Notes: a model not told the origin generated them from the letters alone. A stretch of DNA of 61,459 nt, filler included, from Sphacelaria rigidula (GCA_964200075.2; 5 parts of 5 records of this genome joined end to end with filler, not necessarily neighbours in it); one strand, 5' to 3'; shown: positions 1 to 61,459, counted from the whole stretch's first letter. Numbers and translations: made by a program.

Positions 1-3000
1 GCAATGACTCGAGTGCTCGCCCTATTCATTTTTACGGCCAACGAGTTGCCCAACGATTGCGAGTGCCACGAGTCACACCCGTGCTCGTCCGACGTGTGAA
101 ATTGTTCCCTTCCGCGTGTTGACGACGACACGCTTAACAACATACACACACACAACCCGTTGTTGGACACTGCCCCTGGAGTTCTGGGAGATTCGAATAC
201 ATCTCATGTCAGTGTTCACTCGCGATGATTTGATTATTTGATGATCTCTTGCGGTACCCGTTCGACCTGGATGAACAAAGCTGGCGGTGACGAAAGCTTC
301 AGTTCCTTTGTCGCTACTGTCAAGCCAAGAGTCTGTACTTGGTGAGCTGCTGAGCAAGATTATCACACGGACACCAGCACGCGTCCGTCACGTACGCGCA
401 TGAGGAAACCAGTATTCTTCATCAGGGTGGAGTTGCGAAATTGTAACCGTGATGGTGAGCTGGGTGAGGTGTACGAATCATTTTGTTGCACAAAAGGCAG
501 CGTGTAGCATGTAGGGTTGGAGGGGTGCCATTGAACCCGGTGGAGACCTTTGCTGTGCTACTCTACTGTGCTGTCGGTACCGACAATGCCCTGCACCACC
601 GAGCGTCTAGGTGGAGGTTTCTATACAACACAGCCGGGTGATGAGCCCGTCAGACCGTTCAAAACGTCCTGCTCCCCGAAGAGGAGCTGGCGGTGCTAAG
701 AGTGGAAGAGGGGCACTGAGCTCGATGCTGTTTCTTTTGTATGTAGCAATATTCTGTACTAGTTTACTGTACAGCGTAGTTGTATGGCGCGGCGTGGGTA
801 GGTTTAGCCCTAGACGTTTGCAGGTTCCCTCGGCAGTGAACTCCGGGTCGAATTGTTCCTAGGTTCCACGCTCTGGGGCCCAAGCGACTCAAGCGGCTCA
901 TTGATTGCTTTGACTGATTGATTGTCGCACGTTAGCTGTCCACCCATGGGTTAGGGTAGACGTACCTAAGAAGCGTAAACGTGAAACACCCGCTCAAAAA
1001 AAAAACAGCTCAAGCGAGGGAATTTACCAAATACTATCCCGCGGACCTAGCCCTATTCTTATCCCTAGAACTGGGTTCAGTTCTTTCAGTTCCGAAACTC
1101 ACCGTGGTCAATCAAACATTCAACCCGTGAATCTCAACCCCGATAGTCATGGCGTAGGAAGGGAGAGGAACGAAGAAGCTAAGGAAACAACGAGAAGCAG
1201 CAACGGTACGACTAACGACTGACGAGTGGCGACTGTACTGTCCCGCAACTTTCAATACAAGTACTGGCTCTAACCATGATAACATGAAGGTCCGAGATTT
1301 CGTGTCGACGCTGAGAACAACAACAACAACAACGAAAGAGGGTAAGAACTCACGCGAACAGAATCCACACGGCTTTATGGTTACAACAAAGGGAAATTGT
1401 AATCTACAATTCTTGGTCGCTCCGACCAGCAGCAACAGAAAAACTTGGAAGTCAATCCACCAGCGATCTCACCGCCCCCTCCCTCTTTTCCCCCCTTTCC
1501 CCCCTCTCCACCCCTTGGAGGGAAGGACAACGGGAGTTATAAAGTTGGAATTGAGAGCACAGAAGGATTGCATGGGACAGACGAAGCACGACGACCTTAC
1601 AGAATATGAACCCATGGTCCTGAACCTCAACTGCAGATGATATCTTTGAACGATGGCGCTAATGGAAGCAAACACTTGACCAACAACACCCCGATGAGGA
1701 AATAACGGTGCCAACGGGAGCTGAACATCCGGGATAGCTCGCGAATAACGCCGGGAGCATGAGAGGCCGGCATGACCTCATACTGTGCTGTACACGATTT
1801 ACCTTGGAGGCTTGACAACCTCGCGAACTTGTTCGTCCTGCACTTCCGCACTTTTTTATATGCCTCTGGCTGCCCTGTAAGAGAGCGTGAAGAAGCTACA
1901 CCAGCGGGCTAACGTGTGGCAGCGCTCACAGGTGCGGCATTAGAGCTGCCACATTCAGCAAAAGAGTCGACCGCTAACCCTGCAGCACAGGAGCCTGTTC
2001 TGCTGTCTCGCTCGTGCTCGCTTGGAGCGTTCCGTATGAAAGTGCCCGAAACACCCCGCAGCATATCATTTTGCTTCATAGCTATGACATATCTACTAGA
2101 TATATTTCCTCGGGACCGCCGCCGAGCACTCAATTTTTTTTCTTGAATAAACAACTGTCGAGAAAAAACAGTGATGAAAAAGGGGGTGTCGGTTGGGCGT
2201 GGTTTGAACTATAGTGGCGAGTTTGGTGTCGGCAGGACCGTCCGTACCCATGCCGAATGGCAAGATGTACTCACACGCCAAGTTGGCCTCCACGTGAGTT
2301 TTGTTCTCTTGATACGGCACGGTAAGGGTGTTCCTCGCTACTTGCACCGTGGAGTTTCGGCGAATCATGGTAAAATGCCACGTGGAAATCGTAATCTGCG
2401 CTACGGCACTAAATGATTCGCGGTGAATTCTGCACCGAAAACGGAAAATTTAAAGTTGAAAGGTGCAACAGCTCATGGATGCTGGATTGTGCAGATTCGT
2501 GCTGTACCACAGATGATATTCAAATGTCGCAGGGACCGGCGTTTTGTTGACTGTAGTACAGAGCACCGGTGACGGCCCTCATTAACGCCAATTCGCCTGC
2601 TCAACCATGGACATGCCTACCAGCACCTTGCATACTCCAAAATATAGAGGTATAGAGGTGAACCGAGAAGTTGCTGAGGTGGGGGGTGAAGCATATGCCA
2701 ACGTGGTCTTTTACGCAGTATCACTCATTACGCAGAAACAACATGGGATATTCGGGCAACGTCAGGTCACAGGCTGTACAGAAAAGCTGGGAACCACGCA
2801 CAGCGTTAAGCAGCATGGAATACGCGCAGGTCTTCTGCACACCTTGAGAGCCAACCCTATCACAATGAAGGGGGACTTGCGGCGTCTTAGCGCATGGCAC
2901 TTGTGGACAGCAGCATATCCTTCAACCAACGATGGAATGCATGACTGGTCCGTCTCGATATGTTGATCGTCACGGCGAAACCATCTAAAAATATCAGTAT

Positions 3001-4214
3001 GAGCACGCTCTGCTTTCAGCATGCTGCGTATTTGCCTCGTTGTATGCAACGGCGACTCTTCGGACTCGTGTCGTCCGTTGCCGTGTCCCAACCATACTGG
3101 GCACTGCTTTCCCTTCCTCGTTTCCCTACTGTAGCGTTCACATACCCTGCTATGTACAGGTAGGTCACCCCACCGTACAGACATTTTGCACAGCTGCAGA
3201 CAACAGGCTCTACTACAACTGGCTGCACTGAGTGTACAGTAAGTGCCCACATGTACACGAGTACAATACTGTACAGAGCAGACGAACAGTGCAGTACCGC
3301 GGCACGTATGGGTCCTTGACTATTTCACTCGCACGACACATGGAACATCTCTTCACTGTATAACGTGTCTGCCGAGCACAGGTGGAATACCTGTTTTTCT
3401 AGAAGGAATGCAGCCAACACCCGCGGAATGCCTGCCCACCTAAGGGACTTACTCTTCGAACGTGTACAGGTATTTGGTCATCTTGGAACAACTCTTCGGA
3501 ACTTGCTCAGATTTCTGTGAGCTGCTCACAACGGTTTGGAATGTTCTCAGATTTGCGTGAAAAATGTACACGTAGGCACGATAGCAGCGAGGGCAAAGGT
3601 ATACGACACTCATATTTTATCGATCGAAAAATACGGAATGAGAACGGATGAGGACGTCACCTTTTTCTGTACTGGGTATGTGATGCGGACGCCTTCCGTG
3701 GTCACAGGCTAACTACCGTAACGTTGGACAAGTGAAAGTCGAAAAAATTGATCTGAACCTGAAACAATCACGCCTACACGCTACAAAAGAAGCAGACGAA
3801 AAAAAATGAAGATCGTATTGAAGAAGAAAAAGAAGGGGGAAAATATGGCTAACCTCCTCAGTTCCGACGCCACACTCCACCATTCGGGCAACTGGAGGCA
3901 GGGCCTATTGCTCCACTCAGCACGTGAAGCCAAACAGGAAGTCAGCCAAACTCGAGGACCAAAATCATCAATCATAGCGGTAAGAATCGCAGAGTTCTAT
4001 TCTTGTACGTCTCAAGGGACAGCTATTCGCTCGAATATACTGGGCATCTCAAGCACAACCTCGGGGGAGGTGCGTGGAAGTCAGCAGCTAGTAGCAAACA
4101 CAAGGATAAGGGGAGATGATGTGGAGTCCTACCACTCCCGCCATATTCAGTTCGGTACACGCTGGCTACGCATTCTTCGATGTCCTCCCCGCTCTCCTCC
4201 AAGATCCCGTTCAT

Positions 4215-5430
4215 GCGCACCTATTCGGCGGGCCTCCTCCTCGTTCTGGTTTCAAGAAGTCATGAACCTCTCCGCTCCCTGCAGCACCCCCGCGTGCCAC
4301 GGTATCTCCCCTCCCTTCTTCGCGGCTGAGGATCAGAGAGCACTTTCAACTCCGAGCGTCTGTCGGTCGTCGTCCGTGGAAACGTTCGCGGGTCCGAAAG
4401 CTTGAATATCGTCCCTCAGGCACTTCAGCCAGGTTTACTCCGGGCACCAGCCCGCCCCCCCCCCCCCAATGACTGTTCCGAATCCCAGTCGCTTCGGTAG
4501 TCGTCCGTCCAGTTGTCCAGCCAGGGCTCGGGCGAACAGCAGTCGCCGTTGCTGGACGATGACTCCAGCACTTTGGCATCCGATCTTCTTGAGGGCCTGG
4601 GCGTACGATAGCTGTCGGTATGTGCCACAAAAGCGGCGGTACCCGATCATTCGCAGGAGGAGCCGGTTGTGTACCGTCCTCAGCAACCGGTAGTGCTCCC
4701 GGCGCGGGGCCCACGTCATGCATCCTTACAGTAGGGTCTTCATCGCCTCCGCCTCGAGCAGTCGGACCTTCAGTCGCCACGGTGCTTTCGGTCGCTCAAA
4801 GAGCTTACTTCCTGATGCACGCCTACGCTGCTCTTCTACGGTTGTTGATCTTATGTGTGAGCTTGCCATCTTCGGTAACGAGCCCACCCCCAAACATCGC
4901 AACTTCTAGGTTTGTACGCATGTCTGGCCCGCCGCTTCGATGACTAGTGGCGGGGGAGGTGGTGTTGGTGGCCCCCCGTCTTGTGGCATGCATGATCACG
5001 AGTACACTCCTCCTGTGCCGACTTTTTGGGTACACGCATAAGCAGTCTCTGTCTTCTTCTCCGACACCGTCAATCCGAATACCCCTAACACGCGAGCTAT
5101 GAAGGTCATCGTTCTCGTCGAGCCGTCGGGGGACATCAAGACGGCAGCCGCGTAGACATACAGCATTCCCCACACCGCTCTCCGTACGCGTTTCAGAGTC
5201 GTTCCCGCCCCCCTCACCGTCTCATTGTCAAGATATACAATGTCCTGGAGGACGATGTCGTCTTCGCTGAGTCGCGAAAATTACCTCGAGCGCCGCAGCG
5301 AACGAAACATTGAACAGTAGCGGAGCAGCACACATGTTCGCCGCAGTCCATGGGTGAACTCGAATCACTTCGAGAGGTCCTCGTCGTTCATGCGAACGCC
5401 GGCCTGCATGGCATCGAGGAATTGGCGGAT
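4215..5430 (-). mobile_element. Degenerate RTE-clade non-LTR retrotransposon fragment (RT to C-terminus)
   Basis: Minus-strand motifs IRQFLDAMQAGVRMND, HGLRR, RVRRAVWGMLY(VY)A (decayed YADD), FGLTVSEKKTET, KLTHKINNRRRAA, TWAPRREHYRLLRTVHNRLLLRMIG, RRLLFARAL..DGRLPKRLGFG and WHAGVLQGAERFM. Multiple frameshifts. Confidence 0.9.
4982..5005 (+). repeat. Very short 3' fragment of the C-tract-associated retroposon, inside the RTE
   Basis: tgtggcatgcatgatcacgagtac matches the family 3' end (tatggcatgcatgattatgagtac); C-rich flanks. Confidence 0.6.
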
Positions 5431-6879
5431 GTGCTCATATGTTTTCCCCTCACGACTTAGTGTGAGTAGGATGGCAATTTCTGTACGGGTAGCTTTGGTC
5501 AATATGCCACCCCATGAAAACTAGCAGGTCTTTGAACAAATATGCGGAATGGCCCTGTCCAGTCGATCGATGACTTCACATTGCATTTCTTCGTACAGAG
5601 CGAATGCCACCATGGTGAAGTTGAAATTATCCGTCACAAGTCTGATCCGTTATACCAATACAAGTAGTTGCACTATGAGATCCCCACATGATGCGGTAAT
5701 GCTGCGCCTGAGATCCGCCTGCTGATACCCCCACAGGGTGTATATCCCGTCCTCGGGATTAGCTATTACTACACGTTGGGATGACTGAAAATCTTTGCAT
5801 CCAAGCAAATATGGGTCGATAGTTTTAAAACAGAGGCACATCCCCATTACTTTTCGTGAGTTCCACTCTCATGCCAGAGTGCCCCCCCCTTCCTTCTTTT
5901 GCGATGATCTCCACGAAGTACTCTCGCGGGCTTACCGTTACGCAAGACGAGTTGTACAGTCATCCTCACACACTGTGAGGCTCATCGTAGCTGCGGAACC
6001 GCATACACGAGTCGCAAACGCTTGTCAGAGTGGTTCACAGGACACTACTCACGCACGTGTCGAGGATTCGCCACCTTGCACCAAACTTCACCGTTGCCTT
6101 TGAATTTTGGCCGACACAGTATACACGCACCGACTTCACATGCTACCCTGTCAATCACAATATATATGACGGCGAGTGTGTAGGCTTACCACTGCAGCTC
6201 ACGAACACCGGCGACAGCCATGACACAGCACGGCACAGCACAGCAGGACCAGCTCATTGGCTCAATTCCGATGATGAACGTCGAGTGCCTTTATGTACAC
6301 AACCTTTTATGAAACCAATCTAATTTGTCATCCGAAATCATGCCGTTTCAGTATGAATGCTCGGAAAACATGAAGTTGCCGGAAGCGAGCACCTCCTTTT
6401 CACGCCGCGTATCTGACGAACCGTTTCAAGACATCAAACCGTCGTTACACGTACCGTGTTCCGATAGTGCGTGTCGGAGTTGCTGTGGCGATCTATTGAG
6501 CTGTTCTGGCCGCACGACGTTTGCCGACGATCTCAGGAAACTGCTCCTATTTTTGTACAACGAAGAACGCCCCGTAGGAAGAAGCTGGCTCGGACCAATT
6601 CAATGCACACCCGCGATCCATCAACCAGCGGTAAACACCTACTACGCATTGTTCCGCCTACATTTAGTCCCTAACCTAGGTAACAAAGGTGGCTACAACC
6701 TACAGAACCCCCCGTTCAGTTTCTTCATCGATTCTGACCTCCGCCTCGGCGGTATGGCGACCAATACTCTGTGGGAAACACAAATCTTCAATGAGTCGTT
6801 GTACAACTGGGGCATTGCTGGAAGCTGCACAGAGGCCGTTGAGTGATGCTAATAGCACGAAACTACGTGGGAACGTTTC

Positions 6880-9800
6880 ACACCCTGGACAATACAAAAT
6901 GTGATATATATATATATATATAGCTCGCTCGATATATCGATGTGTCGGGTGATCAATATATTTTGGGCGAGCAATATGATGGCAAGAGAGTCAAGTCGAT
7001 AAATATTGTGTCATCAATATGTCAAGGCTCGCGATGTACGATATATATCGACCGAACAATATGTCACAACACGCGCCACCTCAATATATATATATATATA
7101 TTGGCCGAGTAATATGTTGGTGCGGCAAGGCACTAATATATATTTGTCGAGTAATATTTTGGCTGCCACACGAGGTCAATATATATTGACGATTCAACAT
7201 ACTCAACACCCGAAGCGCCAATACGTATTGCCGCCCCAATATGTCGTGCGTCAATGCGTCCAATATATATTGGGCGAATAACACACGAGGGAGCCGACCG
7301 TCACAATACATATTAGTGTAGCAATATATATTGGTGATTCAATATGTATATCGGGAAGTGTATGGGAATTAGTATGGTGAGCAGTTTCGTGTTCGCGGGC
7401 GCTATCGAAAGATATATCACCAGATGCCGAAAACGCTCAATATAGTCCTCCGCGAGCGTGTCAAATATACATTGGCTGCACAAAAGCTATGCGATGAGCG
7501 GGTGCAATACATATTGGAAAAACAATACTCTTGCATGTTGTTTTGCTCAATATATGTTATGACAACAATATGTTATGCATCGCTCCGACTCAATATATAT
7601 ATATTAAACACGGCCGGCATGCACATTATGTATTGAATGTTCTGTTCCCGGACCAAAAACGTGTCCAATATATATTGCCGTGCATTACTTTTTGCGATCA
7701 TGACACGAGATGTATATATTGCCGCTGCAATGTCTCCGAGGGCATCTAAACATACTAAATATTGAAAGGCCAACATTCGCCCTGTCTTCAATATTGAGTA
7801 ATGATATCATATCGGAACACATTGTGCTGTCCAGGGTATAAGCAACACAGCACCAGTAACTAGAGGAGTACCAAAAGGCGCATTTCGACCCGCGTTTTCT
7901 GCCGTCGTACAGTTTAGCCAAGATATAATACGTACTGTGAAGAGTATGGGCGGCACCGCGCCACTGGCCAGATAGGTATCAGAAAGCAGTTAGACTGGGT
8001 CGCCTCTTCTGTCACGATATTTTATGGCCAAAAGATATATCAAACTCTTTCGACAACTCTCCGCAGCCACGGACGAGAACTTCTGCGGCTTCCTTACATG
8101 CAAGCGTTTCCCTATCCGCACGGGCTCCGGCGTCCATAGCGTCTGGACCCTTTTCAAAGCGCACACCATACTTGAAATGCATGGCCTTTGGGGTTGGATT
8201 GACTTTGCAGAGTCGATTTCTCTGCAGAACATCGATGTTGGCGATTGCCGTCTTGACGCCCTCCCGTACACGGGTTGTTGCCGCAACCCATCGACGCGGC
8301 AAGACGGCACAGCCATTGTTCCTCGACCCCTGCGAGATCCCATAACTGCACCCATCTCTCTCCTTGTCACCACCATTCAGTACTCGCCACTGGCGGTCGG
8401 CCGACTAGCTTTCCGAAAAACTGCGTCCATTTCTGCTTTTCATGACTGTCTTTGATTTATGCAAACGTCCGCCTTGCTCCTTCGTTATGCGGTGGAGAGA
8501 GGGGGGTAGTGGGCGGGTGGTTTGTGGAGGGACAGAGAGTCACAAATACATGTTTTTTCGTGGACAGCTGAGAGCCACAGAAAAGCATTTTTCCGTGGGC
8601 AGCTGGCAGACATTCACTCTTTTGCAGTTGACTGCCACAAAATAGTACATACCCTGAGAGGTGACTAGCTCGTACACAACATAGGCATATCAAATCTGAG
8701 ACTCCCGGTATGTTTAAGAAGTAATTTACAGGAAACATACCGGAACTTGGAGTATGAAATACCCCCGACGTTCGTGGTTTGTTTGCTGGCTCTGAGACAC
8801 GACATTGGTTTTAGTAACAGTGATGCCGATTCATTAGCCAGCGTAAAAACCTCACGATCAAAGGGTTAGGCGACTGATGAATCGGATCATTTTTCCTCAA
8901 AAAATACTCCGAAATATCCCAGCATTGTTTTGAGTAAGAGTGATGCCGATTCATCCATCAACGTAACCCCGCAGCCAAAGGGTCAGGTGATTAATGGATC
9001 GGATCGCTTTTCCTCAAAAAATTACTCCAAACTATCCCGAAGGGACGACGCAACACTCTCGCCTACGTTTTTCTTCTGGGACTGACTCGAAATTGCGCTC
9101 TTACAAATATCCTGCTCGCCAGATTGTTTTTGAAGGATTTACTTGTTGAATTACAATGAATGAGAGATTCGTTGGACGGCACGACTTTCAGGACGGGGTA
9201 CAGTATATTACTTGAATAATATATTTCGGTGGAATTTATACCCGACATCAACGCGCCCACCCAATGTATACTGGGTAGGTGATGGGTTGTAATAATCTTT
9301 GATGGAAACGAATCTCGAATTCGCGTACTCGAAATCGGGGCCACCGTTACACGGGTATCACAAGTTTGTGAAATAGTTCTGTCCAGTCTCTTTCTGCTTG
9401 AGAGTGGTACTGTCTGTCTCGCGTACTCTTGGAGCCGAAGAGTAGGTACGTGGTGAATAATCTTTCGAGTACAGTGTCGTCCCGTGGTACTGTAGGGTAA
9501 TACGGTCCACGACACTCCACCATTACCGTACATGACAATGCCGTGTGGTGATACATGGTGGCATAGTCGGTATTACGAGAACAGGGAACAAACAGTGCGC
9601 GAGAAGAGTTCAGTAGTGCAGTGCTATGTATCACCCTGCAGGTACAGCGACAACAGACTATGATGGTACAGTACCGTTCGTTATGGTGATACATATGGCA
9701 GGGCATTGCAGCATAAGATATTACCATCGCCCCCGGGTACGGCGTCAGTACTTATCCGCTTCAAACCCCGTTCGAAGCTGCTTTAGCCGCTGGCGCGAGC

Positions 9801-10506
9801 AGGCACGCCCTGCGCTATCATGATACTGTCTTCTGCCGCTTTTGCAAAAATATCACACGCCTCGAAACCCTACCATTGTACGTCAGTGTATGTTACCTCC
9901 TCGAAATCGGGGTACCTCAGCTTCCCCCCGATTTTTTGCAAAAAATGGGGAGAAATCGTTACACCCCGATTTTCCTCTCCCGATTTGGTCTAAATCGGGG
10001 CCCACGAAAAGACGTTCCCCGATTGTTTTCCCCGATGCTCGAAACATTCGAGATTGGTAACTGCCATCAAAAGTGGTCTAAGACAAACTACCCCGATGTA
10101 CAGCATACACTTGGACTGAAGACCTGACCGGGCCATACATTCGCACCCTTACGGGCCCAATATATGATGACCAACCAATATACTGGCACCCACGCGGACC
10201 CAATATATATTGAACGGTCAATATGTTCGCACCAATGCGACCCTAACATATAATGGTCGTGCAATATGTCCTCGCCCACACCGCCCCAATATATATTGAT
10301 GGGATAATATGTTTACAATCCCACGGTACCAATATATATATATGGGGTGGGCAATACGTTTGCAGTCCCACGACACCAATATATATTGGATGCACAATAC
10401 GTGCGCAGCCCACGGGATCCAATATATATTTCGCCAGCAATATATCGCAGTATACCAATATGATTGACTAATATATATTGGAAACATATTGTATTGTCCA
10501 GGGTGT
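6880..10506. mobile_element. 3.6-kb non-autonomous TIR/foldback-like DNA element with 10-bp TSD (MULE-like)
   Basis: TIR acaccctggacaatacaaaatgt at 6880 versus acatattgtattgtccagggtgt ending at 10506. Exact flanking direct repeat ggaacgtttc at 6870-6879 and 10507-10516. Both arms (~6900-7830, ~10150-10490) are packed with CAATATATATTG-like palindromic motifs. Confidence 0.85.
8803..9037 (+). repeat. Diverged ~120-bp tandem duplication containing the right-end motif of the piggyBac-type MITE family
   Basis: Two units (~8803-8920, ~8923-9037) share gtgatgccgattca...caaagggt(t/c)agg...atcggatc...ttttcctcaaaaa..actcc. Confidence 0.7.
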
Positions 10507-12144
10507 GGAACGTTTCCATCCAGGCCTTTCGGACCTTGCCACAACTGCTTTGATCGATACCATACTCGAGATGGGTTAGCCTGATAACGGATCGAAGCCC
10601 TCATGGCTGTATCTCGTTGACATACCCGAATTAAGCCGTGCTGCGCATATCCTATTATCGGTGAATTCAGGAGACGATGCTCACTTGCAGAAGAAGCCTC
10701 TTGGGCCGATGATTTCTCGTGGATTAAACGGTATATCGGGTAAATTCTGCAGTAGTGGGCGGTCTAACACTATTTGGAGATATTTTGGGCATTTCCTCGC
10801 GTACTACTCTTCGATAGAACTCGAAACTGCTAGCGTCGGTAGATTTTGGTACAATGAACAGATCACCTTCGAAACACGGTGCTCGAGTCAGTGCCAGTTG
10901 GTCTATCGGACGACACGAGTAGAAACCTCGTCTATCAGGAGGGTGTTACTGACCGTGAAACCACAGCTTTTCGGCCCTACTGCAATAAGTAGGCTAAAGT
11001 TCTGGAAAATAACACTGTACATTTCTTCACAAATATGATCGGGACGGGACAGGCTCGATCGACCGAAAATACATCGAAGTAGGAATCTGGGTTGAAACGT
11101 GACAGGACCCCGATGACTGGTTAGCCCGTAAATCACTCGATGTTGAGTACGGATGTTTTTTTCCTCTTGGAATGTGGAGCAGATACGAATATATCCAGAT
11201 CCCCAATGTGATGAGCGATGGCAAACAAGAAGAGTCCGAGAAAATGGCCAATTACGAAGAAATCACAAAAATGTCACAAAATGAATAGTTAGACCGCTCA
11301 CTACTGTAAAGTCAAAGATATGGTCCACACCAAACTCTACGCGGAACCCCGCACGATACGTGGAGCGGGTGATGATGATATTTCGTGCGAACATTCCCTG
11401 GAGCACAGGCAAACGACCGGTGCTGTCAACTCCACGTCAAAGACCATTGTTTTTCAGAAGCCATTCTCGACACCTGGGAGGCAAGCGAGTATGACACGTG
11501 AGCTAAGCTCCTTCGGTGGGCCACTGCAAAGTGTCCAAGACGTTTGATGGCGATATTCTTTGTTGCGGGTTCAAAACCTGTCAAAAGTCCAGATGAGATA
11601 TACGACCCCAAACAAACACGAACCGTAAGAAACGGCCTATACTACACTAAAGTGTTCTTACCTCATGCATCAAATAAAAACTCCCTGTCCCAGTTTTTTT
11701 CTATCGCATTATGGCGCAGCGAAGCTCCACATGAATGTTCGAATTACAAGTACCAAACCTGACCTGGTAAAGGACCTTCTAAATTCTGGGCCAAGTCTCG
11801 AGCGACCTGGCCTGTAAATATAGCATTTTCATATCAATTTCGAGCGTTGGACGTTCAAATTTGACATTTACAATCGTGAGGGCACGAAAAAACGTACTTG
11901 TGGGACATGACTTTGGGGTCCATGGTTTGTCGCCGTTTCAGTAGAATAGGGAGATTGTTTTTCGCCCTCAACTCATGAAGGAACAAATTGTCAATTTGTC
12001 AAAAAACAGCTTTCAATGTTACGCCGTAACGATCTTCTATACTAAATCCAAAAAGTCACTTTTGAGGACGACATCGCCCTAACCCTTCTCCCAAGCCATG
12101 ATACAGCACGTGCATGTTTGCTGGCGCCGTTGAATGGCAACGCG

Positions 12145-12177
<33 letters not shown>

Positions 12178-12214
12178 ACCACCCCACACAAGCCCACACC
12201 CCCCCCCCCCCACC

Positions 12215-12314
12215 NNNNNNNNNNNNNNNNNNNNNNNNNNNNNNNNNNNNNNNNNNNNTTAATTAATTAANNNNNNNNNNNNNNNNNNNNNNNNNNNNNN
12301 NNNNNNNNNNNNNN
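12215..12314. other. Artificial contig spacer
   Basis: 100 bp: N-run, TTAATTAATTAA (stops in all six frames), N-run. Confidence 0.98.
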
Positions 12315-13814
12315 TGAGCCTCTTTTTTCGTGCACCCCATTCCACCCCCCCCCCTATCGTAGGATGACTCTCATGAAGTAACTAAATATTTTATTTCTTG
12401 TTGGTATGTTGATCCGGGTCATGAGCGAGCCCATTTGGCCGTCTTTTCTGTATTTTCTCCCTACGACGCTGGACGCCGAGCACGCCGTGTGGCGCAAAGG
12501 TAGTGCTTTGGCTCCTCGGCAGTAGAGTTAACCCGCGTTGGGCTACAAATGTTCATGGTCGACACCTTGGTTGATTTGAGTGTGTACGACGAGAATCGGA
12601 TTTCATCTGAGCTTTTTTTTTTCCGTTCATTTTCACCACCCATCACGGTAACCTATCTTGTGTCCGGTTTTCCCCAGCCCATGGTTCCCGTTATTCTAAT
12701 GATAGTATGTCTGACTTGGATTACGTGTGAACGCTCCTGTGCAAGCGGGAAAAGTAGACATCTCTTGAAACAGTACACTTCACAAACCTCTTCAGCTCCA
12801 CGTTACCCTGCGACATGTTTCATTTTCGAAAGCGAGATGAGATGGTCCAATGTTTTTCCATCACCGTTCACCTTCGACGAGGGCTTCGACCTTCGACCCA
12901 AGCTGTCAGTGCCTGAAAGTATGCGCGTAATAGGCAATACGCGGAGCCCCGCGATGGTGGATCTGACACCTTGATTTTGAACGAGGGAAATTTCTTTCGA
13001 TACACGATGAACACAGGAGACACTAGAACGCAAGAAGATCGTCTCTGTTTCCTTCGGGCTAGAGTTTTATTTCGACCATGTCGCTGTATATGCGTGGCTG
13101 TATTGCGTAAAACACATCACAACGTAAGGTTGATTAGGTAGTGGATTGATTTTCCATCACCGTTCACCCGTTTGTGTTGCCTGTTTTCTGCGTTCTGCAC
13201 GGCGCTTTTTTCGTCGGCCTTTCTGTGCTCCTCAGATTCGATTTCCCGGGGTTCGGGGTTCAGTGAATCTAACAGCCGATTTGCTGCGGTTCGGTGATTT
13301 TTGGAGCCGAATTGCAGTGTCTCTGTCCGATCTACAAAATTCAGTGTGTTTCATCCACCATTCCGCGCTCTCAACGTTCGCGTTCTTTAATACAAATCAT
13401 GCCACACCCATGCCGGATCTTCCTCTTCTACTCATCACATAACACAGTTTCATTACCGATACACACATCAAATCTCTGGCTCAACCTCTTGGTAGAAATC
13501 ATTGCCTTTACCATCTCCCAAATTCCACGCCTATCGCGGAGAACGGGCCGCCTATCGGCGGCCCCGTCCGATCCTTGTACTACTAATGATGATGAACTTC
13601 AGATGGTACACCCTACAGAACACATCCTTGGACCCTTCTACCTCCCCTCCCGTTTTGATCCTTGTTGATGTTGTCCCTCTGATTGCTGCTGTTTGATATC
13701 TCCATGATACACTCCCCCGTCCGTCCATCTCCCGTCTGTTCCCCGTATATACGAAATCATTCTCATGGGCAACAAAACGCTTCGCACGCGGGGTGGGAAC
13801 ACGCTTTTTCACAG

Positions 13815-14000
13815 CTATGTATCAACTACTGTAACGAGAAGCTGAACAACCACTTCAACGAGCACGTTTTCAAGGGGGAGATCGCTGCGTATGCCGCCGA
13901 AGGTGTGGTTGTGCCGAACCTGGTGTTCAAGGACAACAAGCCCATTCTCGACTTTATCGAAGGGAAGGGAGACGGTCTTTTCAGCATTCTCGACGAACAG
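13815..14000 (+). CDS. Myosin heavy chain, motor-domain internal exon (relay helix region)
   Basis: cag|CTATGT...GAACAG|gtattt; LCINYCNEKLNNHFNEHVFKGE...GLFSILDEQ; 186 nt, phase 0/0. Confidence 0.96.
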
Positions 14001-14185
14001 GTATTTCATGTTCTTCGGAGTCGACAGACAAACTCCCTGCCTAGATAGCGTAAGGGTTAGGTATAAACGAGATGAGTAAAACGAACTGGGGTTCAGATCC
14101 CTGTTTCGTGTGGGGCGCAAGGGTATTGGTGAAGTTATGGTGAAGTTTGTGCGATAGGATGTCGTGTCTGTGGGTAGAAATGTCA

Positions 14186-14674
14186 GACCCCCAATGGGGT
14201 TGGCGTCGGTTGGCGATGATGCCCTAAAACATGCCACCTACTGCGTAAGCTTGGCAACCAGGTTAGCGTTTTTTCCCGGTAACCATGATGGTGGTCGAGC
14301 TAGATCATGTTGTGCGGCGTGAGGGAAGCTCAACTCCGCACAACGGGAATGATCGTACCACGTGGTGCTTACATGGTGAGACACCCATGAGGCAGTGTAT
14401 AAGCCGTGGCTGTCTCTGGAATTGTCGATAGTAGAAAATAAAGCCACTCATTGTACGTTGTCATCCAAATGCAAGATGATCAGCGGGCTTCCGGCCGAAC
14501 AATCTTGGCAGGATGCAGCCCACCCTTCATGCGACTCCCCGAACATACCACAGCGCTTCGCGCTTGATGACTGAACGCGATCCTGGTCCGGCGAGAACCC
14601 GGCGTGCTCCGTCCCGGCCTCGTGGGGATGCGAGGTCAATGCTCTGATGCTATGGCATGCATGATTATGAGTAC
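14186..14674 (+). mobile_element. Long form of the C-tract-associated retroposon (internal region plus 3' A-B unit)
   Basis: 14186-14550 aligns by eye to 36460-36840; followed by cctggtccggcgagaacccggcgtgctccgtccc...atgagtac and a C-run. Confidence 0.85.
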
Positions 14675-14693
14675 ACCCTCCCCCCCATTACCG

Positions 14694-14789
14694 AGCCTGG
14701 TCCGGCGAAAACCCGGCGTGCTCCGTCCCGGCTTTATAGGGATGCGAGGTCAATGGTCTGATGACTATGGCAAGCATGATCATGAGTAC
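14694..14789 (+). mobile_element. Solo A-B unit of the C-tract-associated retroposon, in tandem with the previous copy
   Basis: agcctggtccggcgaaaacccggcgtgctccgtcccggctttatagggatgcgaggtcaatggtctgatgactatggcaagcatgatcatgagtac followed by a C-run. Confidence 0.85.
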
Positions 14790-15760
14790 ACCCCCCCTCC
14801 CCATGCCCCCCTCTTTTCAATGTTTTTTGGGAACATGTATTTATTGTCGTGCATTCATACCCCTCAGAAAGATTTTTGCCGGTCCATGAGCGAGAAGTAA
14901 TGACTCTCTTAGCTTGTGCCACTTTTGACGAGCAGGTATTCGATGTTTTGATGTCGATACAAGCATCCCTCCCATTCATGAACAGGACAGGTGTTGAGTA
15001 TTATTCTAAGGAAGCGAACCAGTGGTAAAATCACGGTCTGGTTGGAAGAGGGCGGCGTTGGTGGATCCCACCCCCTGGACAAGAAATTACAGTTGTCATG
15101 AAGTGTACTGCACAGTATCGACTATTGCGTGTATTGCAATGGACGGTAGATTACATGCTGTATCGGTTGTGTGAGGATGGCGAGTGCGGTTTGACTCCCA
15201 CGGTTGTGTACTGAACGAATCAACTGTCGTATTTTCTTGTGGAATGAATGTGTGGCGGCTTCTGTCTTAATGACTGTCACATGTCCTGCAGTTTCATAGA
15301 GGAGCAAGAGTGAGGCTACTGGGCAAGATGACACCTGAAAGCAACAGTTATCGATACATTACTATAGGATGTAAACGCCGCAGCTGCGGCGTCCGTGTCC
15401 TTTCCTCCTCCAAAACCCAATGCTAATCGTCTTGCTCCAAGATTTTTTGTTTGATAAAATTCTCACCCATGTACAAATTCGCACGTCGTTCGGGGATAAA
15501 ACATCTACAACACTTGTCCCACCATGCCGGTAGTCACAGTACGGTCTCAGAGGACGTCGTATGAGCTTGACTGCTACCTCGTCGACGAGGGAAAGGGCTT
15601 GCTGAACCCCTGTCGCTATAAAAAACGAAGGCGAGCACCGCGGGAGGGAGGCAGAGAACTAGATAGAAAAGCTCCCGTGTTGGCCTTACTCCTGTGTGGC
15701 CCCGGCTGTTGCGCCCACATATACCGAAAGGTGTAGACCGGCGCCCAGAATAGATGGGAC

Positions 15761-15795
<35 letters not shown>

Positions 15796-15875
15796 CCCCC
15801 CCCCCTGACGTCGCTCCCTACGCGTGCGCCGTCGCCTGACTGTTCTCGCGTGGGACTTGTGTTCTGTGATTCCAG

Positions 15876-16061
15876 ATCATGGTGAACGGTACTGATGCCA
15901 AGTTTCTGTCGAAGGTGCAGCAGCTCCACGGCAACCACAAGCACTACATCATGCCGAAGCGCAACAATTGCCCCGATCCGGACACCCGTAACTGCTTCGG
16001 TGTCGTCCACTTCGCCGGTGACGTTTTCTACAACGTCCGCGACTTCGTGGAGAAAAACAAG
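15876..16061 (+). CDS. Myosin motor-domain internal exon
   Basis: ccag|ATCATG...AACAAG|gtgaat; NGTDAKFLSKV...CFGVVHFAGDVFYNVRDFVEKNK; 186 nt, phase 0/0. Confidence 0.96.
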
Positions 16062-17116
16062 GTGAATGATGAACATGAAGCAAATGCAACAAGGCACATC
16101 GAGGGTGGTTGGGGTGCGTTGTAACGATATATCAATCGGGGATTCCCGGGCATGTTTTGAGCATGGCAGCTCTGATCACCCCGTGATATTCCAGTCTTTC
16201 AGAATATTGCGGTATCCATTAGTCTACACAGAGTATGCTGGATTTCGAGCGTGGGGTAGTATCGTCAACCCCCCCTTCCCCTGCCTCCCCTTCCCTCCGA
16301 TTTTTTTTCGTCAGAGTTGACCTCGATAGGAGTGCGTAATATCAAGGTATCTATTCGTTTATGTCTCCCCCGGTACCTGCTTGACATTCTGACGTCCAGG
16401 CTTTTGGATCGATGGTCCCACACCGCGTAGACTGCCGTCAATTAGTTCATGCTATTGGCGTGCTCACTCCATTCAACGACAGGAACCAGCTTATGATGAA
16501 GAACGGCCGTACGTACCTGTCGGGATTCCAATCTAGACCTTCCGCCATAACTCAGTTTTGGTGTATCATTTTTACTGTCACCACCGCCGCGGGGTATCCT
16601 TGATTTCCCACCGTATTTGGTACCGATTCTCTCTTGGTTTTTTGGATGCTCAAGGTGGTGCAGCACCAAGAACCCCACGTGTACTTGACATATCGGCTGT
16701 CGTGAATACTGAGTATTACAGGGTATGTGCGAATACTTGGACCGTACTCGCACCCTATCCTCCTCCGCTGTATCCACCATTGAATGCCGTGTCTCAATCA
16801 GGCGTGGTGTGTTGCGTGTGAAGAATCGACGATTGTTGACGTGCGTGACCAGCTCCTGTTTGCGTTCCCTGCTAACTTCTCATTTTTTTCGGGATGTGGG
16901 GGGGGGGGGAAGTCGGTATCATTTTTTTTACACAGTGTTGTCGCGCGCTTGTCCGTTTCTGTAATGATGCTTTTTGTTTGCCCCGTGGTGTGTTTCGTGC
17001 TGTCTCGTGATGGCATGTGCGTGGCGGTATGTCTATGCTCTTCATGCACGTTTTGTTCAAGCGGGAAAAGTTGTGTTCCACTTTCAATCGTATCTTCATA
17101 ACGCCCCCCTCCCCTC

Positions 17117-17179
17117 CTCCGCCTTGATAGGGATGCGTGCCCGATGGTCAAGTGACTGAGGCAAGCAACAATTTAGTAT
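17117..17179 (+). repeat. Diverged short copy of the C-tract-associated retroposon
   Basis: ctccgccttgatagggatgcg...tggtcaagtgactgaggcaagcaacaatttagtat, preceded by a C-rich tract. Confidence 0.7.
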
Positions 17180-17303
17180 ATATACCCTTGCTCTTCCTCC
17201 ACCCGTACTACCTCCTTACCTCTCTCCCGGTCTCGCGTCTCCCTTCTTTGCTCATTTGTTTGTTCATCATTTTTTTTTGTTTTTGGTGCATCTTGAATCG
17301 TAG

Positions 17304-17402
17304 GATGCACTCCACTCCGATGTGGTGGATGCCCTACAGACGTCAACAAACCACATCGTGTCAGATCTCTTCGAGCCGGTGGCCGGGAAACGAGCGGTGA
17401 AG
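17304..17402 (+). CDS. Myosin motor-domain internal exon
   Basis: tag|GATGCA...GTGAAG|gtgtgt; DALHSDVVDALQTSTNHIVSDLFEP, completing KNK|D. An alternative in-frame donor after 17396 is possible. Confidence 0.9.
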
Positions 17403-17720
17403 GTGTGTCTTCACGGGGGGGCTGACAGAGGGAGGGTGTCGTTGGGGGGGCTGATGATTATCGCGATGATGCTGGATGATAACGTGCCGTACACTTTTCG
17501 AGTAGCTGCCTTGTTCTATCTTCGCAAATGTTCTTGTGTGCCGTGCTACGTTGGGTGCTCACTGTCACATTAGTTCAATGTTTTGACGTGTTTATTCCGT
17601 GAGCGGGTGTTTTGGTCGGTCGTTGTACATATCGTGAACCTCCAACCACCACCCCTTCACATGCGTCTTTTTTTTCCTTCTTTTTTTTTCTGACCCTGCC
17701 GGACGGTGGGGGGGCTACAG

Positions 17721-17869
17721 CGTGACGGAAGTCCTCAGCAGAGGAACAGTCCATCTCCATCCACCAGAAAGGGTGCCATGGCGACGAGGTTTACCATTGC
17801 CAAGCAGTTCAAGGGGCAGCTTGACGCGCTCATGTCTACGCTCAACGCCACGGACCCTCACTTTATCCG
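17721..17869 (+). CDS. Myosin motor-domain internal exon (loop 2 / actin-binding region)
   Basis: cag|CGTGAC...ATCCG|gtgaga; ...TIAKQFKGQLDALMSTLNATDPHFIR; 149 nt, phase 0/2. Not in the ORF track. Confidence 0.93.
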
Positions 17870-18047
17870 GTGAGAGATGAAGCTATGCATGTCCGATTGT
17901 TTCCAGGTCTGTCCCTGGTTGAAAACCGCACGAAAGTCAAACGCTCCGTGAATCGCGTGCGGCACGAAAATCTTCTTGAAAGAGTATTGCCCACGGTAGG
18001 AATGGCAGCTTTTGGGCCGACGAGTCTCTCACTGAGGGGCTCCTTGA

Positions 18048-18891
18048 CCCTTTTGGGACCAGAGTGAACTAAGCTGAGTTGAGAAGCTTTCGTCAATCGG
18101 CATCATTTACGCTTGAGAAAAAGTGAAAATAATGCCGATTCACAAATAACGATCCCGGCGTGCAAACCACAGTCCTACGCAAAAAAAAAAATCTTACGCC
18201 AAGATTCCCGCTGACAAAAATCATACGCACCTCATGCATCTTTCGACAGTTTAGCAGGGTTTAGTACTTTATTTTCGGTACAAATCAAGCGTTACTCTGA
18301 CTGTGGATTTCTCCGCCGTGTCTGTTCTAACCAGCCTGAAACTTGGCACAGAGGTAGACCACAACACAAAGAGCATATTCCCGGAGTGGCGGCACGTTTT
18401 ACGTGGTGCGTTAGTTGCACGAAGCAAAATACAGATGTTGGGCAATGCCATCGATACGCCCTCCAAACACAGTCCCCTCGGCCCAGACTGCGTGAGATGT
18501 CAGTGGATGCATGTGTTGACACTCAAATACGCTCACTTCCTGCTGGGTGGCTCCTGCCCCGGCAAACGAACACATCGATCCGTACTGCGCGCCTCTGGAT
18601 GATGTCATTCTACGCGGTACCCATATTGGTATCGCCTTTGGAGGTGCTCACTTACGGAGACGAGGCCGTGCAAGCGCTGTTCGTGCTTTTACGTGCTGGA
18701 ACTCCGTCCACATGTCATGTAGACTACAGACAACAACCCCATCTTGCTGAATCTGGGGTTACGCGGTGTGTGCGTGCGTATTGGGGCGAAAAGATGTCGG
18801 ATTCTGATCCGATTTCTTCCTATTTTTTTCTTTTGGCGTAAGACTGACCAGGGGTTCACCCCTCGTTAGTGGGGGTCAGGGCCCAAAAGGG
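18048..18891. mobile_element. piggyBac-type non-autonomous element in a myosin intron
   Basis: TIR cccttttgggacc / gggcccaaaaggg (12/13 match); degenerate TTAA flanks (ttga, ttca); internal atgccgattca motif shared with the 100-bp MITEs. Confidence 0.6.
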
Positions 18892-20117
18892 TTCAAGCTA
18901 GCAGTTACACAATAATATGGGTAAAACACTCCAACATTCCCGGTGTTATAATCCGTTGAAAGGCACGTACATGGATGGAGGGGGAGGAGCTGTACATGGA
19001 TGAAAATCGATCCCCGAGTCTCCCTCGTTGCAATTGTATTCGGCCATAGTGTATAATATAACTTGGTTGGGTGGGAATATTGGAGCGGTTGAACTATGTG
19101 GTGCCGCACCAGCTCCCGAACCTCTCCCAGACCTCGGCAGTTGACGCGGCAAGTCACTCGTGCCACAGAACGCGGCGTGATATTGGTCAGGAGTGAGTGA
19201 CCTGTGGTGTTTTTTGCCCTACGGTCGATGGTGATACATACAGTGCAATACGACGAGACAAGGTTTCACGTCAGCGAAAATCCACATGCAGAAAAGACAC
19301 GATAGGGTACTCTGTCATGCTCTACAATTGAGCCACAACCCGTCCTCATGAGTGTTTCATCGAAACAAGGAGCACTACGCACCTACGTCTGTGCACTTCA
19401 CTTTTATCTTTTTTATGGGAAATATAGAATATGTGTGCCGTAAGTACACGAGCATCAGCGATGTCGTATTGCGCGGCGTGAGGTTCATACACTGGACGAG
19501 AGATTACAACGTCAAAAAGTGTACTGCGTGCAGTATGGACTATTGCGCCCATTGGCACAGACTGAAGATTCCATACTGTACCCAGCACATTTTTTGCAAT
19601 AAAATCCATTTTCAGTATTTAGGGTGTGGTGAGGTTGATGACGTGGCCTACGCTGGCGTGTACCGCAGAAAATGAAGTGGGTAATAGCGATGACTGAACC
19701 AACGCGAAATTCCTTGAAAATTTGTGAACAAGACTGATATTATGTTTGTCAGACCCTCTCGCATGTGTAAATCCCGTGATCTTGATGTTTTTCACGCACT
19801 GTGGGGTACTATCAGATTGACTGAGAGGTTGCCAAATAAAATGTAAATATACATGAAGGTGGATTTTCCATTTCTCGCGGATAAAGAATATTGTAGAGTT
19901 CAAGTTGTTATTGGTGGGTGAAACCCATATATATATTTTTTTCCAAGTTTTATTTGGCAGCGGGCAAGACACTCTTCTTTGTTCTCCTGTACCAAGAATG
20001 AAACGGGTGCGATACTTGAACACGCTTTCAACGGTTCAAGAAATAGTGTTTCCGTAAAGTATTCATGTCCGGCAACGATTATTCTCCCATGCTGTGACGT
20101 ACTACGTTGTTCATCAG

Positions 20118-20227
20118 GTGCATGAAGCCTAACAGCGAAAAGAGGGGAGACTTGTTCGTCACCCCAATGATGCTGGAGCAGTTACGGTACTCAGGTCTTC
20201 TTGAGGTCTGCACGATCCGAAAAATGG
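20118..20227 (+). CDS. Myosin motor-domain internal exon (SH2-SH1 region)
   Basis: cag|GTGCATG...ATGG|gtgagt; (R)CMKPN...EQLRYSGLLEVCTIRKMG; 110 nt, phase 2/1. Confidence 0.96.
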
Positions 20228-21770
20228 GTGAGTTTATCCCGTCCAGTTGTGATTTTCCCTCCGCGATTAGTGGAACCATTTCATGTACTGTTATCTTCAG
20301 GGTAATGGATAGAAACAGGTACATTTTTTCGAGGCTACTTGAGGGTACAGTACAAGTCAGCGAGTTTTTATCGGGTGAAACGGAGTAGACTTGATCAGAG
20401 TTTTTTTTTCTTATGCGAGCTGAAGGCGATGTTTGTTTCCTCCTCACAGATGTAATCCAAGCAAGAGGCACGAAAAAATATGAGAGGGATTGGGCGTCGG
20501 GATAACCGTGAGGTTGCGTGTCATCCATCTGAGCTTTCCTGTACACCAAACCAGACCGCAACGGTAAGATACAGCTCATCTCTACCTTCCCCTGAGGTTT
20601 CTTTTTTTCCCCAACATGCGTGTACCCTGTTGCGGACGAAACAGGGTATGTACCTCTCCAACTATTGTACGTTGGCGATGATGAATGCATACCTTTACCT
20701 GATCACTGCTCTGTTCATATATTTGTAAATATCTATGAGTCACCTCCAGCTGCCGCCCCCATTCTTATGGCCCAAAGTCGCCCGCCCGTCTGTTTTAGCT
20801 TCGGTACTGTTGTGTTTCAAAGGTCAAAGCAAGCATATCTATCTACTTGAGGAGGTGTTCGCTTGTGGAAAACTAGTGCTTAACGACCCCTTACCTTTTT
20901 TCTGGTCGATTTCTGGGTGTATCACGTTTCATCATGGGTGATTAGGCAGAACATGTTGTCATGCGCAGATGCATTGTGCGCGCTGGCTGCCACTACTGCT
21001 GCTGCGATGTGCGTGAATCAGGCCCTCTCTGTCTTGCTTTGGCGGTTGTGCTACTTTCTATACCCTGGACAATGGAATACGCAGTCAGAAGGTGTAATGC
21101 GTACAGTATCGACTGTCGCGCCTATTGCAACAGACAATGGATTCGATACTGTACGCGGTACATTTTTTGACAACGGAAATCATTGTCCGGGGCGTGGTAT
21201 TTTCAAGGCAATGCTTGCGTACCCCGCCCACGTTGTTGCGATGCGTTGCACTTCACTTCATGTCATATCATGTCAATCGTGCGTTCTGGTGCCTACCGTG
21301 TATATCGACGCGTGAGAGGTGATCGCTGAAATCGTCAAATCCACATCGATTTACGTGTAGTATACATCTGGGCGATATTCGGCGTTTTTTTGGGGGGGGG
21401 GGAAACGGAACGGACCAATCGACCTACCAGAAGTGTCGAAATGGGAGCTCCACGCCGTTGGCCCTTCGTCCAGCCTAGATAATATTCCTGGAAAGTTTCC
21501 ATGGTTTCTTCATGGAGCTTTTTATAGTGATCCGTGAACCTGCACGCCTCCTGCCGTGCCTTCAAAACATGGAAACCCCTGGATTGTCAGCCGGTGGTGC
21601 TGCTCCGAGACGATGCTGACTGTCAAGGGGAGGGGTAAAACCCTTTGGCAAATAGGCTAGGTTGTCGGTTGAACATTCATATTCTGATCTTCACGGTAGA
21701 TACTGCGCGGGCAAACCCAGCTTGTTGTTGACTGCTTCACGGTCGTGTTGTCTCTTGTTTTTTGCCGCAG

Positions 21771-21874
21771 GTTTCCCCATCCGAAGATCGTTCGATGAGT
21801 TCATGCAGCGATACGTAGCCATTTCTCCTAGCGCCACCAACATCGACCAGCTTATCTACGACCTCGTTCAGAAG
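21771..21874 (+). CDS. Myosin converter exon
   Basis: gcag|GTTTCCCC...CAGAAG|gtaatg; GFPIRRSFDEFMQRY...; 104 nt, phase 1/0. Confidence 0.95.
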
Positions 21875-21889
21875 GTAATGGGGGGGGGG

Positions 21890-21952
21890 GTACTCATTTG
21901 TTGCTTGCCTTGGTCGTTTGAGTATTCACCACGCATCTCTTTCGAGACGGAG
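21890..21952 (-). mobile_element. Short copy of the C-tract-associated retroposon, 15 nt into a myosin intron
   Basis: Reverse complement ctccgtctcgaaagagatgcg...caaggcaagcaacaaatgagtac followed by a C-run; degenerate TSD gtaatggggggg / gtaattggcggggg. Confidence 0.85.
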
Positions 21953-23759
21953 TAATTGGCGGGGGAGAGGGGATGCAGTGATGATCTTGCGTGCTGTTTA
22001 GTAACACGATACAGTATAATCCGGCATTGATGATTGATTGTCGCACATCAACTCACCCCCAAGGTATATAAAATAAAATAAAGGACTTGCTGAAAGAAAC
22101 TCGGGAAAGGTAAAAAATGAAATGTGGCACAAATGGAGAAAACCGAACAAGATTGACAGACCGAACGCTCTCCCGAATCCTAGGCTGTAAATTATAGTGG
22201 ACAAAAAAAAATATTGCGTACAGCGTCGAATATAGGGTTTGTTGCAGTGAACACAACACTCCACACTGGACGCAGTACACTTTTTGCGCAGTTTGTTGTC
22301 GAGGGTTAGAGTTAGGGTTGTGCACTGTTCTCTACTTCCCATCGCTTGGACTGAGAGCCTCGTTTCGGAAGAGTAGTTTCGCCGGTAGTCCTGCGAGTGA
22401 AAGTGGTGAAGTTATGAAGGGTACACCTCTATTTCAAGTGTGGGGCGAGTTCGAACACCTGGGGCGTGGCCCAGAAGGCAAACGTGATGATTACGTAGCT
22501 CATCATGCCTAGGATTCTGTTGCTCTCCTGCGTGCAGATTGCCCATTATTAACTCTTTCGCAGTCAGGCCGTGAAATCGTTTTTCAAATGATCATTGGGC
22601 TGTTCAAGGACAGGACAGAGTTTTTTGTTCATCGTTTCTTATCTCCGCGCTATTGTCGCCACGTCGCGTCGTCTTGCTTGCAAAACAACTCGATATATGT
22701 GTGTGTTACCCTTTGAAGCAGTGTGCGCACGCAGAGAATCGGCGTATTGTAGATTGTGCAACACCCAATACAGACTACATCGCCAAAAACAAATTACATG
22801 CAGTATACAGTATAGAATCTGTTGTATATTGCAACACAATAGACGCAACAATCTATTGTCCAGGGATCTTATCGCAGCAGAGGAAGGGTGCTGCGATAGC
22901 CTCCTTTCCCCCCCGGAACAGCCACGAAGGAAATGTTTATACAGCACATAACAGCTGGTAACAGACTGGATCGAGCGCCTCGTATGGGTGACTAATGATC
23001 CTAATTGTGGGAGTTCCTAGCTAGTCCATAGGCTCGACTTTTGTCATTTTGATTTGCATATAGACATCACCTCCTCGAACCAGCCACTCTTCTAGGAAGG
23101 GGGAGGCGGGAGGGGGTTGTTGCGGCATCAGTCGGACGCGTACTGCTCCGTAGTGTTTCTTGTATGCTCAACTGTTGGTGAAATTCAATTGATGTTAGCA
23201 CAACAGTACAGGTTAAGTAGTGGTGTTGGCAGCATTGTCCCGGAAGTAACCAACTCCCGAAACGTGGCTGGAGAGGATTTCAATCATGCCGGTGGAGAGC
23301 GTACGCCACTTGCTTAGCGATGAATGGTGAAACAGCGTAATACGCACAGTACAGGAATCTACCCTGGAGTCGTTCATGAGGAAAAGTCTGGGGCCTCGTG
23401 TGCGGGGATGTCCCGACAATAAACGAGCGCTCAGCAACCACCTGCCCATGCCATCGGGTGTGCTTTTGGTCACAGAAGTCAGACCTCTCTTGTCGAGCAA
23501 GCATTTTTTGCACGTAAGGGGCCATTTGAACGTCGCTGTAAGTATATTGTTTTTTTTGTTGTTGTAATTTTCAAGCCCCATTTCAGACCGCTTCACACCG
23601 CTGCCATCCGTGTAAAGGTTCATCACTAAGGTGAGGTCGTGAGACACAGTCGTAAAACACACTTTTTTGTGCACTTCATCCGAATGCAGCAACGTCCTAA
23701 TCTAATTATCCCCCCCGCCCCCGCACTGCGCATCGCATCGCACTCTGCTGCCGAGACAG

Positions 23760-24002
23760 GGTGAAATGGACGAAATGAAGTTTGCCAAGGGACACAGCAA
23801 AGTCCTGATGAAGAACGAGCAGGCATCTGCGCTGGATGTGGCCAGAGAAAAGGTGTTGGAGAAGTACGCTCTTAGATTGCAACGACTGGCGAGAGGCTTT
23901 ATCGTCAGGCGCCGGCTGCTGTTCATGCGCAAGGTCCTGGATGGGCTGCATGAGGCCATCAGGAAGCGTAGCGACGAGCTACTGGCCAAGTGGTACTCAC
24001 AG
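23760..24002 (+). CDS. Myosin converter end, IQ motif and start of tail
   Basis: cag|GGTGAA...TCACAG|gtgcgt; FAKGHSKVLMK...ALRLQRLARGFIVRRR (IQxxxRGxxxR-like). The seven exons splice to an open 1077-nt (359-aa) frame. Confidence 0.94.
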
Positions 24003-24528
24003 GTGCGTTATATTCGTGTCTTGTGTCGGTATCGCCTTCTGTGTCTTGTATATACAGGCTGAGCCGCCCAAGACGCGGACAGGGATGTGAACACGCGATT
24101 TAACAGCGGAGTTTCCTGTGAAGGCAAACGGTAGGGGCTTCACATATACCCCATGTATACCGTGTTGAAATTTTATGAAAAACAACCTCAAACTGAGCAG
24201 TGAAATCGCGTTCTCCTGCCGAGAACCGGTTCACTTGCTTTTAGAGTACAATACCCTCAGCCGGAACTTTGACGTTTTCTACAAGCGCGACGCCTTGGCG
24301 CGCTGGAGGTCTCGTCTGCGTGCCACCTCACAAACTGCGCACCTACAGTACGACATGCCTTGTTGTGCAACCACAACCAGTGCGGCAACATCACTTTGCG
24401 GCCGCGGCGCAACTGACTGTAACCGTCTTTCCCCCGTAATGCCGCCGCACATGCCAGCCTCAACTCTATACACTTCGCAGCTGACTGCAGTTTGGTATTT
24501 CGTTTGATGGGAACTTGTCAGATCGCAG

Positions 24529-24628
24529 NNNNNNNNNNNNNNNNNNNNNNNNNNNNNNNNNNNNNNNNNNNNTTAATTAATTAANNNNNNNNNNNNNNNN
24601 NNNNNNNNNNNNNNNNNNNNNNNNNNNN
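24529..24628. other. Artificial contig spacer
   Basis: 100-bp N/TTAATTAATTAA/N block. Confidence 0.98.
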
Positions 24629-24667
24629 CAATGGTCAAACGACTAAGGCAAGCAACAAATGAGTACG
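24629..24667 (+). repeat. 3' end of the C-tract-associated retroposon at a contig start
   Basis: caatggtcaaacgactaaggcaagcaacaaatgagtacg followed by a C-run. Confidence 0.85.
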
Positions 24668-26232
24668 CCCCCCCCCCTCCGACCTCCCTTCAACTATTTT
24701 CGGCAGTCTCCCATCATCTGCTCCCTCCACGGGTATGCGCGACAGCACATTTTCGCCTCGATTTCGGGGTGAAAAAAGGGACGATTTAAACCCGAAGATA
24801 GGGGTTCCGCACATATCCTTTGGCGGAAAGGAATACGTCAATCCCCCCAAAAAGGTATCAGGGGCGTCGGGGTGGATGAAGTCGTCCCTATGAATCTCAT
24901 TCGTCGTGACTTTAGGTAGGGGAAATCACTGTTCTGGCGGAGTTGAACACCATTTTATGGTCAACCTCATTTTCGGAGATGATCTGTTCTCCGGTAGATT
25001 AGGCGGATATCAAATAGGCCAACGCCACCCCCTGCGAATCTCCCCGCCCTCCCCGAATTTCGGACAAATTTTACATACTACATGCATTTTCTTATCAGCA
25101 TGGTGGCTGTACTGTCTGTACTGTGGTGGAATAAATAATGTCGCCACAGTGTACTCGAGAGATGAACATGACTACTAAGTACGCGTTGAAATCGCTTATC
25201 GAGCTAGTGGCATCACTGGGGCACCGCGAAACAACGTGTAAGAGTGTTGTGACCGTACCTACCCCGGGTTGGAGCCTCAGCTATATACTCCGGTCACCAT
25301 GCCCATGGCGGCACGAAGAGAGTAAGACCCTAACAAAACAGTGTTTTCGTGACATTGAGATAAGAGGATACGATTGAGAGTGAAAAGCGGTCAATTAGTG
25401 AATGAATCGTTTCAGTTCCGAGGTGTCCCTCCCCGAGGCCCAATATGCTTCCCGTGGTGGCTTGCCACTAAGGCCCTTGATATCCCCGAGGAGGGTATCG
25501 ACGTGTAGCCGGAAGCACACGCTAGTGATGGAGGGAAAGAAAAGCACACACGAAATGAAAGAATTGCTAAGTTACAGCGAATTACCAAAGCCATTCTCAA
25601 TCAGCGCTCTACTCTCAATCTCATGAAAACGTTGTTACAAGTACATATGTTACTTGCCTTCTTTTTGGATATATTGTTCATTTTCCGCGTGATGGCGTTT
25701 TGGTAGGCATCACTGTCTCTGACGAGAGGTCTCATTTCGCGAGCAATGACTAAGAGCGCCATTTTCCCTAGTCACACTTGAGCCACATACATGTTGTCAT
25801 GCTTGTAAGATCGCCGGATGCTGAAACGTGTGTGACCCCTGATCGTTTTTTGCACTGTTGCGGTGATGATTGTCGCATGCTCCCTTACTCATGAAAGTAA
25901 GAAATGAGGATGCAAGGGGAAGGGAAGGGGTGACACGGACACTGATGGTCTAGCTCGGCCTGTTCTCGGTTGTTACCTCCTCTTCCCTGGGTTGAGACTC
26001 TACAGTAGCTCTGCTTACAACCTCCTATACTGTACGCTTGTAGTAGTAATGCTGGGGGTGTTCATGTGGTTGCTTTGCTTTCCCTTTTCTTTTTTTTTCT
26101 CCTCTTCTTTTTGTCTTCCTACCCTCACGGGATAATGACGATTAGGTGTACAGGGGTGGTCACACGAGCTGGGCTTCGAATCAGAGGAAGGGGCTGGTGA
26201 GGTGTTGCCCTGCCCCTCCCCTCCCCCCCCGC

Positions 26233-26299
26233 GCGCTCCGTCTCGAAAGAGATGTGTGGTCAATGCTCAAACGACTAAGGCAAGCAGCAAATGAGTACG
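26233..26299 (+). mobile_element. Short copy of the C-tract-associated retroposon (a further degenerate copy at ~26310-26366)
   Basis: gcgctccgtctcgaaagagatgtgtggtcaatgctcaaacgactaaggcaagcagcaaatgagtacg, flanked on both sides by C-runs. Confidence 0.85.
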
Positions 26300-26938
26300 C
26301 CCCCCCCTCATTGGTCATATAACGAGGGCGTGGGCAAGGTCATATGCGCAAGATCGTATGAGTATTCCCCTCCCCCCCTTCTTAATAATGATTTCATTAC
26401 TTCTCTTCCCCCTCCTCCCCCCCCCTCCCTCCCTCCTTCCGAATTTCTCCCTCGCCCAAACCTGACATACCATCTACTTGATCTTTGTTTCTTCCCACTC
26501 CTGCTGAGCGAGAGTGGCACGGTCAATGGTGCAGTCGCCAGGTGTAGCTGAGTTGCAACCTGCTTCCACGATCGACCTTGCTTTCGATACCGTCTTCTCC
26601 CTGGCTGAAGCCCTGCCTGGTAAAAGAGACGTGTCGATTTTTTTGCCGGACTGCCACTCCTATAGTTTTGAACACCTGACGCTTCGGAGCGTTTATACGG
26701 TTTGTTTCCATGTTTTAATTCTTTCCTCGCTGCCTCGAGTTTCATCACATAACTCGGCGAGCGCTTCTGAGTATAGTCGCCTCGGGAATGCCAGCCTTGT
26801 CGACACGGCTGGATTCTCGGAATACGCAGCAGTCGAGAACTCAAATCAGGCAATCGAGACGATGATCGGGGTCGCCACTGAGAATGATGAGGTGTCGTCG
26901 GGGGTCAATAAGTCCTCCTCCGCATGAAACATGCTTAA

Positions 26939-27043
26939 CCCTTAGACCGCGGTGCGGGTAGTCCACCTGGATGACGCATATTTTTTTCCAAGTGAATATT
27001 GACGCCGATTCAGCACATATGACTTACCCTCGCGGTCTAAGGG
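26939..27043. mobile_element. 105-bp piggyBac-type MITE
   Basis: Perfect 13-bp TIR cccttagaccgcg/cgcggtctaaggg; left TTAA intact; right TTAA is restored when the 27047-27396 element is removed. Confidence 0.85.
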
Positions 27044-27046
27044 TTA

Positions 27047-27396
27047 CACACGCGGCCGTTTGGCTACCGCCCAAAATGCCTACGGGGGGATGCGCGGCCC
27101 TCCAGAGGCAAAACAAGCCTCCGGAGGTCTTCAATCCCTCTGGAGGAAACCTACCACTACCGACCTGGAGAGCCGCGCAGCCGTCCGGGGGAATTTGGGG
27201 GCATTTTTTCCTTCGCAGAGATGCGCGGCCCGCCAGAGGCAAAAACAAGCCTGCGGAGGCCTTTAATCCCTCTGGAGGAAACCAAAAAATCTTCTCTGGA
27301 GGGCCGCGCACCCCTCCGGAGGCGTTCAATGCCCCTGGAGGCCCGAAAAGTTGACCGACCTGGAGGAATTTGGGGGTAGCCAAATGGCCGCGTGTA
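27047..27396. mobile_element. 350-bp TIR MITE with TA TSD and an internal direct repeat
   Basis: TIR acacgcggccgtttggctacc / ggtagccaaatggccgcgtgt; TA on both sides; internal repeat tgcgcggccc..ccagaggcaaaa..aatccctctggaggaaacc at ~27091 and ~27223. Confidence 0.8.
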
Positions 27397-28313
27397 TAAG
27401 CTTTTGATCGCCAAGGGGGTCATCTGCGTCTTGCAGCTACTCCTATTCACTCAACTTTCAAGTGAAAATAATGATGTCGACACGGCAGCTGAACCACTCT
27501 GGCGGTCAAAGGCTCAATCCAACCCTACCCACGAGTATGGCAATCTGTTTTGAGGATATACACAACTTTCAACTTTCCCCGTTGGGTTTGGCGAAAAACT
27601 GCCCCCCCTGCAGTCAAGATCCCGAGCTTTTCGTGGTCAAACGGACAGCTAAGCCATCGGGCGCTGGACCTCATTTCGGAATGGTATAAACGGCTGACGT
27701 TCCACGCCAACATAACCTCAACGATGAGAGCTGGACTCTGTTTGTAAGCACGACCTCCAAGGGCCCGCGCTTGAACGAGGAAAGAAGAATGAGAATACGC
27801 CGTGAGATTGAGGACGATTGCGGAGGTTGTCGTATTTTTTTCTTTTCCTCCCGATTGTTTATTTTGTGACGTCGCTCCGATTGGTTGCCGTGAGCTCTCA
27901 AGCAATTCGAAAGACAACAAAAATTAAAAAAGAAATTACGAAACCGCCAGGACCAGTCTCACGTTCACAGAGTGCTGTCACTTCTCCTCTCTCGTCAAAA
28001 CGGGCGATTTCATGAATACCGCGATCCGAAACCCATATTAATTGTGTATATAATGCTCAATCAAAGCAGTTGCCTTGCACATGTCTCGAGTAGTCCACCC
28101 CGGCGGGCCCGGTTTTGTTTTGGTGTCTACTTCTTATATCTCATGACGGGGGCATCTCATACAGGGCACGCTGTTACTGTTGAGGCCTGGATGTTTTCGC
28201 CCTATCCCGGGATCTGTACTGTATGGACAGGTTGCGCCGTCAGAGTTCTCGATTTCGCGTTTCGTGACCGTAGTCGTATATCTTTGAGTCACGTTTGAGT
28301 AGGTATATCTTGA

Positions 28314-28413
28314 CCCTTGGACCGCGGTGCGGGTGGTCCACTTGGATCACGCAAACTATTGAAAGTGAAATTGATGCCGATTCAGCAGGTGACCTACCCT
28401 CGTGGTCAAGGGG
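28314..28413. mobile_element. piggyBac-type MITE copy
   Basis: cccttggaccgcggtgcgggt...gatgccgattcagca...cctcgtggtcaagggg; homologous to 26939-27043. Confidence 0.8.
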
Positions 28414-31400
28414 TCGAGATTCTCTGTGGATCATCGGTCACTACGAGCCGGTTCAAGCTCACAGTCACCTCCGGCATTTCTGGTTCTTCTGTATTCAGTA
28501 CCACCTCCGCGATGTGAAACTCAGGTTTCTGTTGCAATCGAGTACTGTTTCTCATGATTTTCGCGCGACCTCAAATTACGTCTCGGCTTGTGTGTATAGC
28601 GACTCACCCCGACAGCCGCCCAATCTAATGGCTGCTCTCGAAAGGTTGTCGTAACAATATCTTGTACACAATAGGTCGTATCGCGTACCGTGGTCGAATC
28701 CAGGGCCGCTTCTTCAGCAGAGGTGATTTAGTATCTACTAAGGGGGCGAAGTTTGGCATCATTGTCCGCGGACCGGTTTGCACCTGGTAACCACAACGAA
28801 GGGATGAATACGAGTACAGAGATACGGATACCGACAGTAGTATGTTTGTCTGTTGCATGTTGATGTTCGCAAGGATCCTTGCTATGGTCCGGCAGTGGCA
28901 CATGCAAAGCTACAACACAGTTACTGATCTCGTGCAGTTATTGATTTTGCATGAGCTCACCAGTTCATGAATCAGTCAGGTCTGAGGCGTGGAGGAAGGG
29001 GCTGTCCCTGTCTGTAAAATGCGTGCGCAGCCTCTTTCCCGGCTGTCTTTTCGACGAGGAGGACACGCTTGCATCAGATCAGCGTGAAATCGAAATTCAC
29101 CGAGTTGTGAGATAAACCGAACTCTCATATGAACCGTTGGACTGACTGTGATGAAGATGGAAGACGAGAAAGTATATCCATTGTCTTCGATAAAAACTTG
29201 TGAATCTCGGAACAGTTTTTATCCCAGCCAATCACAGCGCGGCATCGGTTGACTTGAAAAGTGTCAGCACCACCTGCAGCGGACAAACAGAGGCTGCGAA
29301 GTCGGAGGACGCTCACATCATACGGTGAAGGGAGAAGCGACACAGGCTCGTGCGTTGACCGCACCACTTGTCACAGCAAAGCCGGTAGGGGTGACGTGCT
29401 TGGACGGACGCATTTAGGGAACGGATCACTACATTAGATAATTCCTGCGTGTGAGCAGAGGTGGTGGGACACGCTGTGCCTTTGAGCGGCTTTTGCTTCC
29501 CAGGGGTGAGGCCTAAGCATAGGTACGTACTCTGTGTCGTCTAGCCCTTGAGCACATGGTACACGTAAGACCCTGGATTGCGCGTCACGGTCCGTGGCTG
29601 GTGATTAATTTGGCTTCTGCGTCGAGTATTCTTTGTATTCGCTGCTGCGGTTTCCTCTGCTTTTGGCCGTACATCATGCACCTTGGGCAACCCGTAGAAT
29701 TACTTCGCGTCTCGGTAGTCTTCGACCCATTTTCTGCCCCTGCAGCACCGGCCTGTACACTCTATAAACAAGTAATTATCGAACGTTTCACGTGCCACAC
29801 ATGTCACGATATTGAAATCAAGTAATCTGACCTGTCAAGAACAGATGTTGTGTTGAAATAGAGTAAATTCACAACGGTCTTGCCCCTGGCTCCATTTTCA
29901 AGCGGAAAATATATAATGTGACAAACGAATGAGCGAGGGATGGGAGAGGAAAATGGAAGGAAGCAAATCATGACAAATCTGACCCACTCGAGATAATCAT
30001 TGCTTGTTGCTATGCGCTGGAGACTTTTTACAAATTTCGGAAGCAAACGCCACGTCTTCAATCATGGGCGTGTGCACTCTTCCACTACCAACATTCCCGA
30101 GGTGTACGGTCCACCCACGCGTAAACAGATGGCGACGGACTTCAATTTTCGAGGCTACTACTTTTCCTCTCGGAGTTCATATTCCCAACGACCATTATGG
30201 GGAGGCTGGAGTTGTTCACGCAAACGTGGCGGCAGATCCATGGTTGAATATACTCTGTCGTTGTCGAATCTCGACCCCAGCCCCTACACCATCCTCAACC
30301 TGAGGCGCATCGGGAACCCTCGGACAGGAGTACTCCGCCCGGAGGATCCTCCAGCAGTACTGTGCCCTTGTGGAGCTCGAATAGATGCCAAACCGCGCGC
30401 TGCACATCCTAGGCGAGCCCTTTGGACTGTAAACCCTGAAGACCCGAACATCATGATTCAGTCGTATCTGCACTAACATCAAGTAAATTCCGAAATGGAT
30501 TCCTGCCTTCGGGTTCGGCCAAAACCCTGCGTCATCACTTTGGGACCAAAATATAACATATGCGAATTCTAATACTGTACTCGTACCCAGCGGATAAACA
30601 CCTGAACGGCTTTTCGAGAGGGTTGAACAATTAGAGCCAGCCCTGTAAACCTGAATTTCACACACCCCGCCCCCACCCTTCCCCCCCCTTCGCCTCCCAC
30701 ATCCCTTCTTTTGCCCCAACATGTAAGCACACTGTTGGGTTCAGTAGAATCACAAGTGGATTCGTCCTCGCACAGGTTCTGGTCCACTCGGCGGATTCTT
30801 AGCCCCCAGGATATGGGGTGTATATCTCTCTTAGCCCCTCATCCCACGTCCTGATTCTCGCCGAGCCCTCCCCATAACCTCCGCGGACTGCGAAAGTGTG
30901 CGGTCGAATAGTCAAACGAATGAGGATACGATGTACACGCACACATGGTGCTGTCTTACGGGAGGGGCGGCGGCGGGGGGCAGATTCGGAACGCAAGTGT
31001 AATGAGCCTGTGACCGCCAAACGCGTCCGCATCAGGTGCTCAGTGCGGAAGGTAGCAGAGAGCTGGGCTGATGTCGGATTGGTCTATGTAGCGTCGAGAA
31101 CGACAGCATCGTTCGTCCGGTCGATGGGGCCATCCAAGAGTCGGACATGAGCACCCCGTGCAGTCCCCCGTAGTGTTCACGACCCGCACAAAGTATCGTG
31201 TGACTCGAGAAAAAATGCATGAAAATATGCAGGGCATGTGAAGATGTGAAGATATAGGTACCGAAGGTTCAGAGTGGGGAAGGGAATTGGAGTCCGTTTG
31301 CGCAGCAGGAGGCGTTGGGATGTACAGCTCCCCCCCTCCCCCCCCCCCCATCCCGATGTTTAGGTATTATGGAACTGAGGAAGTGTTCCCGTCGTACGTA

Positions 31401-31835
31401 CGTAGCACGTTGCTTCAGACGCCGCTTGAGCCAGCGAATCAGTTCAGATCGTCCCTGGCCTGGTAGCATTTGTGCACTTCCCATATTCCTCAGTTGCCTC
31501 GTCTTTCAACACGGTCCAATATTGATCCGCACTTTTGTCCGCGTGGCTGCGGTCGATGGTGTCCGGGCATTATTCTGTGACATCATACCGACAGAAGACG
31601 CAGAAACAGCAACGGCACAATGCGACTGGCGTCCACATGTGTCCGGGATTGATGCCTGGACACGCACCATGTTTCGCAGAGAAAAGACCAAACTACGAAC
31701 CCGGGATCATCAGCGAGTTGGATCTCTACAGCAGTACCGTCAGTACAGTCGGTACACGCGTAGCACAACACTCCAGCTACATACGCGGGAGTCATACTCC
31801 CTGGCGGTACAACCCCTAGCCTAAAGATCTCTTGA

Positions 31836-31937
31836 CCCTCGGACCGCGGTGTGGGTAGTCCATTTGGATCATGTACACTTTTTTCAACTAAACATCGATA
31901 CCGATTCAGCAGGTGGCCTGCCCTCGCAATCAAAGGG
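31836..31937. mobile_element. piggyBac-type MITE copy
   Basis: ccctcggaccgcggtgtgggtagtcca...ccgattcagcagg...caaaggg followed by ttac. Confidence 0.8.
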
Positions 31938-32987
31938 TTACGTGTAATGCTCTTCTGAAATCCTGCGGGGCATTCGCGTGGTGGAAAATCATGAGCCATA
32001 CTAGAAATGCTGATTGAGACATGCAACTGCTGCAGAAGCAAATGTGCCAGCCTTATTATTTATATTTCGCACATTCCAGCCCCAAGCAATTGGCGTCGTC
32101 CCAGAGCCCCTAAAGCCCCCAAAGAACGTCAAAGCGCAGCCCGTTTGACTTGTTCGCGGTCGTCGGAAGTTTTTGGGAGCAAACTCGTGGGATGCACGGG
32201 ATTTACCACCCTCCGTCTCATCCCCCCCCCCCCATCGTGCTCTCCACCCCCCCCGTCGCCACCATGAAGGAATACAATTGGCCAAAGCCTCACCCTGGAA
32301 GACAAGGGGTGCAGTTGATACGAAAGTAGTGGAAAGAAATAGGGTTTACATCGCAACGAACAGTCTCGTGGGGAAAGGGTCTGATGAGATTATTGCGACG
32401 AGCTCATGAATCATACTAAACCTCCAAGTGTTGTGCCGTATTTGTGGAAGTTGGTATACATACATGAGTAGTGTAAATAATTTGACACTGAATACATTGA
32501 TTATTCACGTTGTAGCAATTGGAGCGAGAGTGAGGGTGTTCTGTCTCCTGTTCGATTGTTCGCTTGCGGCATCGCATCTTGTTGGGTTATTACCAGAAGA
32601 TCTTATACCTTTCCCTGTGGCGTCTGTGTTGATTTTCCTCGGGTCCAATCTTATTTTTTACGAGACTTCCTCATTAGTAAAGGTCGCTTCTAAAACCGAC
32701 TCTTATGAAGATTAATCTGTATAGAAACGTCGGTTTTTGGCAAGTAAGAGTGAAGAGCTGGAAAGCTGTCTTTTGGGAGCTTGTACGTCGTTTCAAGCTC
32801 TGGAAAAAAGCTGATACACGAGTAGGTGATTTTTGACGCATTGGAATGCCCTGCTGTACTCGTTGAGACGATACCGACATACCGGGGCGTTTTTCCGGCG
32901 GCTTTTTTCTTCTTCCCCAAACTTTTTTTCGGAGACCGCTCATTTTTCTCAAAGACAGGTCAAGTCCACAAAAATTTGCGAAGTTTG

Positions 32988-33677
32988 AGGCCTCTTCTTG
33001 TAGACCGAGAAAACTCTCTGAGAAAAGTCGTGTTGGTCAGTCTTTCGAGACTTTTTTCAAAACGCCACTTTTTTATAGCGCCATTTATTATTGAAAAAGT
33101 CTCTGGAAAGTTGCCACAATTTGCAGACAGCGAGATTCTGCCAATCTCTCTGCGAAAAGCCATGGATTCGCAGAGACTTGTCCCTGTCTGGGAATTGTCG
33201 TTCCATCACACATTCCTCGCACACCGCACCCGCAATGGTACAGTCAGTGCAAGAGTAGTTGTCCATGTTGTATGTACAGTGCCGTGGCAACAACAGCATA
33301 GCTGCTGCAACACTCCGTGTATCCTCTTCATGACCGTAGGACCAGGGACAGACAGTACATACAGTGCAGTGTTTTTTCGCCGGCAGCGTTACTACTGTAA
33401 AATAGCACGGTGTCGCCCCTGCTGGCTGCGTTAACTGCTCGTATCGTTTCATGCTCGTCGTGCCCGCCGCCGATTGCGGACTCTGTAGTATTCTGGGTAC
33501 TTAGACGGTTGCTACCGCACTTGTCACTGTCGCGTGAATTTGCTGAGTGCGGTATGGCACGGACCGTCTGCTGCACAAATTGCACCGCTTGCAACACCGC
33601 TACTGTACCGAGCGGTGATTGGCCCAAGTAAGGGTTGATACGTCCATGATTTCGACCCTATTATACCAGTAGCTACT

Positions 33678-33708
<31 letters not shown>

Positions 33709-33990
33709 GTGTTTGTGTGTATTGCCATCCCATTCATGCTGTACCTCTACGGGATTGTTTACGTGTTGGTTTACCGCAGGTGGCACAAGCACAAAATGTA
33801 AATGATGACCACGACCAGTGTCTGCACGCAGGCCAGATGATGGCCTCGCGTGAACAAATAAATCCCCAGGATTTTTTCATAGACGATAAGGTGGGGTTTT
33901 GAAAACTGATTTCTCTGGAAAAAGTCCCTGAGAAAAGTCGTCCAAAATGACTTTTCTCACGGACTTTTTTCAATCTAAAAGAAGCGGCCT
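32988..33990. repeat. Old element with diverged ~90-100-bp inverted arms
   Basis: aggcctcttcttgtaga..tgagaaaagtc..ttttcaaaacgccac (~32988-33068) is the inverse of gtggggttttgaaaa..gacttttctca..tctaaaagaagcggcct (~33891-33990). Confidence 0.6.
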
Positions 33991-33992
33991 AA

Positions 33993-34166
33993 GGCCAACT
34001 CTTATGGGAGCGTTTAGAATTTTATTTTGTTTTGCAATAATTTCGAACTTTTTTTTTTTGCCGTAGTTTTGTATTTTGTATCCGTTCACCATGATGATAA
34101 AGAATGAAAAAACTCCTCCGAAATTATTGCAAAATAAAATTCTAAACGCTCCCACGAGAGTTGGCC
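33993..34166. mobile_element. 174-bp Tourist-like (PIF/Harbinger) MITE
   Basis: TAA TSD on both sides; ~50-bp TIR ggccaactc..gggagcgtttagaattttatttt..gcaataatttcg. Confidence 0.88.
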
Positions 34167-34721
34167 TAAAAGCTCTGGGAAAAAAAGTTTTCCTGCTTGT
34201 ATTTTTATTTGCCGTAGGAGTGTGCCTGACTTTGAGTACGAACAGTGGCCGTGGAAGGCGTCCGCATCAGATGTCCGGCATACGGATAATGGAAGGTTCT
34301 GTACAAAGGTCGGAATGATTTTCAATGTAAAGACAGCGACATTACCAAAAAAAACAAGCAATAGCAGCAGTGTGCACGCAAAAGTTGCAGTGTAGATGTG
34401 TTTTTAAATGGAAACTCGAAGAAAAAAATATGTTCCTAAAGAGTGCGCATGTCGCAGGGCTGGATGGAGCAGTACACGCTGGTATCACTACGGGGACCGT
34501 CAGTACATAGTACTGTCAGCGGAGCAGTCGGTACCACCAGTTTTTCTCTATTGCTGTACGTCCGACTACTCATGTCGTGCTTCAGCGAGACAAGGAGGTT
34601 GAGAATGCGTCGTGAGGGTGAGAATGATTATGGCGGTTTCGGTGACCTTTGTTTCTAGTCCCCCCCCATTGGTGTGAAAACGACGGTGAGTATTGAGCCC
34701 CCTCTCTTTTAAAGTGCCCCC

Positions 34722-34810
34722 CTCAGGTCCGGTGAAATCCCGACCGTCCCGATTTTGTAGGATTGCGAGGTTCACGGTCTTACGAGTACGCCATGCAAGA
34801 TCATGAGTAC
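34722..34810 (+). repeat. Diverged A-B copy of the C-tract-associated retroposon
   Basis: caggtccggtgaaatcccg..ccgtcccgattttgtagg..gcgagg..catgcaagatcatgagtac, then acccgtctcccc. Confidence 0.7.
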
Positions 34811-34883
34811 ACCCGTCTCCCCGCAGGAGATGGAAGGTGGTCGCAGACGGCTCAACAGGAGGGATATGAGATATATATATATA

Positions 34884-36124
34884 CGGGTTGGGCCAGCCTA
34901 GAAACAGATTTAAGCTCTAAGAGCAATATCTCATTGACATGGACGAGTGGACCCATGATCCGCATGTCGTATCAATCGGCTAACCAAGGGGAAGGTGCCC
35001 ATCTGCTCAAAAATTTGGGCCGATTTTTTGTCGTTGAATGAACCCCATGTCTAGTAATTCCTACACCGTACGGAGATAGCATCCACACCGAAATCTAAAT
35101 GAAACCCCGAACGATGCATTCAGCGGATGATGACGACTTTTGGTGTGGACCTTTCCTGGAGCACGGGGAGACAATGGATACCCTCACCCTCACCCAATTC
35201 GTAATCCATCTCGAGATATGGCGCACATGAGTTTCCGTACTAAAATCAAAATATTACAAGCAGAGGCACTATATGCCGTAAATCTGGATATCGCGTCTCA
35301 GTTTTTTAGAGTTGTGCTGTGAAATGTGGTGTGAAGAACCGCTAGTGCAATATGAAATCAAGAAAACATATATTTTTTTTTTCGTGTGTTTTGGGCAGTT
35401 TTGAGGAGAAATGAAAATTGCACTTGGGCCTTATCTCGATTTTGAAGCTCGATTCTTGAAATTTTGATTAGAAACTGAGCTTGGAGAACCACAGAGGTAT
35501 GCTGAATAAAGAGAAAAATGGGTCATAATTTTTCAAGGGGGGGACGAGGGGGGCGAGGTTCGGGCTTTCGCGTAAAAGAATTGGTCGTTACCATACTTGA
35601 ACGCCCTGAACCAGCGAAAAAATGAATCAACAGCAACCTAATGCATGTCGCTTGATTCATCATGACCTAGCGAGGTCCCCCACAAAGTTTCAATACACGA
35701 ACACCAAACGTGGGCCAATGAACGGCCTGCATAATACTGTTCCGAATTTCCGCCGGCCCGGTTTCCAAATGGCGAATTCGCAATTCTTCACTTTGAGTCG
35801 AATAGTGAAATTTGGTATAGACAATCAACAGGGCATGAAAAAAAGCTGTCCGTGGGGTTCCGAAGTTTTTTTGTTTTTTTTCCATGAGTTGAGGGTAATG
35901 AACAGGACATGAAGAAAAGCTGTCTGTGGAATCCCGATTTTTTTTTTTCATGAGTTAAAGGTAATAAATCATGAAAAAGAAACAATAGGAAATCGGGACC
36001 CCACAGACAGCTTTTATTCATGCCCTGTTGATTTGTCCATACCAAATTTCACTGTCCGACTCTGAAGAAGATATTGCGAATTCGCCTACAAACTACAAAT
36101 ACGCTTCTAGGCTGGCCCAGCCTG
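34884..36124. mobile_element. 1.24-kb non-autonomous Tc1/mariner-type element
   Basis: TA|cgggttgggccagcctagaa ... ttctaggctggcccagcctg|TA; homologous to 49251-50281. Confidence 0.85.
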
Positions 36125-36201
36125 TACGGTTTTGTGCAATTTACGGGAGGAACGTACTAAGTACTGAAATGTCGGAGGTGTCTCAACCAGGAGTAGAGAC
36201 G

Positions 36202-36267
36202 GTGCCCGGTCCCGAAAGGGGTGCGTGGTCAGTGGTCAAACTACTAAGGCAAGCAACAAATGAGTAC
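36202..36267 (+). repeat. Short copy of the C-tract-associated retroposon
   Basis: gtgcccggtcccgaaaggggtgcgtggtcagtggtcaaactactaaggcaagcaacaaatgagtac followed by a long C-run. Confidence 0.85.
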
Positions 36268-36269
36268 TC

Positions 36270-36306
<37 letters not shown>

Positions 36307-36407
36307 CGCGTCGAGCCCCCCGCGCGGCCGTCCGCCCTACCCGACGCGCGGGGGCCGCCGGNNNNNNNNNNAAGAGAGCCCCCCCCCCCCCCCCCCCCCC
36401 CCCCCGT

Positions 36408-36840
36408 AGCCTGGTCCGGCGAGAACCCGGCGTGTTCCGTCCCGGCTTTGTAGGGGCGGACCCCCGGTGGGGTTGGCGTCCGTTGGCGATGACGCTATGA
36501 AAAACGCCTCTCACAAACTGCGTGAGCTAGGCGACGAGGTTACCGCTTTTTTTTGCGCTCTTGCGGGGTTTTTTGCAGTAACCATGATGGTCGTCGAGCT
36601 AGTTCATGTTGTGCGGCGTGGGAGAACCTCAACTCCGCGTTAAGGGGATGATCGCACATCAGAATGTTGAAATGGTGAGACACTCATCAGGCAGTGTGTA
36701 AGCCGTGGCTGTCTCTCGAAGTGGCGATACCAGAAAATAAACATTGTAGGCTGTCATCCAAATGCAAGATAATCAGGAGGCTCTGGGCCGAACAATCTTA
36801 TCAGGATGCAGCTCACCCTTCATGAGACTCGCCGAGCACA
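36408..36840 (+). mobile_element. 5' part of the long C-tract-associated retroposon (A unit plus internal region), cut by contig end
   Basis: After a C-run: agcctggtccggcgagaacccggcgtgttccgtcccggctttgtagggg, then an internal region homologous to 14186-14550. Confidence 0.85.
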
Positions 36841-36940
36841 NNNNNNNNNNNNNNNNNNNNNNNNNNNNNNNNNNNNNNNNNNNNTTAATTAATTAANNNN
36901 NNNNNNNNNNNNNNNNNNNNNNNNNNNNNNNNNNNNNNNN
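36841..36940. other. Artificial contig spacer
   Basis: 100-bp N/TTAATTAATTAA/N block. Confidence 0.98.
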
Positions 36941-37082
36941 CGGACGCTGTGCGAGATTGCCTTGTACGGTTTTGGTTGAGCATTGGGTGCTCGAGCCATA
37001 TAGCTCTAGACTTTGCCGAACACGCTAGCGTGTTCCTTGGAACAAAGAGTAGGGTAATTACGTTAGGTACTAAGGCTGTATC

Positions 37083-38625
37083 ATGAGCGGCACAGGAGAT
37101 GAGCGGAGTGTGGTGGAGGAGCTGGAGGCTCCACCCCAGGTGTTGGTGATAACACCAGAGGACTACCACAGCTTTCAAGAATGGAAAGCGTCTCGAGCGA
37201 GGGGGGTTCCTACAGCTGGGGGGACAGGAGCGCCTCAGCTAGAAGCCCAAGAAGCAGCAGCCCCGAGAGAGGTTGAGGCTGACACAACACTCACCGGGTC
37301 GGCCGGTCTTGGATTGGGTCGACTAGGGGCGGGGGCGAGAGCACCGCTCAGGGGCACAACAGGTACCCATGCCCCTGGCACATCGTTAGGAATGTGTCTG
37401 GTCTTGGTTTTCCCAGTACAGGGGGGAAGCTAGATGTTGATAGCAGTTTACAAAACCGAGGAAGTACACGACCAGCGTCGTTATTGATGGGTGTCGATTC
37501 ACGGACATTGGAAGCAAAAGATATCGCCGAATTTACAAGTAACAAAAATCATAGATGGGCGACTTTTAAGCGTGATGTAGAGCGATATGCGTTCATGTGG
37601 GGTTTCGGAGATGGATTCTTTCGCGACCCACCGCATTGTGTTGATCTTCTCAATGAGCCGCAGCTATTAGGGTTGGGTGTCAGTCAGGACGACATCAATC
37701 GAGCTCGCTTTGCGTATATTTTGCTTCTCAACACTGTCAAGGATCCGGTCGCGAGACATGTCCTTGTGGATTCGCGATCACCGTTCATAGCATGGCGTGC
37801 ATTGGACGAACAGTTCTCTCCCAAAACCTCGGGAGCTAAGATGGATGTCTTAGACGAGTTCAACAATCTGAAGTACACAAAAGGGTAGGATACAGACTAG
37901 TTTTGGATCCAACTACAGTCATTGCACTCGCGTTCTGTAACGTTGGGGTTGGAGATTCCCCGTGAGATGATTGTGGATAAACTCCTAAATTCCCTCCCTG
38001 CTGAGTACACCACAATTCGAGATCAGTTGCGTTTCGAACCATCACTGTTGACTGGCAAGACCCGAGCCGTTGTAAAGGATAAATTTCTGTCTCTGAAGAA
38101 AACGGGTACTTCGCGTGGTAGTGATCACAACCGTGCCTTATATGCAGGCAATAAGGGTTCCGGCTACAGGAGTAAAAAAGAAGGCGGGAAGTCGCAGAAA
38201 CCCGCGGCTGGATCAAGTGATGGAAATACACAGCCGGATGGAAAAACAGGGGGTGGCGGTAGTTCCTCGGATAAAAGAAAGCCGTAGAAAATAGAAGCCT
38301 CACCTGTTACGAGTGTGGAAAAACTGGCCATTTTACGTCTGAGTGCCCAGAACGTGTCTGCGAGGTGTGCGGAGGAAAAGGACATTGAAAAGAATTCCAC
38401 AAAATGGTCGCAATGTGCACATCTGACTCTTTCAAGGACTCAGTAGACTTTGGTTTCATGGCAGTCGGGACTGACGAATACGCGTCTGCAGCAGATGGTA
38501 CACGAGGGGACTGCCCAGTTCTTGACGACAGGGAGAAAGAAGTCTGGATTGCAGACACTGCTGCAACATGTCATATGACCCATTCGCGTCACTGCATGCA
38601 TGACTATGAGCCTTGCGAGTATTGA
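37083..38625 (+). pseudogene. Copia gag-protease (disrupted)
   Basis: SPFIAWRALDEQF and IVDKLLNSLPAEY (gag); zinc knuckle CYECGKTGHFTSEC at ~38304; protease WIADTAATCHMT at ~38545. Confidence 0.9.
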
Positions 38626-39189
38626 TTATATATACCTCCCCCAAAGTCGCAGCAAGCGGTTCCGTTTTTTATGTCGGGAGAGGAAAACTCACAGGATGTG
38701 GAAAGCGGGGAGGGCGATGTCAAGAGCTCTGATTCTGACTCTGACGAGTCGGATCTCAGCATTGGTGGGGGGTTTCCGGGTGGTACTTTGTTAGAGAAAC
38801 GTGATGAGATGGTGGAAGCGAAGGAGAAGCGAGGCGGTAACAACGGCGAAGAGTCCAACCATCAGCCGTCTACTTTGTCTTCATCCTCTGATGATGATCT
38901 TTCGGAGACATCGTCTGTCGGTGGCGGCGGGGATGCCGCGAACCAACCTGACTCGGTTGAGCCGACACTTGGCCGGACAAGGCAACAGACACGTGCCTTG
39001 CTGCAGCAGCGTCAGGAGCAGCGACTTCAACAGCAAGTTCAAGACCTTCGGGGGCATGAGGGTGATCATAATGCGTTGTGGACAGCCAGGGGGGATTTGT
39101 GGGCTACGGAACAGACTTTGGCTCAGCTGGCAAGCACGGAGGACCCAACACACTCAGGGGAGTCTGGGTTGGAGTTGATCCCATACGTG

Positions 39190-40813
39190 ACTCTTGAAGA
39201 GATTGAGTCAGCCCCCAAGTCTGTGAAGGATGTGTACAGTTCCAAGTACAAGGCTGTGTGATTGGACGCGATGAAGAAGGAAGTAGAGGGGTTAGAACGC
39301 GATAACACGTGGACCGTAATTGACTCACCCCCGTTTGGAGAGAAAGCAGTCGATTCGAAGTGGGTTTTGCAGGGGAAAACCGATGAACATGGTTACGTGA
39401 TGAAGGCTCAGGCTCGACTGGTTTTTAGGGGTGATCGGCAAGAAATTGGCGACATCCCGACGTTTTCACCAACCCCACCCACTACGTGCTCCGTCTCGAA
39501 AGGGATGCGTGGTCAATGGTCAAATGACTAAGGCAAGCAACAAATGAGTACGCCCACCCACTACGACTCACCGAGTAGCTGCAGCGGTAGCTTGCGCAGA
39601 GGGAAAGACGGTTTTTCATTTTGACGTTGAGCAAGCTTTTGTTCAGTCGGAGCTAGAGGATGACGTGTACATGAAGCTACCGCCAGGTTTGGGTGAACGA
39701 TCTGGCACTGTCATGCATTGACACAAAACGCTTAATGGCTTGAAGCAAGCTGCTAGAGAGTGGTACGGCAAACTGGGGAAAACTCTGAACGTTCTGGGTT
39801 ACGAACAGAGTTTGATAGACCCGTGTGTGTTCAGACTGATGGACGGCGAGGAGATCAAAGTTCTGATTGTGGTTCACGTCGATAACATGTTCGTTGTAGG
39901 TGCTGAGCCTGTGTGCAACAAGTTGGCAGAGGATCTCAACATACATTTTCCAACGAAGAATCTTGGTGAGCTGGTCTGGTACGCAGGATGCGAGTACAAA
40001 CACGATCTCGAGAAAGGGACCCTCAAATTGTCTCAGACTGCGTATACTCAGCGGACTCTTGAAAGATTTTCGATTAAAAGGACAGCTGCTACCCCTGCGA
40101 TTGTTTCGTCTGACTTTAAGGTGGAGGAGGGGGAGGATTTCGAGGGGAGGTACCGTGAGGCGGCGGGATCTTTGATGTGGCTCTCCATCAACACCCGCCC
40201 GGACATCGCTGACGCCGCGAGAGCTGCATCCCGCCATAACGAAAACCCGACGCCCGAGGACTGGCGCAAAGTGTTGCGGATTTTCGAGTACCTCAAGACA
40301 ACAGTAGACTTGGGAATCAAGAATGCTAGGGGTTCGAGTGACGAGTTGGTGGCGTATGCGGATGTAGACTACGCGAAATTCGAGGATCGGCTTTCAGTGT
40401 CGGGAGGAGCAATATTTTTCTGCGGGACTGTTGTAGGATTTTTCTCTCGCACTCAAAAGAACGTAAATCTCTCTTTTACTCAGGCTGAACACGTAGCGAT
40501 GGGCGACGTAGTGAAGGATGCTCTGTTCGTGAAGGCGGTGCTGAAATTTATGCAGCCGCAAAGGAAGGAATTTTGTATGCCACCGGTGTATGAGGATAAC
40601 CAGGGGGCGATTCAACTCGCGAAAACTCCGCGAAGCTCCCACAACAATAAGCACATTGATGTGCGTCATCATTTTCTGAGGTAATTGGTGTCTGCACCAA
40701 TCATTCGAGTGGAGTATGTCAAGTCTCTTGAGCAGCACGCAGACGTTTTGACAAAACCTTTGCCTGTTAGTAACTTCAGGTACCACAGGAATGTTTTGAT
40801 GAACATCAAGTGA
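39190..40813 (+). pseudogene. Copia reverse transcriptase-RNase H (disrupted)
   Basis: AMKKEVEGLERDNTW, SKWV, ARLVFRGDRQ, HFDVEQAF, LNGLKQAAREW, VVHVDNM (decayed YVDD), TRPDIA, YADVDYA, EDNQGAI, KHIDVRHHF, QHADVLTKPL. Confidence 0.95.
39487..39552 (+). mobile_element. 66-bp 5'-truncated retroposon insertion with a perfect 13-bp TSD inside the copia RT
   Basis: TSD cccacccactacg at 39474-39486 and 39553-39565; removal restores FSPTPPTTTHRVAAAVACAEGKTVFHFDVEQAF. Confidence 0.95.
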
Positions 40814-41131
40814 CTTTGACAATCTTGAAAGTTGAAGTGAGACCGGTTTATAGTCTTGGATGTTGTATTTTTTGCGTCAAGCTATGAACGTTTGGAGTGA
40901 GGTGCGGCCGCGAGGTTGTAGCTGAGTGTGTCTCATCAGGAGTAAAGCGCATTTTCACGAGACTCGTGTCATAGCCAAGGCCAAACTATATTTCGGTCAT
41001 GGCTTGGAAGTGATTTGTGTTCCATCGGGAACAGGAAACGGTTTTTGGTCGAAGTGGTCCGAATCGTTTCTTGTGTATTGATGCGTATTTCGACATGCGT
41101 TTGATTTCCCAGTGTGCAAAATCAGGGACGG

Positions 41132-41621
41132 TGTTAATCGTGTGATTTCACTCACGGTAAATGTAAATCTTGGATACTATCACGAGAGTATCGGAGGAAA
41201 ATGTGGCGGATTAACCGATGGGAAACGGTACTGGTGATTTCTAGAAATGGTACTGAGAACGACGGTTCCGATCGATTCTCGGAATGTTCTGAAAAGTGTT
41301 GGTTGTTCTCCCTTTTGTTCTCGAATGATCCGGAAACGACGGGGAGATACTGTGGTATGCGGTATGCTTCTGTGGGATAAAACAGGAGATATTTGCCGTA
41401 GCTCGAGAAGGGTTCTCGACGGAGATGCGAATGCGCATCTCTCCCCCCACCGTGTTCAGTGTTGTTCGTTTGCATGTGCCTTCCTACCCATGGGTGGCCT
41501 GATTTGAATGAGACAATGAAAGACAACTATACACTTCTGCTTCTGTTACTTCATCTTCGACAGCGGACGCTGTGCGAGATTGCCTTTTACGGTTTTGGTT
41601 GAGCATTGGGTGCTCGAGCCA
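41132..41621 (+). repeat. Copia 3' LTR (ends at 41605 or 41621)
   Basis: Purine-rich aaaatcagggacgg precedes TGTTAATC; ends in CA; 3' part matches the 5' LTR remnant. Confidence 0.75.
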
Positions 41622-42337
41622 TACCTCCGGCATGCCCAAACGACTGCCGCTAGGGCTTAGCCAGTATGTGTTGACCAAGTATGCGATCAAAACTCCGCCG
41701 TATCATATGACGGTCGAAGATGCGGACGCACCCCTGGAACGCGTTGGGGTAAATAGGATTTCGGGCCATCAACTGGTTCGCGGTCGTGGAGGTAAGATAG
41801 CGGTAATGTATCAAACACATTGGAAGGGTATCATGCGGGTTACATGGGAGCGTGAAGTTGATTTGCGTCATTTTCGTAGGGAAATATTGCTGTACTGGTT
41901 AAGGAGATACCGTCCAACACCGCCCGTTGAATAAGAGATATCGGTCGATGCGCAAGGGAGCTGCCGCTCGGGAACTGGCACGTGGACACTCAGCGCGGTT
42001 TGTTGTGACAGGCTATAGCCTTCTTTCGCGTTCACAATACATGCAGTGTTTTCACGGAAAACTATCGCGGAAAGGGGCGTATTTTTCGTATGAAGCCTTG
42101 GATTCACTGTGGTGGTTGGGTAAAATTCATTTGGTTGATCCTGCGTCTGACCACTCCTACTTTATCCGTTTCCTCGATGACCCGAGCCCCCTTAAGATTC
42201 GCTTGGATGGTGCTTACTACACCGAGGGGCCGACCGCTCGGAGGGGGTCCTGGTGCTTCCAACGACACGACCAAGGCGAACTCGGAAGAGCCGTTCTACG
42301 GAACACAGACACCGCTTGGAATGCAGTTGACTCATGA
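41622..42337 (+). pseudogene. Ty3/gypsy-like pol C-terminus with a chromodomain-like region
   Basis: MPKRLPLGLSQYVL..PPYH..VNRISGHQLVRGRGGKIAVMYQTHWKG..TWEREVDL..YW; a 1-nt frameshift near 41900; then NKRYRSMRKGAAARELAR..WWLGKI..YFIRFLDDP..GSWCFQ. Confidence 0.75.
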
Positions 42338-43415
42338 TGCCGCATCCGAGTCTGCTTCTCCATTCACCTTGCGCAGTGTACCGCGCTCGAGTCGCTTATC
42401 TTGCACCGTAGCGTCGTTGGAAAACAATGTGGTCCCACCCCCCCCTTCATTTGTTTTCGTACTGATTAGCCCCGTACTTGTAGCGGTTGATGTTGTGTTT
42501 TGTGTTTGATATTTCGTCTTTTGTTTTTGTATTTCGTATATTTTGTTTCTGCTGTGTTTTGTTTATGTTGCTTTGGACCCTGATTTTTTGTCTTGGTTTT
42601 CTTTGCCTTGCGTCATTTTGTTTTGATTTGTTTTTGTCTTTGTTTTTTTTGTTTTTCTTCTCTTCTTTTTTTCTCTTTTCGCCTCGTGCTTTGTGTTTGA
42701 TTTTTTTGTGTTCAATGGGTAATTTTCTTGGTTATTCCTGGGTTCATCTGGAAAGGTAAAAGTGACGACCGTTCCATTCCTGACCCCGAGTCTGGAACCT
42801 TGAATCTCCGTCTACTGGAACAGTTGCCACGAATTATTTATTTCTTCATATTTTCATTGCACGCACTTTTTGTCTTGCTTTATTTATTATATGGTCTTTA
42901 TTTGTTTGTTTGTTGTTTATGAAGAGTCTCCGCAGCGAGCGCTAGCCACACCTGACGCCCACGTCTGGAATATTTGCGCTCTTGTTCAATCACTCCGTAC
43001 GCGAATGCCGCCTCCCTCTTCGGGATCGGTCGTGATCTTTCCCTTTTTTGTGTGCGTACCGCGTTGAGTTTTATATTAACATGAGCGATAGCAACCGAAG
43101 CCGAGTGCCTATAATGTCTTGACCTTCTTGGCTGAAACTTTTGACCCTACTTGCTTCGTACACACGATAACCGCTCCCGTTTACAAGGACGGTCGCCACG
43201 TGTTGTTTTTCTGCTTCATGTTGCGGATATTTCGTTTTCGCTGTTGCCCAGCGTGCCCCTGTTTGTTTGTTTTTTGGTTTTGGTTTCTGGGTCTATGTCG
43301 GGAATTTCGCCATGAGTGTTCCAACGTTCCTAACCCTCGAGTCTAGAACACTTGGCCTACTTTTTTTGCGAATCTTGCCGCGTGTGACCGGCCTCGTTTA
43401 TAGGAGGGTCACGGG

Positions 43416-44320
43416 TGATGCGACGCGATGATTTATACTTGGTGATTGGTACGTTACAACGAGGTCACCACTGGCCGCGTCGTACATAACGGTGTTGAAG
43501 AATTGTCATTGAAGTCGCGGTATAATCGGTTGCAAACGTTTCCTCATACAGGACTATTACATGTCATGATAAGGTAGATTGCTCTCCCGGAACTGTCCGT
43601 TCCGCCATGTCGATATTCGACCATTGGTACAGCCTTCAGGCTCAGAGTCCTCCACTCGCTATTTCTTTCTGTCACTTTTACCAGCTTTTTGCGTACAATT
43701 CACGCCCCTGAAATCGGTCGGTGGTGTTTTGTTTTTATCAGGATTATTGGACGAAGTAACGTGGCGGTACGACCGGCTGTGGGGTTTACTCCAGTTTGTG
43801 TTCGGGCCAGTCTCGTTTTAGTCCGAACGGGAAAATACTGTGAGGCGTGGGCTGCGTTGGTCCTCTCTGTACTTTGTATTTGTCGTGGTTAAGAAATGTG
43901 GTGGGCGATCCGCCTCGGAACTACATAGTAGGCCCGAAGGTTTTGTATTGACTCCACCACGTTTCTTTCGACGTGTACGGACACCTGACCTCACAAACCG
44001 GTCGGCTGTTCTCGTATTGTCGTGTGAGAAAAAAACAAATGCTGTACGGCTGGATCATCAACCAGACGTCCCAAGCAAGTCGTTGCTCTCACAAACATGT
44101 ACCGACAATTAACTCACGTCAATATCATGCTATTTTTTTTTTTCCCAACCTATGATTTTGCGGGAAACTACCTTTTCCGCGACGAAATCGGCTGTACGTT
44201 GCTGGCTTTTGCTGATTGACTGGGACGAGTGATTAGCATGAACTTGGTGATCGGAGTGACATAATGCCTTGGTGGGCTTGCTTGTTTTTCTACCAATGAC
44301 CTAAAACAAATCTGACATCA
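43416..44320 (+). repeat. Putative 3' LTR of the gypsy-like element
   Basis: PPT-like ataggagggtcacggg followed by TGATG...CATCA inverted termini, downstream of a T-rich 3' UTR; no second LTR available to confirm. Confidence 0.45.
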
Positions 44321-45386
44321 GGAGAAGAGTGAACTAGATATTCATGATATCGTTATGGCAGGGTAGGATAATCGTTTCAATGATAGGTCTCTGATTTCCG
44401 GTGGCTATCTCGGACATGCTCACGGCATTCTGAAGACACTGCATTTCGTGGTATATGGTTTTGATTGTTGATATTGGATTTTTCAGATTCCCAATGACTC
44501 CGGCTGAAATGCGGAACATAAGGACACTGCATTTTTGTATGGGTTGGATTTTTTTTTTAGCTTTGTTATTTGTGTTTTTTTTCTCCTTCATTTTTTTGTG
44601 TTGGTCGCCCCTTCCCGTCCCCCGTCCCAAGGAAGACTCGATCTCCGAAATGAGTCTCAGTTTTCTGTGGTGTGGGAGAGGTGTGGCTCGATGCAAGTTC
44701 GTCCCTTTTGAAAAGGACTTGCACTTGAACGATCCAGGGTGGGCTAATGTGATGGTATATGACCGAGTGCGTGAATTAAACTAGTTCTTTGAGAGTTGTC
44801 GATGGTCCCCAGAAACGACCGGCGGGTATGAAAAGATTATAGTCTGTGTGCTTGTGTACGAGAGAAAGTAGGTTGTTCAAGCGTTGATCCAGTTCACAAG
44901 TCGGATAAGGTCTGTACCCGATTATCCGAGTGTACCCGCTGTCACTACAGCTTTGATTGGCTACAGTATGGCGCGTCATGCTGATTTTGTATTATGACAA
45001 GGTTGTAAGCGAGGAAGGAGGACGTGTTGGTAAAACAGCGAACCAAGCTGCCGCTACCCACCTTGTCCACTCGACACACCGACCAGTCTGCAGGTATCTA
45101 TTGGATATAAGAAGAGCTTTTTACGATCATCTACCACCACCGGTCTCCCTGCCTACAGTGTCGTGAGCCCACAGCATTGACGTGAGTCTCTTGTTGTGCT
45201 GTACTATCATCCTTATCCACTATTCTTGTTTGTATTCATGCTTTGCGCTGTGCGATTCTCCCCCAAACAGCTGGTTGATTGAAAGAGAAAGAACCCTCAG
45301 TTTGATAGTTCGAGTTGAACACAGGACTGGCTTGTCACAATCTCATCCACCTTGGGGTGTGGCTTGCTTGTTAGTGCTCACCACTA

Positions 45387-46678
45387 CAAGGCTGGTTCAG
45401 ATTGAACGCACAAAATTTTGACCCCGGCTTATGACGAACGTAATACCCAGCCAATATGCACAAATGTGGTATCATACCGACCGCAATGAACAGACGAAAA
45501 GGGTGACATAGCCGGATTTTCGTTCAAGGCTATAGCGATGGCGCTATGGACAAAAATATGTCTCGACTAATCGGCGCCTTTCAAATTGTTCCGAAATCGA
45601 AAACACGAATTCCAAGCCCAATTCCCACTGAATCTCCACATGGTTCAAATCGCAGTAACCGTCATCAGCTTGGGAATCTAACGGGAGAAATAGAGTTGAA
45701 AACGGTTCCAACGGGATCGAATTTTGCCCAAAACCATAATGTTTCGGTGATGTGGTGCTTTGGCTCGTCTAATTTCCACTCATGATACGTACGAAAGACC
45801 AACGGAGCCTCATGACGATTTCCCATTTATCTGTTGAAGAAAAGCTCAGATCATCCTCGAACTTGGCACTTCCGTAGGCATTGATGCTCCAAACAGAACA
45901 ATTGTATTCTTAGCAACATTTCGAAGTTTATCCGTTCTCTACCGGCTTCCGGGGGTTCCAGCATAAAGACCCCAGGAAACCGGTACAGAATGCCCCAACA
46001 CCAAAGTTTTGACATTTCAGGGTTAGGTGGTGTAATGCATGAGAGGACCGCGTGCTTAGAGGACCGCATCGGACTTTGAACATCCCCATGGTGAGGGTTA
46101 GGGTTGGGGTTAGGGTTGGGGTCATGGTCAGGGGCGTGGTATCTGCTGGGACTGGCCCGATTGGTTTTGAAAAGCATCGATCCTGAGGTGTTTCAAACTA
46201 CGGCGCGGTCCTCTAAGCACGTGGTCCTCTCATGCATTACAGGTGGTATCCCAAGGAACATGTGTACCAATTTTCGTTGCTCAACTCGAAAAACTGAATC
46301 GTCTGGGTCTTTCACCGTGGAAACAACCCCCCAAAAGAGCGATTCTGTACTTGAATCAAGTAATTACGGACTTTTGTTTCGAGTTAGATCATGAAATTTT
46401 GCACACATGTTCTGGACGTCAGTATCTAAAACTCGAAGAGGGGGGTTTTCTGATTTTTTGTCTTGTTGGCCGGTTATTCGGGGTCCCGGCTGGAGTACTT
46501 GACCAGGGGGGGTCAGATCCCGGCTATCTCGACACAAAAATATAAAATAAAAAAACCCTCTTCGAGTTGTAGATACTGTCTTCCAGAAAACGTGCGCAAA
46601 CTTTCGTGGTCTAACTCGAAAAACGGCGTGAGGAATTCCCGGGGTCAAAATTATGTGCGTCCAATCCGAACCAGCCTG
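45387..46678. mobile_element. 1.29-kb non-autonomous Tc1/mariner-type element carrying telomere-like repeats
   Basis: TA|caaggctggttcagattgaacgcacaaaattttgaccccgg ... ccggggtcaaaattatgtgcgtccaatccgaaccagcctg|TA. Confidence 0.85.
46031..46241. repeat. 37-bp inverted repeat enclosing five TTAGGG-like units
   Basis: Arms 46031-46067 and 46205-46241 (1 mismatch); tgaggg ttaggg ttgggg ttaggg ttgggg at 46092-46121. Confidence 0.9.
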
Positions 46679-49092
46679 TATATTGTCCAGAACCTGATTT
46701 CCCCTAGAATCGTTTTCCCTGAATAGGTTTCCTTAGAATATTTTCCCCGCGGAATCTTCATTGTCTCGTTGTTGGAAACGGACTTAATTTCTACCGGTGA
46801 TCATGGAATGAATTTCTATCATGCCCGCTTTCGTACTTTCCCAGAAACCCTTGCTGTGCTTCTGCTGTTGGATGAGAACGGACTTTGATTCATACCAGTG
46901 ACTACGGAACGGATTTCTATATTTCCTCCGCCTATGTCTCTCGGAATAATAGCTTCATGCAACATCTGTCCCAGTAAGCGAACACGGTAACGGGTTGCGG
47001 GTAGTATATCTCCAACGGGGGTGCCTAAGATGCCGCTGTTCGGTCCGTTAAATCGACAAAATTCGATGATGTAGAAGATGCTCTTCATGAGCGAGCAATG
47101 CTACGGTAGGGGTGCACTTTTTTCGCGAAATTTTGTCTGGTTCAGGGGCTCCATACGACTCTGGACGCACAGGAGTATAGGTCAGGGCATCCCCGTCTGC
47201 GGATTTATTCGGGATATCCCCAGCACATCGGAATAGTAATCCTGGCGTACTCTCGTATATTTTCACAAGTCTTGTTTTGCATGAGATAAAGGGCTCCTAA
47301 CAATTCTCACCTCAGAAAATATTTGTGTACCGCTACCGTAGCATCACTCGAGCGAAATTCGGGGTCATGGTCATCAAGACGTTTTTGGAAACAACTGTCT
47401 GTATTTTGGAGATATGCTTGGGTTTTCTTTGGCATTTCGTTCAAGAATATGCTCAGATCTGTCCGGGCTTTTACAGAATTTCGACGTATATTTCATCACC
47501 ATTTATAACATCCAAGATGAACTCTCTCGAGCACACACCCCCAAAGTCGTAAACAGGGGGCCGAAGTATCGTTAGGCCGCTGTTCTGCCGCTGTTCTGCC
47601 GCCGTTCTATCATATCAGGTCGGTAGAGAGTTACGCTGGACATTCCACCAGGCAACTCAAGGGCGCCGAATGGCATCGAGGTCCGCTCACCGAGCGCTGC
47701 GGTGTCGGTACCGAGCACCCGGCAGATCTCTGGAAAACTGCAAAGCTCAGATGGGCGACATCGGAGAGGTCGATCTCCCAAACAAACGTCTGAGGGCGGT
47801 CGTCACTTCTTGCTCCTATGAAGGCAGGGGGGCTGAGAACGGTCAACGAGCTTTTTTAACCTTTTGTTTTACACGGTTCTTATGAAAAAGCGAGGAGGAA
47901 CGGCCACTTTCGAGCCAACTGTTTTTGTTTCGGCTGTTCGCCTTCATGGGGTAGTGCGCGAAGAAAAAACAAATCAACTGGACAAACGCCAACGATTTCA
48001 ACAAAGACTACAGTGGTCAATGTTTGCTATGGGATTCACTCAATTTGCAATTTTTCGAACACAATTTTTCCCCTTCACCCTGACGTTCGAGAGTCGGTAG
48101 GTCTTGCAAGGAATCGTAGGTCGTGGTAGCACATTTCTCGAAATGGCGTCGGAAAATGCAGAGGAAAACCCCGTTCATTGGGGGGGGTAATATTCACAGT
48201 ATATGATCGGAAAACCTGGTTTTCAGGTTGTAGGGCAATGGATATCGAGAAAATGAAGCCTAAACGATGCAACTCTTCAATACAACGATCCGGATCGTTC
48301 CGGTGGAACACGAATATCGGAGAGCGGGAAACAGAGGCTATGAACTCATAAGACCACGAAGAACCCGTGAAACCGTAATTCGTTCATAATTGATCGTGAG
48401 AAAATGTCTTGTTTCAAAATTTGTGCAGCGTACTCATGTCGCTCAGTTCCCACAAGTCATTCCCACAGGTCGGGGTGAAAGAACACCGTGAGGGATCATG
48501 GTAACCAAAAATCCTGTAAAAAACTATTTCAAACGTTTTTTTCCTGCGAACGTTGACTTTCATGTCGCCTGACGCATTGGACACGATTCAGGGCGGTTAT
48601 AAACATGACCGATCATCCCATGGGAAAGAAAGAGTATGATCATACCCATTTCCTCCTAGAATATAGTTTTTTCTGTAGAGTTTCTATTTCGTCTCGGTTG
48701 TTCGGTGAGAACGTAACTGATCTCTCCTGGAGTGAGTTTTTAGGTAGGGGTTGTGACGAAAATACGCCGTTGCGTTGAGTTGGTAGTGATGATCTGGATA
48801 ATGACTGGGGGCACGGGGATCCTGGGGGCTTCTTGGAGGGTCCTGGATAATGAGCGGGGACACGAGGATCATACCCTGCGTGTCCAGGGGGTTGGCGCCT
48901 GGCAGGGCACTCCTGATAATGAGATGTTGTGAAGGCTGGCAACTGAAACTGAGGCCAGTAAGACCGGGGAGTCCCTCAACAGCAGTAATCCACCACCAGT
49001 TCTTCTGGCTGGCGTCACAACATCGATACTAGTGTTAATGCCAGAAATAGTATCTAAAGTCATCCTACGATGGGGGGAGGGGGGGGGGGGGG

Positions 49093-49150
49093 GTACTCAT
49101 GAACATGCCAACCATAGGCATCAGACCCTTGACCTCGTATACCTACAAGA
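49093..49150 (-). repeat. 3' end of the C-tract-associated retroposon at a contig end
   Basis: G-run then gtactcatgaacatgcc..catcagacccttgacctcg, the reverse of the A-B unit. Confidence 0.8.
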
Positions 49151-49250
49151 NNNNNNNNNNNNNNNNNNNNNNNNNNNNNNNNNNNNNNNNNNNNTTAATT
49201 AATTAANNNNNNNNNNNNNNNNNNNNNNNNNNNNNNNNNNNNNNNNNNNN
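49151..49250. other. Artificial contig spacer
   Basis: 100-bp N/TTAATTAATTAA/N block. Confidence 0.98.
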
Positions 49251-50281
49251 CCTAACGGAGAGGGTGTCCATACTAAAATATCTATGAAACCCCCGATCGA
49301 TGCATTCAGCGGATGACGACGGATTTTGGTGTGGACATTCTCTGGAGCAAGGGAAGACGATATATACCCTCATTTTCACCTAATTCCTCATCTATCCCGA
49401 GATATGGCGCACATAAGTTTCAATACTAAAACCAATATATTACGAGCAGAGGCACTAGATGCCTTAAATCTGGATATCGCGTCTCAGCTTTTGAGAGTTG
49501 TTCCATAAAATTTCGTGTGGTGAACCGCTAATGCAAAATAATAATAAAAAAAACAGCTAGCTACCTTTTTCATTTTTTTCCCATTTTTTTTCATTGTGTT
49601 TTTTTTGTGCATTGTGTTTTTAGTGGAGTTTTGAGGAGAAATGAACGTTGCTCTTAGGCCTTATCTCAGTGTTTTAGCTCAATTTTTTAAATTATGATTT
49701 GAAAGTTAGCGTGGGGAACCACAAAAGTGTGCCGAATAAAAAAATGGGCCTTCATTTTTTTCCATTGGAGGTTAGGGCGTTCTCGTGAAGAAATGGTCAC
49801 TACCATACTAGAACGCCCTGAACCAGTGAAAAAAATGAAAAAAACTGACCCACTGAGTAGTGTTAAGTAAGTATGCCTTAGAGAGCGCCCACACAAAATT
49901 TCAATACACGAAAAACAAACGTGGGCCGGTGCGCGGCCTTCGAGATACTGTTCCGAATTTCTACCAACCCGGTTTTTTAAAGCCCATGCTCCCGCCAATA
50001 TCTAGAGTAAGAACCTGGAATTTGGTATGGACAATGCATAGGGCATGAAAAACAAGATTACGTCGGCACCAGAATATATATATTTCTTTTTGAGTTAAGG
50101 GCAACAATCCGTTTTCAGGTATCAGTAAAACGCCTTCGACTCATGGAAAAAAACTTTTGGTGCCGATCTTTTTTTTTCATGCCCTATTCATTGTCCATAC
50201 CAAATTTCAGGGTCCAACTCTAAATATTGGCGGGAGCATGGGCCTGCGAACTTCAAATCCGCCTCAGGCTGGCCCAGCTCG
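49251..50281. mobile_element. Second, left-truncated copy of the 34884-36124 Tc1/mariner-type element
   Basis: Collinear homology (gatgcattcagcggatga..., aaatctggatatcgcgtctcag...); right end aggctggcccagctcg|TA. Confidence 0.85.
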
Positions 50282-51108
50282 TATTGTAGTATAGTTATGT
50301 CACAGGCTCCATGTGCTCACAACGGTACGCCGCCAGGTGGCAATCGCGCTGCTTACTCACGGCCCATACGACATGGGCGGGACAGCTGTTTACCCGTAGT
50401 TCACATACACGTGTTTCGCCAAAAAAAATTGATCGGGACAGAATTTGACCGCTTCTCCCTCTGGTGTGCGCTGCTGCAGCGCACAGCACCAGATATAGCG
50501 ACGTGGGACTGTTGACTGTGGTTTGCACAGCGTATGAGCGAAGTTTCAGCGCCTCGCAGCGGCTGCAGCTCGCGTAGGGGCGTGCGCCATGAAGTGCGTA
50601 GCTTTACAGACTGTATGCCGATCGGTACACCACATGTGGTCTTAATCCAAAAGGGTCGCAGTACATATCGGTGTGAGTTTGCCACCACACCGGCCGCCCA
50701 GCCGCTCAACATGTCTAAGTTTGTGCATATGCGCGTGCATACAGGCATTCGCCTGTAGTGCGCAAAGTCTGGGCTGCTGTATAGCCGATTTGAGGGCGCA
50801 TGGATGGCATATCCCGGAATCGCTTGTGGCCATGTTTCAGGAAAGTCTGGGGCCCAATCGCGCGGATGCTTCGCGCATATGCTGTCTGTGTTGTGTCCGA
50901 CTAGTGTGCAAAGTTTCATGATGGAACGCGCAGTCGCAGGCGAGAAATCCACGAGCATAGTTGCACTGCAGATCGGGAGTTTACCGTGGGAAAGTATCCA
51001 AATGAACATGAGATGCGGTTACGCAGTATTACAGTACGGGTACTGTCTGTAGACCGTATATTGCATCAGCGTATTATACTGCACGTTGTAGTGGTCATGA
51101 CGGAGTTT

Positions 51109-51333
51109 TCAAAATTTAATGATCAGCTGCGCCGCCAGATATGGATGCACTCGATCGTGCCGTTCTCGGTTTCTTCGAAAGCAATTGAGATGCTTCTTTT
51201 TCAGGCGGATTGCACACTCCATATACCACGCCCTAGGCGTGGTGATGCGCTGGAACGCGAAGTGTGGTTGACACCTATCGTCGTACCATGGGGCCCGAAA
51301 GGCACCCGTACCGAGCAACACCATGCACACCAC
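51109..51333 (-). pseudogene. Possible Harbinger-type (DDE_Tnp_4) transposase remnant
   Basis: LLGTGAF..W..FQRITTPRAWYMECAIRLKKKHLNCF loosely resembles LLGDxAY..FN..RxxVECAFGxLKxRFxCL; weak. Confidence 0.3.
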
Positions 51334-52539
51334 CGAACGCGGGACATAGCGACGTTCTCAGCCTGCAACTTGTGCTGACGATCTAGCCTTGAACATAGCG
51401 TTTTAGATATGCCGCGTGTTGGGCCGTAGGTCCTTCGTCTGGGGCACCTTGCTCGTGTGGACTACACCTACTTTGCAGATGATCCCGGCTAAATTTATAC
51501 GATGACTCTTGTACGCGAAAATTGGCACACATTTGACTTTTTATTTATTTTGGCGCAACACTGCATAAGTAAAGGAATCATGTGAATTGGTGAACATGCC
51601 GAAACACACGACATGCAGGTGTTAGGATAGTTGATATTTGGAAGCTGCAGTTTTCAGTTTTCTATAGCTAGCACACTACGAAGATTGTGCTGACTGTAGT
51701 GACCGTACACTGGTGAACAGTACGGTATATGATGCTCGTAGCAATATGGTGCTGCCCGTACAAACGCGGCGTAACCGTTCCTCCTGTATCGGGAGACAAT
51801 TGAAGATGACGCTTTCCCACGGTTTTTCAGGAACTTTGCATGTGTGTATCTCCACCGCGGCTACTTACTCACGGCTGGAATCTTGCGCACGACTTCACCT
51901 ATACAGGCAACATAAGCACCAAGTGGCGGCGCGGTTAGGTGGCCTGTCTTAATGATCACAGTGATCACTGATTTTTGGAAATTGCGTCGAAACTGCCTGA
52001 ACACGGCTATCCCGCAGCCCAAACTTCACACACCGTGAGTGAACGAGTACTCAGCACGCTGGTGCAGTAGCTGTCGGATCGTGTGCAATTGGGCACCCGT
52101 ACACTGACAAACGAATTCTGAGCATCCCCTAGAAAATGAGCATCTGTCGAATTTCGTACCGGCACCATCTGTAGAGCTGTTCATGTTCAGAGATATTGCC
52201 GTACACACGCTGTCGGAGGTGCACGGCGCGGAAACTCCGGCCACATATTATTTGAAGCACAATCAACAAGCTGTTATTGCTGATTCTGGTCTCGCGTGTT
52301 GCATGAGCGTGCAACGGGGCGGAAAGAGGGCCGATTTTTCAAAAACGTTTTTTTTCTCTTTATTTTGGCAAAACATAGTGTAGCTCTAATGATGCTCACT
52401 GAAAAATTGCAATGCCCGCACTGGAGAAAAGCCGCATCGAGGCCCCAAAACAATGGACATGTCTGTTGGAAGAGTGGTCTCATGGTCGGTTCAGCTTCTA
52501 CTGTACTCTTCAGTGCCCGATAATAATTGCAATCAGGTA

Positions 52540-52770
52540 GGTAGACCGACGCTAGTCGTAGACGCCATCTCTCTTCTCCCCTTATTTCGTTTCCTTTCCT
52601 TCCTCTTCGTGTTTCTTCACGTCTGCAAGTATCACTTATTCTTTACCTTTTTTTTTTCATCTCTCTCGTTCATCTTCATTTTCTCCCTCTCTCAAGCTTC
52701 CTTTTCTGAGTGTTCCGTTTCTCTCGTCCTGGGTACGCTTATTTCGTTTCCACGGCTGGAGTTTTGGGGG
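52540..52770. repeat. 231-bp pyrimidine-rich insertion flanked by an 8-bp direct repeat
   Basis: atcaggta at 52532-52539 and 52771-52778; no TIR seen. Confidence 0.4.
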
Positions 52771-54587
52771 ATCAGGTAACCCCTTGGGCGCCTCGTAGAC
52801 AGCAGGCCGCATTTTTTTTTGTTCCCCGCCGGTAGAGTTCGCAATTATCATTTTTGCGGGGGAGACAACGTCGTAAACAAGAGGGGTCCGGGCACCCTAG
52901 ACCATTGCCACGCACAAAGCTCGTGCCCCTTCCTGGTAATGATTGGACACCACCATCCTGCTACGATAGTCCCCCCCCCAAACCAGCCAAAGCTTTGTCA
53001 CGAAAAAAATGGTCATACAGACAGTGTTTGATTTCAGGCTGCATGAAGCGCCTCACATGGGCGACATTGGCGAGAACTATCCCAAGCGAGGGAATTCCCA
53101 GCTGCTCGTTTTGCTCGGCTTTTTTCATTTCGATTTACGTGAAGATTTCGCCTCATCAAGCCGACCACGTTTTCAGGGAGAGTATCGTAGCATTAGTCAC
53201 AGTAGGTGATCTTTGCTCTGCCGTCGCGGGTGCATCTCCGCTGTTGTAAGCGTCGACAGCAACGCTGATGGGAAACGGAGGCGTTCAGGGCCGCCGTCAT
53301 CCTGCTCAGTACAAACGTTGCACAAACACAAACTACTATACTCTTAGACTGCAACAGAAACCCATCGTAGTTGCTCAAGCATGTGGGCTGCTGCGATCCC
53401 ATTGGTCGACAATACGCGCGCAAAGTCGTGTAAGCGCCCGAGCTTCCTTCCATGATATTTCTTGTCTATTGTATCGTCATCCTCCACTGGACTGACAGGA
53501 GGGGCAGCAGGATATAAGCGTTAAAGCGGCAAGCGTGCGACAAACAATCAGTCAAACGTGGTCAGGTTCTCGCACAAGCTTTAGCGTGACCGGATCAACC
53601 CCCTTGCCCACAATACTGTGAGTTGAACCTCCTGTTGATGCCACTCCTCTATTACCTGCCCCTTATTCTATACGGGGATTGAAAATATGAATTGAAGATA
53701 TAACAATGACCGTTCATCGTGCATGCGATCGAAGCAGACAGGGGATTTGCCACTTGTTTCGCGTACACGGCACGGTGAGAGCATGTCTCAAAAAAGATAC
53801 AAGTCAATTTCCGATTTTCGAATTCGATTTGCAAATCACGTTGGCGAACGAACGATCAAAATCCGGTTCAGTACTGGAGGAAGAGCGGCCACGTGCTTTT
53901 TGCTTCACAGCCGAACAAGTGATCTGACACAAAATTTTGTTCCTCATGTAATCTGATCAATTTTTCATCCAGGTCAAGCTCAACGTGCTCAGCTGATCAG
54001 CTTCGACTCGAGCTATATGTCTTTGGTTTGCAGGGGCAGTGTGACTCTCAGGGTCATGCGTGCTTTTGTTGTGTTGCGGGTCACTCCTTGGCATTCGCCC
54101 ATGCGCTCACTACGTTCATGATCGCCAGTCCGCGCAACCTATTTTGCACGAACTCCAGAACGAGTTTAAAAAAAAACAAGATGCGGGAACAGATTTTTTG
54201 CCGATCTTCGTGGGCGGGGTGGTATGGCATCGACCGATCGCAGGTTATCGAGCAGCTCAAAGATTATGATAATAATGTTTCTTTTGTATCGGTAAGACGA
54301 AGTTTTGAATACTCCTGCAGTAACGTGCGCTCCTGATATTTTCAGCGGCTGGGAATTCCGCTGGTGTTCAGCAGAGATCCCCACTGTCGTGCGGCCCTTG
54401 TACGTGCGGGTGCCCCTCTTGCTCATCATATGAAATCAAGAAGGCGCTCTACCATCGATAAAAACCTCGCTGCACATGTAACTCCAGCACTGCAGGGCTA
54501 CAGGCCACGTTCCTGTGCTCAACTCATGTTGCCTCACCACAACCCCACTCTGCTTCCCTGTTGCTGCACTTTGGTTCCGTCGGCTAG

Positions 54588-54931
54588 GTGCTGGGCTCAG
54601 ACTCGGCTCGCCTGGCGGCCGACAACCCAGCGGAGGAGGCACTGTTGATCGACGTCGTCAGTGGCTTGGCGCCGTCGGGAGGCCGTCCCTGCACCGCCGA
54701 AACCTTCTTGCCCGGAAAAACGGCGGCGTCGGCGACGACAGCCGGGGGTGACGGATCGCGCACTCCACCGAGGCGGGTAGCCCTGTGCGCGCTCCCGGAG
54801 GCATGCAGTCGGCACAACTCGCCCCCGCAGCCGCATGCAATCGCCGACTGCGCGCGCAGCATGAGCGGCGGTGGCAACGTAGCCATCTTGATGTGCTTGA
54901 AGGACCCTTCGTTTGCCTTTGCCGCCGGCTG
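54588..54931 (+). CDS. NPEPL1: M17 aminopeptidase, NPEPL1-type, internal exon (N-terminal domain)
   Basis: tag|GTGCTG...GGCTG|gtgagt; CALPEACSRHNSPPQPHAI matches the NPEPL1 SRHNSP motif; phase 2 end joins the next exon as GC|AVARAFPLY. Confidence 0.9.
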
Positions 54932-55001
54932 GTGAGTTATGTCCTCCCGTAGCATCGGAACAGATGCTGCCGTCGTGTGTACCTACAGCATCCTTGGGTG
55001 T

Positions 55002-55097
55002 GTGCTCATGATCTTGCATGCTTTAGTCACCAGACCGTTGACCTCGTATTCGTATAAAGCCTGGACGGACCACGCCGGGGTTTTGCCGGGCCAGGCT
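55002..55097 (-). mobile_element. Solo A-B unit of the C-tract-associated retroposon in an NPEPL1 intron
   Basis: Reverse complement agcctggcccggcaaaaccccggcgtgg..gaggtcaacggtctggtgactaaagcatgcaagatcatgagcac; G-run nearby. Confidence 0.85.
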
Positions 55098-55979
55098 CGC
55101 TGTCACCATGTCCTGGGGGGGGGGGGGGGGGCAGGGTGAGGGGAAGTGCCTATTCATCCACGGTTGCACCGGCAATTCGTTTATATCGAGAATAAGAAAG
55201 TGGGAAATCAGTGTAGACGCCGAGTTCGACGGATGAAGTTTAATTTTGAAGCTCCTTGCCTGGACCATGACAAGGGACTTTGTCAGTACGTCCGTACGTC
55301 AAGGTTCCACGCATCGTTATCTGATTGGCTAGTTCGATTTTTTCATCAGGAAGATCCGGGATACCTTTTGAAAAAATAGCTTTTTATGTTGGGGGCTGGG
55401 TTAGCATCTCTTAACAGTGTTCCCCCGAGACTTCATGCGGTCCGTCGCCGGTGCGGCTAGGGTTAGGTTTAATATTTCGTTGTAATTGGGCGTTCTGAAG
55501 ATGCGGACCTTATGTTTTTTTACGCCCGATATGGTGAAACAGGCCTCGTCAGAACGTGCAAAGAAAAAACCATACCGCGTGGGTCGCTGGATTTCAAAAT
55601 GTATGAAAGACTCATGCCGTACGAATGATGAGTGGGGAAAATATATGATAAATCAATTCGTACTGCACGAATGAGGGGTGGGATTTTATATACGTGGTGG
55701 ACCTTGCCGTGCAAATCACAGGCTCACAGTATCTACAAATCACAACTTTTGTACCGATCGCACGAGTGATTCGCGCAAAAGATACTGCACAATGCGGTGT
55801 ATTCGAGCCGTCGACGACACATTTTTGTGGAACCTAAAAGTCATCAGCAGGAGGTGGCATTCACAGGGTGTAATATAGCACGTACTTCCTATGCAATACT
55901 AAAGCTGTGGAAATTGCGTCAAAAACAGCGCAAACCTGCCAGTCTTACACACACCGTACTAAGGGTAAGGGGTGTGGAT

Positions 55980-56392
55980 CAGGGTCTCGAGAAGGGCATG
56001 CGGTGCTGCGACAGCGCAGATATTTAGGAAAATTTGCGCATAGCGCAGAGTCCCGACGGGCTTATCTGCGGCTTGCCGCATGAATGTACTTTGGGCGCAG
56101 TCACTTCGCCGAAGGCGAAAACAAATCTGCGGCCTTTTTCGCCGGAGGCGGATTATTTTTTCAAGGCCCTTTTTTTTCGCCCGAGGCGAAAATTGTTTTT
56201 AGGGCCTTTTTTGTTTCGCCGTGAAAAATATCAACATCTTGCCTAATTTTGAGGGTATTTCGAAGGAGAAAAGCCCAAAATTTTCCTCTCCGCGGGACCC
56301 CTCCGGTGGGGGCCCCCTGCGGGGGCCGCATATGGCCTTCGGCTCTGGTCTGCGCAAGCGCAGACCGAGCCTCCGGACGTTTTGAGACCCTG
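55980..56392. mobile_element. 413-bp hAT-type MITE
   Basis: TIR cagggtctc / gagaccctg; exact 8-bp TSD gtgtggat at 55972-55979 and 56393-56400; internal cgccgaaggcg-type motifs. Confidence 0.9.
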
Positions 56393-57984
56393 GTGTGGAT
56401 AAGTCAAGGTTTAATTCATTCCATCCCAAGGATCGGATGATGACCCAGTCGTGTCACGAGAGGGCTGCACGTTTCAAAAAAAAACTAGTGTGAGGTACCT
56501 TCACGTTGTCAGACAAAACCATGGCATTTTCTCAGCTTGCGATGTTAACCTAGAAGAGGATCGCCTCGCGTTCAGACGCTACTTCATCCGTACTGCACTC
56601 GTGCGAGTGTTCCAGAGTCTGTATCTAACTCCAGCACGCCGGCCCGGAAATAGTTAGTGCACCCCTCTACCGTAGCGCGACTTGAACACATCAACACGCA
56701 CACGTGTGCGTATGCACCGAAATATTGTCATTTATTTCGCAAAAAAGAAGTCATGGCAAACACGCCCAAAGTTACTCCGCATCAGACGTCCCCTCCAAGG
56801 TCTCGGCCCCAACCCTAACCCTCTCTATTTGGGGTTTGTTCGGGATACTCCGTCGAGGGGCTGACTTTGCCAGCTCGGTTGTCCTCGGCGACGTGCGCGA
56901 TTCGAGCGTTGATTTTTGCCTCGTGTGCTTTAAGCCCGAATGCAAAACCTTGCGATGGCCGTTTCAGGGAACGTCATTCTATAGGTGTTTGAGGGTACGC
57001 TTTGAAAGCACCAAAAGAAGGCCAGTGCTGTCAAGTCCGTGTCAAAATGAGTACAGGCACATGTTGCGTCTGGACGGGGAGAGCGTCGCCTTAATGCACG
57101 ACTAATGTCCATCCGAGTGGTGAACTCTAAAATCAAGCGTATCCACCAGGTGGAGCATCCCAGGAAAAAAATGAAAAATGGATGAGTTTTCTACTCGTAT
57201 GATTGGAATGGCTTCATCGAACAGCCCGGACACTTTGGGGGGGGCGGGGGGGGGGGATATCATCTCCAACTGTTGTGCACTATCCTCTCCAAGCAAAGCG
57301 TGCGTTGTTTTTGGGCTGAGATCGGCTCGCCTGCGGTATCGTTTTCAGCAGAAGCGCGATGCAGCAGGGTGTGCCCCCTGCATCCTGGAGAACCACGGGG
57401 TGGGTTTTTCGCCGAGCGAAGGCGTGTATGAAGATCCGGATCTGTTTTTTTCGTTTTTTTCGCCCGAGATGGAAAACACTACAAAGCCGAGATTCTGACA
57501 GCGTGTCATTCATGAGGCAAAGTTGTCCCCGCTCATACCGCACGAACATAGTCGTACGAACTTGATAGTTTCGTGACGTGCTGGTGAATGATATACCCTG
57601 ATGATACTCTGTACTGTTTTCGAATGTGCCTCCTACGGTTTATTGTAATATATATATAATATATATATATATCCGCCGACCGGCCAAACACGGCGAGAAA
57701 AGCCCCGAAAGTACCTTGTACATATCCCACATGCACGCAGGAGATTTTTTTTTTCCCCGTCATGAGTTTTACACATCGCACAGCTCATGAGCTACCTAAA
57801 ATAATTAATTGCAGAGGACTCTCCGATCCCTTGTCCAATAACACGAAATACGCGACAGCGAGGTCCGAGAAGTCAAAGTTTTACCTTTGCGCTACCCTGC
57901 GTGGCCTGCGTGGTCGGCGTGGTCGGCGTCCAGCGCTATGGGAATCAATTTGATTATTGCTCGAAAATTATGGATTGTTTATAA

Positions 57985-58086
57985 CCATCTGACCGCGAGG
58001 GTATAGGTCACCTGCTGACTCGGCACCAATTTCACTTGAAAAAAGTACGCGTGATTCAGATGGACTACCCGCATCGCGGTCAAGGG
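57985..58086. mobile_element. piggyBac-type MITE copy (reverse orientation)
   Basis: gaccgcgagggta..ggtcacctgctga.tcggcaccaatttcacttgaaaaaa..ggactacccgcatcgcggtcaaggg is the reverse of 26939-27043. Confidence 0.75.
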
Positions 58087-59791
58087 CCTGTCTTAGCACT
58101 TTTTTCTTTGAACGATAAAGTGCGGTCGATTTTTTTTCGCCGATCTCATAGGTCCACCGCATTTATGTTCCTCGAAGGCTTCAGCTTGAAACTATAATTA
58201 GCGGCGCGCGGAGAAGAATGCAACGAGGTAAAAAACAATCGTTTTCGATCGAAAAAATGCGGTCAAAAGGCACGAAGCGGCACTTGACTCCCATCTTACA
58301 GACCACCACGCCAAATAACACCTGTTCACAGGACCATGCAAACTTCATCCAACTCATTCTCAGCTACCGGCGCAACCCTGTAGCATTGACCACGAGTTGA
58401 GCACAGGGATAGTTACACTACAGTAGTCGGGTGTGCTTTGTTTATTTTTTGTTGGCGAGAACTTGCTCATCCTCTCTCATGGTAGGGATCAGCGACGGAA
58501 CTGCGTGGTACGGTGGGCAACCGAGTTGCGTGCACGCTCATGGACAATGCAGGCAGTACAAAGCTGCACGTTGCTGAAGTCGTTTTCACATCGCACTGTA
58601 AGCAGAGAGAAATGATAGTCCTAGGATGTCTGCACTGCACGTTGCCTGCTTCTCCTTTATATCTTCCTGCACGAAACATGCACACACGCACTCAACACAC
58701 CCTGCTTGTAAGCAGTGCACACAGTACACACTGTACTGTACACGAGTGACCATGTGCCGTTTCACGCTTCTCGCTGTATTTTTTGGATCGAAAGCTTGAA
58801 AATCCATCTGCACCCAAGTGCATCAAAACGAGAATTTTTCGCTCAGATCGATTCCACCGCCCCCATTTTTGATCCAAAAGAAAAGTGCTAAGACAGGCCT
58901 TAAGGGTTAAGACAAGCCAAGACTCGAAGACATCAAAGAAGGAGCCCACGAAAACAACACGAGGCAAAATAAAAATAAAAACTCAGTCTATTACCCAGCT
59001 GCGACCTCGTCAGTGGGTACGCTAACCCGTGACTTCTGTTCTTGATTGTTGACCCGCCATTTTGTTGCGGGGCTGGTCAACACTTGCACCCGGAGTAAAC
59101 GAAAGGTGAGAAAAATAACCCCCCGGACAAGGATCAATAACAATATATATATGTATATACAAGAAAATGGAACAGAAGAACAATACAAAAATGAACCATC
59201 CTTCTACCTTGGTTCCAACCGCTCTCGAGTATCAGGGCGGCGGGGGGGGCGAAATGATTCGAAACACATTCGAGAACCACTACTGTACTGTACTTGACTA
59301 TCTTCGAACGCGAGTGCTGCTTGCCTTGCTGAACACTGACGAGTGTGGAGTGCTTTGGGCTGGGAAACTGAACACGACTGAAAGTGTGGGGCCGAGAGTG
59401 TGCCCTCACAAGCTGACCCCTACCATCCTGCTGCGGACCGTCATCCGCCAACACATGGCTCAGATTTCCACGAAACCCGGACATTTGTTCATTGCTCCAG
59501 AATTTGTTTGTTTTTAGACAAAGCCAAGACTTGGGAAGAACGGGGAAGGAACCCGAAGAGAACGACACAAGGCGAGGGAAGAAGGACTGACTCTGCCCAG
59601 CAGCGACCTCCTCGCAGCGGGTACGCTGTGAGACCGCTCCTTACAGCAAACGTGAATAAAGTCCTGTAGAAATGCTTTTTTGGTCCTTCGTCGTCGTTTT
59701 ACACCCCGAAAGAGAGCTGGGCGGAGTTTTACCCACTGGAATGACTGGCTCTACTCGTTGGGACGGTTCTCGAACACCTTCGCGTCGTTCG

Positions 59792-59940
59792 GTGGCCGCG
59801 GTTTTCATTTTGGCCAAACTTGAATTTTTGTCCAAGAAATGTCAAGAACGGTCAAATCTAGGGAAAAGTGCCATTTTCCTCTGGACTTGACCGTATCTGG
59901 ATAAAAATGCGTGTTTGGTCAAAATAAAAACTGCGGCCAC
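59792..59940. repeat. ~150-bp near-complete palindrome/hairpin in an NPEPL1 intron
   Basis: gtggccgcggttttcattttggccaaac..acggtcaaatctagggaaaa pairs with ttttcctctggacttgaccgt..gtttggtcaaaataaaaactgcggccac. Confidence 0.85.
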
Positions 59941-60089
59941 ATTCCTCTCTCTTTGGCAGCGATCTAACACCAGCCACATTCCCTCCCCTCCTTCGCATGC
60001 GCACCCTCGAATCCTTGTTCACGCTCCCCTCTGACAAAACTCCAACGGAACGGCAAACTGCATCGCCCCAACTTCAATATTGTTGTAAG

Positions 60090-60669
60090 TGCCGTGGCCA
60101 GAGCATTCCCCCTATACGGCCTCACCACACGAAAGCGCCGCGCAGATTCAGCATCCGCTGCCGCCGTCGGCAGCGCCGGTGCCCACCCCGAGAAGGACGT
60201 GTTGGTGTTCCTGCGGTATCCCGACGGTGAGGCCTGGAAGAATGTAAGGACGGACATTATCGCGGCCGCCGAAGGCATCCGTCTCGCCGCGCGGCTGGTC
60301 GACACGCCGCCCAACTTCTTGCACACCTCGGCTTTCGTCGCGGAGGCAATGTCCGTGGCGAACAGCCTCAACTACAGGGGTCAAGGGCAAGGACTAGTGG
60401 GCGCTGGGGCGGGATTGGGAGCGGTGACGGTGAGGGTGCTACGAGGCAAAGAGCTCGCGGATCAAGGCTTCGGGGGTCTCTACGGCGTTGGAAAGGCGGC
60501 CGTCGAGCCGCCGGCCCTGGTGGTCCTGACCCATGAGTTGGCGCCGTCGTCAGGGGCTGGTCCCGCGGCGGCAGGGGAGCCAGCGAGGCACGAAGGTTCT
60601 GTGTGTTTCGTCGGCAAGGGTATCATTTACGACACGGGTGGTCTGTCCATCAAGACCAAGACGGGCATG
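60090..60669 (+). CDS. NPEPL1: M17 aminopeptidase, NPEPL1-type, internal exon
   Basis: aag|TGCCGTG...GGCATG|gtgggc; ARAFPLY, GIRLAARLVDTPPN, GFGGLYGVGKAA..PPAL, VGKGIIYDTGGLSIK (metal-binding K/D). Confidence 0.96.
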
Positions 60670-61086
60670 GTGGGCTAGCTCGGACTGTAGGCGGAGGAAG
60701 GGTAGTAGTAGAGATGGTGAAGGACAGCCGCCCCATCCCGTATCTGTTTTGTGTGGAAATGTGTACAGCTTGTGATATTTAGCGTGGTTCGCTGTTGTGA
60801 GGTGTCGAGGACAGTCGTCACGACTCGAGAACGGCTTGTCAACGGTCTCTGTCGTTCCTGCTCTACCGTCAAGCGCCGGTATATATATATATATATATAA
60901 TATATAATATATATATATATATATCAACACGCTTTAGAAGAAAGCAGCTCGCAAGCAGTAGCTTTCAGCCTTGAAAAATCTAGACAAAGTACACGCGTGA
61001 CGCTTCGTCGCGCACCTTTCGTACCGCTACCAAAATGAAAGCCATCCACGCGGTTTATGCTCTTCTCGATCCGCCCAATCGTGCAG

Positions 61087-61299
61087 CCGGGCATGAAACG
61101 CGATATGGGGGGAGCTGCTGCGATCCTGGCAGCTTTTCAGGCAGCAGTGAAGTGCCGCATTGCGGCGACAGCCGGGAACGAGACCTTGCTTCGACGCGGC
61201 TGTCGCACACTCCACGCCATCTTGTGCCTGGCCGAAAACTCGGTGGATGCCACCGCCACGCGCCCAGATGATGTGCACACACTTTATTCCGGGCGGACG
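61087..61299 (+). CDS. NPEPL1: M17 aminopeptidase, NPEPL1-type, internal exon
   Basis: cag|CCGGGC...CGGACG|gtgaga; PGMKRDMGGAAAIL..LHAILCLAEN..TRPDDVHTLYSGRT. The NTDAEGRL exon lies beyond the window. Confidence 0.96.
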
Positions 61300-61459
61300 G
61301 TGAGATGCCCAGCAGATGTGTCGCGTGATTTGAATTTACGCGCGATCACATGTTCGATATTCACCGGTATTCCTCGCTGACCGAAGAAGGATTCGTCGGT
61401 GCCGTGGTTCCCACTGCTGGAGTAGGCAATACATGGTACTACTGTTGCACCCGCTATCA

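Follow-up and report, generated by a model that had tools for sequence, protein, structure and literature searches.

A dispersed repeat family of Sphacelaria rigidula, probably formed by the 3' end of an APE-type LINE and by non-autonomous elements that carry a copy of it

Short repeats that share one fixed 3' end and abut runs of C recur in a stretch of 61,459 nucleotides from Sphacelaria rigidula (hereafter, the window), and they raise two questions: which machinery disperses them, and whether the C-runs belong to the element or to its targets. An earlier reading made from the sequence alone (the sequence-only reading) had described a non-coding retroposon that sits in C-tracts instead of carrying a tail, and had called for an autonomous partner, then without a candidate, equipped with a C/G-tract-directed endonuclease. 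We consider it likely that the family derives from an APE-type non-LTR retrotransposon (LINE): some members are its 3' end, others are non-autonomous elements equipped with a copy of it. For the C-run, the best reading is a tail carried by the element, with C/G runs also favoured as targets.

A profile built from the copies detected 11 clear members in the window (E 4e-22 to 2e-9) and picked up a 5' part at 36436-36455, while BLAST added a degenerate fragment (4984-5014) and a long form starting at 14186. The sequence-only reading had listed at least 13 copies over five contigs; by profile search and BLAST all 13 positions are real, the spread over five contigs (joined by N/TTAATTAATTAA linkers) is borne out, and so are the two subfamilies, here A and B. 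The motif ATGAGTAC occurs at 11 sites in the window, whereas 100 shuffled sequences averaged 1.46, had at most 4 and never reached 11; nine of these sites lie inside family copies, and those at 48430 (-) and 57047 (+) are unrelated to the family. In each of the 12 copies with a retained 3' end, the sequence terminates in GAGTAC or a near match; nine are exact, and the rest read GAGCAC (55002), TTTAGTAT (17179) and CGAGTAC (5004). The 5' ends vary, again as claimed, and the view of the family as retroposed, its 3' end being fixed, is supported. The copies and the runs associated with them are as follows.

4984..5005, +: degenerate, internally deleted A-type 3' fragment ending CGAGTAC (BLAST 87-90% over 30 nt)
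14186..14675, +: long non-autonomous form, 5'-truncated (unrelated body 14186-14577, LINE-like 3' unit 14578-14675); 76% over 386 nt to the long form at 36459-36838; intronic in a myosin gene, sense direction
14676..14686, +: C-rich stretch that ends the preceding copy as its tail and served the next one as landing site
14687..14790, +: short A unit of full length (~105 nt), placed head-to-tail after the preceding copy, with a C-rich tail (14791-14802); a candidate 8-nt repeat CCCTCCCC around it (14676-14683 and 14795-14802) is not significant
17114..17179, +: old, diverged B copy with 3' end TTTAGTAT (nhmmer E 1e-16), present also in a contig of a ~2%-diverged relative (X4 record 12)
21880..21954, -: B copy (LINE 3' end 21890-21954, C10 tail 21880-21889); 90% to L166 5089-5161
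24629..24677, +: B copy cut by the contig start, with a GC10 tail; 96% to L166
26223..26307, +: B copy at about 26231-26299, with C8 upstream and C8 downstream; 93% to L166
34728..34811, +: diverged A copy, 5'-truncated (profile search and BLAST)
36128..36304, +: longest B copy, covering the terminal ~155 nt of the LINE (aa 1339-1382, 66%), then TCA and C34; no upstream C-run
36379..36840, +: C27 run (36379-36405) ahead of a long form with intact 5' end (5' repeat 'a' and body), cut by the contig end
39474..39565, +: B copy (39487-39552) between 13-bp target-site duplications (TSDs), with the 19 last LINE codons, the stop and GTACG; within a Copia RT gene
49072..49149, -: A copy cut by the contig end (49093-49149), with a C14TC6 tail (49072-49092)
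55002..55131, -: A copy with ~15 nt of long-form body (55002-55110), an own-strand C17 run upstream (55115-55131) and only CCC downstream; antisense and intronic in an M17 peptidase gene

A reverse transcriptase-encoding element that ends in the same sequence, which the sequence-only reading had proposed to look for, was found in the public contig L164. It carries a single frame of 1,382 aa with matches to Exo_endo_phos (E 8e-11), Exo_endo_phos_2 and RVT_1 (E 7e-32). The stop of this frame is the TGA inside the terminal ATGAGTAC and lies 5 nt from the element end; ATGAGTAC is followed by G and C13, which begins 5 nt past the stop and is the sole run of at least 8 nt in the 5.2 kb of L164. The last 74 nt of the element are 98.6% identical to window positions 39486-39559, the other B copies match the LINE end at 90-96% identity, and 36128-36281 matches at 80.6% over 155 nt. 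In a tblastn search with the L164 frame, 39488-39544 corresponded to the last 19 codons (100%) and 36129-36260 to residues 1339-1382 (44 aa, 66%); the B copies, 38 to 155 nt long, cover the last 19-44 codons. Judged by these alignments, the B copies in the window appear to be extreme 5'-truncated copies of the LINE. The family's description as non-coding thus fails for subfamily B, which is the C-terminal coding end of a frame; the partner sought exists in public data as an APE and RVT_1 frame with the same terminal 74 nt and C13; and nothing points to an exotic C/G-tract-directed endonuclease, that of L164 being an ordinary APE domain.

Several observations count against the LINE assignment. 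The 5' ends of four of the five complete B copies fall in a zone of ~10 nt, unlike random truncation. The full-length LINE was seen outside the window, in one stray contig filed under a bacterial MAG, and none of the window's 329 ORFs of 75 aa or more has an RVT_1 or APE domain. Because the LINE is known only from L164, we infer its presence and activity in this genome from sequence identity. An Ectocarpus protein is 67% identical to the RT region of the LINE and keeps the C-terminal ..VVNG.. peptide.

Subfamily A has about 80 nt in common with the LINE, at the 3' end only (80% over 85 nt to L164), and exists in a short form of ~105 nt and a long form of ~550 nt. The long form consists of a ~55-nt 5' repeat, a ~390-nt unrelated body, and the repeat again with the LINE-like end. 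Its body has no similarity to the LINE, its ORF at 36410-36640 has no Pfam match, and no similarity to tRNA was found in A elements; Rfam gave no match at E<=10 in either form and none at the gathering score across the whole window. Subfamily A can be classed, on sequence grounds, as LINE-dependent and SINE-like in the wide sense, with a LINE-homologous 3' end and an unrelated non-coding body. A SINE in the strict sense, with a tRNA, 5S or 7SL head and a Pol III promoter, was rejected on these Rfam and tRNA results. A Penelope-like element or retrozyme was likewise rejected: no Rfam hammerhead was found at E<=10, the 3' part is unlike the body start, and the partner has APE, not GIY-YIG.

One insertion is proven. 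The B copy at 39487 interrupts a Copia RT (RVT_2 profile positions 2-48 before it and 65-104 after it), and its removal restores the RVT_2 domain. The perfect 13-bp TSD reported for this copy is real (39474-39486 and 39553-39565). Pairing of a nicked G-rich strand with a C-ended RNA, as previously suggested, predicts a TSD that starts C-rich, and the proven TSD presents CCCACCC directly after the 3' end. TSDs as a recurrent trait lack statistical support, as only one of nine complete copies beats non-cognate flank pairs; the scores of the other eight average 9.05 versus 9.32 in the null from such pairs (P 0.53). The lack of support for these other TSDs was absent from the sequence-only reading, as were the upstream C-runs, the ~550-nt long form and the coding nature of B.

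Runs of C are enriched on both flanks. The 15 nt past the 3' end contain a mean of 9.5 C versus a background of 3.7 (sd 1.9), and none of 100,000 resamplings reached the observed mean; in agreement with the C-rich 3' flank noted earlier, nine of 12 copies have at least 8 C in these 15 nt, versus 3.0% of background windows. On the other side, a 15-nt window with at least 9 C lies within 25 nt upstream in eight of ten copies, versus 3.4% of background. Contigs of four sequencing runs, aligned to contig 2, gave a poly-C consensus beyond the B tail (712 contigs of X1, 650 of X4, 122 of X5 and 81 of X6), and 385 contigs of X1 gave one before the A 5' end. Read contigs also show joints of a tail with a new copy, which is either full-length or truncated. 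A distant LINE lineage (G002; 32-58% protein identity) shares the 3' box: in 24 of 30 loci, those with the exact 12-mer, the box continues into variable (ATT)n or (TTTA)n tails, whose first 15 nt contain 1.3 C on average. Because variable repeats occur at this point in the relatives, the position after ATGAGTA is a tail position. The longest B copy (36128..36304), with C34 downstream and no C-run upstream, and the simple-repeat tails that related LINEs hold at exactly the same place speak against the notion that the element sits in C-tracts instead of carrying a tail, and together they suggest that the C-run acts both as the element's own tail and as its preferred target.

An unlikely alternative is an element without a tail, whose RNA would end in GTACR and a few C, the long C-runs being pre-existing tracts picked by a C/G-tract-specific endonuclease. 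The proven insertion at 39487 added no C beyond the target's own CCCACCC, which counts against an own C-tail, and copy 55002, with its long run upstream only, indicates that pre-existing C-tracts account for some copies without any tail. The upstream runs of most copies fit as well. Among the window's 28 runs of C or G that reach 8 nt or more, 19-20 are not beside a recognisable copy; this too counts against the preferred reading, homopolymer C/G being common in this genome for whatever reason. A tail-less element is, however, at odds with the C34 copy, with the lone C13 of L164, with the tails of the sister lineage and with an endonuclease of the ordinary APE kind. It is quite improbable that the C-runs are secondary, an insertion leaving 3-4 C that replication slippage expands later, with no C-tract targeting. 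The run lengths (3 to 34), the interrupted runs (C7TC4, C14TC6) and the general over-representation of homopolymers (65 runs of 8 nt or longer in the window, all four bases counted) are in keeping with slippage, but it explains neither the upstream C-runs nor the direct passage from a tail into the next copy, present in many contigs.

DNA-level spread without reverse transcription (as a satellite, a MITE, or the solo terminal repeat from an LTR or DIRS element) could be suggested by the one tandem pair (14578-14790) and the ~55-nt repeat near both ends of the long form; it is very improbable and already close to refuted, given that the copies are dispersed single units in five contigs, that one has a clean TSD inside coding sequence and that the unit is the end of a LINE frame. 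Among specific candidates, an LTR retrotransposon or solo LTR (TG..CA, 4-6-bp TSD) was rejected because the ends are ATTACC.. and ..GTACA and the TSD is 13 bp, and a MITE or TIR transposon because terminal inverted repeats are absent (head-versus-tail scores no better than shuffles, p 0.53-1.0, four units). An artefact of sequencing or assembly (poly-G from two-colour chemistry, for example) is an extremely improbable source of the C/G runs: several contigs break in or beside runs and a 10-N gap separates two of them, but the runs sit inside contigs, always on the element's sense strand past the 3' end (9/12), and recur in contigs from three studies' sequencing runs and in the unrelated L164.

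Under the preferred reading, an element-borne C-tail that also favours C/G-run targets, LINE proteins would bind the conserved last 50-80 nt of the RNA, and the endonuclease would nick the bottom strand, leaving a G-rich 3'-OH that could pair with the C-tail of the RNA. Reverse transcription would begin at this paired end and usually abort early, and a second nick 7-14 bp off would give a TSD beginning with C. Older copies would become landing sites because each insertion leaves a new C-run, which would produce head-to-tail clusters and C-runs on both sides.

RTE and RTE-X elements have a single APE and RT frame, a very short 3' UTR and an AT-rich short-repeat tail. The LINE described here resembles them in its single frame, its stop 5 nt from the end and the (ATT)n of its sister lineage, with C instead at its own end. 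In L1 and Alu, a poly(A) tail pairs with the T-rich nicked strand at TTTT/AA; common to both systems are a homopolymer tail, a TSD starting with the tail's base, 5' truncation, re-insertion into older tails and a non-autonomous passenger. The homopolymer here is C, not A, and therefore cannot come from polyadenylation, and the passenger, unlike Alu, has the specific 3' sequence of its LINE (the stringent type). Stringent LINE/SINE pairs with microsatellite tails include RTE (AT-rich trinucleotide tails, very short 3' UTRs) and UnaL2/UnaSINE1, and they similarly combine a conserved 3' box common to LINE and passenger, almost no 3' UTR and a variable simple-repeat tail, whereas the repeat unit here is a single C, in runs of up to 34 nt. 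Insertion into simple repeats or into older copies' tails and head-to-tail clusters recall the microsatellite-targeting or self-nesting LINEs Waldo, Mino, Kibi, Koshi and Dong and the Zepp clusters of Chlorella; we know of no homopolymer-C case, and phrase-based literature searches showed none among the papers listed. The features that remain unusual are the C homopolymer at the tail position, the C-runs on both sides and the stop codon within the terminal motif.

In Ectocarpus, RTEX-N1_Ec32 (~600 bp, >6000 copies, 2.48 Mb) is described as a dependant of RTE/RTE-X LINEs and is probably the repeat once called Sower, put at 1.2% or ~2.5 Mb; the main text on these RTE/RTE-X elements makes no mention of a C tail or C-tract targets (PMC12477816, PMC3145265). 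Compared by description only, RTEX-N1_Ec32 shares with subfamily A a brown-algal host, an abundant non-coding element of ~550-600 bp, an APE-type LINE 3' end and an obscure 5' origin, and very short, abundant non-autonomous forms accompany the Ectocarpus elements too. The host differs: it lies closest to Sphacelaria and is not Ectocarpus, to which the sequence-only reading had tentatively linked the family through Sower. A host gene has its best named protein match in Sphacelaria rigidula (89%), versus 54-61% for Ectocarpus species.

An apparently partnerless non-coding retroposon becomes a normal LINE and passenger system, and very abundant 60-550-nt repeats in this and related brown-algal genomes can be annotated correctly. 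A more far-reaching scenario, possible but on balance doubtful, is that this brown-algal LINE lineage swapped an ancestral AT-rich microsatellite tail for a C homopolymer and primes on G-runs, so that each insertion plants the next C/G landing pad; this self-seeding loop would have led to tens of thousands of 60-100-nt copies and to much of the genome's C/G homopolymer load. If true, the L1 poly(A)/T system would gain its first counterpart built on homopolymer C, and the lineage would lend itself to the question of how a non-A homopolymer tail is acquired and maintained by an RNA. If confirmed genome-wide, the system may account for the high frequency of C/G homopolymers in this genome, would allow sister LINE lineages with a common 3' recognition box and different tails to be compared, and would show that target-primed reverse transcription can use tail-target complementarity of a kind other than poly(A).

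All 13 copy positions proposed in the sequence-only reading proved to be real. A profile built from the copies recovered 11 strong members and one 5' fragment, and BLAST added a degenerate fragment at 4984 and the long form. The terminal motif ATGAGTAC occurs at 11 sites in the window versus 1.46 expected, and nine of the 11 lie inside family copies. The division into two subfamilies was also confirmed, with 63–90 nt in most B copies and ~105 nt in the short form of A. The C-rich sequence noted 3' of the copies is likewise borne out: 9 of 12 copies are C-rich over the 15 nt past their 3' end, compared with 3% of background windows. A C-rich stretch is also present just upstream of 8 of 10 copies (3.4% of background), and C-runs therefore lie on both sides of the copies. 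The surroundings of the copies are as follows.

Layout of the window and host features
12215–12314, 24529–24628, 36841–36940 and 49151–49250: N/TTAATTAATTAA linkers between the five contigs
36362–36371: extra gap of 10 N
13683–14045, 15870–16121 and 20098–20385, plus strand: exons of a myosin motor gene (contig 2), matching Myosin_head profile positions 381–449, 450–505 and 578–619
37074–40684, plus strand: degenerate Copia-type retroelement (contig 4) with gag (PF14223), Pol_BBD and RVT_2 pieces and several stops
54588–54932, 59968–60678 and 61039–61377, plus strand: exons of an M17 (NPEPL1-like) aminopeptidase gene (contig 5)

The aminopeptidase exon has its best named relative in the brown alga Sphacelaria rigidula (89% identity versus 54–61% for Ectocarpus species), and one of the sequencing runs containing this DNA is labelled an algae metagenome; the host is therefore a brown alga other than Ectocarpus. 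The myosin introns contain the long form with the A unit and the 17114 copy, all in sense orientation; the 21890 copy is antisense. Single-base runs of 8 nt or longer are very common in the window (C 19, G 9, T 28 and A 9 in 61 kb), and a recognisable family copy touches only 8–9 of the 28 C/G runs. The longest C-run away from the family is C33 at 12145–12177, close to the end of contig 1. No second C-run-associated family was found in the window. The 14-mer ATCGTAGGATGACT directly follows a C-run at 12355–12368 (+) and 49058–49071 (-) with no similarity beyond it; this could be coincidence or what is left of some other element.

One exact match to the final 22 nt of B is present in the prokaryote genome collection, in a 5,259-bp contig (L164) filed under a bacterial MAG. 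Since it is the sole such piece in that 4.6-Mb genome, which was searched whole, L164 is evidently stray eukaryotic DNA. It carries an open frame of 1,382 aa with AP-endonuclease (APE) and RVT_1 domains that ends ...VVNGQMTKASNK. The TGA stop of the frame is the TGA of ATGAGTAC and is followed by GTACG and C13. The sequence-only reading had left the autonomous partner without an identity; this APE and RVT_1 frame ends in the 3' unit of the family. In the window itself, none of 329 ORFs of at least 75 aa contains an RVT_1 or APE domain.

Nucleotide identity of window copies to the LINE contig (L164/L166)
39486–39559: 98.6% over 74 nt
24629–24681: 96%
26235–26307: 93%
21880–21952: 90%
36128–36281: 80.6% over 155 nt
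14718–14802, A unit: 80% over 85 nt

At the protein level, 39488–39544 encodes the last 19 LINE residues exactly, and 36129–36260 corresponds to residues 1339–1382 at 66% identity. Thus, the B copies are extreme 5'-truncated LINE copies, and the description of the family as non-coding does not hold for them. Just 5' of the LINE fragment at 36128, an unclassified repeat forms an inverted pair (35771–35890 (-) and 35966–36086 (+), 83.6% over 122 nt), with a further copy in contig 5 (50171–50278 (+), 76%). The LINE contig also contains, upstream of the frame, a diverged inverted copy of the 3' unit (L166 455–520) and so holds two insertions of the family. In the LINE protein (P0121), an N-terminal stretch ahead of the endonuclease (residues ~35–115) has no Pfam hit, and a Cys-x-Cys...His-x4-Cys arrangement lies near the C-terminus (~1265–1281), its four Cys/His columns invariant in a 7-sequence alignment.

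Subfamily A is organized differently. Its long form is represented by two copies that are 76% identical over 386 nt.

Long-form copies
14186–14675: 5'-truncated copy
36406–36840: copy cut by the contig end

The long form starts with a ~55-nt 5' segment, continues through a ~390-nt body and repeats the 5' segment before a ~50-nt end with ATGAGTAC; in the short A unit, the 5' segment is fused straight to the end, without the body. This layout was confirmed genome-wide by comparing contigs of four public sequencing runs (X1, X4, X5 and X6) with contig 2. Joints from the 5' segment to the body occur in about 49 X1 contigs, and 5' of the 3' unit, the body continues in 918 X1 contigs and poly-C with the initial element bases is seen in 385. 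The long A body resembles neither the LINE nor any Rfam family or tRNA, so A is a passenger carrying the 3' end of the LINE. A Penelope-like tail was rejected, as the 3' part is unlike the body, and a structured RNA, ribozyme or tRNA-derived SINE was set aside, with no Rfam match and no tRNA found. Folding energies are ordinary (z -1.4 to +1.4 for 7 units), and the RNAalifold consensus is weak, with 3 of 11 pairs compensatory; RNA structure was not built on because B is coding.

Depths summed over contigs of the four runs reach 6.6 million on 14355–14762, versus ~57–75 for single contigs, and are not copy numbers; the family is very abundant, and the summed depths support no finer figure. Five other stretches of contig 2 (12315–13538, 18027–18842, 19251–19658, 20883–21290 and 23739–24528) recruit numerous contigs that derive from other genomic locations. 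Their summed depths reach 100 to 1,000 times that of single-copy sequence, and they represent additional unclassified repeats. The depth of X6, a run only guessed to be RNA, is ~0 in three intron bins versus about 85–127 in exon bins. The family is present in X6 contigs, which, as contigs, cannot demonstrate that the element itself is transcribed.

Relatives of the LINE indicate what the position after the 3' unit represents. Proteins 95% and 80% identical to the L164 frame share its terminal peptide, and an Ectocarpus sp. protein with 67% identity in the RT region ends ..RVVNGLTAK. Distant relatives (32–58% identity) come from another record catalogued as a bacterial MAG, which has Mb-scale contigs (G002). 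This 16-Mb record contains dozens of APE and RT LINE copies (L167–L206) under a prokaryote label and looks like eukaryotic DNA. The 3' ends of these relatives retain the family box, TGCGTGGTCAATGG followed by GGCAGCAACATGAGTA. Among 30 loci fetched with that end, 24 contained the exact 12-mer and were kept; the other 6 lacked it and were discarded. In the 24 loci, variable-length repeats of the TATTATT or TATTTATTT type come directly after the box, with 1.3 C on average in the first 15 nt. The position right after ATGAGTA is therefore occupied by a simple-repeat tail across this LINE group, and in the lineage of the window the repeat is C. In viral_contigs, the exact 22-mer gave 0 loci and an alignment-based scan found none. 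A degenerate 16-base pattern retrieved 154 loci from metagenome_contigs and viral_contigs, all of them chance hits since none matches the unit profile or the long form, and 9 viral_contigs loci with a long-form 18-mer show no real similarity.

The Copia-type element, whose RT is split by a B copy, provides a view of a target site. The B copy at 39487–39552 is flanked by perfect 13-bp repeats (CCCACCCACTACG), and removal of the copy with one repeat rejoins the Copia reverse-transcriptase frame; in the unchanged sequence, Pfam RVT_2 positions 2–48 precede the copy and 65–104 follow it. The C-rich target was thus already present before the copy arrived, and this event contributed no additional C. 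Imperfect repeats starting with C were seen by eye at four more copies.

Candidate repeats (matching positions)
copy 14789: CCCTCCCC, 8/8
copy 21890: 12/14
copy 34810: 8/9
copy 55002: 7/8

Because all flanks are C-rich, TSDs were evaluated by composition-weighted scores of cognate versus non-cognate flank pairs, with and without positional constraint. Only the 39487 copy (39551) stands out, its score being reached by 1.4% of null pairs; the other eight copies average 9.05 versus 9.32 for the null (P 0.53). The 13-bp TSD claimed earlier stands, and the candidate repeats at the remaining copies in the window score no better than non-cognate flanks. Except for the Copia case, no paralogous empty sites were found inside the window. 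Contigs of a ~2%-diverged relative (X4) break at repeats, with no copy-skipping joint among the joints listed.

Several observations count for the C-run as a tail. A C34 run lies downstream of the B copy starting at 36128, with no C-rich sequence upstream of it; the C13 of the L164 copy is its only run of 8 or more; and beyond the C10 of the 21890 copy, the consensus remains poly-C in 712 X1, 650 X4, 122 X5 and 81 X6 contigs. Others count for the C-run as a target: the Copia insertion entered a pre-existing C-rich site, the 55002 copy has C17 upstream and just CCC downstream, upstream C enrichment is general among the copies, and in many run contigs a tail leads directly into a new copy, full-length or truncated. 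The C-run is best read as tail as well as target, and both readings are needed.

In the accessible portions of the Ectocarpus literature, Sower ranks first in abundance among E. siliculosus repeats (1.2% or ~2.5 Mb; review, PMC3145265), and RTEX-N1_Ec32 is a ~600-bp non-autonomous Ectocarpus element with >6,000 copies (2.48 Mb), a 3' end conserved with autonomous RTE-X LINEs and a 5' end of unknown origin (PMC12477816). We infer, from size and abundance only, that Sower may be RTEX-N1_Ec32 and that either may be homologous to the window family. In bivalves, RTE-X elements have a mean length of 4.9 kb, according to the accessible part of PMC10294476. Homopolymers are not mentioned in the accessible main text of PMC12477816, whose family notes are in its supplements. 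The brown-algal genome preprint has nothing on a C-tailed family, and among the papers listed by literature phrase searches, none describes a retroposon with a C tail.

The family follows the logic of L1 and Alu, which have A-tails and A-rich TSD starts, with C instead of A. A reasonable, though not proven, mechanism for it is target-primed reverse transcription in which C pairs with G. Overall, the family is a normal LINE and passenger system with an unusual homopolymer-C tail.
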